Source of the DNA: a virus
Lineage: Duplodnaviria > Caudoviricetes
Reading direction: 5' to 3' (one strand)
IMG/VR virus record: IMGVR_UViG_3300031813_000006
Location: 1 to 64,000 of that record
DNA: 64,000 nt
Within the stretch, counting starts at the first letter, position 1. Every line of letters starts with the position of its first letter. The translations under genes were made by a program, and so were the position numbers. Positions 1-64,000 of the stretch are shown piece after piece. The notes under the pieces were generated by a model. The model saw only the letters and a program-made list of their open reading frames with translations, had not been told where the DNA came from and did no database searches.

Positions 1-6
1 AATTGT

Positions 7-591
7 ATGAAACAACTATTAATTAAACTAGAAGCTTGTGAAGAAGCCTTAGAATGGGCTGGTGACAAGACATGGGAAGAGATTTACAACACCTGTCACA
101 GAGGTGATTGGTTGCTATGGTTGCACGACAGAACCAACAGAGAAGACTTACAAGTTAGAACACTTGCCAAAGGCCATTGTGCTAATACAGTAAGACCCCT
201 CATGACAGATGATACAAGTCTAAAAGCTGTTGATACAGCAATTGCATTTGGTGAAGGTAGAGCTACATTGCAAGAACTAGATGCTGCGGCTAATGCTGCT
301 TATTCTGCTGCGGCAGCGGAGGCTATGGCTTATGCTGCTTATGCTGCTTATGCTGCGGCAGAGGCTGCGAAGGCTGCTAGTGCTGCTGATGCTGCTTATG
401 CTGCTGCTTATGCTGCTGTTTATGTTGCTGCTGATGATGATGCTTATGTTGCTGCTGATGATGATGCTTATGTTGCTTCTTGTGCAGGAATTAAAAATCA
501 AAAAGACACAGCCGATATTGTCCGTAGATATATACCAATTGAACTATGGAATGTTCAAAAAATGATTGATGAAGTTAACAAACAAATCTAA
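7..591 (+). CDS. Phage hypothetical protein with Ala-rich low-complexity insert
   Basis: 194 aa ORF; globular N-terminus (ACEEALEW..RGDWLLWL) followed by AAYAA repeats. Confidence 0.8.
   Translation: MKQLLIKLEACEEALEWAGDKTWEEIYNTCHRGDWLLWLHDRTNREDLQVRTLAKGHCANTVRPLMTDDTSLKAVDTAIAFGEGRATLQELDAAANAAYSAAAAEAMAYAAYAAYAAAEAAKAASAADAAYAAAYAAVYVAADDDAYVAADDDAYVASCAGIKNQKDTADIVRRYIPIELWNVQKMIDEVNKQI
283..477 (+). repeat. Coding GCT-rich microsatellite, incl. tandem 24-nt unit TATGTTGCTGCTGATGATGATGCT x2 (421-468)
   Basis: Directly visible (gct)n/gcttatgct repeats encoding the Ala/Tyr/Asp tract. Confidence 0.85.
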
Positions 592-595
592 AAAC

Positions 596-907
596 ATGAA
601 AGAACTACAAGATATAGACTGCAATTGCAACGATTGTACCTTCATGCGTAGGGATTTGGATAAATATAAAGCCTCAAAGCAATGGCACGAGAAGTTGCAA
701 AAGGAATATTTTGAAACAATGACCGAGAAGCTGGGGATTAAAAATAAGCAGTTTCAATTTGAAAACACGGCTTATGTACACTTTGGATTTTGCTTGCGAT
801 TCAACAAAGAAGTAAGTTTTATACCTAATGTTTGTCAGATAGAAAATCAAAAATGTTTCATTAACAGAAAAGATAAGACCAATGAAAATAATAATAAAAA
901 CGGATAA
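596..907 (+). CDS. Cys-rich hypothetical protein
   Basis: ORF 566..907, likely start MKELQDIDCNCNDC; several Cys. Confidence 0.65.
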   Translation: MKELQDIDCNCNDCTFMRRDLDKYKASKQWHEKLQKEYFETMTEKLGIKNKQFQFENTAYVHFGFCLRFNKEVSFIPNVCQIENQKCFINRKDKTNENNNKNG

Positions 908-933
908 CGTACATTTTTAAAAGGAGGTAAACA

Positions 934-1284
934 ATGGAAAATAATTGTAAAACTTGCAAATTTGATATAAAATTTGAATTTGAAGAACCTTGCAAAACTT
1001 GCATAAACGTCACTTACTTATCAAGTTTTGGAAATGTTTCAACCCAATGGCAACCCAAAGAAGAAAAACCTTTAAAAGGCAATCTTATTCACCACAAACC
1101 TCACGTTTTAGGTAATCATAAGCCAAAAAAAGAAACACCCAAGCCAATTACCTACACAAGGGAGGAAGTGTTGGAGTTGATGCGTGAGGCTTATGATGAA
1201 GGTTATTCACATGAAGATAATATGTCTTGTAAAACAATACTTGACAATTTTGACAAACTTAAAAACCAAAAAGAAGATGCCTAA
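934..1284 (+). CDS. Hypothetical protein with CxxC pairs
   Basis: 116 aa; CKTC..CKTC; AGGAGG upstream. Confidence 0.7.
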   Translation: MENNCKTCKFDIKFEFEEPCKTCINVTYLSSFGNVSTQWQPKEEKPLKGNLIHHKPHVLGNHKPKKETPKPITYTREEVLELMREAYDEGYSHEDNMSCKTILDNFDKLKNQKEDA

Positions 1285-1664
1285 ATTTAAAGTGGTTAAA
1301 ACGTATTCTAAAGGCTTAGAAAACGATAAGCATGGTAGATGGTCCAGAACTGTTTACGCCGGTAACTTAAACCCTCAAAAATTTACTGACTTTTTAGGAT
1401 TATACACCATAGCCCACATTAAGAAGTTGAACGGCTATCAAGAAGGTTATGATAAAAATGGCAAGTTTTATTTTAATGGTAAATTCATTGTCACATACCA
1501 ATTTCCAAACAACAATAGTAACGACTTAGTGTTTGACTCAGTAGAACAGGCTATAAGGACAATTAAAAGGAAGTTTAGCAAGTTCATCAAAGACTTAACT
1601 AAAAAAGTAATTATATGAATAACAAATGAACATTACAAGAATTTGACAAACTTAAAAACCAAAA
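1249..1664 (+). repeat. 23-nt direct repeat TTTGACAAACTTAAAAACCAAAA at 1249-1271 and 1642-1664
   Basis: Exact match read by eye; each copy lies just upstream of an ATG. Confidence 0.85.
1277..1618 (+). CDS. Hypothetical protein
   Basis: ORF 1184..1618; likely start MPKFKVV at 1277 overlapping the previous stop. Confidence 0.65.
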   Translation: MPKFKVVKTYSKGLENDKHGRWSRTVYAGNLNPQKFTDFLGLYTIAHIKKLNGYQEGYDKNGKFYFNGKFIVTYQFPNNNSNDLVFDSVEQAIRTIKRKFSKFIKDLTKKVII

Positions 1665-1667
1665 GAA

Positions 1668-1931
1668 ATGATTGACAAAAAAGAACAAGAAAATAAGGCA
1701 TTTGGTAATTGGTTATTAGGTGTTATTATGGGTGCAGGATTCGCAACATTCTTATGGTGTATATGTTACAATCCACATATATCTAATACTGAGACAGTAA
1801 AATCAGTTGAAGAATGGTCCAACGGTTATTATAAAGTAGAACTTAAAAACAATTTTGTCAAAATTTTGATAAAGCAGAGAGATTACAAAGTAGGTGACAC
1901 GTTAATAATAACAAACAAATCTAAAAAATGA
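1668..1931 (+). CDS. Small membrane-anchored hypothetical protein
   Basis: N-terminal hydrophobic helix WLLGVIMGAGFATFLWCIC. Confidence 0.7.
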   Translation: MIDKKEQENKAFGNWLLGVIMGAGFATFLWCICYNPHISNTETVKSVEEWSNGYYKVELKNNFVKILIKQRDYKVGDTLIITNKSKK

Positions 1932-2110
1932 AAGAGTTAACAATATATGAATTTCAAGCAAAAGACATTGAGGATTGTCTAAGACTATGTGCAAGGGCAT
2001 TAGGTTCAAAAGATAAAAAAACTTGCTTAGATAGAGATGTAATGCAAGCTTGGACAACTATTCAAAATGTAATAGCAGGTAAAAAAGATGAAAGAGTACC
2101 ACGTTTATAA
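1928..2110 (+). CDS. Hypothetical protein
   Basis: 60 aa ORF, start overlaps the upstream stop (ATGA). Confidence 0.65.
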   Translation: MKELTIYEFQAKDIEDCLRLCARALGSKDKKTCLDRDVMQAWTTIQNVIAGKKDERVPRL

Positions 2111-2168
2111 AACAAAATGAAATGAAAAAATTTACAATTGAAATCAACTACATTAAATTTTAAAAATT

Positions 2169-2402
2169 ATGATACAATTGATACAGGCTTTCTGCTCATT
2201 GTTCTACAGATCTAAACAATGGAGCAAGTGGGAACATGTCTATTATTTTATGATAGTAGATAGTTTATTTTCAGGAAATGTAAAAACTTATGAGCTATTA
2301 AAGAGTACTGAACTCAGAACAGGAATGGTTAGATACACAAAAGTATTTGTAGCCAAGGCAAATTGTGATCTTAATAGTCAACTAAATCAAATTAATTTAT
2401 GA
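2169..2402 (+). CDS. Hypothetical protein
   Basis: 77 aa ORF in tightly packed operon. Confidence 0.6.
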   Translation: MIQLIQAFCSLFYRSKQWSKWEHVYYFMIVDSLFSGNVKTYELLKSTELRTGMVRYTKVFVAKANCDLNSQLNQINL

Positions 2403-2512
2403 TTTTATTAGATGGTATGGATTGGTTTACTAATAGCCCTCCGGTTGTTCAAGCTATATTAATAGCTTTATTTCTGATATTTATATATAATTTAAAAAAA
2501 GAAGATGAATAA
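2399..2512 (+). CDS. Small membrane peptide (37 aa, not in ORF track)
   Basis: MILLDGMDWFTNSPPVVQAILIALFLIFIYNLKKEDE; fills the gap and overlaps both neighbours. Confidence 0.5.
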   Translation: MILLDGMDWFTNSPPVVQAILIALFLIFIYNLKKEDE

Positions 2513-2792
2513 AGAAGAAAAAAAGTTTTTTAAGAAATCAATTTTGCATTTTGGAACAGATGTCCAAATGACCATGTGTATTGAGGAATGTGCTGAATTA
2601 ATACAAGCAATTTCTAAATTCAAAAGAGGTAAGAAAAATGCTATTGATAATTTATTAGAAGAAATTGCAGATGTGCAAATCATGTTAGATCAAATGAAAC
2701 TAATGTTTGATAATGATGATGAAAGAATTTCTTTAATTAGAACTCAAAAGTTAAACCGTTTAAAATCTATTATAGATGATCAGAATAAGTAG
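2505..2792 (+). CDS. MazG-like nucleotide pyrophosphohydrolase
   Basis: EECAELIQAISK...LLEEIADV all-alpha NTP-PPase motif (EExxE...EExxD). Confidence 0.85.
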   Translation: MNKEEKKFFKKSILHFGTDVQMTMCIEECAELIQAISKFKRGKKNAIDNLLEEIADVQIMLDQMKLMFDNDDERISLIRTQKLNRLKSIIDDQNK

Positions 2793-3030
2793 AAAATCTC
2801 CAATTACAGGAAAAACTCATGTTAAGGATATGGATATTACCATTGAACAATATGAGGATTGGAAAAACGGTATGTTAGCTCAATTAGCTTTTCCTGATTT
2901 AAATGCTGATGATAGAGAGTTTATCATCACAGGTATTACACCTGAAGAGTTTAGAATGCTAGAAGATGAAGAAGATGGTGATTGTAACCATACTCATGTA
3001 GCAGAAGAAAATGAAGATATTGAAGACTAA
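2776..3030 (+). CDS. Phage hypothetical protein
   Basis: SPITGK...AFPDLNADDREFIITGITPEE resembles a small family widespread in phages. Confidence 0.7.
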   Translation: MIRISRKSPITGKTHVKDMDITIEQYEDWKNGMLAQLAFPDLNADDREFIITGITPEEFRMLEDEEDGDCNHTHVAEENEDIED

Positions 3031-3244
3031 AACTAATATTATGGCAATTAAAAGTAAAAAAGAAATTGAAAATTTTATTAAGAATCATAAAAAGGATCTT
3101 GCTATTAAATCTGTAGAAGAGAAGGAATTGAGTGTTTACTATACCTACTTTATTGGTGGAGATTTGTATAGGGTTAAATACTCCAGGACCAATTCTAATT
3201 ATGATAAAATAGAAGGTATTGATCTTATCATTCCTTTAAGCTAA
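3011..3244 (+). CDS. Hypothetical protein
   Basis: ORF coupled to neighbours; start may be MAIKS at 3041. Confidence 0.6.
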   Translation: MKILKTKTNIMAIKSKKEIENFIKNHKKDLAIKSVEEKELSVYYTYFIGGDLYRVKYSRTNSNYDKIEGIDLIIPLS

Positions 3245-3435
3245 TGGCTTATTTAGAAACAACAGAAACTGGGATGGATTATGAAAGTTATATAACCGGG
3301 CCACAAGGTGCTCATTATATACTCTATCCTAATCCATCTCATTGTAAACATTGTATTAATTATGCTAAATGGTGGATAAGACATAATCTTGATGCCGTTA
3401 GTATTAAAATTAGAAAAGATGAAAACAGAATATAA
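3244..3435 (+). CDS. Hypothetical protein
   Basis: 63 aa, TAATG coupling, HCKHC. Confidence 0.6.
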   Translation: MAYLETTETGMDYESYITGPQGAHYILYPNPSHCKHCINYAKWWIRHNLDAVSIKIRKDENRI

Positions 3436-4108
3436 GACAGAGAATTTTAAACTTGAGATTTTACAACATGAAGATCCTAGATCTCCTAGAGAAGATTGTG
3501 ATAGATTATTAGGTAAAATGATGTGTTTTCATAAACGTTATATTTTAGGAGATCAGCATGATTATAAGCATGCAGATTATAACTCCTGGGCAGAAATGAG
3601 AAAAGCAATCATTAAGAATGAGGGAGATGTATTGATTATCAAAGACTTATACTTATATGATCACAGCGGTATTACAATAAGTACAGCACCTTTTACAGAT
3701 CCTTGGGATTCAGGTCAAATAGGTTTTATTATTGCCAAGAAATCTAAAGTAAGAGAGTTAATGGGTGTTGAAAGAATTTCAGACCAAATGGAACATAAAG
3801 TTTCATTGTCATTGGAAGATGAAGTTAAAACTTATGATGAGTTTATTAAAGGTAATGTTTATGGTTTTAAACTTTATGAAATTGTCAATGGTCATCAAAG
3901 AGAACTAAATTCTTGTTGGGGATTTTATGGTAATAATATTATTAAAAATGGCATTTTTGATAATATTTCTCATATTAAGGAACTTGCCGATTTAATTAAT
4001 CCACCTAAAGTTGAGGTAAAAGAAAAGATAAAAGTTCCTAAATTTAAGGCCCCTAAAAAACCAAAAGAACCTAAAAAGAAAAAAAATGAACAACTCTCAA
4101 TGTTCTAG
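3419..4108 (+). CDS. Conserved phage/mobile-element hypothetical protein
   Basis: YLYDHSGITIST..WDSGQIGFI..SCWGFYG motifs; Lys-rich tail. Confidence 0.75.
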   Translation: MKTEYKTENFKLEILQHEDPRSPREDCDRLLGKMMCFHKRYILGDQHDYKHADYNSWAEMRKAIIKNEGDVLIIKDLYLYDHSGITISTAPFTDPWDSGQIGFIIAKKSKVRELMGVERISDQMEHKVSLSLEDEVKTYDEFIKGNVYGFKLYEIVNGHQRELNSCWGFYGNNIIKNGIFDNISHIKELADLINPPKVEVKEKIKVPKFKAPKKPKEPKKKKNEQLSMF

Positions 4109-4340
4109 ATGTGGAAATACATTCTCAGAAGGATTAGTTAATCCATTTGCTACAAGTGACGGATTACAAATAATATGTCCAATATGTGCTTTAAAGGCAC
4201 GGAATGAATTATTAGGTCTTCCAGAAGATAAACCTTTTTACGGTGAATTCTCTAGAAAACTATATGAAACAGCATTAGAAGAACTAAAACTTAAACAAAA
4301 TGGTAAAGAAAAAGAGAAAAATTCAGAACAAAGCACATAA
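4086..4340 (+). CDS. Zn-finger hypothetical protein
   Basis: CSRC...CPIC. Confidence 0.65.
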   Translation: MNNSQCSRCGNTFSEGLVNPFATSDGLQIICPICALKARNELLGLPEDKPFYGEFSRKLYETALEELKLKQNGKEKEKNSEQST

Positions 4341-4701
4341 GTCTGCAGTAATTAAACCTATTACCGCTTTATTAACTGATACTGAAAAAAAAGCTTTGAG
4401 GTATAATACAGGTAAACGTAAGTGGTCTTTAGTACACTTTAAATCTTTAGAACCAATGATTGAGGTTTTGGAGTATGGTGCTAAAAAATATACACATACT
4501 CTTCCATCAGGAGAAGTTATCTCTGGGGCCCATAATTGGAAAAAAGGTCTTGTTAAAGAAGAATTGTTAGAATCTATGATGAGGCATTTAAGTGCTCTTA
4601 TAGATGGGCAAGAAACAGACCCAGAATCTGGTCTAAGTCATGTTGGACATATAATGTGTAATACAATGTTCTATAATTATCATTTTGGTGATAAAAATTA
4701 G
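4300..4701 (+). CDS. dATP/dGTP diphosphohydrolase domain protein (DUF5664-like)
   Basis: RYNTGKRKWSL...YGAKKY...NWKKG...MRHL...DPESGLSHVGHIMCN signature. Confidence 0.85.
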   Translation: MVKKKRKIQNKAHKSAVIKPITALLTDTEKKALRYNTGKRKWSLVHFKSLEPMIEVLEYGAKKYTHTLPSGEVISGAHNWKKGLVKEELLESMMRHLSALIDGQETDPESGLSHVGHIMCNTMFYNYHFGDKN

Positions 4702-4732
4702 TAATTTTGCACCTTAACCAAAACTTAAGAAT

Positions 4733-4855
4733 ATGCGTAAATTAGTGATTATCAGTTTGTTAATTAGTATTTCAATGATGATTGATAGCTGTAGAGCTCA
4801 TAAAGGTCAAAGAAAATATATGGTTAAACAGGTTGATTCTATAAAAGGTAGTTAA
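4733..4855 (+). CDS. Small putative lipoprotein (40 aa, not in ORF track)
   Basis: MRKLVIISLLISISMMIDS-C-RAHKG: basic N-terminus, hydrophobic core, Cys at position 20; TAATTTTG element at 4702-4709. Confidence 0.55.
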   Translation: MRKLVIISLLISISMMIDSCRAHKGQRKYMVKQVDSIKGS

Positions 4856-4879
4856 TCCACGGCTTAAATCCATTTTGAA

Positions 4880-5095
4880 ATGATTATAGGTTTGACAGTT
4901 ATCCTAGGGTTTGTAATAGTAGCCTTCTGGACTTGGGAATCACACCCTAAAGAAACGTGCGTTTCATGTGATAAACAATTTAATAAGAAAGATATAAAGT
5001 GTTTCCATACAATTATCAACACCAAAATCTATTTCTGTAAAGATTGTTATGAGGATATAACATTAAATTTAAAAGAAAAAAACAATGAACTCTAA
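4880..5095 (+). CDS. Membrane-anchored Zn-finger small protein
   Basis: N-terminal TM helix; CVSC...CKDC. Confidence 0.65.
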   Translation: MIIGLTVILGFVIVAFWTWESHPKETCVSCDKQFNKKDIKCFHTIINTKIYFCKDCYEDITLNLKEKNNEL

Positions 5096-5348
5096 GAAAG
5101 AATCACCAAAGAATAAAGGTCATTTTAATAAGAATTTGGCTGGAGTAAATGAAGTTGCTGAACGTGCGGCATTACATGTAGAAATTAACTTACATAAAGT
5201 AAGAAAAGTAGATTTTTCTAAAAATGAGAAAGAAAAAGTAGAAGCGCACAATGCTAAACTTGAATGGAAAAGGCATATGAGGCGTTTGAATCCTTCTTTT
5301 AAGTCAAAACAACATAAATATTTTTTAGCAGCTACCATTAATGGCTAA
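5085..5348 (+). CDS. Basic hypothetical protein
   Basis: 87 aa ORF coupled to neighbours. Confidence 0.65.
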   Translation: MNSKKESPKNKGHFNKNLAGVNEVAERAALHVEINLHKVRKVDFSKNEKEKVEAHNAKLEWKRHMRRLNPSFKSKQHKYFLAATING

Positions 5349-5808
5349 TTATCATACATTAGAAATAAGTCATCAACATATTAAAGATATCCTATTAAAA
5401 GCACTCACAAAAGGTAAAACAGAAAATGCAGACTCAATTAGTGATGTTATAATAGGATATCTTAATAGAACTGACTCAGGTATAAGAGACTTAACTCTTG
5501 CTTTTTTAGGTAGTGATTTTACACCTAAATACAAAGTTGGAGATCAAGTTATGGTTAAATTAAATCATTTACACACTTGGAGATTTAATACCAGTTACAC
5601 AAGAGACGCTAATTTAGTAAATGAGAATGATGAAATAGAAATTAACATTACTAATATAGATAAATATGTTAAAGATATCTATTCATATACCGTAAGAGTC
5701 ATGTCAGATAAAAATGAACTTCTGGATGTTACCGGTTCTATTTCACAAGAAAGTATAATAGATATAAAGAAAATAGTTAAACCTAGAAATTTAGATGATT
5801 TAAGATGA
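5341..5808 (+). CDS. Hypothetical protein
   Basis: 155 aa; KYKVGDQV SH3/KOW-like strand. Confidence 0.7.
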   Translation: MANYHTLEISHQHIKDILLKALTKGKTENADSISDVIIGYLNRTDSGIRDLTLAFLGSDFTPKYKVGDQVMVKLNHLHTWRFNTSYTRDANLVNENDEIEINITNIDKYVKDIYSYTVRVMSDKNELLDVTGSISQESIIDIKKIVKPRNLDDLR

Positions 5809-6017
5809 AATTGAAAGATTTATTTAAGAAGAAGAAAGCAAAAGAGTTACATGCAAGAAATGTAAAACCTGTCTATTTAAGTACTTTTCATGACTTCAAA
5901 GATGAGGTTATTGAAAGGTTCCTAAAGATTGAAAGTCTGGTTTTGGTTCTATTATATGGACTTGGGATTGTATTTATACTATCATTTATAACAATATTCT
6001 TGTTAATTAAACATTAA
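5805..6017 (+). CDS. Small membrane protein
   Basis: C-terminal hydrophobic helix. Confidence 0.65.
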   Translation: MKLKDLFKKKKAKELHARNVKPVYLSTFHDFKDEVIERFLKIESLVLVLLYGLGIVFILSFITIFLLIKH

Positions 6018-6033
6018 TCAGTACCTTTATTAT

Positions 6034-6291
6034 GTGATTTACCAATTAAGCAATGGCAGATGTGTCAATATGACAATAGATGAATACCTCAATCTAACAG
6101 ATGAAGAGGTAGAATTCTTAATTGCTTATGAATATGGTGAACCTATTAATGATGCTTTCCACGGTAGTATTCTAAGAGATAAGCCTCAAAAGAAAGATAA
6201 TGAAGAACCACCGGACCCAATAAAAGAATTACCTGAAGTAACACCTTTAGAAAGGTTTCAGGATCAAGATATACCTAATGAGCATGAGTGA
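6034..6291 (+). CDS. Hypothetical protein
   Basis: MIYQLSNGRCV.MTIDEYLNLTDEE; GTG start. Confidence 0.7.
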   Translation: MIYQLSNGRCVNMTIDEYLNLTDEEVEFLIAYEYGEPINDAFHGSILRDKPQKKDNEEPPDPIKELPEVTPLERFQDQDIPNEHE

Positions 6292-6309
6292 TCAAGCTTT
6301 TTTAGTTAT

Positions 6310-6341
6310 GACCCTAGGAATAGTCCTAGGGTCTTTCATTT
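6310..6341 (+). terminator. Stem-loop / probable intrinsic terminator
   Basis: GACCCTAGGA-ATAG-TCCTAGGGTC followed by TTTCATTT. Confidence 0.65.
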
Positions 6342-6355
6342 AAAACCTAATCAAG

Positions 6356-6922
6356 ATGATTAAAGAACAAGTAATGTACCAAGGTAAGCTGGAAAAGTAT
6401 CAACAATTTGGTACTAAACCTAAATATCAACTCTATGAAAGAGATGAATTTAATAGCTATCAGAATTTCTTGTATAAGAGAGTGCTTTTTGGCCTTTCTG
6501 TTTATGAAAAAGATGAGTTAACTGTAATGCACTGGGATAAAAAGAACCGGATTAATAAAGTGCACAAGCATGCTCAGAAAGTAATGAATATCTGGAAGCA
6601 ACAGATAATCAATAATATTACAAATTCTTTCTTAACTACCTATTTTGGTAATAGTTCTTTTGTAAAAGATCTTATTACTAATCATGGTAATACAACAGAT
6701 GATAAATTTGTTAATATAATTGAGTTTAAGAATTTGGGAATCTCTAAAAAGGATATTATCAATAAATTGATTATTGAAAAGATTCTCCCGCACAATTTTT
6801 ATAAATTAAAACCGCTCAAAAAAGATGGCAATCTCAGCAGAAAGCACCTTGACTACAGATTATTCAAATTTAAACAACGCACAGTTAGTGTTTCTCTATC
6901 TACAGAATCAAATATTCTATAG
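6356..6922 (+). CDS. Hypothetical protein
   Basis: 188 aa ORF. Confidence 0.75.
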   Translation: MIKEQVMYQGKLEKYQQFGTKPKYQLYERDEFNSYQNFLYKRVLFGLSVYEKDELTVMHWDKKNRINKVHKHAQKVMNIWKQQIINNITNSFLTTYFGNSSFVKDLITNHGNTTDDKFVNIIEFKNLGISKKDIINKLIIEKILPHNFYKLKPLKKDGNLSRKHLDYRLFKFKQRTVSVSLSTESNIL

Positions 6923-7196
6923 TGTCCATGCTGAAATTCTTGAAAAAGGTGGTATGACTAAAAGAATATATTCACCTTTTTTTGGAGAACATAAGGTGTT
7001 TTCACCTTGTACTGATGAGTATATTGAATATATTAAGAATGATCTTAGGTACAAAATCTCTAAAGAGATCAATGATAAGTTAGGTCCTATTGTTGATTTA
7101 ATAAAAGATGGAGACCCTAAATTATTTGAGGAAGTTAGTAATTGTTTTAAAAGTAATGATGATGATTACAAAGAAGAAAAAATGCGAGGGTTGTAA
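6825..7196 (+). CDS. Hypothetical protein
   Basis: 123 aa ORF overlapping upstream gene. Confidence 0.6.
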   Translation: MAISAESTLTTDYSNLNNAQLVFLYLQNQIFYSVHAEILEKGGMTKRIYSPFFGEHKVFSPCTDEYIEYIKNDLRYKISKEINDKLGPIVDLIKDGDPKLFEEVSNCFKSNDDDYKEEKMRGL

Positions 7197-7590
7197 TGAA
7201 ATGCAATATATTTGGAAACGCGTTGCAGGAAAACCCTATTGTAAAACTTGTAGTTCTAAAGCTACCGGAGTTGCCAAGTCTGGTGAATCTAAACCAAAAG
7301 TTCAATATAGGATTCCTGCACGTTCTTCCAAACAAGCTAAATTAGAAGCAGCTTATACTGTACTCAGAAACGCCTATTTAAAAAAGCACCCTTCATGTGA
7401 AGCAAAACTCCCTGGTTGTTCTATAACAGCCGGGGAGATTCATCATTCAAAAGGAAGAGGTGAATATTTATTAGATGATACTACTTTTAAAGCAGTATGT
7501 AGAACATGTCATATGTGGATTGAAACACATCCTATAGAAGCAAAAGAATTAGGTTTATCACAATCAAGATTAGAAAAAAATGACATTTAA
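7156..7590 (+). CDS. HNH-family nuclease with Zn-finger (NinG-like)
   Basis: CEGC..CKTC; CEAKLPGC..EIHHSKGR..VCRTCHMWI. Confidence 0.75.
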   Translation: MMMITKKKKCEGCNEMQYIWKRVAGKPYCKTCSSKATGVAKSGESKPKVQYRIPARSSKQAKLEAAYTVLRNAYLKKHPSCEAKLPGCSITAGEIHHSKGRGEYLLDDTTFKAVCRTCHMWIETHPIEAKELGLSQSRLEKNDI

Positions 7591-7792
7591 ACCAGGAGAT
7601 AAAGTAAATTATGTACCTTCTCATTTATTAGATGATTACGATATAGAAGATATGGAACCAGGAGTAGTAACAAGTGTAAATGATAAATATGTATTTGTTA
7701 GGTTTCATATGAAAGAAAAAGGTATTTTTACTGATAAATTTAGATTTACATCAATAGCGTGTAATCCAGAAAACTTATTTCCAAGAACTTAA
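7580..7792 (+). CDS. Small SH3-like hypothetical protein
   Basis: FKPGDKVNY..GVVTSVNDKYVFVRF. Confidence 0.65.
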   Translation: MTFKPGDKVNYVPSHLLDDYDIEDMEPGVVTSVNDKYVFVRFHMKEKGIFTDKFRFTSIACNPENLFPRT

Positions 7793-7795
7793 TTT

Positions 7796-8869
7796 ATGGA
7801 TAAACAAGAGATACAACAATTAGCATTAAACTCTCTTCTTCCCCATAAGCGGGCAGGAGTTTGCATATCTATGGGAGTAGGAAAAACTCTATTAGGTTTA
7901 ATGCATATGGAAAAATTCTATACAGATTACTTAAAAGTTTTAGTAGTGGCGCCTAAACTTTCTGTATTTGAATCTTGGAAAGATGAAATAGTGAAATTTA
8001 AAAAAGACATTCTTCTTGATCATATTAATTTTACCACTTATCTATCTTTAAATAAAGAACCTCTTGATTATGATATTGTTTATCTTGATGAATCACACAA
8101 TATTAAAGAGAGTCATGAAGAATGGTTAAGTAATTATGATGGTAGGATTGTAGGTTTAACAGGAACTCCTTCTAGAGATTTTAAAAGATTAGAACTTGCT
8201 GATGAGTATTTCCCTACTTGTTACACTTATTTAATTGATGATGCTGTAGCAGACGGTCTTTTAAATGATTATAGAATCTTTGTTCATACATTGAAATTAG
8301 ATACCAATACCAATATTAGAAAAGAATCTAAAAATGGTAAAGTATGGTACACTTCTGAAAAAGCTGAATATGATTATTGGAATAGACAATTACTTAACGC
8401 ATCTAGTGGTAAACAATCTATGATTCTTAGAATTATGAGGATGAAAGCTTTACAGGGATTTCTCAGTAAAGAAAATTTAGCCATAGATTTAATGGAAGAT
8501 ACTCTGAATAAAGTGATAGTTTTTGCTAATACTATGGAACAAGCTGATAGAGTTTGTAAACATAGTGTTCATAGCGGGAATGAAAATTCTGAAGAAAATC
8601 TAAAAGCTTTCAAAGAAGGTAGTATAATGCAATTATCTGCAGTTCTTCAACTTAGTGAGGGAGTCAATATACCTAATTTAAAAGAAGGTATTATAATGCA
8701 CTCTTATGGTAATGAGAAGAAATTTGCTCAAAGATTAGGGCGTATTATGCGTTTGTTTCCTAATGAACTAGCTACCATTCATGTTTTATGCTATGAAAAT
8801 ACTGTAGATGAGGATTGGGTAAATAATTCTTTAGATGATTTTGACCCTAATAAGATTACATGGTTATAA
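7796..8869 (+). CDS. Superfamily 2 (DExH) helicase
   Basis: Walker A MGVGKT, DESH, GLTGT, LSEGVNIP, QRLGRIMR. Confidence 0.9.
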   Translation: MDKQEIQQLALNSLLPHKRAGVCISMGVGKTLLGLMHMEKFYTDYLKVLVVAPKLSVFESWKDEIVKFKKDILLDHINFTTYLSLNKEPLDYDIVYLDESHNIKESHEEWLSNYDGRIVGLTGTPSRDFKRLELADEYFPTCYTYLIDDAVADGLLNDYRIFVHTLKLDTNTNIRKESKNGKVWYTSEKAEYDYWNRQLLNASSGKQSMILRIMRMKALQGFLSKENLAIDLMEDTLNKVIVFANTMEQADRVCKHSVHSGNENSEENLKAFKEGSIMQLSAVLQLSEGVNIPNLKEGIIMHSYGNEKKFAQRLGRIMRLFPNELATIHVLCYENTVDEDWVNNSLDDFDPNKITWL

Positions 8870-9135
8870 TGAAAAATAAAGAAAAAACTCCTCTTGAGAC
8901 TTTAAGAAGATTGAAAATCAATTCTTATTTTAATATTGATAAAACTTATGTTTTAGAATATAAAAAAAAGATAATTATAGCCCCAAATCCTGATCATAAA
9001 TTAGGAACTAGGTTGTATAATCTTATAAAAAGGGAATTTAAAATAGATGAACCTCACCTAAAAAGGTATGATTTTAAAATAAATGGAACTTTGGGAAAAA
9101 GAGCTAAGAGAAAGACTTCAAAGACAAGTTTCTGA
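8860..9135 (+). CDS. Basic hypothetical protein
   Basis: 91 aa ORF. Confidence 0.5.
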   Translation: MVIMKNKEKTPLETLRRLKINSYFNIDKTYVLEYKKKIIIAPNPDHKLGTRLYNLIKREFKIDEPHLKRYDFKINGTLGKRAKRKTSKTSF

Positions 9136-9283
9136 CGGATTTCATAAGATTGGGTGCCCTCCTTGGACATCAATGACCGGAAAAGAAGGATATATTGATT
9201 ATATAGTTGAATTTCATAGGCAAATGAACAAAGTTTTAGAGAATTCAAATAAAAAAAGTAGTAAATTTAACCATGACTTTTGA
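9083..9283 (+). CDS. Hypothetical protein
   Basis: 66 aa ORF. Confidence 0.5.
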   Translation: MELWEKELRERLQRQVSDGFHKIGCPPWTSMTGKEGYIDYIVEFHRQMNKVLENSNKKSSKFNHDF

Positions 9284-9383
9284 TTCTGATACTTTTAAGT
9301 ATATGATGGTTATATTTGGTAGTTTTACCGTTTATGCCATTATTATATTTTTAAGAGATGAAATGAAGCATGGTCCAGATTAA
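9273..9383 (+). CDS. Small membrane peptide (36 aa, not in ORF track)
   Basis: MTFDSDTFKYMMVIFGSFTVYAIIIFLRDEMKHGPD fills the gap before clpS. Confidence 0.5.
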   Translation: MTFDSDTFKYMMVIFGSFTVYAIIIFLRDEMKHGPD

Positions 9384-9388
9384 AAAAT

Positions 9389-9658
9389 ATGGATCATAAA
9401 CTACAAAAACTGCTTGATGAGAGCTTAGTTTTGGAAAAAGAAGCTAAAATAACGCTTATCAATGATGAGGTCAATTCTTTTGACCACGTAATTAACTGTC
9501 TCATAAAGTATTGTAAGCATGAAAGAATTCAGGCTGAACAATGCGCTCAAATTGTACATAATAAAGGAGCTTATGCTGTAAAACAAGGTGATTATGATAA
9601 ATTATTACCTATTTACCATGCATTAATTGATAATGGCCTATTGGCTGAATTAGAATAA
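9389..9658 (+). CDS. clpS: ATP-dependent Clp protease adaptor ClpS (Bacteroidota type)
   Basis: ITLINDEVNSFDHVINCLIKYCKH..QAEQCAQIVHNKGAYAVK: ClpS N-degron pocket (ND..F..V) and VH..G motif. Confidence 0.88.
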   Translation: MDHKLQKLLDESLVLEKEAKITLINDEVNSFDHVINCLIKYCKHERIQAEQCAQIVHNKGAYAVKQGDYDKLLPIYHALIDNGLLAELE

Positions 9659-9674
9659 ACTCAAACTAAAATTT

Positions 9675-10781
9675 ATGGGAAGTAATATTAACTTCTCTCA
9701 GATGTTATATAAATATGACACTACTGGGAGAATAAGAGTTTTGCATGTATTTACTGAAGGAGATGTATTAATCCAGGAGTCTGGAGTATTAGATGGAAAT
9801 CTAGTTAAGCATGAAAAAGTATGTAAACCAAAGAATGTAGGTAAATCAAATGAAACTACAGGAGCTGAACAAGCTGTATTAGAAGCAAAATCAAAAGTAG
9901 CAGAAAAACTTACTACAGGTTATTTTGATTCTATAGAGAAATTAGATGATGAAGGAAATGATGTTGTACTTCCTATGCTGGCCCATGATTATCATAAGAT
10001 GACTCAAACTGTTGATTGGGAAAAACCAGTATATTCTCAACCTAAATTTGATGGTCAACGGTGCCTTATAGTTGTAAAAGAAGGTAATGTAACATTATTA
10101 TCCCGTCAAGGGAAAGTAATAGACACCATGGAACATATTAAAGCTGAGATTGAGTCTATGGTATCTTCTAAGACTAATTTAGTTTTAGATGGTGAATTAT
10201 ACGCGCATGGTCTTAGTTTTCAAGATAATATGCGTCTAATTAAGAAATATAGACAAGGAGAAAGTGAAAAAGTTTTATACAATGTCTATGACCTTGTAGA
10301 GAATCAACCTTATCACCTAAGATTTGAAAATATTGTAAAAATCCTTACAGGTAGGAAGTTTAACTACATTGTATTAGTTAAAACTACTCCTGTATCTTAC
10401 AATACTTTAAAACATATTCATGCTCAAAACCTATCTGAAGGGTATGAAGGAACCATGATCAGACATGGAAATAGTGGTTATGAAATAAATTCCCGTAGTA
10501 AATCTTTATTAAAATATAAGGATTTTATGGATATTGCGCTTCCTATAATTAATGTAATCCCTTCTGATGCGCGTCCAACTCAGGGTGTAATAGTTTGCAG
10601 GTTACCTAATGGTCAAGCAGTTAAAGCCAATTTAAAGTTTTCACATGCTGAAAGAGAAGAAATTCTTAAAAATAAAGCTGATTATATTGGAAAAATTGCA
10701 GAACTTAGATACTTTGAAACAACAGATGATGGAAGTCTTAGGTTCCCGGTCTGCGTTGGTTTTAGGCTAACTGGAGATTAA
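9675..10781 (+). CDS. lig: ATP-dependent DNA ligase
   Basis: PMLA, QPKFDGQR (adenylated Lys), LDGELY, EGTMIR, LLKYK, LRFP. Confidence 0.93.
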   Translation: MGSNINFSQMLYKYDTTGRIRVLHVFTEGDVLIQESGVLDGNLVKHEKVCKPKNVGKSNETTGAEQAVLEAKSKVAEKLTTGYFDSIEKLDDEGNDVVLPMLAHDYHKMTQTVDWEKPVYSQPKFDGQRCLIVVKEGNVTLLSRQGKVIDTMEHIKAEIESMVSSKTNLVLDGELYAHGLSFQDNMRLIKKYRQGESEKVLYNVYDLVENQPYHLRFENIVKILTGRKFNYIVLVKTTPVSYNTLKHIHAQNLSEGYEGTMIRHGNSGYEINSRSKSLLKYKDFMDIALPIINVIPSDARPTQGVIVCRLPNGQAVKANLKFSHAEREEILKNKADYIGKIAELRYFETTDDGSLRFPVCVGFRLTGD

Positions 10782-10795
10782 CATATACAGGAAGG

Positions 10796-10827
10796 TTTGG
10801 TAATATTAAAAATTAATGCTATTTTTG
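10796..10827 (+). promoter_or_regulatory. Bacteroidota primary-sigma promoter for the LAGLIDADG gene
   Basis: TTTG (10796-99), 20 nt spacer, TATTTTTG (10820-27). Confidence 0.7.
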
Positions 10828-10844
10828 TATAAAAATAATATAAA

Positions 10845-11615
10845 ATGATACAATATTTAGCGGGAATATTTGATTCTGAAGGTTATGTAAGAATTAGAAA
10901 AATAACTTCAAAGACTACTAATAAAGTAAGTTATATTTCAGAAATAAGAATTTATATGTGTAATAAAGAAATTGTAGAACAATTTTCTAAAATATACAAT
11001 CTTAAAGTTTATACCGGAGATAGAGGTAAATATAGAAAAATAAGTTATTGTGTAATATTTAATAATAAAACATTAAATAATTGTTCATTTCTTACTGATT
11101 TATTACCTTATGTTAATGAAAAAAGACTTCAACTACAATGTGTTTTTGATTTATTAAATAATATAAAACCAAAAGAAGAATGCTATCAAGATTATTTAAT
11201 TTATAAAACTAAATTCGATCATCCTGTTATAAATATACCATCTTATGAATATTTAGCAGGTATAATTGATGGTGATGGTTGGTTTAGTATGTTTAAATCT
11301 GCAATTGCAGGTCATCCTTCAATGTATAATAAATACTCTATAGGTCTTCAACAAAGATATAGACCTATGATAGAATTTATGAGTAATTTTGGAGGATCAA
11401 CCGTTCATAAATGTAAAGTATATGATTATCAAAGTCACATACAAACTTATTCATGGCAATGTACAACAGCTTTGATATTACCTTTTATAGAAAAAATAGC
11501 TCCTTTTTTAATTGAAAAGAAAGAAAAAGCATATTTATTTATAGATTATATTAAAAAACATGAAGAATTTAAAATATTTGCAGATGAAACATTATTAAAA
11601 TATAAACATTTTTAG
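10845..11615 (+). CDS. Free-standing double-motif LAGLIDADG homing endonuclease
   Basis: YLAGIFDSEG and YLAGIIDGDG; no intron core or intein ends seen. Confidence 0.9.
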   Translation: MIQYLAGIFDSEGYVRIRKITSKTTNKVSYISEIRIYMCNKEIVEQFSKIYNLKVYTGDRGKYRKISYCVIFNNKTLNNCSFLTDLLPYVNEKRLQLQCVFDLLNNIKPKEECYQDYLIYKTKFDHPVINIPSYEYLAGIIDGDGWFSMFKSAIAGHPSMYNKYSIGLQQRYRPMIEFMSNFGGSTVHKCKVYDYQSHIQTYSWQCTTALILPFIEKIAPFLIEKKEKAYLFIDYIKKHEEFKIFADETLLKYKHF

Positions 11616-11645
11616 AAATGATCTCTAATGATTAAATGATATACA

Positions 11646-11948
11646 ATGGCACAAACAGCATTATTAATTAAAAATAGAAAAGTAGTTACAAAAAGTCATT
11701 ATGAAGGTGATAAATTAATGGCATTAGTAACTAATGCTGATGATAATTTTTCTATGATTAATGATAATCAAGCTTTAGCATTTGAAGTTGAACAGGGAGA
11801 TGAAGCTGACTTTCATACAGGGTTAAGAAAACTGGCAGATGCTGAAAATCAATTTGTTAGACAATATTCTACAAATCCTGAATGGAATCCTGAAAATCAA
11901 CCAAAACCTTTAAGTAATGAAGACAGAACCCCCGTACAAGGCTGTTAA
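11646..11948 (+). CDS. Hypothetical protein
   Basis: 100 aa ORF followed by terminator. Confidence 0.75.
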   Translation: MAQTALLIKNRKVVTKSHYEGDKLMALVTNADDNFSMINDNQALAFEVEQGDEADFHTGLRKLADAENQFVRQYSTNPEWNPENQPKPLSNEDRTPVQGC

Positions 11949-11970
11949 TAGTCCTACTGGAGATGGAAAT

Positions 11971-12007
11971 GTACTCTATGGCATAGAAAGCCATGGAGTA
12001 CTTTTTT
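11971..12007 (+). terminator. Intrinsic terminator
   Basis: GTACTCTATGGC-ATAGAAA-GCCATGGAGTAC + TTTTTT. Confidence 0.85.
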
Positions 12008-12043
12008 GTAAATTTACAATAGAACAGGATAGAGATTATATAC

Positions 12044-12051
12044 TATCTTTG
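12044..12051 (+). promoter_or_regulatory. Probable -7 promoter element for tmRNA
   Basis: TATCTTTG (TAnnTTTG) about 35 nt upstream of the tmRNA 5' end; no clear -33 box. Confidence 0.5.
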
Positions 12052-12084
12052 TTGAATGAAAAATTAAAAGAATAGCATACATAT

Positions 12085-12461
12085 GGGGTAGCCAGGCGTT
12101 TGACAGGAACTGTATATTAAAGAGTAAGCACGTATGACTAGCATTGGAAGTCATTAAAAAGCTCTATGTAAACTTGAAATGACAACTTTATTGTTGAAAA
12201 CCGTCAAGCTAGCATCTTAGATGCAGCTGGCAAATGCGCTATTTCTGCACTTGTTGCAGGTGTAGCAATTCAGGAAGAGGAATTGGCTGTAGCCTAAATC
12301 TCAACAAGTAACTCTGACTTATCTGAGTGCAAAGGATTTTATACTTTCCTTGAAAGATCTAATAAAAAGTATATCATTTTGTAAGTTTAGAAAAACTTAA
12401 TAAACGTGTAGAAGGTTTTATTATAGGTTTTTGGACCGGGGTTCAATTCCCCGCTACTCCA
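12085..12461 (+). ncRNA. ssrA: tmRNA (SsrA)
   Basis: 5' GGGGTAG pairs with 3' CTACTCC-A including the G3.U Ala identity pair; TTTGAC after the 5' stem; T-arm CGGGG-TTCAATT-CCCCG; internal tag ORF 12181-12297 ending LAVA-stop; CCA not encoded. Confidence 0.93.
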
Positions 12462-12466
12462 CTCTT

Positions 12467-12516
12467 GCAAAGAGAATATAGGAACATGATTGGTTCAAAT
12501 CCAATCTCTTTGCCCA
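12467..12516 (+). ncRNA. tRNA-like minihelix (acceptor stem + T-arm + CCA, no D or anticodon arms)
   Basis: G-CAAAGAG / 14 nt / ATTGG-TTCAAAT-CCAAT / CTCTTTG-C-CCA. Confidence 0.65.
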
Positions 12517-12532
12517 ACTAAATTAAATTAAT

Positions 12533-12748
12533 ATGAATAAAATAATAGCGTTAATCAAAAACAATCTAGCATTTACTGTTTATTTTATAGTATTTCTAAT
12601 CATTGTAGTAGGGATTATAATTAATCTCAAAGATTTCTTTTCACAACCAGTTCTTGTAATTATAGGAATGTTTGGCATTTTAGTAGGTACTTTCTACTTT
12701 ATGTATGTTAATTTCTTTAATCAAAATCCAAATGGGGGCCAAAATTAG
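12533..12748 (+). CDS. Small two-TM membrane protein
   Basis: Two hydrophobic helices. Confidence 0.7.
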   Translation: MNKIIALIKNNLAFTVYFIVFLIIVVGIIINLKDFFSQPVLVIIGMFGILVGTFYFMYVNFFNQNPNGGQN

Positions 12749-13118
12749 TATCATGTTTATGATTGCAGGTTTTGCTAAAGCAATAATGGATACTTTACAG
12801 TTTCATTATTCTACCTCAATCTTTTCTAATTTTAAATCTCAGTTTTGGGATCCATCTGTATCTTGGCAGAATAAGTATTCTAATTTAGATACTTTGACCA
12901 CTAAGAAATTGTTTTGGAATATTCCTTATCCAGTATTTTTAACTGATGCGTGGCATTTATTCCAATTTATTTTCCTTAATTCTATATTTTTGGGTATTTT
13001 TATTCTTCTTTTTGTACAGATTCAATCTATACAATGGATAATCATAACTAGTATTGCGGAAAGGATTGTATTTGGATTAAGTTTTTGGGCAGGTTATAAT
13101 ATTCTTTTAAAGAAATAG
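12732..13118 (+). CDS. Membrane protein
   Basis: AIMDTLQFHY..FWDP..SWQNKY..TDAWHLF plus TM helices. Confidence 0.75.
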   Translation: MGAKISIMFMIAGFAKAIMDTLQFHYSTSIFSNFKSQFWDPSVSWQNKYSNLDTLTTKKLFWNIPYPVFLTDAWHLFQFIFLNSIFLGIFILLFVQIQSIQWIIITSIAERIVFGLSFWAGYNILLKK

Positions 13119-13121
13119 TTT

Positions 13122-13298
13122 GCTGAAACTTTAAATCAGCTGGTGGAGATCACAGAATTCTGTTGATCCTTTATATGTGGTAAAAGGGGAACGGGAGGTG
13201 GAATCCAAAAGCCCTGTAGGTGTTAGCCAAGGCTATCTTAGGTGGACTTTAAATGGAAAACTGAAACTGCGTGTTAAACAGTCCTACTACCACATATA
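13122..13298 (+). ncRNA. Candidate structured ncRNA(s), family unknown
   Basis: GC-richer non-coding stretch with two hairpins (13122-13140, 13148-13168) and a multibranch domain closed by TATATGTGGTA/TACCACATATA (13172-13182/13288-13298). Confidence 0.55.
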
Positions 13299-13305
13299 TA
13301 AAATA

Positions 13306-13339
13306 GACCCGGGAAAAGTTAGACATTCCCGGGTTTTTT
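13306..13339 (+). terminator. Intrinsic terminator
   Basis: ACCCGGGAA..TTCCCGGGT + T-run. Confidence 0.8.
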
Positions 13340-13355
13340 ATCTAATTAATTGATT

Positions 13356-13811
13356 ATGAAAGTAAATTATTTTGGTGCACCAGGTTTAGATAAATACAAA
13401 CTCAAAGATTATAGGTATTCTTTAGAACAGATTCTTGAAAATGTTAGTCAACATACTAATATTAAGAAGGAAGATATTCTTAAAAGATGTAGAAAAGATA
13501 CTATTGTAGAAGCAAGGCAAATCTTTTGTTATATTAGTACGTGGCTTTTAGATAATCCATATAGTACAGTAAAAGTTGCTAAATTTTTAGGATTAACTCA
13601 TGGTACTGTAGTCCATAGTAGAAGAAACATTAGTAATATAATGTTAGTGGATAAAAAGTTTGCTCTTGAAATTAATACTCTTATTTTTAAAATGGGACTC
13701 AATCCTGAAAATAGAAATAGGTATATTGATTCAGAAGAATTTAGAGAAATACAAAGTTTTCATCAAAAATTAACAAATAATGCAGCCGCTAAATCAAAAA
13801 GACATAAGTGA
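13356..13811 (+). CDS. Stand-alone DnaA C-terminal (domain IV) HTH protein
   Basis: EQILENVSQHTNIKKEDIL..RKDTIVEARQIFCYI..VAKFLGLTHGTVVHS..I matches the Bac_DnaA_C pattern. Confidence 0.8.
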   Translation: MKVNYFGAPGLDKYKLKDYRYSLEQILENVSQHTNIKKEDILKRCRKDTIVEARQIFCYISTWLLDNPYSTVKVAKFLGLTHGTVVHSRRNISNIMLVDKKFALEINTLIFKMGLNPENRNRYIDSEEFREIQSFHQKLTNNAAAKSKRHK

Positions 13812-13959
13812 TGGTCATTATTATACTCTTGAATTTAGAGTAAGTAAATTATCTAGAACACAATTAGATCAAATCATGGCTTTATTACAGGATAATAATC
13901 CTCAGTATAAAGAATTTAGTAAATTACCAATTAAACCTGAACAAAAAACAAGTATATGA
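13780..13959 (+). CDS. Hypothetical protein (59 aa, not in ORF track)
   Basis: MQPLNQKDISDGHYYTLEF...; ATGA coupling to next gene. Confidence 0.5.
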   Translation: MQPLNQKDISDGHYYTLEFRVSKLSRTQLDQIMALLQDNNPQYKEFSKLPIKPEQKTSI

Positions 13960-14255
13960 TTGAAAATAAAAGACATGAATTTGATGTAATTCTTCTAGAT
14001 TTGAAACAAACTAATCTTAATGAAACATTAGGTATTGATAAAGATGCTTTTCTTACTCATAAAGTAATGATTGATTTAAATTCAGTAGATAGTTATAGAG
14101 CAGAAAGCAATGATCAAAATAAAAATGAAGTTGATGGTAGTGCAACAGTAGTGTTTACTAAATCAAATAATCTATTTTTAATTGATTACCCTTATGAAAA
14201 ATTCAAACAATTAATGGGTGATTCAAATATTAAATCAGTTACTAAATCTGTTTAA
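13956..14255 (+). CDS. Hypothetical protein
   Basis: 99 aa ORF. Confidence 0.7.
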   Translation: MIENKRHEFDVILLDLKQTNLNETLGIDKDAFLTHKVMIDLNSVDSYRAESNDQNKNEVDGSATVVFTKSNNLFLIDYPYEKFKQLMGDSNIKSVTKSV

Positions 14256-14256
14256 A

Positions 14257-14637
14257 ATGTTTCAGCCAATTACTGTTAAATATGTAAAATTCAATGATAA
14301 ATTGGTTCCAGCTACATCAACGGATAAAATCAATGAAAGCCTATTTATCAATACTGTAAAAGATGGTGATAAAGTAGAGGTTACTTATGAAATTCAAAAT
14401 GATAATCATTCTGAAGGTCAACTTAAGATGGTACATGCCATTATAAGAGAGTTATCTCTTGAATTAGGATATGAATTTAAAATTATGAAAGAGATGGTTA
14501 AGAAAAGAGCCGGCTTACAGATTAAAGAGAATAAATTCAAATCTTTTGGAAAATGTACCAAAGAAGAATTATCATTAGCTATTCAATCAGCATTAGAAAT
14601 TCAAAATTTTACTAAAGCTAATCATGAAGAATATTAA
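14257..14637 (+). CDS. NinB/Orf-like recombination protein (tentative)
   Basis: HSEGQLKMVHAIIRELS..ELGY..KSFGKCTKEEL pattern. Confidence 0.5.
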   Translation: MFQPITVKYVKFNDKLVPATSTDKINESLFINTVKDGDKVEVTYEIQNDNHSEGQLKMVHAIIRELSLELGYEFKIMKEMVKKRAGLQIKENKFKSFGKCTKEELSLAIQSALEIQNFTKANHEEY

Positions 14638-14948
14638 TCTTCTACTATTTTTTTGGATACTGTATCAAATTGTTTAGTAATAACTTTACCAGATTGTTCC
14701 GCAGCTTCTTCAAACTTACTTATTATGTATAACAAAGTAAAAAGATGATCTGCTAAAGGATCTGATTTAAAATCACCATTTTGAACTTGTTTAGATACAT
14801 TTAAGAGATGTTCTAAATCTTTAAAAGGGAGAGCGTAGAAAATAACATTTTGAATTCTTTTATGAAGATTATTGTCAAATTCTATTGTGAGTTTAACATT
14901 ATCTTCAATAATTTTTACAGGAATCAATTTTTTAGTTTCTTCAGCCAT
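14634..14948 (-). CDS. Hypothetical protein, antisense to the replication block
   Basis: 104 aa ORF; TATATTTG on - strand at 14963-14970. Confidence 0.7.
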   Translation of the reverse strand: MAEETKKLIPVKIIEDNVKLTIEFDNNLHKRIQNVIFYALPFKDLEHLLNVSKQVQNGDFKSDPLADHLFTLLYIISKFEEAAEQSGKVITKQFDTVSKKIVED

Positions 14949-14978
14949 AACAATAATTTTAACAAATATACAGAAATA

Positions 14979-15680
14979 ATGGAAATCAATGATATCAAAA
15001 CAAAGCTATATCAAAAGCTTTTGCCATCTGGGTGGGGAAATAGATTAAAAGGTTTTATTCTTAGTGAAGAATTTGATCAAATCCTTATAGCTTTGGATAA
15101 ACAAATCAAAGATGATAAAAGATTTACACCTACTTTTAAACAAGTATTTAGGTGTTTTGAAGAATGTCCCTATGATAAGTTGAAATTAGTAATGCTGTTT
15201 GATTCTCCTTATGATATGCACGGTATAGCAGATGGAATTCCTTTATCTTGTTCTCTTACTAAAGATATAGAAAACCCTCTCCGGCATGTAATGAATGAAA
15301 TAAGGACTACAGTATATAATCATGAAACCTATGATTATGATAAAGATCTTAAAAGGTGGGCCAATCAAGGAGTGTTAATGATCCATGTATCACCTACTAC
15401 ACAATTGTTTCCAGGTAAGCCTCATTTTAATATTTGGAAACCTTTTATGACCTATTTATTGGATATGCTTGATACTTACAATAATGGTCTAAATTTTGCA
15501 ATATTTGGTGAGAATGCTTTTAATAATTACAGTCAACATATTACAGGAAACATTGTAACATGTCCAAACCCTATGCTAATAAGAGGAATCCATGGAGAAT
15601 GGAATAGTGAGGATATCTTCAATAAGATAAATAAACTTATAATAGAATCAAATGGTGAATCAGAAAAGATTATTTGGTAA
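14979..15680 (+). CDS. Uracil-DNA glycosylase family 1 homolog with substituted active site
   Basis: Overall UNG pattern (VFRCFEECP..LKLVML..SPY..WANQGVL..W..F..FG); start MEINDIK. Confidence 0.85.
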   Translation: MEINDIKTKLYQKLLPSGWGNRLKGFILSEEFDQILIALDKQIKDDKRFTPTFKQVFRCFEECPYDKLKLVMLFDSPYDMHGIADGIPLSCSLTKDIENPLRHVMNEIRTTVYNHETYDYDKDLKRWANQGVLMIHVSPTTQLFPGKPHFNIWKPFMTYLLDMLDTYNNGLNFAIFGENAFNNYSQHITGNIVTCPNPMLIRGIHGEWNSEDIFNKINKLIIESNGESEKIIW

Positions 15681-16079
15681 TTAAAGATGCTGAAAAGCAA
15701 TTAACATTACCACTAGTCCTATTGAACTTAACATCCCAATTGTTCTATTTTTGATTTTAGCATCATCTTTATCTAATTTAAGGCTGATTTTATCATGTTC
15801 AATTTTATCTAAACTGATTATAGTATCTTTCTTGATGATTATTTTATTAAGTTCAACAATTTGCTTATCCTTAAGAACTACTATTTCATTAGTGTTTTTA
15901 AGTTGCAGATTAGCTGTTTTTAATAAAGAATCATTAAGAGATGCTTTAGTTAATTTTAATGCTATTTGCCTAAGAATTGTAGGTCCATAGCATTTAACAG
16001 TATCCTTACTTAAGGTTTGTGCGGATAATACTGTCCAACTCATCAATGTTAGCAGTATAAATAAAAACAAGTTTTTCAC
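15681..16079 (-). CDS. Putative spanin-like protein (signal peptide, coiled coil, C-terminal TM)
   Basis: Topology plus 74-nt overlap with the upstream TM/coiled-coil gene. Confidence 0.5.
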   Translation of the reverse strand: MKNLFLFILLTLMSWTVLSAQTLSKDTVKCYGPTILRQIALKLTKASLNDSLLKTANLQLKNTNEIVVLKDKQIVELNKIIIKKDTIISLDKIEHDKISLKLDKDDAKIKNRTIGMLSSIGLVVMLIAFQHL

Positions 16080-16320
16080 GGTAGATTATATTAGTTTTAT
16101 TCTTAAGTTGTATTAAACTGTCATTCACATCTGTTAAAGAATCAATCCTTATCTGATGACTTTTAATCTCATCACGGTATTTCTTTATAGAGTCGTTAAA
16201 TGGTTTATAATCAGGCTCTTTGATTAAATAGTGATGAAAGTTAGGGTATTCTACATGTAGAAATACACCTAAAACTAGAGCTATTAAAGCTACTATCAAG
16301 TATTTATTTAAGTTACTCAT
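16006..16320 (-). CDS. Putative inner-membrane spanin-like protein
   Basis: N-terminal TM followed by coiled coil. Confidence 0.55.
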   Translation of the reverse strand: MSNLNKYLIVALIALVLGVFLHVEYPNFHHYLIKEPDYKPFNDSIKKYRDEIKSHQIRIDSLTDVNDSLIQLKNKTNIIYREKLVFIYTANIDELDSIIRTNLK

Positions 16321-16625
16321 TTTGTGGCAGTTGGATCAGAAGTAATAGTTGTTATTGAATTTTCTGATATAGTTTGAGCATCAGTTATAGAATTTGTAGT
16401 ATCTTTATTTGCAAGATTGGCGTAAGTATTAATACCCATCAATGCAGTAATAAGACCAGACAAAATACCAAGAACAACTGCTAAATTATCCTTATTTGTG
16501 AATTTTATAGTAATAAAGGTCAGTACCCAAAATACTCCCACAGCAAGCCATTTCTTTAAACTATGTCCAAAGACGGTGTTATCCAGGGCTCCTAAAAAAT
16601 TTGTTACAAATAATGGTAGTTTCAT
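16317..16625 (-). CDS. Putative holin
   Basis: 102 aa, two TM helices after SLKKW, hydrophilic tail. Confidence 0.55.
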   Translation of the reverse strand: MKLPLFVTNFLGALDNTVFGHSLKKWLAVGVFWVLTFITIKFTNKDNLAVVLGILSGLITALMGINTYANLANKDTTNSITDAQTISENSITTITSDPTATK

Positions 16626-16663
16626 AATTAAATATTTTTTACTAAATTAAAAAAAATTATTGA

Positions 16664-17254
16664 ATGAAAGAATTTTTTATCATTTTAAATAAACAGCATA
16701 TTAGCCCTAACGGGTATTATGTACTTATGGCAATGAGGGATAAATGGGAAGTAGAACACATTAATGTGGCTACAGAACTAAGAATTCTTAGAGGTGACGG
16801 GTGGCTTGATGAACAATCTCAGTTTACAACAGCTGCTTTATCCTTATTTCAAATAGTTGATGAGTGGTTAGTCCATTCTAAGACTAAGATTGAATCTATA
16901 AAGCAGATAAACCAAATTCCTGAATTTGTTAATGCCTACCGCGAGATGTTTCCTAAAGGTGTTTTACCATCAGGTAAACTTGCCCGTAATAATGTTGTAA
17001 ATCTTACCAAGGCCTTTACATGGTTCTTTAGAACTTACCCTGAATATCAATGGGATGCAGTATTATACGCTACTCAAGAATATGTTAAATCTTTTGAAGC
17101 AAGAAAGTATGAATTTATGAGAACTTCTCAATATTTCATATGTAAAGATAAACAATCAGAATTAGCAGATCATATTGCCAAAGTAATGTCTAAATCAGAA
17201 AGAAACATTGAAACTCCTGAAGAAAAAGAGTATCCAGAAATGAAAATATTTTAA
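16664..17254 (+). CDS. Putative replication initiator / helicase loader
   Basis: wHTH-like N-terminus, YREMFPKG..YEFMRTSQYFI; directly upstream of the DnaB-like gene as in crAss-like replisomes. Confidence 0.55.
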   Translation: MKEFFIILNKQHISPNGYYVLMAMRDKWEVEHINVATELRILRGDGWLDEQSQFTTAALSLFQIVDEWLVHSKTKIESIKQINQIPEFVNAYREMFPKGVLPSGKLARNNVVNLTKAFTWFFRTYPEYQWDAVLYATQEYVKSFEARKYEFMRTSQYFICKDKQSELADHIAKVMSKSERNIETPEEKEYPEMKIF

Positions 17255-17255
17255 T

Positions 17256-18272
17256 ATGGCTCTAAAGTGGGAATCACAAGGATCAGCTTATGGTGAAGCT
17301 ATCCAATATATGAATTATAGAAAAGAAGGTATTATTACCAGTTTTCAAACACCGTGGCTTTCTTTTAATAAAGCCGGTACTGGAGGTTTGGAATGGCAAA
17401 GTACAATCATTATTGGTGGGCGCCCAGGACATGGTAAAACTCTAGTTAAAGATCAAATTATCAGAGAAGGTTGGAAGTTAAATAGTAATAGTCCTTTCAG
17501 AGTATTGGAATTTTCATTAGAAATGAACCCTAAAACGGTAGCATTACGTGAATTTTCTGCAAATCTTAAAGAAGATTATAACAATTTACTAAGTGTGCCT
17601 TCCCCTGTATCAGATGAGATACTTGATAAATGTCAAGTTTATTCTGATGAACATAAGACTTACCCTAGGGATATTGTTAAAGATGCACCTACCATTACAC
17701 AATTTAAAAAAATTGTAGAAGACTATATGAAGACATATGGTAAAAAGAATGAGGACGGAACAATAGATTATGTCAATACTATAATTACAATTGATCATAG
17801 TATTTTAATGAAGAGAGATAAAGGAGAAAAAGATTCTCTTACTATGCTTTATAATCTAGGGGAAGCGCTTACTCATTTAAAAAGAATTTACCCAATTATC
17901 TTTATTGTGTTAAATCAATTAAATAGAAGTATAGATGATCCCAAGAGAAATGAAGATGGTAAACACGGGAATTTAGTGAATACAGCTGACTTTTTTGGTA
18001 GTGATGCTATGTTAATGCATGCTGATTTATTATGTGCCATAGATGTTCCTAAAAAGAGACATTTAAAATTATATGGCCCAGATAAGTTCATTATTGTAGA
18101 TGATACAGTGGTTACTATAAATTTCTTAAAATGCAGAAATGGTTCTACAGGTATGTGTTTCTTTAAAGCTTATTGGAATGCGTTTACTTTACTTGAAACT
18201 CCTCCTCCAAATAGAGATAATAAGGTTAAAACAGCTTACAGTTATCCACCACCTGATCAAATAGACTATTAA
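17256..18272 (+). CDS. DnaB-like (SF4) replicative helicase
   Basis: GGRPGHGKT, FSLEM, IDH, LNQLNR, KCRNG. Confidence 0.9.
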   Translation: MALKWESQGSAYGEAIQYMNYRKEGIITSFQTPWLSFNKAGTGGLEWQSTIIIGGRPGHGKTLVKDQIIREGWKLNSNSPFRVLEFSLEMNPKTVALREFSANLKEDYNNLLSVPSPVSDEILDKCQVYSDEHKTYPRDIVKDAPTITQFKKIVEDYMKTYGKKNEDGTIDYVNTIITIDHSILMKRDKGEKDSLTMLYNLGEALTHLKRIYPIIFIVLNQLNRSIDDPKRNEDGKHGNLVNTADFFGSDAMLMHADLLCAIDVPKKRHLKLYGPDKFIIVDDTVVTINFLKCRNGSTGMCFFKAYWNAFTLLETPPPNRDNKVKTAYSYPPPDQIDY

Positions 18273-18287
18273 TTTTAAATTTAAATT

Positions 18288-18941
18288 ATGGCAATATCTT
18301 TTAAAGAAGAGTTAAAACCAGTTTTAACTACTGAAGAAAAAAAGTCAAGATTACTTAATCTCAGAAGTTTTCATGAACAATCTTTTAAAATATTAGGTGT
18401 TCCAAATGCCCAATTCATTGGTAAAATATTTTTCATTAATTCTGATAAGCAATGGAAGATTAAAATGTTTGAAAGTGAATTCAGGTATGGTGTAGATTTA
18501 TATATTGAACCTACTAAACTTGATTATACTCCTGAGAATTATTTACATCAACATCTTGAGTCTGAAAGAGAGTTGTTTAAATGGACTTATCATCCTGCTT
18601 GGGATAAAGAATATGAAAAACTTTTACCAGGCACAAAGGGTAATAATGGAAGTTCTGTAATATATTTGCTACCTGTTGATGATTTACAATCTGTAGCAGA
18701 ATTAATTGCAGCTAAACAAAAAGAAAACAAACTTACTGAAATTAAAAAAAGCAAGGAAGTTGAAAGTAATACTGTAGATAATACTGTGACTACAACAACT
18801 ACTCAAAAGTTGGTAGTTAACAGTGAAAATGAAGATTGCTTTATTCAACAAGCAACTTTAAGGGATTTAGCTGCCATTTGGTTAAAGAAACCTGTTAGTA
18901 ATAAACAATGGCTTAATGATATTGTAAATAGTGCACGCTAA
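18288..18941 (+). CDS. Hypothetical replication-module protein
   Basis: 217 aa; C-terminal RDLAAI..KKPVSNKQWLN. Confidence 0.75.
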   Translation: MAISFKEELKPVLTTEEKKSRLLNLRSFHEQSFKILGVPNAQFIGKIFFINSDKQWKIKMFESEFRYGVDLYIEPTKLDYTPENYLHQHLESERELFKWTYHPAWDKEYEKLLPGTKGNNGSSVIYLLPVDDLQSVAELIAAKQKENKLTEIKKSKEVESNTVDNTVTTTTTQKLVVNSENEDCFIQQATLRDLAAIWLKKPVSNKQWLNDIVNSAR

Positions 18942-19714
18942 TGGAAGAAGATTTTGTATTACCCACAGCTAAAGTAGCAGCTGTAAGAAAGAATCCGCAA
19001 AACCTGATTATCTTTTCTAAACCTAAGACCGGTAAAACATCTCTTGTAGCTCAATTACCTAATTGCCTTATTTTAGAGTTTGAACCAGGTGGTGCAGATT
19101 ATGTAGATGCAATGAAGATCCAAATTGAAAAGATTGAAGATCTTAATAAAGTTTATACTGCTATTAAGAAAGCCGGAAAACCTTATCAGTATATTGCTGT
19201 TGATACTATCACAGCATTAGAAGAAATGGTAATTCCTCTTGCTGAAAAGTTGTATATGGCAACACCACAAGGTGTTAATTGGGATACCCCTGTTACAGGT
19301 GGTAAAGCAAAGTATGGTAATATTTTGCAAATGCCTCAAGGTGCTGGATATGCTTGGTTAAGAACTGCTTTTGATAAAGCAGTTGATTTAATTAAACAAT
19401 TTGCGCCAAATATTATTTTACTTGGTCATGTTAAAGACAGTATGTTAGAGAAAAATGGTAAAGAATTTAACTCTTCAGAACTTGATTTAACGGGTAAAAT
19501 TAAACGTATTGCAACATCTAAAAGTGATGCAGTAGGTTATTTGTATAGAAAAGGTAAAAATAATTACCTAAGTTTCTTAACTTCTGATGAAGTTTCTTGT
19601 GGTGCCAGACCAACACATTTGGCCAATAAAGAAATTCTATTATCAGAATATACTGAAACTGGAGAATACTTAACACATTGGGATAAAATTTATCTTGATG
19701 AAACAACTAAATAA
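18941..19714 (+). CDS. AAA_24 / Sak4-like P-loop ATPase
   Basis: SKPKTGKT, IAVDTIT, ILLGH, DAVGY. Confidence 0.85.
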   Translation: MEEDFVLPTAKVAAVRKNPQNLIIFSKPKTGKTSLVAQLPNCLILEFEPGGADYVDAMKIQIEKIEDLNKVYTAIKKAGKPYQYIAVDTITALEEMVIPLAEKLYMATPQGVNWDTPVTGGKAKYGNILQMPQGAGYAWLRTAFDKAVDLIKQFAPNIILLGHVKDSMLEKNGKEFNSSELDLTGKIKRIATSKSDAVGYLYRKGKNNYLSFLTSDEVSCGARPTHLANKEILLSEYTETGEYLTHWDKIYLDETTK

Positions 19715-19734
19715 TTAACTAAAAACTAAAGAAA

Positions 19735-20415
19735 ATGGCTTTAAGCACTAAAAACATCCCTACTGGGATCCAAAAAACATTACTTCCTGGAATTAACGTT
19801 GTTACTATTAATTCTATAAACATTGAACCATTCAAATTTAAAGAAGGCGCCTATGAAGTTCATATTCATGTAGAAGGTCCTGCTATTAAAGAACCAGGTT
19901 TTGTTGGATTCAATATAGATAAGAATGACGCTTCATTAGGTACTTATGCTGGTCAAATTGGCCGTGTAAAAGCTAGTTTATATGCATATGCAGATGGAGA
20001 AACTAAAACAGGAATTCCTGTTAGCCGTGATCAAAACATGTTGAAATTCTTAATGAACCTTTGTAAAGAATTAGATATTCAAAAATGGTTTGATGAACAA
20101 GATAACAAACATGAAACTATTGAAGATTTATATGAGCAATTCAAGATTGATGCACCATATAAAGGAAAGAAAGTACGCATGTGTATTGCCGCTAAAGAGT
20201 ATGTTAATCAAGCAGGATTTACTGCATTTGATTTGTTCTTACCTAAAGCTGGTCCACGTAATGTAGTTATTGAATTGGAATCAGTTCCTACTGCAAAAAG
20301 TAGATTGCTTCCTTTTAAAGAATCTGAACACGTGATTGTGAAGAAAGACAAACCTGTTGAAAACTTTGGTGAGGACACTCCTACTGAAGACGTTAATGAT
20401 GAATTAGCACTTTAA
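19735..20415 (+). CDS. Putative single-stranded DNA-binding protein
   Basis: Follows Sak4-like ATPase; acidic C-terminal tail. Confidence 0.55.
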   Translation: MALSTKNIPTGIQKTLLPGINVVTINSINIEPFKFKEGAYEVHIHVEGPAIKEPGFVGFNIDKNDASLGTYAGQIGRVKASLYAYADGETKTGIPVSRDQNMLKFLMNLCKELDIQKWFDEQDNKHETIEDLYEQFKIDAPYKGKKVRMCIAAKEYVNQAGFTAFDLFLPKAGPRNVVIELESVPTAKSRLLPFKESEHVIVKKDKPVENFGEDTPTEDVNDELAL

Positions 20416-20421
20416 TAATTG

Positions 20422-20453
20422 ATGGGGAGAGTAGAAATATTCTCCCCATTTTT
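20422..20453 (+). terminator. Stem-loop terminator
   Basis: ATGGGGAGAGTA-GAAA-TATTCTCCCCAT + TTTT. Confidence 0.75.
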
Positions 20454-20463
20454 ATCTATTTCT

Positions 20464-21450
20464 ATGATAAGTACAAAGAACATTCCAGGTGAAGATGATA
20501 TAAAAAATATTCCAGGAAATTGGGCTTTTAAGTTTTATTGTAACTTATCTGAACTACCTGGTGGAAAAGATATAAAAATCAAATCACTATTTAATCCTAA
20601 AGACACTGATCCTTCTTTTATTATTTACTATAGTTCAAGATTAGGAAAGCATATGTTTAAAGATTTCTCTGTAAATCTTGGAGGAGGTATGGTTGATTTA
20701 GTAAGTAATCTATTTGATTTATCACTTTCTGATGCCGCAAAGAAAATATTAAGAGATTACAATGAATATTTAAGAAACAAATTAGTTGTTAATACAGACC
20801 CTATTATTGAACGTACTGTTAAAATTACAGACTGTATTAAAAGAACATGGACAACAAAAGATGCTTATTATTGGCAATGTTTTGGAATTAGTTCCAGAAT
20901 ACTTAATAAATATAAAGTATTTCCATTAGAATCATATACTATGGAGATTACACAAGGAGATTATCAAACAGATAAAATCTTTAGGTTACCTCAGGTGTAT
21001 GGTTATTTTAAAAATGATGATACTTTATATAAGATTTATCAACCTAAATCTATTGCCGGCAAGTTTATGAAATTAGGTCAGTACATTCAAGGAACTGAAC
21101 AATTAACTTTTCAAAAACCTTATCTAATAATAGGTTCATCTTTAAAAGATATTATGAGCCTAGAGGCCATGAACCTTCCTATAGAATTCATCTCTCCTGA
21201 CAGTGAATCCACAATGATTCAACCAGATATTATTAATGCATATAAGTATAAATATAAAAAGATCATTACATTATTTGATGATGATCCTACAGGTTTAACA
21301 TTTATGAGAAAATATTATGAACTTCATGGTATTCCTTATTTACATTTTCAAACCGGTCACAAAGATGTTTCAGATACTATTGTTGCAATAGGTCAAAAGA
21401 AAACAAAAGAATTATTAATTCCACAATTAAAAAAAGTAATCCATGGGTAG
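20464..21450 (+). CDS. DNA primase (TOPRIM, crAss-like type)
   Basis: SLFNPKDTDPSF..FKDFS; KIYQP; SSLKD; LFDDDPTG; KDVSD. Confidence 0.85.
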   Translation: MISTKNIPGEDDIKNIPGNWAFKFYCNLSELPGGKDIKIKSLFNPKDTDPSFIIYYSSRLGKHMFKDFSVNLGGGMVDLVSNLFDLSLSDAAKKILRDYNEYLRNKLVVNTDPIIERTVKITDCIKRTWTTKDAYYWQCFGISSRILNKYKVFPLESYTMEITQGDYQTDKIFRLPQVYGYFKNDDTLYKIYQPKSIAGKFMKLGQYIQGTEQLTFQKPYLIIGSSLKDIMSLEAMNLPIEFISPDSESTMIQPDIINAYKYKYKKIITLFDDDPTGLTFMRKYYELHGIPYLHFQTGHKDVSDTIVAIGQKKTKELLIPQLKKVIHG

Positions 21451-21958
21451 TTTCACAATTGGTATTGACATAGGCAAAAAAGGTTATATCTGCATTAATG
21501 ACAACGGTCATTATACATTTCATAGAATGCCTTTAATTAAAAATGAATTAGATTATAGCAAAATTCATGAGATATTAGAACCTTATGAGGGTGGTAACGG
21601 GTTAGTAACATTTGAGAAATTAGGTGTTATTTTTGGTTCTAGTAAGGCAGTTGCATTTAGTATGGGATATCAAGCCGGAGCTATTGAAATGGCTTGTATA
21701 GCCTTATCTATACCTTATATGAAAGTTCCTCCTAAAACATGGCAAAAAGAATTATTTATTGGAATTCCTGAAATAAGTAAATCAAATAATAAAACTAAAT
21801 CAGGAGAATCCAGGGATACAAAAGCAATGGCTTTAATGGCCGCTAAACAATTATATCCAACAGTTGATATACCAATAGCTGTTGGAACTAAAAAAGAACA
21901 TGATGGTGCTGTAGATGCACTTTTAATTTGTGATTATGGAGCAAGAAGATACAAATAA
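21443..21958 (+). CDS. RuvC-like Holliday junction resolvase
   Basis: IGIDIG..FEK..VPPKTWQK..DGAVDALLI. Confidence 0.85.
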   Translation: MGSFTIGIDIGKKGYICINDNGHYTFHRMPLIKNELDYSKIHEILEPYEGGNGLVTFEKLGVIFGSSKAVAFSMGYQAGAIEMACIALSIPYMKVPPKTWQKELFIGIPEISKSNNKTKSGESRDTKAMALMAAKQLYPTVDIPIAVGTKKEHDGAVDALLICDYGARRYK

Positions 21959-22367
21959 TATAATTACTGTAGAAAACTTTGAAAATTATAAATCAATGTT
22001 AATGTCTTCTAACCCTGAAGATAAAACGCTTGTATTAAATATTCTTAATAATATAAATGATTCAATTGATAATATTGTTCTAGTTCTAATATTATTAGTT
22101 GAAACTAATAAATTGGAAAAAGAAGTTATTGAAAAAGAATGTTTTAAATTAAATAACATTTTAAATAACAATAATATTTACATATCTAAAAAAGAACAAG
22201 ATTTTGAACCTATTTCTTGGTTTAAAGTTTTTGAAATTGTAAAAAAGAATCCTACATATATGGAATTCTTTTTAGAAAGATATGCCATTAGAACTAAAAA
22301 ACTAATGATTGAATGGGGATTATCATTAATGGTCAATTTTGACTTTAAATTAACTTACAATGAATAA
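21936..22367 (+). CDS. Helical hypothetical protein sharing a motif with the two ORFs after MoxR
   Basis: ITVENFENYKSMLMSSNPEDKTLVLNILNN. Confidence 0.7.
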   Translation: MEQEDTNNIITVENFENYKSMLMSSNPEDKTLVLNILNNINDSIDNIVLVLILLVETNKLEKEVIEKECFKLNNILNNNNIYISKKEQDFEPISWFKVFEIVKKNPTYMEFFLERYAIRTKKLMIEWGLSLMVNFDFKLTYNE

Positions 22368-23658
22368 TAATGAATCATTAGCAAAAGCTAGTAAAGAATT
22401 AATGTTTAAAGAACCCTTTTACGGGTTCTTTCTTATTATGATGAATAAGGTATGGGAAAAAAGAGTCCCCACCCTTGGTGTTAGTAAAAACGGTATAAAC
22501 TTTCAATTAAGTATTAATGAAAAGTTTTGGAATAGTTTAACACTATTACATCAACAAGGTATATTAAAGCATGAATGTATGCATATTGGTTTCTTTCATT
22601 TAGAAATGAGAGATAGATTTCCTGATCATAAACTAGCTAATATTGCTATGGATATGGAAATTAACCAATATATTGAAGAAAATATGCTTCCTGGCACAGA
22701 AGGTACTTATGAACAGTTTTGGGCTAAATGGCGTCCTGTGACGGAATCTATACAAGACAGATTATCTAAAGGTCTAATTACCCAAGAACAGGCTGAAAAT
22801 GAGATGCTTAAAGTTCCTTCCCGTGGTATTCTTATTAAAGATTATGCAAAACTTAAATTAGACCATAAAGCTGGTACTAGGTATTATTATGATAAATTAC
22901 AGGAAGCTAAAGAAAAAAAAGAAAAGAATGGTTCTTCAGGTTGCCCTGCATTAGATAATATACTTGAATCTGGTGAAGATTTACACGGTACATGGTCTGA
23001 CTTTGAAGGATTAGGTGAAGCAGAAATGAAATTAATGCATGATCAGACTGAATACATTATTAAGGAAGTTGCTGAGCAGATTACCAAAGCTAGAGGAACT
23101 GTTCCTGGAGAATTTAAGATGATCTTAGAGAAAATTAATTACAAAGAACCTCCAAGATTTAATTGGCAACAATATATCAGACAATTTGTAGGCGGTAGTA
23201 CAAAAACCTATACAAAGAAAAAGCGTAGTAAGTTTAATAAACGCTTTGAAGATATGCCAGGTCTTAAGATTAAAATGCAAAGACATGTATTAGTTGCAGT
23301 AGATACTTCAGGTTCTGTATCCACTAAATCATTAGTTGATTTCTTTAAAGAAATACATCATATTTCAAAAGGTCAAACTCAAATTACTATACTTCAGTGT
23401 GATGCTGCAATTAGAAGTATAACACCTTATTCTAAAACAGATGTAGATGCTATTAAAATCCATGGTAGAGGTGGTACAGATTTTAACCCTATCATAGATT
23501 ATGCTAATAATAATCCGCATAAATACACAGCTTTAATTATAATGACTGATGGGTGTGCTCCGGCACCTGAAAAATGTAGATTAAAAACTTTATGGGTTCA
23601 TGATGAAACCAGTGAAATAAATGAGAATTTAATAGGATTAAAAATTAAACTAAACTAA
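22360..23658 (+). CDS. Metallopeptidase-like + vWA domain protein (DUF2201 type)
   Basis: HECMH zincin motif; MIDAS VAVDTSGS, GRGGTDF, MTDG. Confidence 0.88.
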   Translation: MNNNESLAKASKELMFKEPFYGFFLIMMNKVWEKRVPTLGVSKNGINFQLSINEKFWNSLTLLHQQGILKHECMHIGFFHLEMRDRFPDHKLANIAMDMEINQYIEENMLPGTEGTYEQFWAKWRPVTESIQDRLSKGLITQEQAENEMLKVPSRGILIKDYAKLKLDHKAGTRYYYDKLQEAKEKKEKNGSSGCPALDNILESGEDLHGTWSDFEGLGEAEMKLMHDQTEYIIKEVAEQITKARGTVPGEFKMILEKINYKEPPRFNWQQYIRQFVGGSTKTYTKKKRSKFNKRFEDMPGLKIKMQRHVLVAVDTSGSVSTKSLVDFFKEIHHISKGQTQITILQCDAAIRSITPYSKTDVDAIKIHGRGGTDFNPIIDYANNNPHKYTALIIMTDGCAPAPEKCRLKTLWVHDETSEINENLIGLKIKLN

Positions 23659-23669
23659 ACTTAGAAAAA

Positions 23670-24092
23670 ATGGCAAAAACATTAGAAGTTACTACTAAAG
23701 AATTAAAAGGTTTATTAAAACACGTTATAAATAATAATAAATTCTTGCAAGAGCAAGGTAAGACGCCTTTGGCTATTTGTGTAGAAGGTGAGGCTGGTAT
23801 TGGTAAAACTTCATCTATAGAACAACTTGCAAGTGAATTAAACATGCAGTTTGTTAAGTTAAATCTGGCTCAGATTGAAGAAATTAGTGATCTTGTTGGA
23901 TTTCCTATTAGGCAATTCCAACTTTGTAAAGAAGAAGAATGTCTTTGGATTGATGAACCTGCTGTAGAAGAATTTCAACACCAAGGATATAAATTCACTG
24001 GTAATAAACGTATGGCATATTGTGCACCTGAATGGATTGCAGGTAAAGGAGAAAATGGAATTCTTATTCTTGATGACTTTACACGTGCGGAT
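23670..24092 (+). CDS. MoxR-like AAA+ ATPase, exon 1
   Basis: Walker A GEAGIGKT, Walker B ILILDDFTRAD. Confidence 0.88.
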
Positions 24093-25136
24093 TAATAAAT
24101 TATATACTGATGTATTGCTAGTTTGAATAATTTGATTATCTTTATGATATGGAAAAATTAAATACAACTACTTTATTAAGTATTAAATCGTGTAAAGGAA
24201 TTTATAAAATAAAAATTCATGATAAAGAATATATTGGTAGTTCTACTAATATAGGTTATAGATTAAAACATCATTTATGGTCATTAAAAAATCATAAACA
24301 TCATAATTTAACTATGCAAAATCTATATAATAAATACGGTATAGATAGTATTTATTTTTGCATAATTGAAGAATGTAATGAAGATGTATTAATTGAAAAA
24401 GAAACTTTTTATATTACAACACTTAAACCTTATATAAATCATATTCTTAATCCAAGTAAAATTGTTAGAGATGATATTTATAAAAAAAGATTAAGTGAAA
24501 GTGGTAAAAAAAGTTTTGAAAATGGAAGAATTATACACAATAAGAAAAAGACTTATATGTATGATATTTCTGGTAAATTTATAAAAGAATTTGATGATGC
24601 TACTAAAGCCGCTAAAGAAATAGGAAATTCAAATTATCCTACTTCAATTTGTAATGTGTGTAATAATAAAACACATACTGCATATGGTTATAGATGGTCT
24701 TATAAAAAAGTTAAAAAACTTTCAAATATTAATTATAAATATAAATTACAACCTGTATTACAGTATTCAATTACCAATAAATTTATTAAATCATGGAATT
24801 CCTCAAAAGAAGCTAGTAAAACTTTAAATATTTCTAATATAAATAGAGCTATTAAAAAAGATTTAACAGCAGGAGGTTTTAAATGGTATAAAGCGTTTGG
24901 TCCGCATTAAATTCCGTGAATTCAGGGAACATCCAGAGATGGACAATCCTGATCTAAGCATTGTAGGGATACAATGAAAGAGCAACGACTAGGGTATGGA
25001 GTCTAGAACAGACAGTAAAACCCCAAGAGCGCGGAACACATTTTGACAAGATGTGATGATATAGTCTGATCTATAAATAATCTAAGCCATAAATTATAGA
25101 ATCATAAGATAAAAAGCTTATGAGATAACAATAATG
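24093..25136 (+). mobile_element. Group I intron in the MoxR ATPase gene
   Basis: 5' exon TGCGGAT pairs with GTCCGCA (about 24900, U.G at splice site); core AATTCAGGGAAC..AATCCTGA..CAACGACTA..GATATAGTCT; terminal G; splicing gives DDFTRAD|QRFIQACMEL. Confidence 0.9.
24149..24910 (+). CDS. GIY-YIG homing endonuclease with NUMOD1-type repeats (intron-encoded)
   Basis: KGIYKI..YIGSS..RLKHH; two MYD..GKFIKEF/QYS..KFIKSW..GxxW repeats. Confidence 0.9.
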   Translation: MEKLNTTTLLSIKSCKGIYKIKIHDKEYIGSSTNIGYRLKHHLWSLKNHKHHNLTMQNLYNKYGIDSIYFCIIEECNEDVLIEKETFYITTLKPYINHILNPSKIVRDDIYKKRLSESGKKSFENGRIIHNKKKTYMYDISGKFIKEFDDATKAAKEIGNSNYPTSICNVCNNKTHTAYGYRWSYKKVKKLSNINYKYKLQPVLQYSITNKFIKSWNSSKEASKTLNISNINRAIKKDLTAGGFKWYKAFGPH

Positions 25137-25886
25137 CAACGCTTTATACAGGCATGTATGGAATTAATTGACCGTCAATCTTACATTTCTTGGAAATTAC
25201 CTAAAGGTTGGACCATTATCCTTAGTACAAACCCTGATGATGGAAACTATCAAGTTACTAGTATGGATGATGCACAAACAACTAGGTTTTCTACTATTAA
25301 CCTAAAGTTTGATATTGACTGTTGGGCAAAATATGCTGAACAAGCAGGTGTGGACGGCAGATGTATTAACTTCTTATTGATGACACCTGAATTAGTTAAA
25401 GGAAAATGTAATCCAAGGGCTATTACCAATTTCTTTGGTAGTATTTCCTCTTTACAGAATTTTGAGAAATCATTACCTATCATCTCTATGATGGGGCAAG
25501 GTAGTGTTGGTCCTGAATTTTCTAGTATGTTTACCACTTTCATTAATAACAAGTTAGATAAGATCATTGGCCCTCATGAAGTTTTAACTAACAAATCATG
25601 GGATAATGTTAAATCACAATTATTAGATTGTATTGGTAAAGATAATACTTACCGTGCAGACATAGCTAGCGTATTATGTACTAGGTTAATTAACTACACT
25701 GTGCATTATTCTAAAGATAATGCAATTGATGATAATATCATCAAACGTGTTACTGAACTAGGTACTAGTGATATCTTTGCTATGGATTTGAAATACATGT
25801 TAGTTAAAGGTATTTACAATGGTAATAAGACTAAATTTAGCAGACTTATTCTTAATCCAGAAATTATTAAAATAACCGTAAAATAA
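25137..25886 (+). CDS. MoxR-like AAA+ ATPase, exon 2 (spliced protein about 390 aa)
   Basis: LPKGWTIILSTNP..D.AQTTRF..NPR sensor and Arg-finger motifs. Confidence 0.88.
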   Translation, partial: QRFIQACMELIDRQSYISWKLPKGWTIILSTNPDDGNYQVTSMDDAQTTRFSTINLKFDIDCWAKYAEQAGVDGRCINFLLMTPELVKGKCNPRAITNFFGSISSLQNFEKSLPIISMMGQGSVGPEFSSMFTTFINNKLDKIIGPHEVLTNKSWDNVKSQLLDCIGKDNTYRADIASVLCTRLINYTVHYSKDNAIDDNIIKRVTELGTSDIFAMDLKYMLVKGIYNGNKTKFSRLILNPEIIKITVK

Positions 25887-25891
25887 GAATT

Positions 25892-27076
25892 ATGCCGTAT
25901 AATGCCCATTTATTTATGGATCCATTACAAGTAAGCCGCCTTCCCTTTATCAAAGGGAAGGTTGCTTGTTTGTATGAAGAAGGTAAAACTTTATATAAAG
26001 GAATTACTTTTAAAACTACAAAAGAAGATTATGATAAAGCTTCTGAAAAACTTCTTGGAAAAGACACTTATCAAATTAAAACTGGAGATAAAGTTTTTGT
26101 AATGCCGGGATGTAATATTCCTGCTTTTAAATTAAAAGATTATATCAAATCTTTAGGTGCAAGAATTGTTGGAGAAATTGAAGATGCTACTGTATTTATA
26201 GGTTGTAATAATGCTATTTATTCTTATAGTAATTACAACTATGAAAAGAAACCTTATCACTTAATGTTCTTATTATCTGATGGTCATTGTACTAAATTAG
26301 ATCTTATCGGTAGTGTTATCAATTTTGAAGCATATGAAGAAGATGATTCATTTAATCAATATAAATCTGAAAATATAATTGATAACTCAGGTCTTTATAA
26401 TTTTGGAATAACTGAAAGAAGCGAATCAAATATTTTAGTTTCAACAGGTAAATACAATGAATCTGAATATTTTATTACTCCTGCGGCAGCTAAAATTTTA
26501 TATAATTGTTTATTAAAGAAATTACCTATCATTAATGAAAAAACATTAACTGAAAAGTGTAATACATCTATTATAATAACAGATGAAATTTATGATAGTG
26601 TTGTATCAATGTTAGAATCTGGAATGGAAGATAACATATCAACAGCAAGAGAAATCATTGCCAACTGTGATATTAAAAATTCTACATACAACATATGGAG
26701 ATTATCTAAAAAATATTATGGTACATTTTCTAGAAGTAGATTTAAGAATATTAGATTATTTGTAGAACAGTCTGAATTTGGAATGTTAAATAGTTTAAAT
26801 AATACTGATATTATAGAACATCTTAGTACTAAAAATCAATTAACACCTGAAATATTTAATAGTTTGATTAATCATATAGCTAATGTAGAATTGGGTACGT
26901 TTAATAATCCATTATTTAATTTTAATATAACATTATCAGAAAGATTTAAACATTTTAATCCTGATTTTATAAAAACTAAAAACTCTGGATCAACTATAGT
27001 TAATAGTGAACTTGAAGAATATGAAGAAGAATTAAATGAAGATGAAGATGAAGACTATGAAAATGAAGAGATATAG
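25892..27076 (+). CDS. Hypothetical protein, BRCT-like N-terminal region, paralog of next ORF
   Basis: KVFVMPGC..KLKDYIKSLGARIVGEIEDATVFI; acidic tail. Confidence 0.75.
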   Translation: MPYNAHLFMDPLQVSRLPFIKGKVACLYEEGKTLYKGITFKTTKEDYDKASEKLLGKDTYQIKTGDKVFVMPGCNIPAFKLKDYIKSLGARIVGEIEDATVFIGCNNAIYSYSNYNYEKKPYHLMFLLSDGHCTKLDLIGSVINFEAYEEDDSFNQYKSENIIDNSGLYNFGITERSESNILVSTGKYNESEYFITPAAAKILYNCLLKKLPIINEKTLTEKCNTSIIITDEIYDSVVSMLESGMEDNISTAREIIANCDIKNSTYNIWRLSKKYYGTFSRSRFKNIRLFVEQSEFGMLNSLNNTDIIEHLSTKNQLTPEIFNSLINHIANVELGTFNNPLFNFNITLSERFKHFNPDFIKTKNSGSTIVNSELEEYEEELNEDEDEDYENEEI

Positions 27077-28070
27077 AACAGGTTTACTTTTAAATTTAGA
27101 AGAAAAATTTAATTATGATAGTCCAGATACAGATTTATATAAAGATGTAATGTTAATTACACCTAATAGTTATAATTTTGAAACTATTAATTATTTTCCT
27201 GATTTAAATTTTAAGTATAATGACTATGGTAATCATATTGATTATAGTATATTTAAATTTAATGAGTCTCCAGATCTAACTAATATTAAGACTATTTTTA
27301 TTAATAAAAAATGTAAAATATATTCTATAAAATTAAAAGCATTTTTGAAAAAATATAATATTAAAAAGGTTAGTGATCCAAATGAAGCAGATTATTTTGT
27401 TATTGATAAATCACATTTACAATATAATAATAAAATAAGTAACCTAATGTATAAAATATCTTGTAAAAGATTTTTAGAGCGTTTTGAAAAAGATTTAATC
27501 AATAATCATCCTAATATAGTAGAAACAGTTAAAAATAGTAAATGTAAATTTCTATTTATTAATGGTAATATTAAATCTTTACTTTCTAAGGAATACTTAA
27601 AATTAAATGAAAGTACATTTATTCATACAAGTTATGAAGAACGTATTGTAGATTTAGATCTTTTTAAACGTTGTTTAAAGTATGAGGCTGCTGGTAAATT
27701 TATTGAGCCTAAATATTTAATTTCAGCAGTTAATAATTTAAATCCAACAATAACTAAAGAAAGTTATGAACAATTGGATTCAATGTTTACAAGTGATGAC
27801 CCTGGTTCTCAATCATTAGCTATGGAAATCATGGCTAATTCTAACTATAATGCAAATTTAGTATATATTTTAGAATTAATTGATAAGCATTATCCGATTC
27901 TTCAAAATGAAAAGAAAAACTTAAATTTTAAATCTCTATTACAATACATTCCATTAAAATGCCCTACAGCACTTAGTATGGAATATAAACTCTCATTACT
28001 TAAAGAACATGATCAACTAACACTTAGCAACATTAAACTTTTAATACCAAATATAGACCATGGAAGATAA
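27063..28070 (+). CDS. Hypothetical protein, paralog of previous ORF
   Basis: TIFINKKC..KLKAFLKKYNIKKVSDPNEADYFV; ITKESYEQLDSMFTS..LAMEIMAN. Confidence 0.75.
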   Translation: MKRYRTGLLLNLEEKFNYDSPDTDLYKDVMLITPNSYNFETINYFPDLNFKYNDYGNHIDYSIFKFNESPDLTNIKTIFINKKCKIYSIKLKAFLKKYNIKKVSDPNEADYFVIDKSHLQYNNKISNLMYKISCKRFLERFEKDLINNHPNIVETVKNSKCKFLFINGNIKSLLSKEYLKLNESTFIHTSYEERIVDLDLFKRCLKYEAAGKFIEPKYLISAVNNLNPTITKESYEQLDSMFTSDDPGSQSLAMEIMANSNYNANLVYILELIDKHYPILQNEKKNLNFKSLLQYIPLKCPTALSMEYKLSLLKEHDQLTLSNIKLLIPNIDHGR

Positions 28071-29058
28071 GGACCCAATAATTTTAGAAAATGAATTTTA
28101 TAATAAAGAATTTAGATTTAGTTATTCTAGCATTAATCTTTTGCTATACAGTCCTGCATTATTTTATAAGCAGTACATACTCAAACAAAAAGAAGAACGG
28201 TTAGACACCCATTTAGTGGATGGAAAAGTAATTCATGCACTGATTTTAGAAGAAAGTAAATTTAATGATAACTTTATAATATCTCCTACAGATCTACCTT
28301 CAGACAATGTACGGAAAGTTATTAATAATGTTTTCTATAAAGTTTCAAAAACAGAAACTCCTAATATTTTATCTGCATCATCATTATCTATTTATGGTTA
28401 TGAGATTGTTGAGGAGCTTCTTGCTATTAACCTACATCAATCTTTAAAGACAGATGAACAGCGGATAGCAAAAATTGTTACTGATGAAAATGAATCATAT
28501 TGGAAATTCCTGTGCATTAAAGGAACCAAAACTGTGATTGATCAGGAAACATACCTTAGATGTAGCACGTCTGCATCCTTGGTAAAGAATGATGCCACAG
28601 CCAGTGAATTGCTTAATGGCTTTGGAAAACTTCCCATGTTAAATGAGGAATTTATTAAAGTAGATCTAAAAGGAAAACCTTATGGATTACATGGACAAGT
28701 AGATAATTTTGCCATGGATGTCACTACTAGAACACTTTACATCAATGACTTAAAGACCTCAGGCAAAACATTAACAGAGTTCAAAGAGTCAGTTGAATTT
28801 TATAAATACTGGATGCAAGCAGCCATGTATGTTAAAATTATCAAGGCTTCATATAGTTTGGGTCATGATTGGCATGTAAAATTCTCATTCATTGTTATAG
28901 ATAAGTACCAACAAGTTTATACTTTTAAAGTTTGTAGTACAACTTTACAACTCTGGATAGATAATTTTGAAGACATATTAAAAAAAGTAGATTATCATTA
29001 TAACTCAAAAAGATATGATTTACCCTATGAATTTCTTATAGGAGATGTAATACTTTAA
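28060..29058 (+). CDS. PD-(D/E)xK exonuclease
   Basis: FSYSSI..G..IH..GQVD..INDLKTS..YWMQAAMY. Confidence 0.85.
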   Translation: MEDKDPIILENEFYNKEFRFSYSSINLLLYSPALFYKQYILKQKEERLDTHLVDGKVIHALILEESKFNDNFIISPTDLPSDNVRKVINNVFYKVSKTETPNILSASSLSIYGYEIVEELLAINLHQSLKTDEQRIAKIVTDENESYWKFLCIKGTKTVIDQETYLRCSTSASLVKNDATASELLNGFGKLPMLNEEFIKVDLKGKPYGLHGQVDNFAMDVTTRTLYINDLKTSGKTLTEFKESVEFYKYWMQAAMYVKIIKASYSLGHDWHVKFSFIVIDKYQQVYTFKVCSTTLQLWIDNFEDILKKVDYHYNSKRYDLPYEFLIGDVIL

Positions 29059-29071
29059 ATATCAGTTAGTA

Positions 29072-29653
29072 ATGAATAAAGTGTATAAAGATTATTTTCA
29101 AAAATCAAGGGTATTCTTATATCCTGTACTGGAGATTCCTAGGGGTGGCAGTGTCACCCCTATTCAAAGTTACATTTCTTGGAAAGATAACATCAAACAA
29201 GAAGATTGTAAGCTAATTTGTCATTACTATTTACGTAATGATAATGAATTTTTAAACATACAGAAACATAAATTATTTGGTAGTAAATATTTTGATAAAT
29301 TTGTAGAAGGTCCTGGTGACGGTCAGCAAAAACAAGGTATTTTTATTTTTGATATGAGTGATTTTAAAACATCTTGGGATGCATTCTTAAAAGGAAAGTA
29401 TTCTAAGCTTTCAGCACCTTTAAAACAACATATTAAAAATTATTACGCGCGTTCTAAATTCCTCCCTCATGTAACTAGTTATTTATACCCTGAAAAATAT
29501 TATCCATTTTACAGTGAAATATTAGGAGTACCAATATCTGTATTAAAAGAGTCAGGGGAACTTGCTGATGTTCCAAACTTTACAAAAGAAGAATTAACAT
29601 TTACACCAGAGATTATTAAATTAAATACTAACCAATTAATTACCATATTATGA
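29072..29653 (+). CDS. Hypothetical protein
   Basis: YFQKSRVFLYP..FLKGKYSK. Confidence 0.75.
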   Translation: MNKVYKDYFQKSRVFLYPVLEIPRGGSVTPIQSYISWKDNIKQEDCKLICHYYLRNDNEFLNIQKHKLFGSKYFDKFVEGPGDGQQKQGIFIFDMSDFKTSWDAFLKGKYSKLSAPLKQHIKNYYARSKFLPHVTSYLYPEKYYPFYSEILGVPISVLKESGELADVPNFTKEELTFTPEIIKLNTNQLITIL

Positions 29654-30207
29654 GTAAAAACATGTTATTAATTCACTCTGAATGGAGTGACTTTCCATCA
29701 TTTAGAATGATCCCTGCAACTTCAGACTGTCCTTATGTGGAATGTATGTTTGAAACAGCAAAGAAACTTCTTATTGTTGTTGGTAAAGAAAAGAAAGAAA
29801 CTTTCCATTTCTTACCAAGACTAGATGAAGATGGTGCAGCGGGTCCAATTGATAAAAAGATAAAAAGAATGGTATCTGATCCTGCTACTCCTGGACAACC
29901 ATTACTTGATAAAAACAATAAACCTGTTTTTGAAATGGCTGATAAAACAAGTGTAAGTGGAAAACTTTATAGGGAACAACGTGTAAGTTTTGAAACTTAT
30001 CAAGAATATCTAATTCTTAATAAACGAGATATTCTTGATTTTATCAATCATTTTGCAATTAATGCTAAAAGTTTTGAAGTAGAACCTTATTTTGAAATTA
30101 AAGTATCTGAAGGTTTAGATCAACAATTTAAACCTGAGTTATTAAAAGCAACTAATAATGAAACAACTACCCCTGGAGGAATAATTCTTACAGGTTCTCA
30201 AGACTAA
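29650..30207 (+). CDS. Hypothetical protein
   Basis: SFRMIP..DCPYVE..HFLPRLDEDG. Confidence 0.75.
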   Translation: MSKNMLLIHSEWSDFPSFRMIPATSDCPYVECMFETAKKLLIVVGKEKKETFHFLPRLDEDGAAGPIDKKIKRMVSDPATPGQPLLDKNNKPVFEMADKTSVSGKLYREQRVSFETYQEYLILNKRDILDFINHFAINAKSFEVEPYFEIKVSEGLDQQFKPELLKATNNETTTPGGIILTGSQD

Positions 30208-30212
30208 TCATT

Positions 30213-30242
30213 AATGGGAGGATAGAAATGTCCTCCCATTTT
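30213..30242 (+). terminator. Stem-loop terminator
   Basis: AATGGGAGGATA-GAAA-TGTCCTCCCATT + TT. Confidence 0.7.
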
Positions 30243-30253
30243 ATATATTAATT

Positions 30254-31390
30254 ATGGATGCATGGGTTATTGACTGGGAAACATTATCTAATTGCAGTAT
30301 GTTAGTAGCGGAAAATTATGCTACTGATGAAACTAAAGTATTTGTAATACATGAATTAGTAAATGATTTCCTACCATTGGTATATTTCTTTAGAGATTGC
30401 CGTGATAAAAAAGACTATCATATTAGTTTTAACGGGTTAGCTTTTGATGCCCAAATTACTGAATGGATTTTAAAAGGTGCTATCCCAGATCCTAATAACG
30501 GAGATGATATTGCAAGAAGGATTTATAAACGGGCCCAACATGTAATACAGTTATCCAATGCTGGAGAATTTCAAGAGTTTTCTGAAAATAAAATGCAGAT
30601 TCCTCAAATAGATGTGTTTAAAACCAATCATTGGGATAACGCAAATAAGCGTAGTTCGTTAAAATGGATACAGTTTTCAATTGATTGGCCTAATGTCCAA
30701 GAAATGCCTATAAGTCATACTTATGAGGTAAAAACTCTTGAAGAAATTGAAATAATTAAAAGCTACTGTATTAATGACGTTAAATCAACTAAAAAAGTAT
30801 TTCAATTATCCAAACCTCTTTTAACAGTTAGGCAAAGTATTAAAAGAAAATATAAACTAGATTGTCTTAGTTATTCTAATACTAGATTAGGAAGTGAATT
30901 ATTGTTAAAACTTTATTGTAACTTTTCTGGTCAAGAATCATCTAACGTAAGATATCTAAGAACCAATAGAACTAGTATTAAAGTAAGTGAAATTATATTT
31001 CCTTATATCAGTTTTCAAACCTCTGAACTTCAAGAGTTTTTTGAAATGGTTAAGAAAACTATCATTTATAATACTAGAGATGGTTTCTCATATGAACTTA
31101 ATTATAAAGGAGTTACGTTTTATTATGGTATGGGTGGTATCCATCAATGTATAGAAGCAGGAATCTATAAGGCAGATGACCGGTTTATTATAAAGGATTT
31201 TGATGTTGCATCTCTATACCCTAGTATTGCGTGCGTTAATGAAATGTTTCCGGCCCATCTTGGAAAAACGTTCTTTAAAGTTTATAAGGAAAACATTGTT
31301 GATGTCAGATTAGCTGAGAAGAGAAAAACTGAGAATAAAGACATGGCAATTATTGAAGGATTTAAGGAAGCAGCTAATGCAACTTATGGT
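30254..31390 (+). CDS. polB: Family B DNA polymerase, exon 1
   Basis: Exonuclease motifs DWE, FNGLAFD, YCINDV; motif A DFDVASLYPS; motif B KEAANATYG. Confidence 0.92.
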
Positions 31391-31412
31391 TGAGAAAATA
31401 ATTAAATATTAA

Positions 31413-31444
31413 TTTGGTATTTACTAACTCTTTAAGTATATTTG
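31413..31444 (+). promoter_or_regulatory. Bacteroidota promoter inside polB intron 1
   Basis: TTTG, 20 nt spacer, TATATTTG. Confidence 0.7.
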
Positions 31445-31458
31445 TCAAAACAAATATT

Positions 31459-32439
31459 GTGAAAATATTAGTAGAACCATTAGAGTTTTTAAAACAAGGA
31501 GTATATCAGATTAAAAACTGTATTACTAATCAGCTTTATATAGGTAGTACAACAATGACTTTTGTGAAAAGATGTCAACATCATATTAATAGATTAAGAT
31601 CTGGTAAACATAAAAATCTATATTTACAAAGATCTTGGAATAAATATGGTGAAGATAATTTTGAGTTTTCTATAGTAGAAATATGTACTAAAGATCTTTC
31701 ATTAGTACAAGAACAGATTTGGATAAATAAACTTAATGTACTAGATAAAAAGAAAGGATTTAATATTAATCCTCTTGCTTCAGGTACTCCAAATATGTCT
31801 AAAGAGGCTATAGAAAAGAGAAGACAAACTATGATTAGAAAATATAAATCTGGAGAATTGGATCATGTAAAAAAGATCTTAAGTTCTAGAATATCATGGA
31901 ATAAAGGTCTTAAACTTAAAGATACATCTTATCTACAAGTCAAGAAAACAATAACTAAAGCAGTACTAGATTCTAGAAAAAAGAAAATAGAGAATACTAG
32001 AAATAAGTATCCTAATGTGTATGTATATGATATAAGTTTAAAATTTTTAGGCAAATGGAGATCTACTATAGATCTCCAAGAATGGTCTCTAACTAAAGAT
32101 AATAATTTACCTATTAAAAGTAGATTTTATACTAAAAGAATGGGATGCCCTTTGACTTTTCTTAAATCATCTAATATACAAACTGCTTGTAAATTTAATA
32201 CTCCTTATAAAAACTTAATATTTAGTTATAAGCCACTTCATCAGGAGACTGATGTTGAAAAACAGGAAGAATTGCTGGGAACTCCTATCACAGTCTGTGA
32301 GGACAATCAGCAGCCTAGCTTAAGTAGTAATACTTTTGAAGGTTCAACGACTAATACCCGAGTCCTACCTAATAATATGGAGGATAGTAATGGTAACACG
32401 AGCATCCTGCATGATTTTAATCATGATGATATAGTCTAA
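31459..32439 (+). CDS. GIY-YIG homing endonuclease (polB intron 1)
   Basis: GVYQIKN..YIGST..R..H..NKYGEDNFEFSIVE; probable GTG start downstream of the promoter. Confidence 0.88.
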   Translation: MKILVEPLEFLKQGVYQIKNCITNQLYIGSTTMTFVKRCQHHINRLRSGKHKNLYLQRSWNKYGEDNFEFSIVEICTKDLSLVQEQIWINKLNVLDKKKGFNINPLASGTPNMSKEAIEKRRQTMIRKYKSGELDHVKKILSSRISWNKGLKLKDTSYLQVKKTITKAVLDSRKKKIENTRNKYPNVYVYDISLKFLGKWRSTIDLQEWSLTKDNNLPIKSRFYTKRMGCPLTFLKSSNIQTACKFNTPYKNLIFSYKPLHQETDVEKQEELLGTPITVCEDNQQPSLSSNTFEGSTTNTRVLPNNMEDSNGNTSILHDFNHDDIV

Positions 32440-32495
32440 GCTATATAGTAATATATAGAATTATAGAATAAAGAGTCTATAAGATAATAACACTG

Positions 32496-32764
32496 AATAG
32501 TAATAGTCAATACTCTTGGCTATTTGATTCTCAATATACCATGCAAACTACAATCAATGGTCAATTATTAATAACCATGCTTGTAGAAGATTTATTACTT
32601 AATATTCCAGAATCAACCTTACTTCAAACTAATACTGATGGTGCAACTTTAAAGTTTCCTAAAGAGTACCTTCCTATTTATGAAAAACTTTGTAAAAAAT
32701 GGGAAGAAAAGACTAAATTAAGTCTGGAATATGCTGATTATCAAGCAATGTATATTAGGGATGT
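32496..32764 (+). CDS. polB: Family B DNA polymerase, exon 2
   Basis: TTINGQL, motif C QTNTDG, YIRDV. Confidence 0.9.
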
Positions 32765-32946
32765 TAATTATGGCATCCAGAAACCTTGAGAATTGCTGGA
32801 ACACTAAGGAAAAAATTCTATGTCAATCAGCAGCCGAGCCTATATTCCACAGGAAGGTTCAGAGACTATCGAAAACACACTATAATTATAGTGGAAGTGA
32901 GTAGAGTACCCTTAAATGGGGAAGCACAAGGCAATTATTTACTTGA

Positions 32947-32978
32947 TTTGCTCTTAATAATTATATTACATATATTTG
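32947..32978 (+). promoter_or_regulatory. Bacteroidota promoter inside polB intron 2
   Basis: TTTG, 20 nt spacer, TATATTTG, 4 nt before the ATG. Confidence 0.6.
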
Positions 32979-32982
32979 TAAT

Positions 32983-33636
32983 ATGAAAGCAAATCCAAAA
33001 CATCAATTTACTGGAATTTATTGTATTAGAAATCTAGTTAATAATAAAGTATATATAGGCAAATCAGGAAATATATATAAAAGAATTCATCAACATCTTT
33101 ATGATCTAAAGAATAAAAGAAAACATGAAAATAAACATCTTCTTAATTCATGGTATAAATATGGAAATGAAAATTTTGAATATATAATTTTGGAAAAAAC
33201 AGAAGGAGAATTAGAAACTGCTAAAAGAGAACTTTATTGGATGAAAATATTTCAATCTCTTGATAGAAGTAAAGGATATAATCTTAGAAGTGATTCTGAT
33301 TCTAAAATGATTTGTAATATAGAAACTAAACAATTAATTAGTAAAAGACTTAAGAAAGAATGGAGTAATGGGGTTAGAAAAAATCATGGTAAAAAACTTT
33401 CAGATAATTGGAAATCTACTCCTGAAAGAAATCAGATTCAATCTAAAATCATGTCTAAAGCATTAACTAAATATTTTTATAAAATTGATAATGAATTAAT
33501 TTCATATCAACAATTAAATGATAAAGGTTATAAAAATGCTATAATTTCTTTTCATAGAAATAAATCTAATATAATAACTTTTAAAGGAATATTGATAGAA
33601 AGAGTAAAAATTGAAGATATAGTCCAATCCTCATAG
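32983..33636 (+). CDS. GIY-YIG homing endonuclease (polB intron 2)
   Basis: TGIYCIRN..KVYIGKS..RIHQH..YGNENFEY..GYN. Confidence 0.9.
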   Translation: MKANPKHQFTGIYCIRNLVNNKVYIGKSGNIYKRIHQHLYDLKNKRKHENKHLLNSWYKYGNENFEYIILEKTEGELETAKRELYWMKIFQSLDRSKGYNLRSDSDSKMICNIETKQLISKRLKKEWSNGVRKNHGKKLSDNWKSTPERNQIQSKIMSKALTKYFYKIDNELISYQQLNDKGYKNAIISFHRNKSNIITFKGILIERVKIEDIVQSS

Positions 33637-33653
33637 AAATATGAGAAATAATG

Positions 33654-34176
33654 CAACAATTACATGGCCCATTATACCAATGGGAAAAACAAATGTAAAG
33701 GTGCATTTGAATGGGAAGATCCTCAAAATCATAAAGTTTCAGTTCTTCATAAAAATAAAAGTTATCTTATCATTCCTAAAGCAGTATTTAACTATTTCAT
33801 AAATAATATCCCTCCTGAAAAGTATTTACAAGAGAATAGAAATATTTATGATTATTGCGGTGGTGTAAAGAGTAAAGGTGATTGGTATTTTCAAGAACTT
33901 AAAGTTGATGAAAATAGAATCTTTAGAGAAAGAAGATTACAAAAAGTAATGAGATATTATATCTCAAAGAAGGGTTGTAAAATTGTAAAAAGAAACCCGG
34001 ACGGAAGACAGCTCCAAATTGAAGCTGGTAAATGGATGATGACTGAGTTTAATACATATCAAGAGAAACCATGGGAAGAATATGGTGTAAATGAGGAATA
34101 TTATCTTAAGAAGATCTATGAAGAAATAGCAAATATAGTAGCTCCACCACCAGTATTTAAAAACACATTATTCTAA
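33654..34176 (+). CDS. polB: Family B DNA polymerase, exon 3 (spliced protein about 642 aa)
   Basis: NNYMA..KCKGAFE..LHKNKS..YYLKKI. Confidence 0.88.
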
Positions 34177-34187
34177 AACTTAAAATT

Positions 34188-35414
34188 ATGGCAGGTAAAA
34201 GACCAACCTTTACAACAAAAGAATATTTAGAAAGTATTCCTTTGCCTCAACATGCAAGTAGTTATACTTGTATTTCTCACAAATTTATTATTGATAATGT
34301 ATATAACTTCTTTAAGATCAATAACTTAGAGATTGAATTAGAATTGTATAAATCTACTATGGATGGTGAAATTGCCACTGGTATTTATTATATTAAAGGT
34401 AAAACAGATCCTGAACTTACAATGATGTTTGCATGGGCTAATAGCTATGATAAGAGCATGCGTTTTAAATGTTCTATTGGTGCTAGAGTAAATCTTAATC
34501 AGGCAACTATTATAGGTGGAGATGTTGCATCTTGGGGACGTGTTCATAAAGGTTCCGCAGATGTGGATACTCAAAACACTATTCATTCTCAAATTCAAGA
34601 TGCCACAAGGCATTTTACAAATTTGATTAATGATAAGGAAGCTATGAAAAATATCCAACTTAGCACCTGGGAAAGAGCCAGTTTATTAGGTGTGATGTAT
34701 GCTATAAAAGATTTGTTTACTATTGAACAATTCAATATAGCAGTTAGGGAAATGAAGAAACCTTCTTATGAATATCCAGAAAATGAAAAACATTCTTTAT
34801 GGACTTTTTATAATAATATTCTAGTAGCTATTAAAAGTTCTCACCCTAAGAAATGGTTAGATAGACAAAGAAGCTTACATTGGTTCTTATGTTGTCATTT
34901 TAATATTGGTAATTATTGTTCAACAGCACCAGGTGTTAAGGCAACATCTATTGCTGTAAAATTTATTAAAACTGTTGCACAACCAGTACTTAATGAAGGT
35001 TTGTTATCATTAGATGAAGAACCTGTTGATTCTAATCAACTTAATCTGTTAGATGCTATTGCTGAAGCAGAAAAAGAATCTGGGATACAAGATCCACACG
35101 TATTAATCAGAAATATGGATGGTGAACCGTTGGTTATTTCTAAATTTGAAGATGGAGTTGAAGAAGAAGAAATTACTTTAGATGAACCAAAGATAGGTAG
35201 TGACTTTGATATAGACAATACTGATGATTTAACTTTAGATGAACAAGATAATAAAGTAATTGAACCAGTATTGGAATCTGTTCCAACAGTTGTTCCAACA
35301 ATTATTTCTGAAGTACCTCATTCATCAAAAGAAGAAAGTCTTGAATTGACTGCTGAACAACAGGCAGCATTAGACGCTTTCAATGATGATGATGAAGATC
35401 CTTTTTCATTGTAA
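34188..35414 (+). CDS. DUF932-like protein with long acidic tail
   Basis: NSYDKSMRFK..G.RV..H; SLWTFYN; D/E-rich C-terminal third. Confidence 0.65.
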   Translation: MAGKRPTFTTKEYLESIPLPQHASSYTCISHKFIIDNVYNFFKINNLEIELELYKSTMDGEIATGIYYIKGKTDPELTMMFAWANSYDKSMRFKCSIGARVNLNQATIIGGDVASWGRVHKGSADVDTQNTIHSQIQDATRHFTNLINDKEAMKNIQLSTWERASLLGVMYAIKDLFTIEQFNIAVREMKKPSYEYPENEKHSLWTFYNNILVAIKSSHPKKWLDRQRSLHWFLCCHFNIGNYCSTAPGVKATSIAVKFIKTVAQPVLNEGLLSLDEEPVDSNQLNLLDAIAEAEKESGIQDPHVLIRNMDGEPLVISKFEDGVEEEEITLDEPKIGSDFDIDNTDDLTLDEQDNKVIEPVLESVPTVVPTIISEVPHSSKEESLELTAEQQAALDAFNDDDEDPFSL

Positions 35415-35421
35415 AAATAAC

Positions 35422-35450
35422 AAGGGTAGGAGAAATCCTACCCTTTTTTT
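35422..35450. terminator. Terminator between convergent replication and virion-cargo blocks
   Basis: AAGGGTAGGA-GAAA-TCCTACCCTT + T-run, A-rich on the other side. Confidence 0.85.
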
Positions 35451-35477
35451 GCGAACCACTATGGTAATCTTGATTGG

Positions 35478-38400
35478 TTATGGTCTGATTTGAACAGCCA
35501 CAAAGTTTTTTACGGCTAGCGTTGGGTCAGTAGTTCCCCCTGTTACACCAACCATATGTGCCGCGTGGTTAAAGAATTTCCAACTACCTTCTTGTTCCCA
35601 AGAGTATGGACCTACATCTTTCTTATAATATGCAGATTCATTACCCAACATTCCATTTCCTATATCACCTAATAAAGTAGCATAGGTATTAAGGGTTGGT
35701 CCAAAAGCAACAGATTTAAAATCTGCTAAGTTTTTATAGGTTGTTGGAGAAAACCATTGAGAATTTTCTTGAAGTACATTCATACCTAAAAGGATAGAAT
35801 GGGCATGAGAAAAACCTATTGGGTTAAACTCCACACCTGTATCAACTACTCCTGGTAACGGTAATGGTCCAGATTCAGCTCTTAATTTAGCGTATTTTTC
35901 AGGATCATTTTCATCCCAACCTAAAACAAGATGTACAAGGGCCCATAATAATAAACATTGAAGTCCTTCTCCTAATAGTTTACCAAAGGCCTGTTTTTCC
36001 ATTGGGGTTAATTGCTGAAACCCATTCATACCTTTTCTTAACTCATTGGCTACCTTTATGAAAGTTTTGGCATTAGTCCTATAGAATCCTTCAGTCATTC
36101 TACCATGCCCTACATTATATCTTTCAGAAGCAACCCGGGACATAAACATAGAAGTTAAATACCTTCTCATATATGATATAGTTCTATAAGCAAGGTAACG
36201 TTGAGCCTCTGGTTGGTCAAACTTAGCAAAGGCACCGTTTAAATCATTACTAGCCATATGGATTTTATTCCTGAAGATCTTAAACTCTTTACCTCCAATA
36301 CCATATGTAGGATCAATACCGGGTTTTAATTGGATCTGATTATCTTGATTTACTTCCCAAGCATCAATGTATTTTATTATAGTTCCATCTAATTTAGTAA
36401 TGGTTTTATAATTCATCATTCCACCAAACAAACCCAAGGATGCATTAATTTCAGTCCATTTTCTAGGTGACATCATCCAAGAAAGATTTAATATATCTTT
36501 CTCAATATTTCTAGTAATGGTGCTTCCAAAGTGTTCTTCAAGTCTTCCTTGAAAAGCATCAAAGATGTCTATTAATTGAGTATCTAGACCTTTTACTTTA
36601 CCGCTATATAATTGTGAAGATATTTGAGTAGATGCTGATAGGGCCCATGCATGACCTGCTGTAAGGGTTGGGATACTTAGATCCTTTCCTCCGGAAGCCA
36701 TTATTATGTTTTGGACACCCGCAGATATTGAATTCTTTAAAGCAGATGGAATGTTCAGCGCAAAGAACCCAAATGAGGCTGTTTTAAATAACATGCTTGT
36801 TACTTTATTTAACACATCATTTTCTTTGGCAAAACCAGTATTAGTTTCTCCTTTGAATTCCCGGTCATATAAATTCTTCATGGCTTTTGCCCTGATATTC
36901 TCACCTTTTTTATTGGCAAACCTATTAATAACTGTATTAACTAATGAGTTTTCTTCTATCTTTTCTAAGCTATTAGATGATGCAGTATCAATCATAGCTT
37001 TTGCTATAGGTTCTATCTCCATTAATTTCTTTTGTCTTTCTGCAGAAAGCATGTAATGCATAGTGCTATGGAAGACATCTAATGAAACCTTATCTGCTTC
37101 AATATTGGAAAGACCTACAATTGGTACAGTACCTTCTTCTTCTCCAAATAAATCTGCTTTATTTAATTTAATGGATTCATGTAAATTAGTTAAAGGGTTA
37201 TAGTTCAGATTCATATTAACGTCATCAGCTGATTTACTGAAATAATCCTTAATATTTTGAATCCAACCTGTCACTGCTCCGCTAACTCCTTGTAAACCAC
37301 TACCTTGGATAATATCAACATTCTCTTTTCTAAATCTTGGAAGATCTAAATAAAGTTTAGAACTATCTTGTAAACCTTCTTGATTAGCAATATGATGTTC
37401 TTTTACTTTCTCTAGAATATTAAATACATCCGGGTTATTCTTCTTCAAAGAAAAATAATCTTGATTAATATAAGGACTATCTGCAGGTGCCCCTTCACTA
37501 ACTAATCGTGGTAACCAATGACCTTTATTATCTACTGTTTTACCTACAATTTTTTGGTTGATATATTCAGGTTTTACTTCTCTAACAAAGAATCTTTTAC
37601 CAGGTGCTCTTTGTATTGTTTCAACTACTTTACCTGTGTTATCTAAAAGATCTGTTGAAATATAATTTTTTGAATCTAATGGTTCAGTAGTATTCCAGAC
37701 AACAAGTCTTTGCCATGATTTATAGATAAACCCTGTTTCAGGATCAACATATGATCTCTTTTGTATATGGTTATTATAAAACCATTTATCAAAAGCATCA
37801 TTACCATTATTAAGTAGATTTAGTAGCTTTAACTCATCAAGTATGTTATTTGCTGTATCTTGAGTATAATTCCCTCCTAATAAAGCATTTAAATGATCTA
37901 CATAATAAGTTGTAGGTTTTTTAGATTGAAGTTTCTCTAACTTAGCATATAGAACTTTCAATTCAGATTTAATCAGTTTTTGTTCTGTATCATCTGCTTC
38001 ATTTTTCTTATCAATTAATTCAGCAAAACGTTCTTTATCTGCTTGGGACCTGTTCTTATTATTTAAAAGAGCTTCATATTCTGCATATTCTTCTTCAGTA
38101 AGACTACCTATATTAGATAATAATATCTGAAGTTTGTCAAGTGCCAATTGAGCCTGTCTTATAGAATAAATCCTTTGATGACTCATTTCATCAGCATTAG
38201 GTTGATTGTCATCATCCCTAAAACCTATAATAGATTCTCTAATAATGTCATTATTTTTAGAAATCTCATTTGAAAGATGCTCATTACCTTTATTAAGACG
38301 TTGTCTAAGAAGTTCTATATTAGCATAAATGTTATTTAACTTTTTATAATGCTCATCAGTTACCTTAACAACAGTATTATCATTAATCCATTCTTGGCGC

Positions 38401-41054
38401 GCATTATAAAAAGGACTATCTTCTTTAGTGCTTCTTTCCATACCTTGGGCCACTAAGTTCTCTTCATATTTTGTCAATGCATTTTGAAAAGATCCTGGAA
38501 TTTCTACCCACTTATAAACCTCATTAGATCTTTCTCTATATGCTTTTAAAGCCTTTGCTTTTATAAGATCATCTCCTGTCTTCATTTGACAAAACTCATC
38601 TACCAAAGCATGCATTTGAGCAAATTCTCTCCATTTATGTTTGATGATATCTAGAGTTTCTTTATCTGTAAATTCATCAACTTGCGCTTTTTGAAGAGAT
38701 ATAATCTCATCTAACTTAGCCCTTCTTTCCTCTTTAGCCTGTTGTTTAACAGCTTGAATCCTTGGATCATTGTCTTTAAATACAGAGTCTTTATCATAAA
38801 ATTGAGGAGTATAGTCCTGGTGGAAATACTTATTCTTATGTTCTTGTAGTTTTTCTAATAATCTAGCCGCTTCTGCGTAATCTTCTTTAGTATTACTTGA
38901 GTTTGCTTTATCCCTTGCCGCCGCAGCATCATATTCCATTTTAGATATAGCATATCTATGATTATGGAAAGGATTTAATAATGTAACTACCTTTCTTTCT
39001 ACTAAAGATACTTCATTAGTATCAGGATTTGTTTCATATGCAGAGGTAGTATCTATGGTAGTTAATAATTTACCTAGATCTTGAGCATTTCTTCCTTTAA
39101 AGCCTATCTTATTTAGTAAAGGGTCTAAATCATTAATGAATTGATTATGCTTTTGTTGAGCAGTAGTTAATACGTCTGTCATATGATTCTTTATGAACAG
39201 AGCAAATCCTCCTACAATTGGATCTGAATTATACATGAAACCTTCTAGAAAAGAACTTAATGCCGGGGCATCTCCTCTTTTACCTGTCAAATAATCCTTT
39301 ATAGGATCCACCTTAATTCCTTGAGCATCTGTATATGAACTCAGACGGGATTCATTGTAAAGCCTTATTTGTTTATCTATCAGACCTTTAGAAGCATTAT
39401 TTTTAGTATAATGCTCCATGATTTCCATATGAGTCTTATCTATATTATCAGCTAATGGTTGTAAAGTTTCTCTCATTAACTCTAGAGAACTCTTTTCATA
39501 GGCTAATTTGGAATAGTTTTTAGCATCTTTAAAGTTACTCTTAATACTTGATATTAAGGTTCTTAGTTCATTTTCTGGTTTTACACCGGCATCAGCCAAA
39601 TGCATATCCATCATATCTAAATATCTATCCCAATATCCAATAAACTTATTGTAACCAGTTAGTTTACGCATGTCTTCCTGAGATAAATCACCAGTTGAAA
39701 TATCTTTCATATGATATGACATTCTTTTAGAAGCCTCATGAGTAATATGAAGATCCAATACCATACTAGATACCTGCGCCTCAACGTGATTCATATCCTT
39801 ATTTAACTCTTCTATCTTGTCATCTAATAGACCATAATACCTACTTAGATTTTCTTTTATTTTTTGAAGCATATCTTGACCTAATTCATCTTTCAAGATA
39901 TCTAACATGGATGCATAATCTTTATTGGCCTTCAACTCAGCTAAATGTCTAGCTGCCACTTGATACATGTTATTATTTAACATTACCCTGGTTTTGGTAT
40001 TCAATAATTTGAAAGCTTCATTTTCTGCTTTCATTTGTTTAAAATAAGCAACAAGATCTTCTCCTGTTAATTGCTCACTTTTAATATCAAAAGTAGATCC
40101 TTGTAACATCTTGGCCAGATCCTGTAAAGAGGTGTTCACGTCAAGATTTTCTACTTTGATTTTATTACCAAATACCTTTCTTAAAACTTGCTTAACTTGA
40201 AAAAGGAAATTCTTAATTGCTTTAACAAAACCTTCTGATTGATTTACTCCACCACGTTGATTTAGAGCCATTTGCGTTAAAGCTCTTACTATAACTTCTT
40301 CCTTATATAAAGGTGTATTAAAACTTAAATCCGGATACTTAGATTGTACAGTGGATAATACTACTTGACCTTCTCCCGTAATTATAATCTTGTTGTACAG
40401 ATTGTTAAAAAGCTCAGGATTAGATAAAGAAATAGCTCTAACTAAAGGATGAGAAAATTCATGCAATAGAATTTCAGGTGTAAAGTGTTTACCTACAAAG
40501 TAAACCTTACCATCTTTAAACATTGCTGGTTCTCCATTCCATTTATTATTCTCAGGAACATTTTCTGATAAAGCTCTTGCTTGTTCAGTTGTAATAAACT
40601 GAGCATCTATCCCGGGAAAGTTATTGTTTAATTGTTCTGATAACTTACCAATAACTGTTTCAGAGTATTCACTGTTAACTTCATCAACATTAATGCTTCC
40701 ATCTGGACGGTAGAACATACTTAATTGACCATCTGGATCAATAGAAGGTCCTTTATTAGGATCAGTTTGATTATCCCTAGAACCATTTATCTGATCAATA
40801 GCTCTAAAAGCATTTTCATTAGGGACCGCTTGGGGATACATACGGTGAACATCTTTTTCAATAAACAACCTACCTTCATTTACACCATGTTTCTCACTAG
40901 CAAGATTTGTAAGATCTGTGATTATTTTCCTAAACTTAACTACATCTAAAACATTGTTAAATCTATCTATAGCATCACTTGCCATAAGCATGTTTCTAGT
41001 AGATTGTTTAGAATCACTTTTTACGCGTACATATGTTTTACAATCATTAGCCAT
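35478..41054 (-). CDS. Large virion cargo/ejection protein with zincin-like (HEFSH) domain
   Basis: About 1858 aa, helical, LLHEFSH; C-terminal hydrophobic segments; in the vRNAP block. Confidence 0.75.
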   Translation of the reverse strand: MANDCKTYVRVKSDSKQSTRNMLMASDAIDRFNNVLDVVKFRKIITDLTNLASEKHGVNEGRLFIEKDVHRMYPQAVPNENAFRAIDQINGSRDNQTDPNKGPSIDPDGQLSMFYRPDGSINVDEVNSEYSETVIGKLSEQLNNNFPGIDAQFITTEQARALSENVPENNKWNGEPAMFKDGKVYFVGKHFTPEILLHEFSHPLVRAISLSNPELFNNLYNKIIITGEGQVVLSTVQSKYPDLSFNTPLYKEEVIVRALTQMALNQRGGVNQSEGFVKAIKNFLFQVKQVLRKVFGNKIKVENLDVNTSLQDLAKMLQGSTFDIKSEQLTGEDLVAYFKQMKAENEAFKLLNTKTRVMLNNNMYQVAARHLAELKANKDYASMLDILKDELGQDMLQKIKENLSRYYGLLDDKIEELNKDMNHVEAQVSSMVLDLHITHEASKRMSYHMKDISTGDLSQEDMRKLTGYNKFIGYWDRYLDMMDMHLADAGVKPENELRTLISSIKSNFKDAKNYSKLAYEKSSLELMRETLQPLADNIDKTHMEIMEHYTKNNASKGLIDKQIRLYNESRLSSYTDAQGIKVDPIKDYLTGKRGDAPALSSFLEGFMYNSDPIVGGFALFIKNHMTDVLTTAQQKHNQFINDLDPLLNKIGFKGRNAQDLGKLLTTIDTTSAYETNPDTNEVSLVERKVVTLLNPFHNHRYAISKMEYDAAAARDKANSSNTKEDYAEAARLLEKLQEHKNKYFHQDYTPQFYDKDSVFKDNDPRIQAVKQQAKEERRAKLDEIISLQKAQVDEFTDKETLDIIKHKWREFAQMHALVDEFCQMKTGDDLIKAKALKAYRERSNEVYKWVEIPGSFQNALTKYEENLVAQGMERSTKEDSPFYNARQEWINDNTVVKVTDEHYKKLNNIYANIELLRQRLNKGNEHLSNEISKNNDIIRESIIGFRDDDNQPNADEMSHQRIYSIRQAQLALDKLQILLSNIGSLTEEEYAEYEALLNNKNRSQADKERFAELIDKKNEADDTEQKLIKSELKVLYAKLEKLQSKKPTTYYVDHLNALLGGNYTQDTANNILDELKLLNLLNNGNDAFDKWFYNNHIQKRSYVDPETGFIYKSWQRLVVWNTTEPLDSKNYISTDLLDNTGKVVETIQRAPGKRFFVREVKPEYINQKIVGKTVDNKGHWLPRLVSEGAPADSPYINQDYFSLKKNNPDVFNILEKVKEHHIANQEGLQDSSKLYLDLPRFRKENVDIIQGSGLQGVSGAVTGWIQNIKDYFSKSADDVNMNLNYNPLTNLHESIKLNKADLFGEEEGTVPIVGLSNIEADKVSLDVFHSTMHYMLSAERQKKLMEIEPIAKAMIDTASSNSLEKIEENSLVNTVINRFANKKGENIRAKAMKNLYDREFKGETNTGFAKENDVLNKVTSMLFKTASFGFFALNIPSALKNSISAGVQNIIMASGGKDLSIPTLTAGHAWALSASTQISSQLYSGKVKGLDTQLIDIFDAFQGRLEEHFGSTITRNIEKDILNLSWMMSPRKWTEINASLGLFGGMMNYKTITKLDGTIIKYIDAWEVNQDNQIQLKPGIDPTYGIGGKEFKIFRNKIHMASNDLNGAFAKFDQPEAQRYLAYRTISYMRRYLTSMFMSRVASERYNVGHGRMTEGFYRTNAKTFIKVANELRKGMNGFQQLTPMEKQAFGKLLGEGLQCLLLWALVHLVLGWDENDPEKYAKLRAESGPLPLPGVVDTGVEFNPIGFSHAHSILLGMNVLQENSQWFSPTTYKNLADFKSVAFGPTLNTYATLLGDIGNGMLGNESAYYKKDVGPYSWEQEGSWKFFNHAAHMVGVTGGTTDPTLAVKNFVAVQIRP

Positions 41055-41056
41055 AA

Positions 41057-43276
41057 TCAAAAAGGTAAATGTTCACAAATATTAGTTTCTTCTTCTTCTT
41101 TAGATTCTTCTTGGGTTCCGTATTGTACAAAACCTCCTACAAGTTTATTTACTTCTTGTTCATTTAAATTTACACCTGCAAATTTAGATATCCAGTTAGT
41201 AAGTCCTTTCATCAACTGCTTCCACCAAATAGGTTTAGGTTTATTAACTAAAGTCTCTGCCCATCTTGCAGATAGTTCCATCAATAATTTTATTTTAGAT
41301 TCTTCACCATCTTTAGTAAAACCATAATCAAGCATTAAACTTTCTAATGATTTATGACCTGTTCTTTCTAAAAGTTCAGGTAACTTTTTCATAAGTTGTT
41401 CTTCAGCAGCATATAAAACACTACCTAATTCTTTAACACCACCTAATTCTTTAGCCATTCTTAACATACCTCTATGAGCTACTTCATGAATAGCTACTTT
41501 AGAAGCTTCATTTGCAGGAGTATTAGATGCTACAACTACTACTTTGTCATTCTTAGCATCATAATAACCTTGTATTAAATTAGAATTAGTTTTAGAAAAT
41601 GGTAAGTCACCATCATCTTCTCCAACTTGTCCCTGTCTTTGGTTCCATCTTTCCTGTGCTTCTGCCAACCTTCTATTCCTTTCATCAACTTCTCTTTTAT
41701 TATTTTCTATTATTCCTTTAATATAAGGATCTTTTTCAAGAGATTCTTCTAATTCATTGCTAATTTTACCACTTTGGTTTAATGATTGATAAAAATTAAA
41801 GCCATTATCTGTAATGCTATTTATAAGCATTTCTTTTACAAGTTCTCCAAAATAAGGTGCCTGTGGATTTATTTCTTCAAGTGCGTAACCTCCTCTAACT
41901 CTAAAATAAGCTCTATCTATAGCTTCATTATTATAAAGTTCAGGTTTTAAAAAATACTTTCCTACCCTTTGTAAAACATCTATATTTGCTAAAGTTTCTT
42001 CAACAGTATTTAAATCCATTACAATACGTTCTGATCTTTCCGTTTCAGATTCTTCTGTATCAAGTACTTCGTTCCATTCCATGTCCTGTCTATATCTTTC
42101 ATAGTCATAGTCATCATAGTCATCATGGTCATCATAGTCATTATCTGTTTTACCTTGTTCTCTAAATATTAAAGCGTTTCTAATAGTTTTATTATCTAAA
42201 TCTAAATTATGTTTATTAAAGAAAGCTATAGTATCATCTAAATAGTCAATAGACGCAATTTGATTATTATTTCTTGATGTAACTTCATTTACTTGAATTT
42301 TACCTTCAGCATTTTTTTCACGTTTTGCTTCAATACCAGTTATGGTAACCCCATTTACAATTAATATATAATTATCATAATTATATACATAAGACTCTGC
42401 CGTTGCACCTGCTGTACACCATGTTGAAGGTGATAATTTTTTTAATAATTCTACATTAGTTGCATGATCTTTACTATTTACATCTTGAACTCTAGGAATA
42501 TGAACCCAATACCCTTTACCACTTGCAGAAGGTTCATGATTAACAGCATCAGAAAGTATTGCTAAAACTTCTTGGTCATATAGTTTTCCTAATCTATTAA
42601 TTTCATGAGGTTTATTCATTAACATACCATAGGTGTTTGTTAAAGCTATCTCACTTAGTTGTAGTACATATTTAGATCTTCTTTCTGGGTTTAGATATTT
42701 AATAGCATGTGTAAGCATTACCTCTTGAAAAGGTAAAGGATATTTACTCAATGCTAACACCCATTTATCAAAACTTTCTGAAGCTAATTTATTTTTTTTA
42801 AGTTCTGGATGATTACTTGATTCTTTTTTTTTATTGTAAATGGATTGAATCTTATTTAACAAATCAGATTCAGATTTAATAGTTTTTATATTACCTATTT
42901 TATCTTTATTTAATCCGGCCCAGTTAATTAAAAATTTATCATTAATCCCATTATCATTTAGAATATCTTTTAAAGATAAAAATAAATCAGTTCTACCTAG
43001 AATCTCTAAAGGGACTGCCTCAACTATTTGTACACTATTAGCAACTTCTGATGGTAATTCTGATTGTATAGCATCTCTTACTGTAGAAATAGTACCTGAA
43101 TTAGGTTTCAAATTTAGATTAGGAAACATATCTTTTTGAATCTGGTCCATTACTTCTTTTGGAGTAGCAATTTTACCATTATTTTCAAGATAATATTTAT
43201 AAGCCATGAGTTTACCAACCCTGTTTTCTAAGGTCTTCCATTCAGGTGAATTTCTATTAGGACAGGTTAAGTTCAT
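41057..43276 (-). CDS. Polyvalent cargo-like protein (WCT-motif domain + HEVAH zincin-like domain)
   Basis: 739 aa; STWCTAG; AIHEVAH; DYD repeat; CPNRNSPEWKTL N-terminus. Confidence 0.7.
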   Translation of the reverse strand: MNLTCPNRNSPEWKTLENRVGKLMAYKYYLENNGKIATPKEVMDQIQKDMFPNLNLKPNSGTISTVRDAIQSELPSEVANSVQIVEAVPLEILGRTDLFLSLKDILNDNGINDKFLINWAGLNKDKIGNIKTIKSESDLLNKIQSIYNKKKESSNHPELKKNKLASESFDKWVLALSKYPLPFQEVMLTHAIKYLNPERRSKYVLQLSEIALTNTYGMLMNKPHEINRLGKLYDQEVLAILSDAVNHEPSASGKGYWVHIPRVQDVNSKDHATNVELLKKLSPSTWCTAGATAESYVYNYDNYILIVNGVTITGIEAKREKNAEGKIQVNEVTSRNNNQIASIDYLDDTIAFFNKHNLDLDNKTIRNALIFREQGKTDNDYDDHDDYDDYDYERYRQDMEWNEVLDTEESETERSERIVMDLNTVEETLANIDVLQRVGKYFLKPELYNNEAIDRAYFRVRGGYALEEINPQAPYFGELVKEMLINSITDNGFNFYQSLNQSGKISNELEESLEKDPYIKGIIENNKREVDERNRRLAEAQERWNQRQGQVGEDDGDLPFSKTNSNLIQGYYDAKNDKVVVVASNTPANEASKVAIHEVAHRGMLRMAKELGGVKELGSVLYAAEEQLMKKLPELLERTGHKSLESLMLDYGFTKDGEESKIKLLMELSARWAETLVNKPKPIWWKQLMKGLTNWISKFAGVNLNEQEVNKLVGGFVQYGTQEESKEEEETNICEHLPF

Positions 43277-46200
43277 AGTACACCACAGAATTTAATCATG
43301 AAATCTAAAACATCTTTATCTGAAACAGGTTGTCTTTTTTGAAGTTCTTCAGTTCCTTCAGCCAAAGTTTCATAATTCTTGTTTCTAAAGTTAAAATTAT
43401 CCAACAATTGCTTTGACAAATATAAGAAAGTTTGGCGTCCTACCTCTGTTGAATTTGCTATTTTTTCACCAGTAACAGGGTTTCTTCCTATTAAACCTTG
43501 ACCATATCCGTTACTATTGAAGGTTATGATCTTACCTCTTTCTTTAAATTTCTTGAGAAGCTCAATAGAAGCGTCAATAGCTTTTATGTTTTGCTCATAA
43601 GTTTCATCAGTAAGAGTATTTTTCATTACTTCACTACCGGTATAGTTAGCTTTAATGACATTGGTACCTTTAGCATTCTTAACAAGTTTACCTTCATTAT
43701 CTCTAACTGCTTCAATCTTAGTACCTTCTGGAAAAGCTTTCTTGGTGGCAATACCTATTCTATTAGAAGTTTTTGCAGATCTTACATCTCCGTCAGTGTT
43801 AACTACTTGACTTAAAGGCATTCCTTCTGCTACTGTATTATAAACAAATATCCGGTTTGCGTTATTTGGATCTTCCAATATTAAAGGAATTCCTACTTGA
43901 GAATAGTTAATAGTATCAAAATGATATGTATTTATTAACGGATCTTTAGTAGGTTTAACCACAAAAGTTGTTGAAGTAGATTCATTAATATCTTCAATAG
44001 TACCTTTGTTCTTTAAAGATTCACTCCTCACTATAGATTCAAAACTAGAAGGAACCATATAGTCTTTAAACTTACTGTTCATTCTAGTTTTATAGTTGTT
44101 ATTAGCAACAAATTCAGAGTAGTAACTGTCTAATACAGACTCATTTAGATATTTATTGTATTTATTTACTACAGGTTTTAACATATTCATTAAACCATCT
44201 GTAGGGATTAATCTAGTTAACGCGTATCTACCTTTAGCATTCATACCTGATTGCATAAAAGCATAGTAAGGAAGCATTTTAAATAGATCAGTTATCAATT
44301 CCCTAGCACCTGGATCAGGCATCATATCTGGTGTTAGATTAGATAATTCAGATATGTTCTCATGAAGGGTGTTGATCTTGGTAGCATCTAATAAGGAATC
44401 TGTAAGATATAAGTGATTACTTCCTTTGACCATATTTTGGGCCATAACTTGGAAAATGTAATAGTCTTTAATGAATTCAGGATATAACTTCTTAATTTCC
44501 ATGAATCTATCAGCAAAACTATTCTCTCCATTGAACATCTTGTACGCGTTAAAAGAATTGTCCAGAGCCTTATCTCTTATATAAAATTGAAAAGCTATTC
44601 TTTTAACTTTAGCATCAAATTCTTCTTGAGTTTCATTTGCTTGTTTCTTTGCACCTGAATCTTTAAGTACATCATTAATAGCTTTTAAGAAGTTTGGATC
44701 AGTAGCTACTTTTTCAGGAGTTAAAGTACTTGTCAGATATGCGCGTTCTAAAGCAAAAGCATTAAACTCACGCTCTGTTGAAAAGGTTCCTGGTTCACAT
44801 AGTGCTAATTTTCTAGTTTTATCATAAAGAAACTTAACCTCTTCTAGAGTTTTAGCAGAGTTAGCTACAAATTCTTGATGTAAAGCATTCTTATCAATGT
44901 ATAATACACCGTCTTTAATAAAAGAACCAGTCTTTAATAAAGCAACGTTCTCTACTTTTACCCCTTTATAATCAGTGACAGCATTTAAATTAACCCCACG
45001 GATTTCATTTTGAAAGATGTAACTTACAAAATCATTGCTAAACTCTGACATAAACTTCTCTGTATCACCAAAAGTATCATCTACTATTTTACTGAAACCT
45101 TTAGTTCCCAACAACTTAAGTTTATAGTTATTCATGATATCACTATTACGCAACTTGAAAAATGGTTGCCATAATTTCTTCATATACTCTCCTATTTTAA
45201 AACTAGCAATAGGAGATTCAGTTATGATACTTTCAATCAAATCTCTATTTACTCTATCATTGGTCATCAATTGAGCCAATAAGTGATCCCTTGATATAGA
45301 ATCAAAAATACTTGCTGACTTTTTAGTATCAAAGTTTGTCTTAGTCTTTATCTCAGTAATTACCTTAGACATGTCTTCAATCTCTAAGAAATGCAAGAAA
45401 TTAGCAATCTCATCTTGACTAGCTACATATCTTGATTTATCTTCTAATGCACTATATTTTTCAATATTCTTTTGTAAAGTTTCAGGAGTAAATGCATTGT
45501 TAGAAGGTTCATCATAATACTTTTGAAGATTCTCTTCTATTTTATCATACATCAACTTATTGAAATTTTCTTTAGTATCTGTTAAGGTTTCTTTAGATAA
45601 TACATTTGTCTTATCTAATAAGTACTGACGGGCGGCAACTCTAAACCAATTAGGATTACCTGGGTCTTTACCTAAAGGTGTAGAGAAGGTACTCTTCCCT
45701 TGTTTCATCTCCATTACATACTCTCTAATCAAAGGTTGAGACACAAACAACACCGCTTCTTCAAAAGGGATACCAGCTTCAATCATATAATTTAAGGTTG
45801 GTAAAACTTCTTTTTCAGCATGTAAGTCAAATATCCAAGCACCTTTTGCAACATCCACGGAACCATTGATTAACTGATTAATGATGTCAGAAATCTTATT
45901 TTGAAATTTAGCATCATAAGTATGTGACAATGAAATGGCTTTTTGACCATTAGCCAGTGTTAAAAAATTATGATTCAATAATAACCTTTGATGTCTAGTA
46001 ACAGAAGTTTTTCTACCGGCTTGTGTAAATGTAGGATTCATATACATACCTATACGTTTAAATAGTGTATGATATGTATTAGCAACGGCTAGGATACCCA
46101 AAATTTGCTTACCTACATTATTAGCGGTATGCTTGGCTAAGTTATATCCTATTTCAAAAATACTTGTTCCTGAAGGTTTTTCTTTAGTCATTCCTGGTTC

Positions 46201-49200
46201 ATTTAAACTCTTCATCTTTTCAGAGAAAGGTCTAACAAGATCCACGGCGTTAGGTCTAACTAAACTACCAAAGTTAGATTTAAGAGATAGGATATTAGTC
46301 ATATCATCTATTAATGCATTCTCATAAGCTTTGCCATCATTACCGTTTAACCTAGCCACAGCATCTTCTAAATCTGCCTGTATAGGTTCCATCTCTTTAT
46401 CATATGCTTCATTCTCTAAATCAAATAGCTCACTCTTAAAGACTTTAAGATATTCTTTTCTATTCTGTTTAAAATCACTATCCAATTTAGCTTGTTTATT
46501 AATAGCTTCTATAAAGCCATCTTCTATCTTTTTGGCATATTCATAAGATCTCTTGTTATCTTTAAAACGTCCAACAATGTCATTATCATATTCACCTCTT
46601 GTTATTGCAGCAAATTCATTTTGAAGATATGCTATCTCAGTATTTAATTTAGTACTTTCTTCTTTGTAATCCTTTTTTAATTTATCAAAAAGAGCACGTT
46701 GGTCTGGTTCAAGATCTTTTACACCTGCTTTTTTTATAGATTTACTAACTTCATCATGCCATTCTCTAGATGCATTTAATTTTATTCTGATATCTCTGAT
46801 TGTATTTAATACCTCAGATTTAGATGCAATCTTTTCACCTGCTTTATATATCTTAACTTTATTTTCAATCCTATATAAATTAGGCATTAACGTAGTCATC
46901 TTATCCACGTCAAAGTCAGATCCTGATTTAGCAACAATTTCTGCTGGTGGAATAATGATATTACCAGAACTCTCAGGTAAGAAATGATGAATCTGCATGA
47001 ATTCCATAGCATTTAAACCCTGAACCGGGATACGTACCCCAACCATGGTTATCATCTTTCTGTTATCTTCTTTATCCAACCATTGTTCATTTTTAATCAA
47101 CTCATTTAAAGCATCCAATCTTTCTATACCTTTTTCTTTAGAAAGAACATACACGTCAGGATGGTTTAACAAGATTTTGAAATTGCCTTGCATTGATACT
47201 TTTACTTGTGCTGCTAAAACTGTTCTTCCGTCTGCACTCAATCTATAAGACAATAAATCATTGGTTGGAGAATACTTTTCTTTTTCTACATCCGTTGCAT
47301 TTTTCAACTTATCTTGCATGTGTTGCATAGATTCAAACCCTACTCCAGATACTTGAATAAGATTTTCACCAGTAACCTTTTGTCTAATAATTTTTTTATT
47401 TACAATAGCTGTTAAAAGTCTTTCTAACTTATCTGCATTCATAGATAAAGAAAGATCATTAACTAACTCTCTAGCCTCTTCATTATACTCAATAAAATCT
47501 TTTTCATGCTCTCCTAGATCTTGTCTATCAAGTTCTTTTTTCAAGAAAGCAATTAACTCTTTAGGATCTGCATTCTCTCCGCCTGCTTCTTCAAGTAATT
47601 GTTGTTTCTTAAACTCAGTTAATCTACTTAAATTAGACTCATATGATTGAATTAACTTCCAATTATCAGACTGATTAGCTTTTTCTTTATCACTTAATTT
47701 ATTCCATTCTTGTAATCTAGTATTATGATCTTTAAATTTTTTAGGTTTAAAGTCAGTAGGGATACCATTCTCCATTAAACCTTCTTCAATCAATTTTCTC
47801 AACTGTGTAGAGAAAATAGTGGTTCCTTTATATTTAGGTGCGGTATAAACCTGATTTTTAAAATACTTTAGAAATACATTATTATGTACAAAAGGATTAC
47901 TTGTAGTACTAAAGTCTGCTTGACGCGTTGTACTATGAGTACCTTGTTCATAAAAATTATCAGTTCTTCCTTTGTCTGTAAGAGTAGCCATTTTAGAACC
48001 TGATTTAAAAACAGTATAATCAACTCCTTCACGCATCATCTTATTATGCATTTGTTCTAATACAGTTCCTTTTATTAAATTAGGAATTAATGGCATTACC
48101 GCCATCTTATGCATAGCGTTTACACCTAAAGCTTGATCTCCATTATCTAATGGTCCCCAATATTGATACTTTTGTACAGGAAAGAATTCACTAACTTCAA
48201 GTGCAGAGACTGGTTTATCATTTATGATATCCTGAAACAACTGTTCTTGTTTTTCAGACCATTCACTGCGTAGTTTTAATAATGTTCTATAAGTATCAAA
48301 TGACATGTGAGCTTGAGCATTTGCTTCTTCCATGGCATAGTAATTCTTCTTCATTATATCATCTACCCTACTCTTTGCAGTTTTTCTAAAGGTTTCCTTA
48401 TCTTTTTCACTTGAATTATTATATGTAGGGTCTGCTTGTAATTTTTTTAACTCATCTTGATAAATTCCTTCAGCATACTCTTTATAATTAGCAGACTTAC
48501 TTTCTACATCATTTATAACAGCTGATGTCAATAAATGACTAAATTGTTTAATTAAATTAGGAACAAATCCTGCTACTCCTTTATTCTTTTCATTTTGTTT
48601 TGAAGCAAAAGGTCTTCCTAAAGTTTCATTAGCATACTTTAAAGCGGTTTCATCAATCCTATGATAAAGACCTGTTGCCATTACACCGGCGTTACGTTTA
48701 TTAAACTCTTCTTTCTCAATAACATATTGAGCAGGATCACCATACACCATAATAATTGATTCCATATGATGGATCCAAGAGTTAACAGTGTAACCTTTCA
48801 TGATTCTCTTTAAGATATCTTCTTTATCTAGTTTACTGAATTTATCTTTTAATTCTTCTCTAGCATTTCTTCTTAATTCAGTAATAAGATTATCAGCATA
48901 GAATTCAGATTTAGACATTATATCTAAATTAAGTTTAGTCTGATTATCAAAATACTTTGTTAACTCACTAGTTATAGCAGTCTTTAAAGCAATTGATTCA
49001 CTAGTTTTAGTAGCTAAATAATTAGTAAGAGGTATATCTAAAGCATACAATTTATCTTTAGTATCTTTACTCAAAACCTTATCAAAGATTACAAATTCCT
49101 GACCTCTTTTCATATAGTCAGTAACATTGTAGTCATCATTCTTAGTTTTTTCAGCTACCTTCATTCTATTGATTCTGACCAATTCACTGTTAACATACTT

Positions 49201-52200
49201 TAAAAGAAGAGCATGCATATTAGAATATGCGGCCTCAGGGGTAGCAATAAACCTATCATAATCAATATAGTATCTACCAGATGTACTACCTATTGAAAAA
49301 ATATGACTAAGTTTTTGAGTTACTGCGGTACTTTTATCAGCATGTTTAGAGTTTTCAATAGTCCCTCTCAATACACCACTATGGAATTCAGCAAGAAATT
49401 TAGAGAACTGATCCGCATCAGAAGATGTTACACCTTCTTTAGATCCTTCACCATCTTCCAATAACTGCATACCGGCAAGGTTTTCTAATAAAACCTTTAC
49501 TTTTGCTCTACCTTCATCAGTGTTTACTTCTCTCTTTTTACCACCGTTATCAAAATCAAAAATAGAATTTAACCAGATACTGTCTTTAATGAAAGGATTT
49601 TTGATAAACTTATAGTTCAACATATGAGGTAAAGAAACCAACTCTTGATAGGTATTTACAGAATTAATATCATTTACTAAATGGGTAAGTGTACTATTAA
49701 GAGTGTGTTCAAACTGTTGTTTACCTGCAGCATTGGTAGCCGCAAATGAAGCACCTTGTTCACCGTATCTACTTTGAATTTGTTGAAGTTCATTCCAAGT
49801 TTTAATTTCATTCTTTTCATCTTTTCCATCTGCTGATTTATAAGTCTTTTCAAAGATGTCTTCTAATGACTTTACAGTGTACTTACCATCTAGAATCTTC
49901 TGTAACTTGGCTTTAATAAAATTAGATCCAAATGCTTCAACCTCTTCTCTTAATTTCTTATTATTATCCATATACATCCCTAATGCATTATAAAACTCAT
50001 ATGAGTTGTTTATATGCGTAGGGAAGTCATTAAGAAGAGTTTTTATATCTAGTGTATTTACATTTGAAGAGTTTTTCTTTATGTATTTACTCTCAGGTAA
50101 TTTAGCAAAGTTGTTACTCCAGTTTCTTCCAATCATTTTGGATTCTCTAGAAGAGAAGCCCGGTTCTGCGTGAATTCTAGCAGTTGGTGTTCCAGTATCT
50201 AACATGTTAATGTTTAACTGAACTAACGGCATTCTAGATTTATTAAAGTCTTCAAAGAATTTATTCCACATAGTGAAGGCCGGTTCAGTAATACTATTAG
50301 CAGGACCAAGCTTACTAAGTAATTGAGTTACAATAGGAAACTCACCATTTTCATTTTCCTTTAATAACTTCTGTTCCATTTCTTCAGGAGAACGGGAACC
50401 TTCTAATATCTTAGTTAACTTATTCCAAATGGTAACAAAGTCAACTAATTTAGAAACACCTATTCTATTAGAAATAGTATGACCTTCTAAATTTATAGCA
50501 TGAAGACTTCTTATTAAATAAAGAGTTTCATCTGATGCCATTGAGGTTAATGATTGTTCATTACCTGCTTTACTACCAAGACTATCTGGAGTTTCTGCCT
50601 GATCAGCTTCTAAATCTGCAAAATACTTATCACTGAATGCCATGTACTTAGACATCTTCATATGATAATTCATTACACCTTTTCCATCAATTGTTCCACC
50701 TGGTTTGTTTACATCACCAAAGTTTTCAATAGCCCATTTTAAAGTATCTAACTTTCTTTGAATAGAAAGCTTTTCTAAAACATTAGTTTCTTTATGGTAT
50801 TGCTTAGTGTACTTAACGTTATAATAATTAAGCATTGCCTGAACAAACTTATAAGCTTCTGTTCTCTTTTTAGGATCAGATATTACTGAGGTAGTATTTT
50901 TAGTCCTACCAATAGACATATTCTTAAGTAGTCTCAGTTCTTCTCTTTCCTCTGCATTTAAAGGTTTAACTGTTTCACCATCAATGATAGTAGGTTTAAC
51001 AATTCTTTCTTGTTGTTGTAATTTAAGAAGTCTTAAGTAATCTTTATAACCACCTTGTACACCAGAATTCTTCCAGTCAATGTAATGAGAAAATAAAGAA
51101 TCCACGGTATCTACTAGTAAAGAAGAATCTTCATACTTAAGTGAAGGAGTAGGGTTAGCATCATCTAATGCTTCTACACCTTTATTAAGAACATCAAAAT
51201 TAGAATTAGCTTCACTGAAAGTGTATTTTTTTAAATCTCCTATACGTAAGTTTTCATATAAATCTCTTACGTTATTTATAGATTTAGCATCTGCTAAAGC
51301 ATCTTTTATAGATACACCTGTAAAAACTTGTTTTAAAAAGTTAGATATCTTTCTAAATAAAGAATTTCTTACAGGAGCACTCTTCTTTACATTAGATGAA
51401 AGCATGTAATTTCTAAAGTCTTCTGCTAAGTACTCTTCAAGTTCCATTGTAGTAGCTTCAGAAAACTTAACTACCCTTCCTCTGTAACTTCTAAAAGTTC
51501 CTGTTTGTTTTGAAACTTCTTTATATAGCTTAGTTTTCTCTTCACGTGTCAAAAACATCTGAGTAAATCCATGCCATGCTTCATGATAGATATCTGAATA
51601 ATCTGAACCCTTGTAAAGATTGATAGCATTTCCTACCCAGTTAGCAACACCATTTGGTTCATGAGTATTAACAGCATTGAATAATATATTCAATGTAAAA
51701 TGATGACGCAATGGAGAAGATTCATACCATTTCTTAGCATTTTCAAGTTGTTCAGGAGTAGCTTTAGCATCTAAATTTTTTGTACTTGCAAGTTTATTAA
51801 ACCCTGCAGCTGATAAAGCATCTAATAAATCTTGATCCGGCCCATCTATTGCTTTAGGAACTTCAGGTGTCTCAGGATCCAATTCTGTATCAACGTTTAA
51901 TTCTGGAACACCTGATTCCATATCAGTCAATACAGGTGAGAATTCAAAATGAGCATTAAGTGGGATTAACTCACCATTAGCATTAGGTTCATAATTAATG
52001 AAAGTGTTATCTGCTAAGAAACCTACAAGATTACCATCAGCATTTGATTTACTATACGGCATTGGTTTTTCTACCATTACATCTTTACCGTTTACTTTTG
52101 TAAAGCTAATGTCTTTAAACTCTGAAGAATGTAAATATGAAACAGCATCTATCTTTACAGCAGGACTCACCCACTTACTTACAGTTCCATCATTATTATA

Positions 52201-53721
52201 TTTCATAGCTCCGTTATATAAGCTATCTATTGAAACATCAGGACCAAATATTTTCTTACCTTTTTGCTCATATGATTTTACTTCAAGGGCATATTTATTA
52301 GTTAAGAATTTAACAATGTCTTCATAAGGTGGAATAAGATCCGGTTCTTCTTTAGTCCCGTTAAACTTATTGTTGATCCTTAAACTTATCTTATCATTTT
52401 TATAAGTAAAGTGAAAGGTTCCTGGTGAATTTTGATAAACACTATTAAGATATTCAAACTTTTCTAAATCAGATACAGGTACTAACTCACCATCAACTTC
52501 TTTATAAAGATCTTTTGTAGTAAGTAATGTAGCAATTTTATGAGCCAATTCTTGGCTAACTTCTTTTGGTCTTAAATGTATTGAACTATCTACACCTTTG
52601 ATTTTGAAAGAAGCCTGACTTTTAAATCCTTTACCCGCTCCTTTTTCAATAACTAAACTAAAAGGATCTTCAGGTTTAAACTTAATCTTACTAAGATTAG
52701 TCATAGTAGATTCAGATGATTTAAGATAACCTAGTGTACCACCTGTAATTACATTCCTAACTTGTTTTGTAGGGTTTTCTAAAATAAAGTTCTTGATTTT
52801 ATCTATAGATTCTATTTGCTTTCTACGTAATTCAGTAGCTTCAGCTGTTCCAATAGATTCACCTCTCTTATGAGATTCTCTGATAATTGCTTCAACAGAA
52901 CCAAAATGAGAAGGGTTATCACTGTTTCTAAAAAAGTAATGCATTAACTTACCTTGATTTGGAGATACAATTTCTCCTTTATCATTAAAGTATAGGAAGT
53001 TACCTCCCTTATCTGTCAAAACCATTTGAACCTTTTCACGCATGATTGGATGGCGTTGATTCTCTGGTATAGAATCTAAATGTACCGCAGTAAGATATAC
53101 ACCACCTTTTTGAACTCCTGGAATCTCTACAAAAGTGGAATCTTGATGTACAGGTAATGATTTCATCATATTGACAATCATCTTCTTTACATCATAATAT
53201 ATTTTTACTAAAGGATTAGGAATATTAGTTTCCATGTCCACGGCTTCCTGACCTATATCAGTAAAAGGATATACTGGTACCGCTACATCAATATCTCTAT
53301 TTAAATGAGGATAGTTTATAGCATCAGCCATTGCAAGAGTACCATCATTAATGGCATCTTTTAAATCTTCTTGCTCTTCTATTAAATTGTCTTTAGATTC
53401 TCCACTAAGTTGGTTTAATACATTAGTAGCTTTTTCAAAAGTATTACGCAACTTAACAATTGATTCATAATGAGGTGCTACATAATCTTGAAGATCTTTT
53501 ATTTTAGCTTGAACATCCAAAATTGCTTGTGGAATAGAACTAACATAAGATGATATTACTACCGGATCATTAAGTTTTGGGTTTTGAGAAAAATCATTCT
53601 TCAATGTAGATATGATAGTATCAATATTAAAAGGAACCTTTTTTTCAAGGTTCTCTTCTAACAATGCTTTAATATATTTTACAAGATTAATGTATTCTTT
53701 ACTACCGTTAGCACATGTCAT
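43273..53721 (-). CDS. Virion-packaged DNA-dependent RNA polymerase (crAss-like), fused to a zincin-like domain
   Basis: 3482 aa; RIPVQG..GSDFDVDK catalytic loop (46903-46917) as in phi14:2 gp66-type RNAPs; YHEAWH at about 51571-51585. Confidence 0.9.
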   Translation of the reverse strand: MTCANGSKEYINLVKYIKALLEENLEKKVPFNIDTIISTLKNDFSQNPKLNDPVVISSYVSSIPQAILDVQAKIKDLQDYVAPHYESIVKLRNTFEKATNVLNQLSGESKDNLIEEQEDLKDAINDGTLAMADAINYPHLNRDIDVAVPVYPFTDIGQEAVDMETNIPNPLVKIYYDVKKMIVNMMKSLPVHQDSTFVEIPGVQKGGVYLTAVHLDSIPENQRHPIMREKVQMVLTDKGGNFLYFNDKGEIVSPNQGKLMHYFFRNSDNPSHFGSVEAIIRESHKRGESIGTAEATELRRKQIESIDKIKNFILENPTKQVRNVITGGTLGYLKSSESTMTNLSKIKFKPEDPFSLVIEKGAGKGFKSQASFKIKGVDSSIHLRPKEVSQELAHKIATLLTTKDLYKEVDGELVPVSDLEKFEYLNSVYQNSPGTFHFTYKNDKISLRINNKFNGTKEEPDLIPPYEDIVKFLTNKYALEVKSYEQKGKKIFGPDVSIDSLYNGAMKYNNDGTVSKWVSPAVKIDAVSYLHSSEFKDISFTKVNGKDVMVEKPMPYSKSNADGNLVGFLADNTFINYEPNANGELIPLNAHFEFSPVLTDMESGVPELNVDTELDPETPEVPKAIDGPDQDLLDALSAAGFNKLASTKNLDAKATPEQLENAKKWYESSPLRHHFTLNILFNAVNTHEPNGVANWVGNAINLYKGSDYSDIYHEAWHGFTQMFLTREEKTKLYKEVSKQTGTFRSYRGRVVKFSEATTMELEEYLAEDFRNYMLSSNVKKSAPVRNSLFRKISNFLKQVFTGVSIKDALADAKSINNVRDLYENLRIGDLKKYTFSEANSNFDVLNKGVEALDDANPTPSLKYEDSSLLVDTVDSLFSHYIDWKNSGVQGGYKDYLRLLKLQQQERIVKPTIIDGETVKPLNAEEREELRLLKNMSIGRTKNTTSVISDPKKRTEAYKFVQAMLNYYNVKYTKQYHKETNVLEKLSIQRKLDTLKWAIENFGDVNKPGGTIDGKGVMNYHMKMSKYMAFSDKYFADLEADQAETPDSLGSKAGNEQSLTSMASDETLYLIRSLHAINLEGHTISNRIGVSKLVDFVTIWNKLTKILEGSRSPEEMEQKLLKENENGEFPIVTQLLSKLGPANSITEPAFTMWNKFFEDFNKSRMPLVQLNINMLDTGTPTARIHAEPGFSSRESKMIGRNWSNNFAKLPESKYIKKNSSNVNTLDIKTLLNDFPTHINNSYEFYNALGMYMDNNKKLREEVEAFGSNFIKAKLQKILDGKYTVKSLEDIFEKTYKSADGKDEKNEIKTWNELQQIQSRYGEQGASFAATNAAGKQQFEHTLNSTLTHLVNDINSVNTYQELVSLPHMLNYKFIKNPFIKDSIWLNSIFDFDNGGKKREVNTDEGRAKVKVLLENLAGMQLLEDGEGSKEGVTSSDADQFSKFLAEFHSGVLRGTIENSKHADKSTAVTQKLSHIFSIGSTSGRYYIDYDRFIATPEAAYSNMHALLLKYVNSELVRINRMKVAEKTKNDDYNVTDYMKRGQEFVIFDKVLSKDTKDKLYALDIPLTNYLATKTSESIALKTAITSELTKYFDNQTKLNLDIMSKSEFYADNLITELRRNAREELKDKFSKLDKEDILKRIMKGYTVNSWIHHMESIIMVYGDPAQYVIEKEEFNKRNAGVMATGLYHRIDETALKYANETLGRPFASKQNEKNKGVAGFVPNLIKQFSHLLTSAVINDVESKSANYKEYAEGIYQDELKKLQADPTYNNSSEKDKETFRKTAKSRVDDIMKKNYYAMEEANAQAHMSFDTYRTLLKLRSEWSEKQEQLFQDIINDKPVSALEVSEFFPVQKYQYWGPLDNGDQALGVNAMHKMAVMPLIPNLIKGTVLEQMHNKMMREGVDYTVFKSGSKMATLTDKGRTDNFYEQGTHSTTRQADFSTTSNPFVHNNVFLKYFKNQVYTAPKYKGTTIFSTQLRKLIEEGLMENGIPTDFKPKKFKDHNTRLQEWNKLSDKEKANQSDNWKLIQSYESNLSRLTEFKKQQLLEEAGGENADPKELIAFLKKELDRQDLGEHEKDFIEYNEEARELVNDLSLSMNADKLERLLTAIVNKKIIRQKVTGENLIQVSGVGFESMQHMQDKLKNATDVEKEKYSPTNDLLSYRLSADGRTVLAAQVKVSMQGNFKILLNHPDVYVLSKEKGIERLDALNELIKNEQWLDKEDNRKMITMVGVRIPVQGLNAMEFMQIHHFLPESSGNIIIPPAEIVAKSGSDFDVDKMTTLMPNLYRIENKVKIYKAGEKIASKSEVLNTIRDIRIKLNASREWHDEVSKSIKKAGVKDLEPDQRALFDKLKKDYKEESTKLNTEIAYLQNEFAAITRGEYDNDIVGRFKDNKRSYEYAKKIEDGFIEAINKQAKLDSDFKQNRKEYLKVFKSELFDLENEAYDKEMEPIQADLEDAVARLNGNDGKAYENALIDDMTNILSLKSNFGSLVRPNAVDLVRPFSEKMKSLNEPGMTKEKPSGTSIFEIGYNLAKHTANNVGKQILGILAVANTYHTLFKRIGMYMNPTFTQAGRKTSVTRHQRLLLNHNFLTLANGQKAISLSHTYDAKFQNKISDIINQLINGSVDVAKGAWIFDLHAEKEVLPTLNYMIEAGIPFEEAVLFVSQPLIREYVMEMKQGKSTFSTPLGKDPGNPNWFRVAARQYLLDKTNVLSKETLTDTKENFNKLMYDKIEENLQKYYDEPSNNAFTPETLQKNIEKYSALEDKSRYVASQDEIANFLHFLEIEDMSKVITEIKTKTNFDTKKSASIFDSISRDHLLAQLMTNDRVNRDLIESIITESPIASFKIGEYMKKLWQPFFKLRNSDIMNNYKLKLLGTKGFSKIVDDTFGDTEKFMSEFSNDFVSYIFQNEIRGVNLNAVTDYKGVKVENVALLKTGSFIKDGVLYIDKNALHQEFVANSAKTLEEVKFLYDKTRKLALCEPGTFSTEREFNAFALERAYLTSTLTPEKVATDPNFLKAINDVLKDSGAKKQANETQEEFDAKVKRIAFQFYIRDKALDNSFNAYKMFNGENSFADRFMEIKKLYPEFIKDYYIFQVMAQNMVKGSNHLYLTDSLLDATKINTLHENISELSNLTPDMMPDPGARELITDLFKMLPYYAFMQSGMNAKGRYALTRLIPTDGLMNMLKPVVNKYNKYLNESVLDSYYSEFVANNNYKTRMNSKFKDYMVPSSFESIVRSESLKNKGTIEDINESTSTTFVVKPTKDPLINTYHFDTINYSQVGIPLILEDPNNANRIFVYNTVAEGMPLSQVVNTDGDVRSAKTSNRIGIATKKAFPEGTKIEAVRDNEGKLVKNAKGTNVIKANYTGSEVMKNTLTDETYEQNIKAIDASIELLKKFKERGKIITFNSNGYGQGLIGRNPVTGEKIANSTEVGRQTFLYLSKQLLDNFNFRNKNYETLAEGTEELQKRQPVSDKDVLDFMIKFCGVL

Positions 53722-53736
53722 AGTGATATGTTTTAA

Positions 53737-56700
53737 TTACTTACAATTATCTTCTGGATCTACATCATTAAATATATCCATTTTGTTCTTTGGTTTCTCT
53801 GAATTAAGGATAGCATCTGTTACTGCAGGATCTTCTTGACTAGTCTTTTGAGCATTGGCATTACTTTGGTCAACAAGGTCTTGTTCCTCTTTTAACATCT
53901 CTAAATATTCAGGAGCTTCATAAGCTGAAAGGTACGCAATATCTTTTAAAGTTACAGTCTTTATTGAAACTTTATCTCTAGAATTATTGGGGTCTTTCAC
54001 TGATTGAACTATAATTTTATCACCTGTTACAGATACTACAAAAAACTTTTTATCACCTGTTGTTTTTAGATTTAAAGTAACAATTTTACCAGTAGTTAAA
54101 TTCTCTAAAGTAGGTGTAGATTTTAATCTATTTTGAGTTTCAGTAGCTAATTTAACAAGCATGTCATATTCTATTGAACCATTAAGTAAACCTGAAGTAT
54201 CAGAAGTTCTTAAATTTTCAAGTTCTTTCTCCATCAATTCTATATACTCTACAATATCATTTACCGCGTCAAACTTTTCTTGAAGAGATTTAGAAGGTAT
54301 TAACTTATTCATAATCAAGTTCTTAGTCTCAGATTCTTTAGCCAATACCTCATCTACATAATTATCAAAGAAAGTAATATCATCTATCTTATTTGCATCA
54401 TCAATAGCATCAAGTTCTTGATTTTTGAATTCTCTGTATTTACTAGGATCATCAAATTTTTCATTCATCAATAAGTTTTGATTTTTAGAAACCAATACTT
54501 TATCAACGTTATTCATGTATTTAGTAGAACCTATTAAAACAATATGACCTTGTTGTTTTAGTTCATTAAACTTAGCCATGATTTTATTTAATTCTTCTGG
54601 CGTAGGTCTTTGTTCTAATAATTCAGCATCTGTTTTATATTGATTATCAGGATGTTGTCTTAAAACTTCAATGATAATTTTATCACCATCTGTAACATTC
54701 TTCTGATCTAAAGCAAAGGTTGACTTACCGGTCCCTCCACTAGCATAGACTAATTTACCATGATAGTCTTCATGAACTTCTGCATGTACTTTATTTTCAG
54801 CAAATTGCAAAAATAACTTAGTAGTATCTTCTGTCCATTTTCCATTTGTTACTTTTAAAGCTTTTAAAGCTCTTACCACTTTACTATGAGCTATCATCAT
54901 AGTAGTAGATGATGCTAAATCAGCATCTCTAAAAGCATCTTCCATTCTTGCTGAATACTCATCAAAACTCTCTCCTCCAGGGACTTTTTGATCATGGTTT
55001 TTAATCCAATAAGCTTCATCAAAAGAACCATCAGTTTTTCCATCAAATTCACCAATATTCCAAGTAGCAAGATTAGGGTTTACTTGAGTTTCAACACCTG
55101 CATAATCAGCAGCTATCTTTGCAGTTTGAGTTGCACGTTGTACAGGAGAATGTTCTATTAAAGTTTTACCTGTACTTTGAGCATATACCCCTATTTTCTT
55201 AGCTTCATCTACACCCTCAGAAGTAAGATCAGTTGGTTTCTGACCATTCTCTAAACCTTGCGCGGTAGCTGTATCTATAGCATGAGGTACAACTGCAGTA
55301 TCTTTTACAAAGATGGCATCTACTTTATGGGCCCCTAAATCTTTCTCTTGTGTAATAAGTTTATTACCTTGTCCCAAACCATCTAAGTTAGCATCTGGAG
55401 CAACATATCCTTTAATAGTTGCTTCTGCCATAGAAGATTTCATAAAGACATTTACAAAACTTAGTAATTTAGAAATCTGTTCAGAATTTAAACCTGTTAA
55501 ATCTATTCTTAAATCTTCTGCTACAGAAGAATTCCAATTCCTAAAATCATTAATTAATGTGGTTTGTAATCCTTGTGGTAAAGAATCAAACGTAGCAGTA
55601 GTAATAACTAATGCATTTTTAGGTTTTACACCTGGAGGTAATGCAGAGTTTAATAAAGTAATAGCCTCATCTAATACTTTTGGATCTGCTGTACCTAATG
55701 TTCTACCAATCAAATCTCTAACAGCTTCTGCAAAAGGTTCCCAAAGGTTTTCTTTCTTAAGACCTTCCTGAATTTCATGACTATTTAAAATATTTTCAAG
55801 AAGTTCATCAGGATCTGTTTTAAAAATATCTGCAATTTTTGAAATCTCTTCTTTAAACTCAACATCTTCATAAAAAGATTCCTGAACAATTCTACTTAAA
55901 ATCTCATGCAGAATAACTACTTCAAGTGGTTGATTACCACCTTTATAATCTGAGGAACTATATCTAGCATCAATTACAGTTTGAAAAGTTCTCTCTGGAA
56001 ATGCTATTCCAGAACTTGGTTTTAATTCTACAGTTTCCCCTGCTTTACCACTCTCTTTAAAAAGAATTGAACTATTTGGACTTGTCAGAGTTAACAAACG
56101 TTGTGCTAATTGTTTTTCAGCAGGAGTAGAATGAATGCTAGTTATAATTTTCTTTAATACCTCTTGTGTAGGTAAGCTCTTATTATTTGTAAATTCAAAT
56201 TGTTTTTGAATTTGTTCATAAGTTCTTAAATCAGTACTTGTTTTTTTTCTAGTGGTTACTATTTGTGAATCAGGTAACTGAACAGGAGTAGGAGTAGAGA
56301 ATGGTTTAGGTTTTACACTAGGTAAACTGTTTCTTCTGATATCTAACAAGTCTAAGATCTTCTTCATTTTATTTGAAGTAGCTTCTACAGGTTTAAAAGT
56401 AGTACTGTCTAAAAAGTTAATAGGTTCTGTCTGTTCATTAATAAGCGCATCTGTATCTTCAGGACTAAGATATACACCTATGTTTCTTAACCCATTAATA
56501 AAGTCATTATTTACAGGTCTTTCTAAGAATTGCTTAAGAGCTTCTTTTTGTTTATCTTCTATAGTTTTTTGAGCTTCCTCTATACCGTTTTTTAGATTAT
56601 CAAAATGATGTTCTACAAAACCAGGGTCAGTAAGAATGTTAATTGCTTTAGCTGCAACACCATTATCTTTTTTCAAAGCATAATAGTCCTTTAATCCTAC

Positions 56701-59334
56701 AAATGATTTTGCAACGGTATCATTAAGAACTGTTTCTCCATGATGTTTACCAAGTAATTCTACATAAGCTTTATAATGCTTAAATAAGTCATTGGTGGAT
56801 TCTGTAAGGATTGGATCTTCATGACGTACTCCCGCGGTATTTTCTTTTGGAGCAGTTATTGAATGTAATATAGAACTGTAAGCTTTAATGGCCCCATTCA
56901 TATTTTTAATAGCTTCTAATTTCTCTTCTGCTTTTTTAAGATTCTGTTTACTTTCTGAGTCAGTTCCTAATTTAAAAGTTTTGATTTCTTCTGTCAAAGT
57001 CTTCATCTCTCTTTTAAGATCATCTTCATGAAACAAAAGTTTAAAGTCATTGAAGTTTGCTTTAGAAATAGGTTTGTTATTTGCTAAATTATCTGCTACA
57101 CTCTTCATTCTTGATAAAGTATTATCAAAATCATGTGATGCAAATGTTCCTAATTTTTTAGCAAAATCTAACGCGTGATATTCAGGAGTTCCAAATTTAA
57201 AATGGTTTTGAAAATTTTCATCAAAATAGTCATACCTCTTTTTTAAATCATCTATCTTATCCTCATACTTATCTAAGTTCTTTCTTAGTTGCTTTTGTTC
57301 TTCAGGAGTTGCATTAGGCATTTCCATAGCATCTGCTAAAGATTTATCATCCATTTGCTTCAAAGCTTTTAAATGATCTCTTAAGATATCTTCTCTACCT
57401 GATTGTAAAGTAGTATAGATATTATGAAACATGGCATCTTGTTGGTTGTCCCTTGAAGATTTAGGATCATTATCTATTTTATACTTATCATCATATATCT
57501 TAGCTTCTCTTTGAGCCATGAAGTTTCTATCAATTGCCCTGGCCACTAAGAAAGGTCTTTTAGAAATCTCATTCCTAGAATTTACTAAATCATCTGCAAA
57601 AATCTCTTGTTGCTTTTTATAAAGAGTTGTTTCAAAAGCTCTACGTGCAGCAAGATCTTTATAAGTATTTTTAGTAAAGAAAGCTTTAGTAGCATCTTGC
57701 AATACCCCTGTTTTGGCAGGAAGCGTATTGAAGATCAAATGTTGAGGACCTTGAATTGCGGTACCCATAAAGAATCCAGAAGCAAACGTTTCTAGACCTT
57801 GAGAACTTAATTGAGAATCTACACCTTTAGATATTGATGCCATCCATCCTTTATGACCTTGCACTGAAGGATCTATTTCAGGTTGTTCATAATAATCTTT
57901 AGCCGCAGTTGACATAGCATCCTGACCAATTTCTTGAAGACCTTCTGCAAAGTTAGCAGCCAAGTATTTCATACCGTGTTTGGCAATATTTACAGGACGT
58001 AAAGCATCCTTAATACCTTTCATAGAATACTTACCAACTTTCTCAGCAATATCTTCTCCTAGTTTAGCACCGGGTTTATCTATTACTCTCCATGATATTT
58101 CTGTAATTGCTTGTTTAGCACTCTTTTCTAAAGGTGTAAAACCTTTTAAAGCTGTTTCAAGTGCAAACTTATTAGTAGCATATATAAGACCTACATTACC
58201 TAAGATATCTGCTCTAGCAGCATTAACAGCTCTAGATTCTATATCTTTCATTTCTTCATCAGATTCCGGGGCCCTACCATGCTCTTCATAGAAATGATTT
58301 AATAAATCTTGTCTAGTATCATTATATGTGGTACCACCTTCTAATCTAGATTCAGAGGTTACCGCACGGATTTCTCTAGCATCTCTCCACAATGCTCCTG
58401 CACTCATCTTAGCTTTTGCAAAAGTAGTAAGAGCCTTTTCACCTTGTTCTGTCATTTTAACACCGCCCATGATATCTTTAATAGCAGCGCTACTATGTTC
58501 AAAAGGTAACATATGTTGTGCAAACTTTGAAACTCTTGATTGTCCAAATAGATCTTTAGCTTTAGAAAAGTTTTCTATTTCTGCAATAGCTTTACCACCT
58601 TCTTCAATATCTTTAGCAGATTGATTGAATCTAGATGCCATTCTTGGAAACAATTTATCAGATAACCGTCCTTCACTCAATACATCTAATGAAGCCATAC
58701 CTAATTCTTCAGCACCCATCTCAGCAATGATACCTATTGTATAACCTGTATTAAGAGCAAAATTAGTTAATTGACCTGTTACACCTCCTTTAGAAGAGGA
58801 ACCTATTTCCATTCTCCTATTCATATCTGCAGCATTTACTTTATCTGCACTTAATGAAAAAGGATCTGCTATTTCTTGAACCATGTCTTTAGCACCTAAA
58901 CTAACTAAACCTGCCCATTGAGACATTCCTCTACTGAATTCTTGCCAAGGTGTTGACTGTTCATTATACGCGGCTTCATTATCTCTAAATGGATCAAAGC
59001 CTAATTTCTTAAATAAAGGATGAGCATAAAATCTATCAAAGTCACCAGTCTTTGGTCCAGCTGAAAAAGCAAATGCACCTGATTTAGCAGATTCACTAAC
59101 ATTATGGTTTCCCATAGATAATTGAAAATTACTAATTATATCATCTGCTTCTGTATTTTTAAAGATTGGTAATGCACCAGAAGGTTGAGCAGCTTCTGTT
59201 TGAGCTTTAAACCTGTCTTGTTGATATTGTTGTAACTTATCACCTAACGGTGTTACAGGTGTTACAGGTGTAACAGGTACATTTTGTGCATCTTGTAATG
59301 GAACTGACTGAGAATCATTTGTATCTTCTGCCAT
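53737..59334 (-). CDS. Large virion cargo/ejection protein with histidine-phosphatase-like and P-loop kinase-like inserts
   Basis: 1865 aa; Gly/Ala-rich helical N-half (EGLQE motif); PHA..LT.EG..SP.QRATQTA..GGES..AH; GGTGKST. Confidence 0.75.
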   Translation of the reverse strand: MAEDTNDSQSVPLQDAQNVPVTPVTPVTPLGDKLQQYQQDRFKAQTEAAQPSGALPIFKNTEADDIISNFQLSMGNHNVSESAKSGAFAFSAGPKTGDFDRFYAHPLFKKLGFDPFRDNEAAYNEQSTPWQEFSRGMSQWAGLVSLGAKDMVQEIADPFSLSADKVNAADMNRRMEIGSSSKGGVTGQLTNFALNTGYTIGIIAEMGAEELGMASLDVLSEGRLSDKLFPRMASRFNQSAKDIEEGGKAIAEIENFSKAKDLFGQSRVSKFAQHMLPFEHSSAAIKDIMGGVKMTEQGEKALTTFAKAKMSAGALWRDAREIRAVTSESRLEGGTTYNDTRQDLLNHFYEEHGRAPESDEEMKDIESRAVNAARADILGNVGLIYATNKFALETALKGFTPLEKSAKQAITEISWRVIDKPGAKLGEDIAEKVGKYSMKGIKDALRPVNIAKHGMKYLAANFAEGLQEIGQDAMSTAAKDYYEQPEIDPSVQGHKGWMASISKGVDSQLSSQGLETFASGFFMGTAIQGPQHLIFNTLPAKTGVLQDATKAFFTKNTYKDLAARRAFETTLYKKQQEIFADDLVNSRNEISKRPFLVARAIDRNFMAQREAKIYDDKYKIDNDPKSSRDNQQDAMFHNIYTTLQSGREDILRDHLKALKQMDDKSLADAMEMPNATPEEQKQLRKNLDKYEDKIDDLKKRYDYFDENFQNHFKFGTPEYHALDFAKKLGTFASHDFDNTLSRMKSVADNLANNKPISKANFNDFKLLFHEDDLKREMKTLTEEIKTFKLGTDSESKQNLKKAEEKLEAIKNMNGAIKAYSSILHSITAPKENTAGVRHEDPILTESTNDLFKHYKAYVELLGKHHGETVLNDTVAKSFVGLKDYYALKKDNGVAAKAINILTDPGFVEHHFDNLKNGIEEAQKTIEDKQKEALKQFLERPVNNDFINGLRNIGVYLSPEDTDALINEQTEPINFLDSTTFKPVEATSNKMKKILDLLDIRRNSLPSVKPKPFSTPTPVQLPDSQIVTTRKKTSTDLRTYEQIQKQFEFTNNKSLPTQEVLKKIITSIHSTPAEKQLAQRLLTLTSPNSSILFKESGKAGETVELKPSSGIAFPERTFQTVIDARYSSSDYKGGNQPLEVVILHEILSRIVQESFYEDVEFKEEISKIADIFKTDPDELLENILNSHEIQEGLKKENLWEPFAEAVRDLIGRTLGTADPKVLDEAITLLNSALPPGVKPKNALVITTATFDSLPQGLQTTLINDFRNWNSSVAEDLRIDLTGLNSEQISKLLSFVNVFMKSSMAEATIKGYVAPDANLDGLGQGNKLITQEKDLGAHKVDAIFVKDTAVVPHAIDTATAQGLENGQKPTDLTSEGVDEAKKIGVYAQSTGKTLIEHSPVQRATQTAKIAADYAGVETQVNPNLATWNIGEFDGKTDGSFDEAYWIKNHDQKVPGGESFDEYSARMEDAFRDADLASSTTMMIAHSKVVRALKALKVTNGKWTEDTTKLFLQFAENKVHAEVHEDYHGKLVYASGGTGKSTFALDQKNVTDGDKIIIEVLRQHPDNQYKTDAELLEQRPTPEELNKIMAKFNELKQQGHIVLIGSTKYMNNVDKVLVSKNQNLLMNEKFDDPSKYREFKNQELDAIDDANKIDDITFFDNYVDEVLAKESETKNLIMNKLIPSKSLQEKFDAVNDIVEYIELMEKELENLRTSDTSGLLNGSIEYDMLVKLATETQNRLKSTPTLENLTTGKIVTLNLKTTGDKKFFVVSVTGDKIIVQSVKDPNNSRDKVSIKTVTLKDIAYLSAYEAPEYLEMLKEEQDLVDQSNANAQKTSQEDPAVTDAILNSEKPKNKMDIFNDVDPEDNCK

Positions 59335-62225
59335 TATTTAGATTTATTATTTGTTACTTGAGCCTCATATGCCATCTGCCTATCATTTGATTGTTGCAAT
59401 CTAGATATATCAGTGGTAGCACTCTTCATAATATCATCAAGTGATGCTCCTGCTATATTTGGAGTATCTATTTCTTGTTGTTTTTTATACTGACCGTTCT
59501 CATATTTATAAAGACTACCGGTTATACTTGTAGTCCCATCAGGGTTTCTAACAACATGTAAAGTACCATTCTTTCCAAAATCAAAATCAGTTGTTTGTTT
59601 TAATCTGATCAACTGTTCATACGGTCCTATTTTAGAATTTGTATAAAACCTATTATCAACTACCTGTCTGCCATCTGGATTCTTTACAGGTATCAATGTT
59701 GAAATTCCTTCTTTGATAATCTTATCATAGATTTCTTTATTAGGAATTGCATCCATGTTTGTTTTACCTGTGAAATGCTTTCTTAACCAATCATGATTTG
59801 GTATGATTGTGTACATTGTATAGTTATCATCTCCTGCGGCTACAGCACTAAATCTAACATTAGCTGCTGGAGCATTCTTATCAACTTTCTTATCATTTTT
59901 ATCATTTTCATCTTTTAAAAGCCTCCTACAATCATTTATATAGTCTTTAAAAATCTTTCTTGAAATCTCACCGTAAACACCTTCATTAGATTTGACATCA
60001 TTTTTCAAGATGTTTGCACCACCTATTACATAATGTATATTAGGATTATTCTCTTCTTTATCAAGATTGTCACCAAGTGAAATTAATGAGTTATTAGACT
60101 CTGAAGTATTCCAAGAAGCATCATGACTAAGTTGTACTATATTGGAACCCATTCTACCTCCTGTTTGTTTAGATAAAGCATAGCTTCCATTCCAAACCTT
60201 TATTTGGTAGTTAGGGTCATTAGATAAACCATCAGGATGATTATATAACTCATTGTATTTAGCTTTTGTCTTATTAAAAGCTTCATCAACTTGTTTATCA
60301 GTATAATGAGGGTTGTATTTTTTAAAGGTTGATTTCCATTCATAATCACCCATCAACTCTCCATCATGCTCTCCTCTTCTTCTGATATCTGAATTCCCTT
60401 TAACATATAATTGCAAACCTGCTTTTTCTTCATTGGTAAGTAAACCTTTACCTTCATATTCAGCATAATGCTTAATAGCAAGGTTATTACCAGTCATTAG
60501 TTTTGTATAACCTTTCCAAAGTTCACCCTTAAGATTTATGTCATTCTCTTTCTGAGAAAGTTCATTTAATAGTTCAGGACTAAATAAATCTTTTTGACTG
60601 CCATGAATAAGACCTTGGGCTTTAGCCAATATTTGAATATAATCATTAGGATCAGAATCCAAATGTGGTTTTAATGTGTTTTTAATAGGGTCATAGTATT
60701 TCCCAAAAATACTAATTAAATTATTTTTAGCATCTGTTTGTTCAGCAGGAGTATGTGTAGAAGTATTTCTACCTCTATAAAAATCAAAGATTTGACTTAG
60801 ATATCCAGTAGCAGCTTGTTTATAACCATCTTTACTTTCTCCTAATGCAGACTCAACACTATTTAATTCACTTACAGGGTTTACAGTAGTAGTACCAACT
60901 CTTATACCTAAGTTTTGATAAACGTTTGCAGAAATGGGACCGTTATTGCTATGATCTACAATCTTATTTTTAGCGGTCAATTTAATCATTTCTAATTTTT
61001 GATTATAGCCAAATTCCTTTTCCATCTCATCTAACTTATATTGATGAGCCATGCTTTGTAATGCAAAAGGATCTCCAGTCATTGAATCTTTATGGGTCAT
61101 CATAGAATAATCTGCCGCAGCCTTATAAGCATCTCTTCTGAGATATTCATTTGCTAAAGCACCTTCTATTCTATTTCTTATAACATCTTTATTAGCTCCT
61201 AGCATTGCATTTTTATCTAGGTAGTTTAAAGTTGATTGGTTATGATCTCTGACTGCAGCTATTCTATCTAATTGGTCCTGGTAATCTTGTACTGCACCTG
61301 TTGCACCTTTAGGATCAACGGATGTATTGTTTTCAAGTTTACTTTTTAGTATAGCATTTTTTGCTGTAAGGGACTGAGTATGACCATCTAAAGAAGCATT
61401 AGATTGGTTAGCGCGTCTGTCCAATTCTTTAGAGAATGTATTCAGGTACACGTTCTCTGCGGCATCTTCTGAACCATATTGTTGGGCATTACTTTTAATA
61501 AAGTTCTTTCTATCAACATAAGCTTGCGTCCTAGCATAATCTAATGCTTTAGAATTCTGAGTAGAATGAGCTAATAAAAAGTCAGTTAATGGAAGAATTA
61601 ATTGGTTACCATTACTAGTAGTATGGATATATCCGTCTTTTACATATGAACTAGTGGTTCCTATTCCTAGATCTTTGGCCAATTGTAATGCATCAGCAGT
61701 GGTATCAACCATTGGTGTAAATTTAGGCATTGGCATACCCATGGAACTTTCTCTACTTGCATTTTTAAAGTCATCTGCTCTATAATGAAGAGCTTGAACT
61801 GCAACATCTGAATAACCTCCTCCGCACTTCTTAGGATCTATACAGTTTCTAAATCCTTCAGCAGTTTGTAATTCATTATGATACTTTTTAGTAAACATCA
61901 TATCATACTGAAGATTTTTATCATCTAGTAATGGTTGAAATACTTTATATGCTGAGTTAACATTTTCTTCAAGAGATAGGTCCATTCCTGCAATCTTCTG
62001 AATATTCTCATGAATATCCTTAAACATCTTGTCTCTATTTTGAGTATTGTCATCCCGGGTTAACGGAGCATTCAATAATGTACCATAGATACCACTTAGT
62101 TTGTTTAAACCTTGTTGATACTGACCTTCTTTCTTTTCCAAAGCCCCTTGATAAAAGTTTAAATCAGGTCTAAACGGTTGAATATCAGGAATATAGTCAT
62201 TAGAACCTTGTAAGTAAGATGCCAT
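59334..62225 (-). CDS. Virion/ejection protein
   Basis: 963 aa; MASYLQG..YIPDIQPFRPD N-terminus; helical; in the cargo block. Confidence 0.7.
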   Translation of the reverse strand: MASYLQGSNDYIPDIQPFRPDLNFYQGALEKKEGQYQQGLNKLSGIYGTLLNAPLTRDDNTQNRDKMFKDIHENIQKIAGMDLSLEENVNSAYKVFQPLLDDKNLQYDMMFTKKYHNELQTAEGFRNCIDPKKCGGGYSDVAVQALHYRADDFKNASRESSMGMPMPKFTPMVDTTADALQLAKDLGIGTTSSYVKDGYIHTTSNGNQLILPLTDFLLAHSTQNSKALDYARTQAYVDRKNFIKSNAQQYGSEDAAENVYLNTFSKELDRRANQSNASLDGHTQSLTAKNAILKSKLENNTSVDPKGATGAVQDYQDQLDRIAAVRDHNQSTLNYLDKNAMLGANKDVIRNRIEGALANEYLRRDAYKAAADYSMMTHKDSMTGDPFALQSMAHQYKLDEMEKEFGYNQKLEMIKLTAKNKIVDHSNNGPISANVYQNLGIRVGTTTVNPVSELNSVESALGESKDGYKQAATGYLSQIFDFYRGRNTSTHTPAEQTDAKNNLISIFGKYYDPIKNTLKPHLDSDPNDYIQILAKAQGLIHGSQKDLFSPELLNELSQKENDINLKGELWKGYTKLMTGNNLAIKHYAEYEGKGLLTNEEKAGLQLYVKGNSDIRRRGEHDGELMGDYEWKSTFKKYNPHYTDKQVDEAFNKTKAKYNELYNHPDGLSNDPNYQIKVWNGSYALSKQTGGRMGSNIVQLSHDASWNTSESNNSLISLGDNLDKEENNPNIHYVIGGANILKNDVKSNEGVYGEISRKIFKDYINDCRRLLKDENDKNDKKVDKNAPAANVRFSAVAAGDDNYTMYTIIPNHDWLRKHFTGKTNMDAIPNKEIYDKIIKEGISTLIPVKNPDGRQVVDNRFYTNSKIGPYEQLIRLKQTTDFDFGKNGTLHVVRNPDGTTSITGSLYKYENGQYKKQQEIDTPNIAGASLDDIMKSATTDISRLQQSNDRQMAYEAQVTNNKSK

Positions 62226-62299
62226 AATATTTAAGTTTCAGTAAATTTAATGATAAATTTTAAAAAGTTAATAAACATTTTGGTTTAAACTTTTAAAGT

Positions 62300-63997
62300 T
62301 TATTGATTTGGAGTGTAACCATATTGAGGCGCCTGTTGGGGTTCTCTCCTACCGGCTGACCCCCATGCATTTAAATATGCTTGATTAGGATCAGGATAAG
62401 AACTAGGATGTTTACCATACGCGTTTAATACTTGACCCATAGAAATAGAAGGATCTGAAGCATGTAGTTTGGTCCACAAATTAGTTAAATGATCAGACTC
62501 ATCTGGTATATTAGATGGATCAAATGACTTCCTATGGGGATTGAAAACTAAGTTGCCTCCTGTAGAAGGATCTATTTGATAATCAGGATATAAAGAATTA
62601 AGTACCTGAGTATTAGCTCTATTGGTAATAGCATTAACGTAATTAGACCTAAGAACATCTTTAGCATGCCTTTTAGCATTGTCATAATTCTCATTAGCTC
62701 TAGTGGTATCATCATAAAGTTTAGACGCTAGGCTAGCATTGTATTGATCTGTCTTTTGCATTATATCACCTTTAAGTGAAGAGAATGCATTAGCAGCCTG
62801 TACATTTTGATTTTGTTCTTGAGATAATGTATCTGCTACATGTTTACTAGCTTCACCTTGCATTTGAGAAAAAGAAGCAGCATATTGTCTTGGATCACCA
62901 AATGCTGCGGCACCCATAGCTCCAATATTAGCAGCTTCCATTACTCCTGCTGCTTGTCTAGTAAAGTCATGGAATGTAGGATCTGGTACATTAGGTGCAA
63001 CAGGACGACCCCATGGCATATACTTTTTAAGACTTGCCAAGTTACCTGCGGCTGCTGCGGTATTTATTACATCTTGTTTATAGAATTGAGGATCTCTAGG
63101 TTGAACAGCTTGTGGACTATAAGAAGGTTTTTTAACTTCTTCAGTAACTGGTGCACTTACTTTATTAGCTGGTGTACTTGCATTAAGAGCTGGTGCACTA
63201 AATGTACCTAATCCCCACATATCATCTTTCCTCCAATGAGCTGATGAAGAAGCATCTCCGGTAAAGTAGTCTTCCTTCATACCCATCTTCTTACCATACT
63301 TATTATAAGCATCATGAAACTTGTCTACAGCTCCTTGTATTTTGTTACCATTTTTATCATATGGTGCCCAATCCGGATTTTCTTTAAAGAACCATGCATG
63401 ACGTTGTTTAAAATCTTGTTGTGCTTCAGGGTTATTCCATAATTTTAAAGTATCAAGGTCATGTTGCATTGCCGGTACAAATAGTTGCATTAAATCTTTT
63501 CTAGGTAACCTAGCATCATTACCAGGTAAACCTTGTCTAGCATCTAAAGCTTCCATATATTCTTGACGGTATAAAGGTTTTGCGTCAGCTTCTGGATTCT
63601 GTATAGGTGTTGCAGATTTCACCGCAACTTGTTTAGGTTGTGGATTAGATTCAGGTTGAACATTGTAATTAGGGTCATATGCAGGATTAGTTTTTAATTT
63701 ATCTAAAGCCCATTTTTCAGGTACATGTGTTTTTGTACCTTTATTTTTATCCTCTGCCATCCAAATATCATTTCCTTTTTCATCTTTTGTCTTATAGATT
63801 ATTTTACCATCAACTCCAGTTTTTCCTCCACTACCAAATCTATTTAAACTTCCACCATCTCTAAAACCTACAACATTTAAAGAATCTACAACAGATTTAT
63901 ATTTAGGCTGTGTAGTGTTTACAGGTTGTCTAACATTAGATGAATCAATTAATGGAGGACCTACATTATAATATTCTTGTTGTGGTGCATGATACAA
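62300..63997 (-). CDS. Virion structural/cargo protein (5' end probably outside window)
   Basis: 565+ aa, Gln/Ala/Pro-rich, FRDGG..FGSGG motifs; runs to window edge. Confidence 0.7.
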   Translation of the reverse strand: MYHAPQQEYYNVGPPLIDSSNVRQPVNTTQPKYKSVVDSLNVVGFRDGGSLNRFGSGGKTGVDGKIIYKTKDEKGNDIWMAEDKNKGTKTHVPEKWALDKLKTNPAYDPNYNVQPESNPQPKQVAVKSATPIQNPEADAKPLYRQEYMEALDARQGLPGNDARLPRKDLMQLFVPAMQHDLDTLKLWNNPEAQQDFKQRHAWFFKENPDWAPYDKNGNKIQGAVDKFHDAYNKYGKKMGMKEDYFTGDASSSAHWRKDDMWGLGTFSAPALNASTPANKVSAPVTEEVKKPSYSPQAVQPRDPQFYKQDVINTAAAAGNLASLKKYMPWGRPVAPNVPDPTFHDFTRQAAGVMEAANIGAMGAAAFGDPRQYAASFSQMQGEASKHVADTLSQEQNQNVQAANAFSSLKGDIMQKTDQYNASLASKLYDDTTRANENYDNAKRHAKDVLRSNYVNAITNRANTQVLNSLYPDYQIDPSTGGNLVFNPHRKSFDPSNIPDESDHLTNLWTKLHASDPSISMGQVLNAYGKHPSSYPDPNQAYLNAWGSAGRREPQQAPQYGYTPNQ

Positions 63998-64000
63998 ACT

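Follow-up and report, generated by a model that had tools for sequence, protein, structure and literature searches.

A tRNA-like minihelix behind the tmRNA of a lake phage and its possible role in RNA processing

Minihelices made of an acceptor stem and a T arm are familiar chiefly as substrates in laboratory work and as proposed ancestors of tRNA. In bacterial pre-tRNA-His the cut by RNase P leaves G-1 paired to C73, and in the mascRNA/menRNA family (RF01684) tRNA-like modules direct cuts by RNase P and RNase Z at transcript junctions. The t-elements of plant mitochondria are likewise tRNA-like modules that steer RNase P and RNase Z cuts at the junctions of transcripts (PMC1920247). Synthetic acceptor/T-stem-loop substrates of RNase P are those of McClain, Guerrier-Takada and Altman (1987, as cited in PMC11143913), and the enzyme cuts such model hairpins at the canonical site (PMC11143913). 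RNase P also acts on pre-tmRNA and on dimeric phage pre-tRNAs whose members are closely spaced; in those of phage T4 the members lie less than 5 nt apart, and RNase P prefers a CCA on the downstream one (PMC11143913). According to the summary of the minihelix-His and microhelix-His work of Francklyn and Schimmel in PMC9976931, minihelices of 13 bp and microhelices of 8 bp are efficient substrates of HisRS when they bear G-1:C73. E. coli HisRS charges irregular tRNAs that have G-1 but a non-His anticodon, and these are not used in translation (PMC5389517).

Here we describe a 50-nt element with the shape of a tRNA top half, read from the sequence directly behind the tmRNA of a lake phage. The phage genome is a 123,597-bp IMG/VR virus record rated 100% complete, and its first 64 kb (64,000 nt, AT-rich with a G+C content of about 30%) form the stretch that was analysed, termed here the window. 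A full-text literature search found no published account of natural anticodon-less minihelices in phage genomes, and the element is a variant of tRNA-like processing elements and mimics already known. Like the synthetic substrates of RNase P and HisRS, it combines a 13-bp coaxial helix of acceptor and T stems with a T loop, G-1:C73 and, in the window allele, CCA; unlike the laboratory minihelices, it is genome-encoded and conserved, carries a 14-nt bulge between its helices and belongs to a putative phage operon. With t-elements and mascRNA it shares a non-decoding tRNA-like fold placed exactly where a stable RNA gives way to the following part of the transcript; there the predicted cut by RNase P would at once form the 3′ side of the RNA upstream. 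It differs from these in being a bacteriophage top half without a cloverleaf; the tmRNA upstream would still need trimming of 5 nt and addition of CCA, and a sister cassette does without the minihelix. The RF01684 model found no match on the minihelix, its sole match (16.5 bits, E 1.9) falling on the T arm of the tmRNA (12437-12453).

The arrangement recalls the T4 tRNA-Pro/tRNA-Ser precursor (PMC11143913) and a tmRNA-led tRNA array of an IMG/VR phage (L178, see below), where two tRNA-type units lie on one strand 4-5 nt apart and the upstream unit has no CCA, except that the D and anticodon arms of the downstream unit are missing here, through loss or from the outset, so that it cannot decode. 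The irregular G-1 tRNAs (Mukai et al., PMC5389517) also join a G-1 acceptor end to the lack of a His anticodon; however, they are full cloverleaves encoded in tRNA polycistrons of Acidobacteria, whereas the minihelix is a 50-nt phage top half. In the tmRNA field the nearest phage precedent is the TLD-only, CDS-less tmRNA of mycobacteriophage DS6A (PMC4131195, PMC11915505), again a small tRNA-like phage RNA with neither anticodon nor tag and in a trans-translation context. The minihelix lacks its features, with A3:U70 or G3:C70 in place of G3:U70, no tmRNA-type sequence 5′ of the T arm and no coverage by the tmRNA model; a reading as a TLD-only sponge for SmpB was rejected for its wrong 3:70 pair and missing TLD sequence. 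A genome-encoded minihelix kept by selection would represent a present-day use of half-tRNAs, beside a tmRNA in a phage without ordinary tRNAs.

The minihelix and its transcription unit

The sequence-only reading of this DNA had placed, 5 nt past the tmRNA discriminator, a 7-bp acceptor stem without mismatch, a T loop of canonical sequence and an extra G-1:C73 pair, and all of these are seen in the sequence (Table 1). The 13 pairs are Watson-Crick throughout (13/13), and G-1:C73 together with the seven pairs that follow makes an acceptor-type stem of 8 bp. As in the top half of a tRNA, the 7-bp acceptor stem is stacked directly on a 5-bp T stem whose loop carries T54 T55 C56 R57 A58 and is closed by G53:C61, so that the T-loop hallmarks (G53, T54, T55, C56, A57, A58, C61) are complete. 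Of the identity elements of tRNA-His, G-1:C73 is encoded; the GUG anticodon is absent together with the anticodon arm. D and anticodon arms had been described as missing, and indeed no space is left for them because only 14 nt separate the acceptor strand from the T stem. Neither ARAGORN nor the Rfam tRNA model RF00005 (gathering score, E up to 10 for the region, and genome-wide) called a tRNA on the element. Its MFE fold (-14.2 kcal/mol, against -11.9 kcal/mol for the tRNA-type fold; z = -2.4) retains the acceptor stem, but some of the T arm is now paired with the linker; the T-arm reading thus rests on the canonical T-loop sequence and not on energy. On both strands of the whole 123.6-kb genome this is the sole T arm with an abutting perfect Watson-Crick acceptor stem of 7 bp and a linker of at most 30 nt, and no comparable element occurred in 60 Markov shuffles of the genome (0/60). 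The minihelix is not a product of chance.

Table 1. Features of the tmRNA-minihelix locus, with positions in the window
Feature	Position	Strand	Remarks
Intrinsic-terminator-like hairpin	11971..12007	+	12-bp stem + T run; pattern scan; upstream of tmRNA
Phage tmRNA, tag AAGKCAISALVAGVAIQEEELAVA	12085..12461	+	ARAGORN; Rfam RF00023, 65.8 bits
Spacer CTCTT	12462-12466	+	tmRNA discriminator to minihelix G-1; 5 nt (4 nt in L040)
Minihelix, whole	12467-12516	+	50 nt
G-1 and 5′ acceptor strand CAAAGAG	12467..12474	+	G-1 = 12467, strand 12468-12474
Linker AATATAGGAACATG	12475..12488	+	14 nt; same in all alleles
T arm, stem ATTGG/CCAAT and loop TTCAAAT	12489..12505	+	5-bp stem 12489-12493/12501-12505, loop 12494-12500
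3′ acceptor strand CTCTTTG, C73 and CCA	12506..12516	+	Strand 12506-12512, C73 = 12513, CCA 12514-12516
71-aa hydrophobic ORF	12533..12748	+	Begins 16 nt past minihelix
137-aa membrane-protein ORF	12705..13118	+	Family beside or inside tRNA arrays in many other phages
Intrinsic terminator CCCGGGAA...TTCCCGGG and six T	13308..13339	+	Read directly; missed by pattern scan

The tmRNA is the only tRNA-type gene that ARAGORN and Rfam find in the window, and the Rfam tRNA model finds no canonical tRNA in the whole genome. Its acceptor stem carries G3:U70, and it encodes no CCA, since the discriminator A12461 is followed by CTC; the alignment with the Rfam tmRNA model stops at 12464, short of the minihelix. 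Every gene from 7796 to 14637 lies on the plus strand. The terminator-like hairpin upstream of the tmRNA, which is kept in the diverged relative L040 with a compensatory change from T-A to C-G, is probably the 5′ border of the transcription unit, and the terminator behind the 137-aa ORF is likely its 3′ border. The pattern scan found no terminator among tmRNA, minihelix and the two downstream ORFs, and the 71-aa ORF is therefore probably co-transcribed with the minihelix; no promoter for the tmRNA-minihelix unit was identified. The simplest reading is one unit consisting of tmRNA, minihelix, 71-aa ORF, 137-aa ORF, an untranslated stretch and the terminator. The upstream hairpin falls within a called 52-aa ORF (11917-12075), so either the ORF may be spurious or the terminator is embedded in it. 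Further upstream, between the DNA ligase gene and the next ORF, lies a free-standing endonuclease gene (10845-11615) with two LAGLIDADG-type motifs, labelled HNH in PHROGs. It is found in the window and in L132 and is missing from the otherwise identical L031 and L125/L131, which marks a presence/absence polymorphism of a homing endonuclease.

Relatives, alleles and the tRNA slot

A scan of metagenomes returned a single match, an identical copy of the minihelix (L031). Informative relatives were reached through homologues of the 137-aa ORF and fall into three sets. The first consists of ten further metagenome contigs from several assemblies, identical to the window across 12040-12760. The second is a diverged lineage (L040/L041) in which the 137-aa protein is 58% identical and a tmRNA with the same tag is followed by the minihelix with three changes in 50 nt. 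Two of these, A3 to G and U70 to C, compensate each other and turn A3:U70 into G3:C70; the third turns CCA into CTA, so the encoded CCA that had been noted from the sequence is true of the window allele and not of the diverged one. The third set (L032-L035) is a sister cassette whose tmRNA, at the same locus, is a different one (tag AADEMRAAA) that encodes no CCA; the cassette lacks a minihelix, and a homologue of the 71-aa ORF starts about 30 nt past the tmRNA. Homologues of this ORF thus sit 3′ of the tmRNA both here and in L040. In L036-L039 neither tmRNA nor minihelix is present. In relatives found by way of the DNA ligase (about 50% identity), nothing of the block from the helicase gene to the gene at 14218 is present.

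One more sequence, L136, joins L040-type sequence (the 3′ part of the tmRNA and the 5′ strand of the minihelix) to window-type sequence from the linker onward. Its minihelix therefore has G3:U70, and the acceptor halves of its tmRNA come from different alleles and do not pair, for which reason L136 was excluded as independent evidence; it is probably a recombinant or an assembly chimera and not a third allele. G-1:C73 is present in the window, L040/L041 and L136 alike. The window has A at acceptor position 3 where the other three have G; the two solid alleles thus carry A:U and G:C as pair 3:70, and G:U occurs only in L136. A U stands just 5′ of G-1 in both alleles. In the alignment of the three rows all 39 pair cells hold standard pairs (39/39), a number of rows at which the shuffle control has no power. 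A search for covarying homologues had been proposed, and it was answered in part: the diverged lineage supplies one compensatory pair, and a search of 790 kb of related phage DNA with a covariance model built from the minihelix alleles found no further one. Exact-pattern scans of IMG/VR for the minihelix or the tmRNA ends gave no matches, and in BLAST against cultured phages the locus had no match and a 58-mer only generic T-arm matches.

Between the window and L040 the minihelix differs at 3 of 50 positions and its linker and T arm at none of 31, compared with 85/359 (23.7%) over all flanks; at the flank rate the binomial P is about 0.001 for the former and about 0.0002 for the latter. Counted separately, the differences are 8/39 in the 5′ and 11/47 in the 3′ tRNA-like part of the tmRNA, 3/16 in the spacer 3′ of the minihelix and 45/213 in the 71-aa ORF. 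In the initial reading the intact stems had been held to argue against simple decay, and this argument gained weight, as the short form is kept despite 24% divergence of the flanks, with a compensatory pair and with linker and T arm unchanged. The same reading would have yielded to a full-length tRNA with a recent deletion at this place in relatives, and no homologous one was found. The body of the tmRNA (291 nt, tag included), on the other hand, is identical at 290 of 291 positions between the window (12085-12461) and L040 (187-563), which shows recent recombination at the locus; as the locus is a mosaic, a short conversion tract could mimic conservation of the minihelix. The case for selection consists of two lineages and one covarying pair, since L136 is not counted as independent. 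We consider the minihelix real, tRNA-derived and probably maintained, and probably a working RNA because a diverged relative keeps it with a compensating pair change. As to the tmRNA itself, its 5′ and 3′ tRNA-like parts differ by 20-23% with matched compensatory changes in acceptor and T stems, a mosaic pattern that looks as if the tRNA-like domain had been exchanged between lineages.

We also examined 116 loci on viral contigs that match a generic 3′ end of tmRNA; 50 matches fall in tmRNAs called by ARAGORN, 48 of them with at least 150 nt downstream, and in none of the 48 does a minihelix follow. In the IMG/VR phage contig L178 (4738-5543), a tmRNA with the tag ANNEVRMAA heads a tRNA array, and 4 nt past its discriminator comes a tRNA-Gln, then tRNA-Trp and tRNA-Lys. 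The 137-aa family adjoins tRNA arrays or sits inside them in many IMG/VR contigs (L045-L124), and in L049, L066 and L071, for example, a tRNA-Ser lies upstream and a tRNA-Ala directly downstream of the family gene. Because a tRNA-Gln stands behind the tmRNA in L178 and the neighbourhood of the 137-aa gene holds tRNAs, the minihelix occupies the slot of a tRNA 3′ of the tmRNA and most likely descends from such a tRNA. A comparison with the 58 tRNAs of related arrays revealed no parent, with no likeness beyond the T-arm consensus, and none of 185,579 species genomes contains the 22-mer that spans T loop and 3′ strand.

Processing module and alternative readings

Our leading explanation, which we hold tentatively and at somewhat less than even chances, is that the minihelix is a tRNA-type processing module at the junction of tmRNA and mRNA. 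In form it agrees with a minihelix substrate of RNase P, having an acceptor/T-stem-loop stack, a single-stranded 5′ leader, a position at a transcript junction and an RCCA-like tail (CTA in L040). According to this explanation, a top-half gene made of acceptor stem, T arm and a D-loop-like 14-nt bulge would have been kept by selection in the tRNA slot; tmRNA and minihelix would be co-transcribed with the two downstream membrane-protein ORFs, and the pair would be treated like a dimeric phage tRNA precursor. Host RNase P would be predicted to cut between U12466 and G12467 in the manner of tRNA-His, retaining G-1 because it pairs with C73. The 3′ end of the minihelix would form at or after C73: in the window allele exonucleases would trim back to the encoded CCA, and in the CTA allele RNase Z would cut and CCA would be added. 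On the tmRNA side, the 5-nt trailer would be trimmed before addition of CCA, or alternatively RNase Z may cut first, past A12461. The expected products are a stable tmRNA, a CCA-ended minihelix of roughly 50 nt and an mRNA with a leader of 16-19 nt. The central GG of the linker could mimic G18-G19 of a D loop and so complete a tRNA elbow; the linker may otherwise bind a partner, and no target complementary to it was found in the window. An apparent likeness to the 5′ region of the tmRNA was discarded, as it does not covary in L040.

Several observations favour a processing module. The 5-nt gap to the tmRNA equals the spacing of tRNA arrays, as the 4 nt of L178 illustrate; terminators flank the unit and none separates the tmRNA from the ORFs; 13 perfect pairs with a canonical T loop are not expected by chance; few changes have accumulated in the minihelix relative to its flanks, pair 3:70 covaries and the U before G-1 is shared by both alleles; and the neighbourhood of the 137-aa gene in other phages holds true tRNAs. 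Against it stand the small number of independent alleles (two, with one covarying pair only), the mosaic locus where a conversion tract could look like conservation, an MFE fold that differs from the T-arm fold, and the invariant linker, which a pure signal for RNase P and RNase Z does not explain. From the sequence alone a processing signal, a decoy and a deleted remnant had been put forward, the first as a mascRNA-like signal that could free the 3′ end of the tmRNA. A need for such a signal is not supported, since the sister cassette with its CCA-less tmRNA and the 48 other viral-contig tmRNAs lack a minihelix; a processing role is thus dispensable, and the minihelix would be no more than an optional refinement. 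Should it serve as a processing signal, tRNA punctuation in the style of t-elements and mascRNA would extend to phage operons in which stable RNA and mRNA are combined. The natural CCA and CTA alleles offer a built-in test of post-transcriptional CCA addition.

A neutral origin is possible, though we regard it as doubtful. An internal deletion would have removed the D and anticodon arms from a tRNA of a tmRNA-led array and left a stump without function, which persists either because little time has passed since the deletion or through short gene-conversion tracts that make the copies alike. The phage has no canonical tRNA while relatives sharing the neighbouring gene family have arrays, and the slot holds a full tRNA in L178; the second tRNA-like gene of the genome (described below) has no proper anticodon arm either, the sister cassette lacks the minihelix, its encoded CCA is not conserved, and mosaic recombination at the locus agrees with conversion. 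A functionless stump is difficult to reconcile, however, with 3/50 differences against 24% in the immediate flanks on both sides, with the fact that the sole two stem changes compensate each other, and with an unpaired linker that does not vary, nor has a parent tRNA appeared in 790 kb of relatives, the 58 array tRNAs or the 185,579 species genomes.

Somewhat less probable, and in our view unlikely, is an RNA of tRNA-His type that acts in trans: with its 5′-phosphorylated G-1:C73 and CCA, the minihelix might be charged by HisRS, or bound uncharged, and act off the ribosome. It might titrate, as a decoy or sponge, a host factor that senses tRNA acceptor ends or tRNA charging, or it might donate an amino acid, roles we likewise consider improbable. 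Both alleles keep G-1:C73, HisRS is able to charge G-1:C73 minihelices (PMC9976931) and irregular G-1 tRNAs (PMC5389517), and the invariant linker suggests a sequence-specific partner. Yet the extra G:C pair may merely lengthen the stem, one allele ends in CTA instead of CCA, no candidate target is encoded nearby and the sister cassette has no minihelix. The phage was found to encode neither HisRS nor a CCA-adding enzyme, so host enzymes would have to act. Its most specific form, a natural minihelix-His matured by RNase P to a 50-nt RNA with G-1 retained and CCA kept or added, charged by host HisRS and soaking up, off the ribosome, a host defence or stress factor that senses acceptor ends or charging state, seems less likely again. 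Charging with histidine would make the element a new kind of tRNA mimic in the conflict between phage and host, and with a natural minihelix-His, if true, the synthetic minihelices that have long modelled primordial tRNA would for the first time have a functional counterpart in nature.

That the minihelix is no RNA gene at all is highly improbable. The 3′ ends of tRNA and tmRNA genes are common integration sites, and an attP-type core copied from a host tRNA end was considered and rejected: no match to PF00589 (tyrosine recombinase) or PF00239 (serine recombinase) was found in the genome and the 22-mer occurs in none of the 185,579 species genomes, both of which make an att-site copy unlikely, and an att core needs no 5′ strand. 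An 11-codon ORF starting with the ATG at 12486 was rejected too, for although both 3′-side substitutions of L040 are synonymous in its frame, its stop codon is not conserved and it leaves unexplained the canonical T loop, the 13 perfect pairs and the compensating change 5′ of the ATG.

Other reduced tRNA-like genes

The phage genome carries a second tRNA-shaped gene outside the window, at 115448-115551 on the plus strand (L140:649-752). It is 104 nt long, lies in an ORF-free gap and has a perfect 7-bp acceptor stem, a D arm of class-II type, a canonical T arm and an extra hairpin of 10 bp, without a proper anticodon stem-loop; ARAGORN and Rfam made no call on it. As the minihelix and this gene both have no anticodon stem-loop, the decoding arm is missing in both tRNA-shaped genes of a tRNA-less phage. 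No synteny was found between the gene at 115448 and its look-alike in the relative G002. In G002 a gene (L019:13270-13363) has a class-II-like tRNA shape with a long variable arm and the anticodon loop CGGTCTC, with G at position 33; it too was left uncalled by ARAGORN and the Rfam tRNA search. Also in G002, on the minus strand, a 96-nt match to the tmRNA model (L009:1501-1596, 17 bits) covers the 3′ part of a tmRNA only, with a AAGCATGTA motif, GGAC, a T arm and an acceptor strand followed by a terminator. It is possibly a tag-less mini-tmRNA like that of DS6A, or a remnant.

Two uncalled reduced tRNA-like elements lie in IMG/VR contigs with the 137-aa family (L071:838-901 and L076:1133-1184), each with a perfect acceptor stem, a T arm and a core of 21-33 nt with a small hairpin; they stand at unrelated loci and are not homologous to the minihelix. 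A 25-mer of the L040-type tmRNA 3′ end recurs exactly in a Ferruginibacter sp. MAG (L139:1-720), where about five permuted tRNA-like modules are arrayed in tandem, each flanked by GTGCCGTAG...ACTTCG and with T arm and 3′ strand preceding 5′ strand and D arm. The array gives a weak match to YrlA (Y RNA-like, 33.5 bits). The same 25-mer terminates a true tmRNA in a Bacteriovoracia MAG (L138), and the matches in the two MAGs hint at a host among the Bacteroidota.

Follow-up and report, generated by a model that had tools for sequence, protein, structure and literature searches.

Paired terminal cysteines in the RNA-polymerase cargo block of Crassvirales suggest an end-to-end tether between giant proteins

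In the RNA-polymerase cargo block of Crassvirales, giant proteins carry a cysteine close to each terminus that faces another protein of the block and almost never at the outer ends of the series. This terminal-cysteine rule operates at the level of the proteins and is deeply conserved in the block. It suggests an end-to-end tether of the cargo proteins, probably through disulfides, which appears to be undescribed: the searchable literature on crAss phages or Crassvirales with cysteine or disulfide holds no description of the rule, neither the crAss001 cryo-EM paper (PMC10172136) nor the phi14:2 preprint (bioRxiv 10.1101/2020.03.07.982082) mentions a terminal-cysteine bond, and the word cysteine is absent from the preprint. 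Crassvirales include the viruses that are most abundant in the human gut, and it is not yet clear how podovirus-like phages pass protein in megadalton amounts through a narrow tail. Crassvirus cargo ejection is described as not understood both in a 2023 paper (PMC10172136) and in a 2026 paper on N4, and according to the latter the ejection proteins remain to be resolved. In phi14:2 and crAss001, orthologs of three of the cargo proteins considered here are virion components, and the polymerase is delivered into the host together with the DNA; the evidence for packaging and ejection comes from mass spectrometry and rifampicin-resistant early transcription (bioRxiv 10.1101/2020.03.07.982082; PMC10172136). 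If the tether exists, it would account for the fixed proportion in which three to five giant proteins are packaged, for their ordered exit and for the free interchange of fused and split genes in Crassvirales.

Results

We analyzed a 64,000-nucleotide stretch (the window) covering positions 1 to 64,000 of the IMG/VR virus record IMGVR_UViG_3300031813_000006, the whole genome being 123.6 kb. It encodes four giant proteins, A to D (Table 1), which by homology we assign to the Crassvirales RNA-polymerase cargo block, that is, giant co-oriented proteins flanking the polymerase. The earlier note had named B as the crAss-like virion RNA polymerase (vRNAP), and the homology agrees: B matches phi14:2 g066 at 7e-13 as well as annotated crAss RNA polymerase genes (tblastn) and phi14:2 gp66 at 5.8e-18 (blastp), and D-x-D-x-D is invariant in a five-sequence polymerase alignment. 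Judged by these matches and by its DFDxD metal-binding motif, B is a crAss-type virion RNA polymerase, a family characterized by a two-barrel core. Upstream of the vRNAP, 39 loci have a homolog of A (jackhmmer); a homolog of D follows the vRNAP in 98 loci and is its C-terminal part, in fused form, in 37. D is a homolog of gp65/gp49-type proteins and carries an HExxH motif; gp65 orthologs are reported to have a zincin-like protease domain (bioRxiv 10.1101/2020.03.07.982082). B gave no match to PDB sequences (phmmer; 6VR4 was among the sequences searched), none of B, C and D fell in a PHROGs family, and C had no match in INPHARED phages (tblastn). The AlphaFold2 model of C, in which tails 1–5 and 714–739 are disordered, had no PDB match at E ≤0.001 (Foldseek) and only weak GNAT-like rows of ~110 residues. 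Given the virion location of the orthologs, A to D are most likely packaged and ejected too.

Table 1 Cargo proteins of the window, their cysteines and motifs, and the proteins upstream of them
Feature	Window position	Strand	Description
Protein A	53737-59334	-	1865 aa; chain head; N-terminus Cys-free
A, Cys1864	53743-53745	-	...EDNCK*; sole Cys
A, histidine-phosphatase domain	54862-55269	-	residues 1356-1491
Protein B	43273-53721	-	3482 aa; crAss-type vRNAP
B, Cys3	53713-53715	-	MTC...; N-terminal handle
B, GSDFDVD motif	46903-46923	-	residue 2267
B, Cys2975			single internal Cys
B, Cys3479	43285-43287	-	...KFCGVL*; C-terminal handle
Protein C	41057-43276	-	739 aa; inserted link (cassette)
C, Cys5	43262-43264	-	MNLTC...; N-terminal handle
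C, Cys287	42416-42418	-	conserved internal Cys; motif LSPxTWCT
C, HEVAH motif	41474-41488	-	residue 597
C, Cys734	41075-41077	-	...NICEHLPF*; C-terminal handle
Protein D	35478-41054	-	1858 aa, from its ATG; chain tail; no C-terminal Cys
D, Cys5	41040-41042	-	MANDC...; N-terminal handle
D, HEFSH motif	40449-40463	-	residue 198
D, Cys822 and Cys1700			internal Cys
963-aa protein upstream of A	59334-62225	-	Cys-poor (128, 134, 766); no terminal Cys
1218-aa protein	62300-65956		extends past window end; Cys-free
1513-aa protein			beyond window, further upstream of A; Cys-free

Together, A to D contain 10 cysteines in 7,944 residues, where the composition of the other window ORFs (1.37%; 140 of 10,188 residues) predicts ~109. 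As the earlier note had counted, and as translations and codons confirm, six of the 10 stand near facing termini and the outer ends (N-terminus of A, C-terminus of D) have none. The six are 1–5 residues from the six facing termini, and all of their codons were verified. If 10 cysteines were placed at random, at least six would fall in the 42 inner-terminal positions with a probability of 4.5e-12. Internal cysteines number four in 7,944 residues (0.05%), against the 1.37% of the other ORFs. In 97 control ORFs from related loci, with 1.42% cysteine overall, a cysteine is found among the first 8 residues in 10% and among the last 10 residues in 12%.

The same pattern is seen in cultured phages. 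In phi14:2, gp67 (1797 aa) has one cysteine, which is its last residue, gp66 (2180 aa) has cysteines at 3 and 2179 only, and gp65 (1421 aa) has one, at position 3. In crAss001, the single cysteine of gp47 is residue 2339 of 2341, gp50 has cysteines at 5, 1334 and 2404 of 2412, and that of gp49 is at position 5. In crAss001, gp50 and gp49 share a strand and gp47 is encoded on the other one, yet gp47 carries the matching terminal cysteine, hence the rule follows the proteins and not the gene junctions. For crAss002, the only cysteine of gp32 is residue 2019 of 2020, and in gp33 an internal Met33-Ser-Cys is masked by the annotated start; in several IMG/VR contigs that are nearly identical, a stop further upstream imposes the MSC start on the gp33 counterpart. 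The conservation of terminal cysteines in homologs, which the earlier note had named as a test, holds in these three phages and in ~160 IMG/VR loci. The companion condition, pairing by gene order, stands only in modified form: pairing by protein order extends to distant homologs, but adjacency of the genes is not needed, as crAss001 gp47 illustrates.

The polymerase core, used in two IMG/VR scans, recovered 160 loci (23–98% core identity to the respective query), which were clustered at 70% core identity into 95 representatives. Of the junctions in these representatives, 132 carry a cysteine on both sides, 15 on neither side and 6 on one side, which makes 147 concordant versus 6 discordant junctions. 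Because the loci are related, the Fisher p of 2.8e-15 overstates independence. All 15 junctions without cysteine are the boundary of the chain with a preceding, unrelated protein. Among the six discordant ones, three have the C-terminal cysteine only, each of them a start-codon artefact resolved by a later ATG; the other three have the N-terminal cysteine only. Enrichment at facing termini, which the earlier note had proposed to test, is as its reading predicts, with 132 doubly occupied junctions set against terminal cysteines in 10–12% of controls. Outer ends carry a cysteine in 2 of 27 cases at the N-terminal side and 3 of 56 at the C-terminal side. Among the representatives with the whole chain inside the fetched DNA, 22 have closed chains, with one head-only and one tail-only protein; by size they are one single protein without any cysteine, 13 chains of two proteins, seven of three and the window's own chain of four. 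One orphan was found, an N-terminal cysteine without a visible partner (locus L141).

What is kept at the junctions is the residue. Alignments of the last 260 residues of A and the first 260 residues of B (52 sequences, 11–15% mean identity) have the cysteine as the sole (nearly) invariant column. The N-terminal cysteine is always residue 3–6, with 2–5 residues before it and, in most cases, a small second residue (Ala or Ser) beside it, and the C-terminal cysteine has 0–8 residues after it. Codons are both TGT and TGC, and gene spacing ranges from -8 to >30 nt. Elsewhere in these proteins cysteine is nearly eliminated in the window's own relatives, which have 20 internal cysteines in 495,486 residues, and 60 of their 66 complete polymerases contain the two terminal cysteines and no others. 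Internal cysteine density is 0.004% in the window's relatives and 0.11% in the gut set.

The rule is also coupled to gene fusion and fission. No vRNAP ORF with the D-homologous part has a cysteine at its end, and almost all of those that stop short of this part have one. Likewise, A+B fusions, in which the catalytic motif is more than ~2850 aa from the start, have no cysteine at the start. In one of these loci (L071), the stretch homologous to the end of A adjoins the one homologous to the start of B at about residue 1790–1850 (pairwise BLAST), and the only cysteine is near the C-terminus; HMMs built from the 260-aa alignments of the A terminus and B start gave no match in fused ORFs, these termini being too divergent. 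Polyproteins of 4799–6296 aa (5690–6296 aa among the matches to C) have no terminal cysteine at all. On a tree of the 95 cores, the head-fusion state changes ~8 times and the tail state ~3 times. Six independent contrasts on supported branches are available for the head junction, and the N-terminal cysteine behaves as predicted in 4–5 of them and never in the opposite way (sign test ~0.06). Such independent events are few in number, and the statistical case depends mainly on extreme conservation amid near-total cysteine loss and less on repeated evolution.

The cassette data are further, separate events. The earlier note had taken the 739-aa gene for a cassette carrying both handles, and in a search of 1.8 billion representative proteins all 10 stand-alone C homologs proved to have exactly an N-terminal cysteine, an internal cysteine equivalent to C287 and a C-terminal cysteine. 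C+D fusions from the same search have the N-terminal handle only. In the loci, the C module forms a fusion with D in L001 and with the polymerase N-terminus in L002, and each time the cysteine is missing at the fused end. Extra links of 169–1684 aa have both handles, one cysteine at each end; these include small ORFs (169–396 aa) between chain genes in six loci, which have exactly two cysteines, one per end.

Discussion

Strict co-occurrence, cysteine-free outer ends and the loss of both cysteines on fusion suggest that the junction cysteines act on each other and take the place of a peptide bond. We infer from this a bond, its chemistry, the time of its formation and a role in ejection, and we regard it as somewhat more likely than not that A to D are an ejected cargo block in which each C-terminal cysteine bonds to the next N-terminal cysteine to give one thread, parted by reduction in the host. 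Wherever a neighbor precedes or follows in functional order, a protein would end in a short, flexible segment bearing one cysteine, and facing cysteines would bond, with a disulfide as the most likely form, once the virion is assembled or released. A to D would then be one linear thread of ~7,900 residues, the counterpart of the single polyprotein in some relatives, packaged in fixed stoichiometry and drawn partly unfolded through the portal and tail channel, and the reducing cytoplasm of the host would part the links. The earlier note had proposed such a chain, threaded in fixed order and released by reduction, and the sequence patterns support it in part. For the order at large our judgement is evenly balanced: Crassvirales may join three to five giant cargo proteins through terminal cysteines into a reversible ‘split polyprotein’ of 5,000–8,000 residues, threaded whole through the tail and undone in the reducing cytoplasm, in which case a new link would need only a cysteine at each end.

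A disulfide is the simplest chemistry for such a joint, given that each side has one thiol and no other conserved ligand. The purging of other thiols would be expected if stray oxidation were harmful, and the modelled disorder of the tails that carry the handles (AlphaFold2) may be counted in its favor. Crassvirus cargo must cross the channel partly unfolded (PMC10172136), and because the overhangs are ≤8 residues the joint should stay thin enough for the channel. Disulfides do occur between subunits of crAss001 virions, in the tail and gp57 (PMC10172136). These bonds, in the tail hub, the ring proteins and the gp57 dimer (PMC10172136), are like the proposed ones in that they form and persist in crassvirus particles, but they stabilize gp57, a portal-vertex protein, and a tail assembly that is fixed, whereas the proposed ones would link mobile cargo proteins end to end.

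Several points stand against a disulfide. Virions assemble in a reducing cytoplasm. The whole 123.6-kb genome has no thioredoxin (PF00085), an Erv1/Alr search gave no match in any control genome either, which makes that negative uninformative, and Pfam identified replication and repair families only among 56 other window ORFs. With a reducing cytoplasm and no thioredoxin-fold or Erv1-type oxidase found, only spontaneous, late oxidation would be available. Cognate pairing of single thiols on flexible tails would also require docking, and in gut relatives the cargo proteins have 5–23 internal cysteines, which would compete for pairing.

A different reading, which we consider unlikely, is that the terminal cysteines are not mutual partners and that each anchors its own protein elsewhere, for example to another copy of itself, to a capsid or portal protein or through a modification. 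Such anchoring would be in keeping with the many structural disulfides of crAss001 (PMC10172136) and with the orphan N-terminal cysteine at L141. However, independent anchoring predicts neither that the two sides of a junction are co-present or co-absent (147 versus 6), nor that outer chain ends almost never have a cysteine, nor that each of the 22 closed chains has exactly one head-only and one tail-only protein, and all three observations are counted against it.

Quite improbable, in our assessment, is a metal clasp, in which the facing pair would share a metal ion and the chain would be non-covalent and open on metal loss. Its pairing logic is that of the disulfide reading, and, whereas a disulfide would not readily arise in the reducing cytoplasm where virions assemble, a metal bridge could. 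Each terminus, however, offers one cysteine, with no conserved His, Cys, Asp or Glu nearby (last or first 260 residues) and no CxxC or multi-ligand motif, and a site with two ligands would hold poorly against the pull of ejection.

A ligation chemistry that yields a true polyprotein, through a thioester or an intein-like or enzyme-made link, has very little probability. It would suit the evolutionary interchange of fused and split forms and the Ala or Ser that is the second residue beside most N-terminal cysteines. Against it, Pfam found no intein or Hint domain in A to D, no candidate ligase is evident, the tails past the cysteine are only 0–8 residues long, and the N-terminal cysteine is never residue 1 or 2, as chemistry of the native-chemical-ligation type needs. 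An origin by chance, from composition or from a nucleotide signal at the junctions (translational coupling) was rejected as having a negligible probability: the genes are tightly packed, with a 4-nt overlap (ATGA) at B/C, but P is ~5e-12 from the window alone, the rule is kept at 20–49% identity in ~160 loci while cysteine position, codon and spacing all vary, and neither the opposite strand of crAss001 gp47 nor the insertion of unrelated genes breaks it.

The proposed disulfide-linked chain can be compared with several known systems. The window block is like phi14:2 gp67-gp66-gp65 (gp66 = PDB 6VR4) and crAss001 gp47-gp50-gp49 in its DFDxD polymerase, giant flanking proteins and terminal-cysteine rule, and unlike them in its fourth link (the 739-aa C) and its larger proteins (7,944 aa in total). 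For this family the phi14:2 preprint proposes only the cleavage of fused polyproteins (bioRxiv 10.1101/2020.03.07.982082). N4-like phages (Schitoviridae: N4 gp50, DEV gp71-73) also eject a giant vRNAP and partners through the tail with cysteine suppressed, to 0.00075% in Schitoviridae ejection proteins versus 0.865% in proteomes (PMC11445570). Unlike the N4-type polymerase, which is one ~3,500-aa polypeptide with zero cysteine (PMC11445570), the crassvirus chains have two to five proteins with one cysteine per facing end; A to D share the low cysteine frequency of the N4 type but not the complete absence, given their six terminal cysteines. By analogy, the crAss chain looks like the N4-type solution cut in pieces and re-joined. 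In AB-type toxins, a cargo chain held on one disulfide passes unfolded through a membrane, and reduction in the cytosol then sets it free. These toxins have no sequence relationship to A to D, and they are two chains from one cut precursor, whereas here three to five separately encoded proteins would be joined head to tail in a phage particle.

The rule is also of use for annotation. It corrects start codons, as for crAss002 gp33, tells which giant ORFs join the ejected chain and locates members encoded elsewhere in the genome. In the window, the 963-aa protein upstream of A is outside the cysteine-linked chain and inside the same cysteine-depleted block as the 1218-aa and 1513-aa proteins. 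Several downstream tail-region proteins of the 123.6-kb genome have up to 4–5% cysteine.

Cysteine content of upstream, chain and tail-region proteins

Two proteins encoded upstream of the chain, the head-to-tail series of cargo proteins A-D that is presumed to be packaged and ejected, contain no cysteine (1218 and 1513 aa; parent phage genome G000, 62300-70516, partly beyond the window), and tail-region proteins further along the same genome (87048-91590, beyond the window) consist of 4-5% cysteine, for example 45 residues in 891 aa. Judged from residue composition, the cysteine-free upstream proteins and cysteine-rich tail proteins are consistent with a particle in which disulfides would brace the tail and the cargo would be without thiols. 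Among related Crassvirales loci, internal cysteines account for only 0.004% in the window's relatives (L005-L084) compared with 0.11% overall in gut crAss002-like and related phages (L087-L129), for which the giant polymerase fusion contains 5-23.

Chain genes and their products

In five loci (L055, L083, L136, L146 and L149), small ORFs without a terminal cysteine lie in the gaps separating chain genes, and the handles (single terminal cysteines facing the next chain protein) of the flanking genes still match across them. Insertion of selfish genes is a possible origin of these handle-free ORFs. The start annotated for crAss002 gp33 (MVLDYS...; L004 16125-16230) probably precedes the true one by 32 codons: beginning at Met33 the protein reads MSC..., and several IMG/VR contigs that are near-identical carry a stop before Met33. 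Between gp32 and gp33 there is a hairpin that resembles an intrinsic terminator.

The first chain protein, A, which is probably ejected, houses a histidine phosphatase domain. Protein C (window 41057-43276, - strand), the 739-aa inserted link, may be enzymatic. Beyond its two handles it has an internal cysteine, C287 (motif LSPxTWCT), that is kept in all homologs seen, and a conserved HEVAH motif (residues 597-601) within a C-terminal domain (~550-730) that many giant phage proteins also contain. Its beta-rich middle gave only weak GNAT-like fold matches (E ~1).

Replication module

Pfam matches in the replication module include DnaB-type helicase, ATP-dependent DNA ligase and RNA ligase domains, a ClpS-like adaptor, a MoxR/VWA pair and homing-endonuclease-like ORFs (two GIY-YIG and one LAGLIDADG).

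Features located in the window
Feature	Window position	Strand	Evidence
Histidine-phosphatase domain (His_Phos_1), protein A residues 1356-1491	54862-55269	-	E 8.7e-19
tmRNA, phage-encoded	12085-12462	+	ARAGORN; tag peptide AAGKCAISALVAGVAIQEEELAVA
Replication module	1-35414	+	Pfam matches
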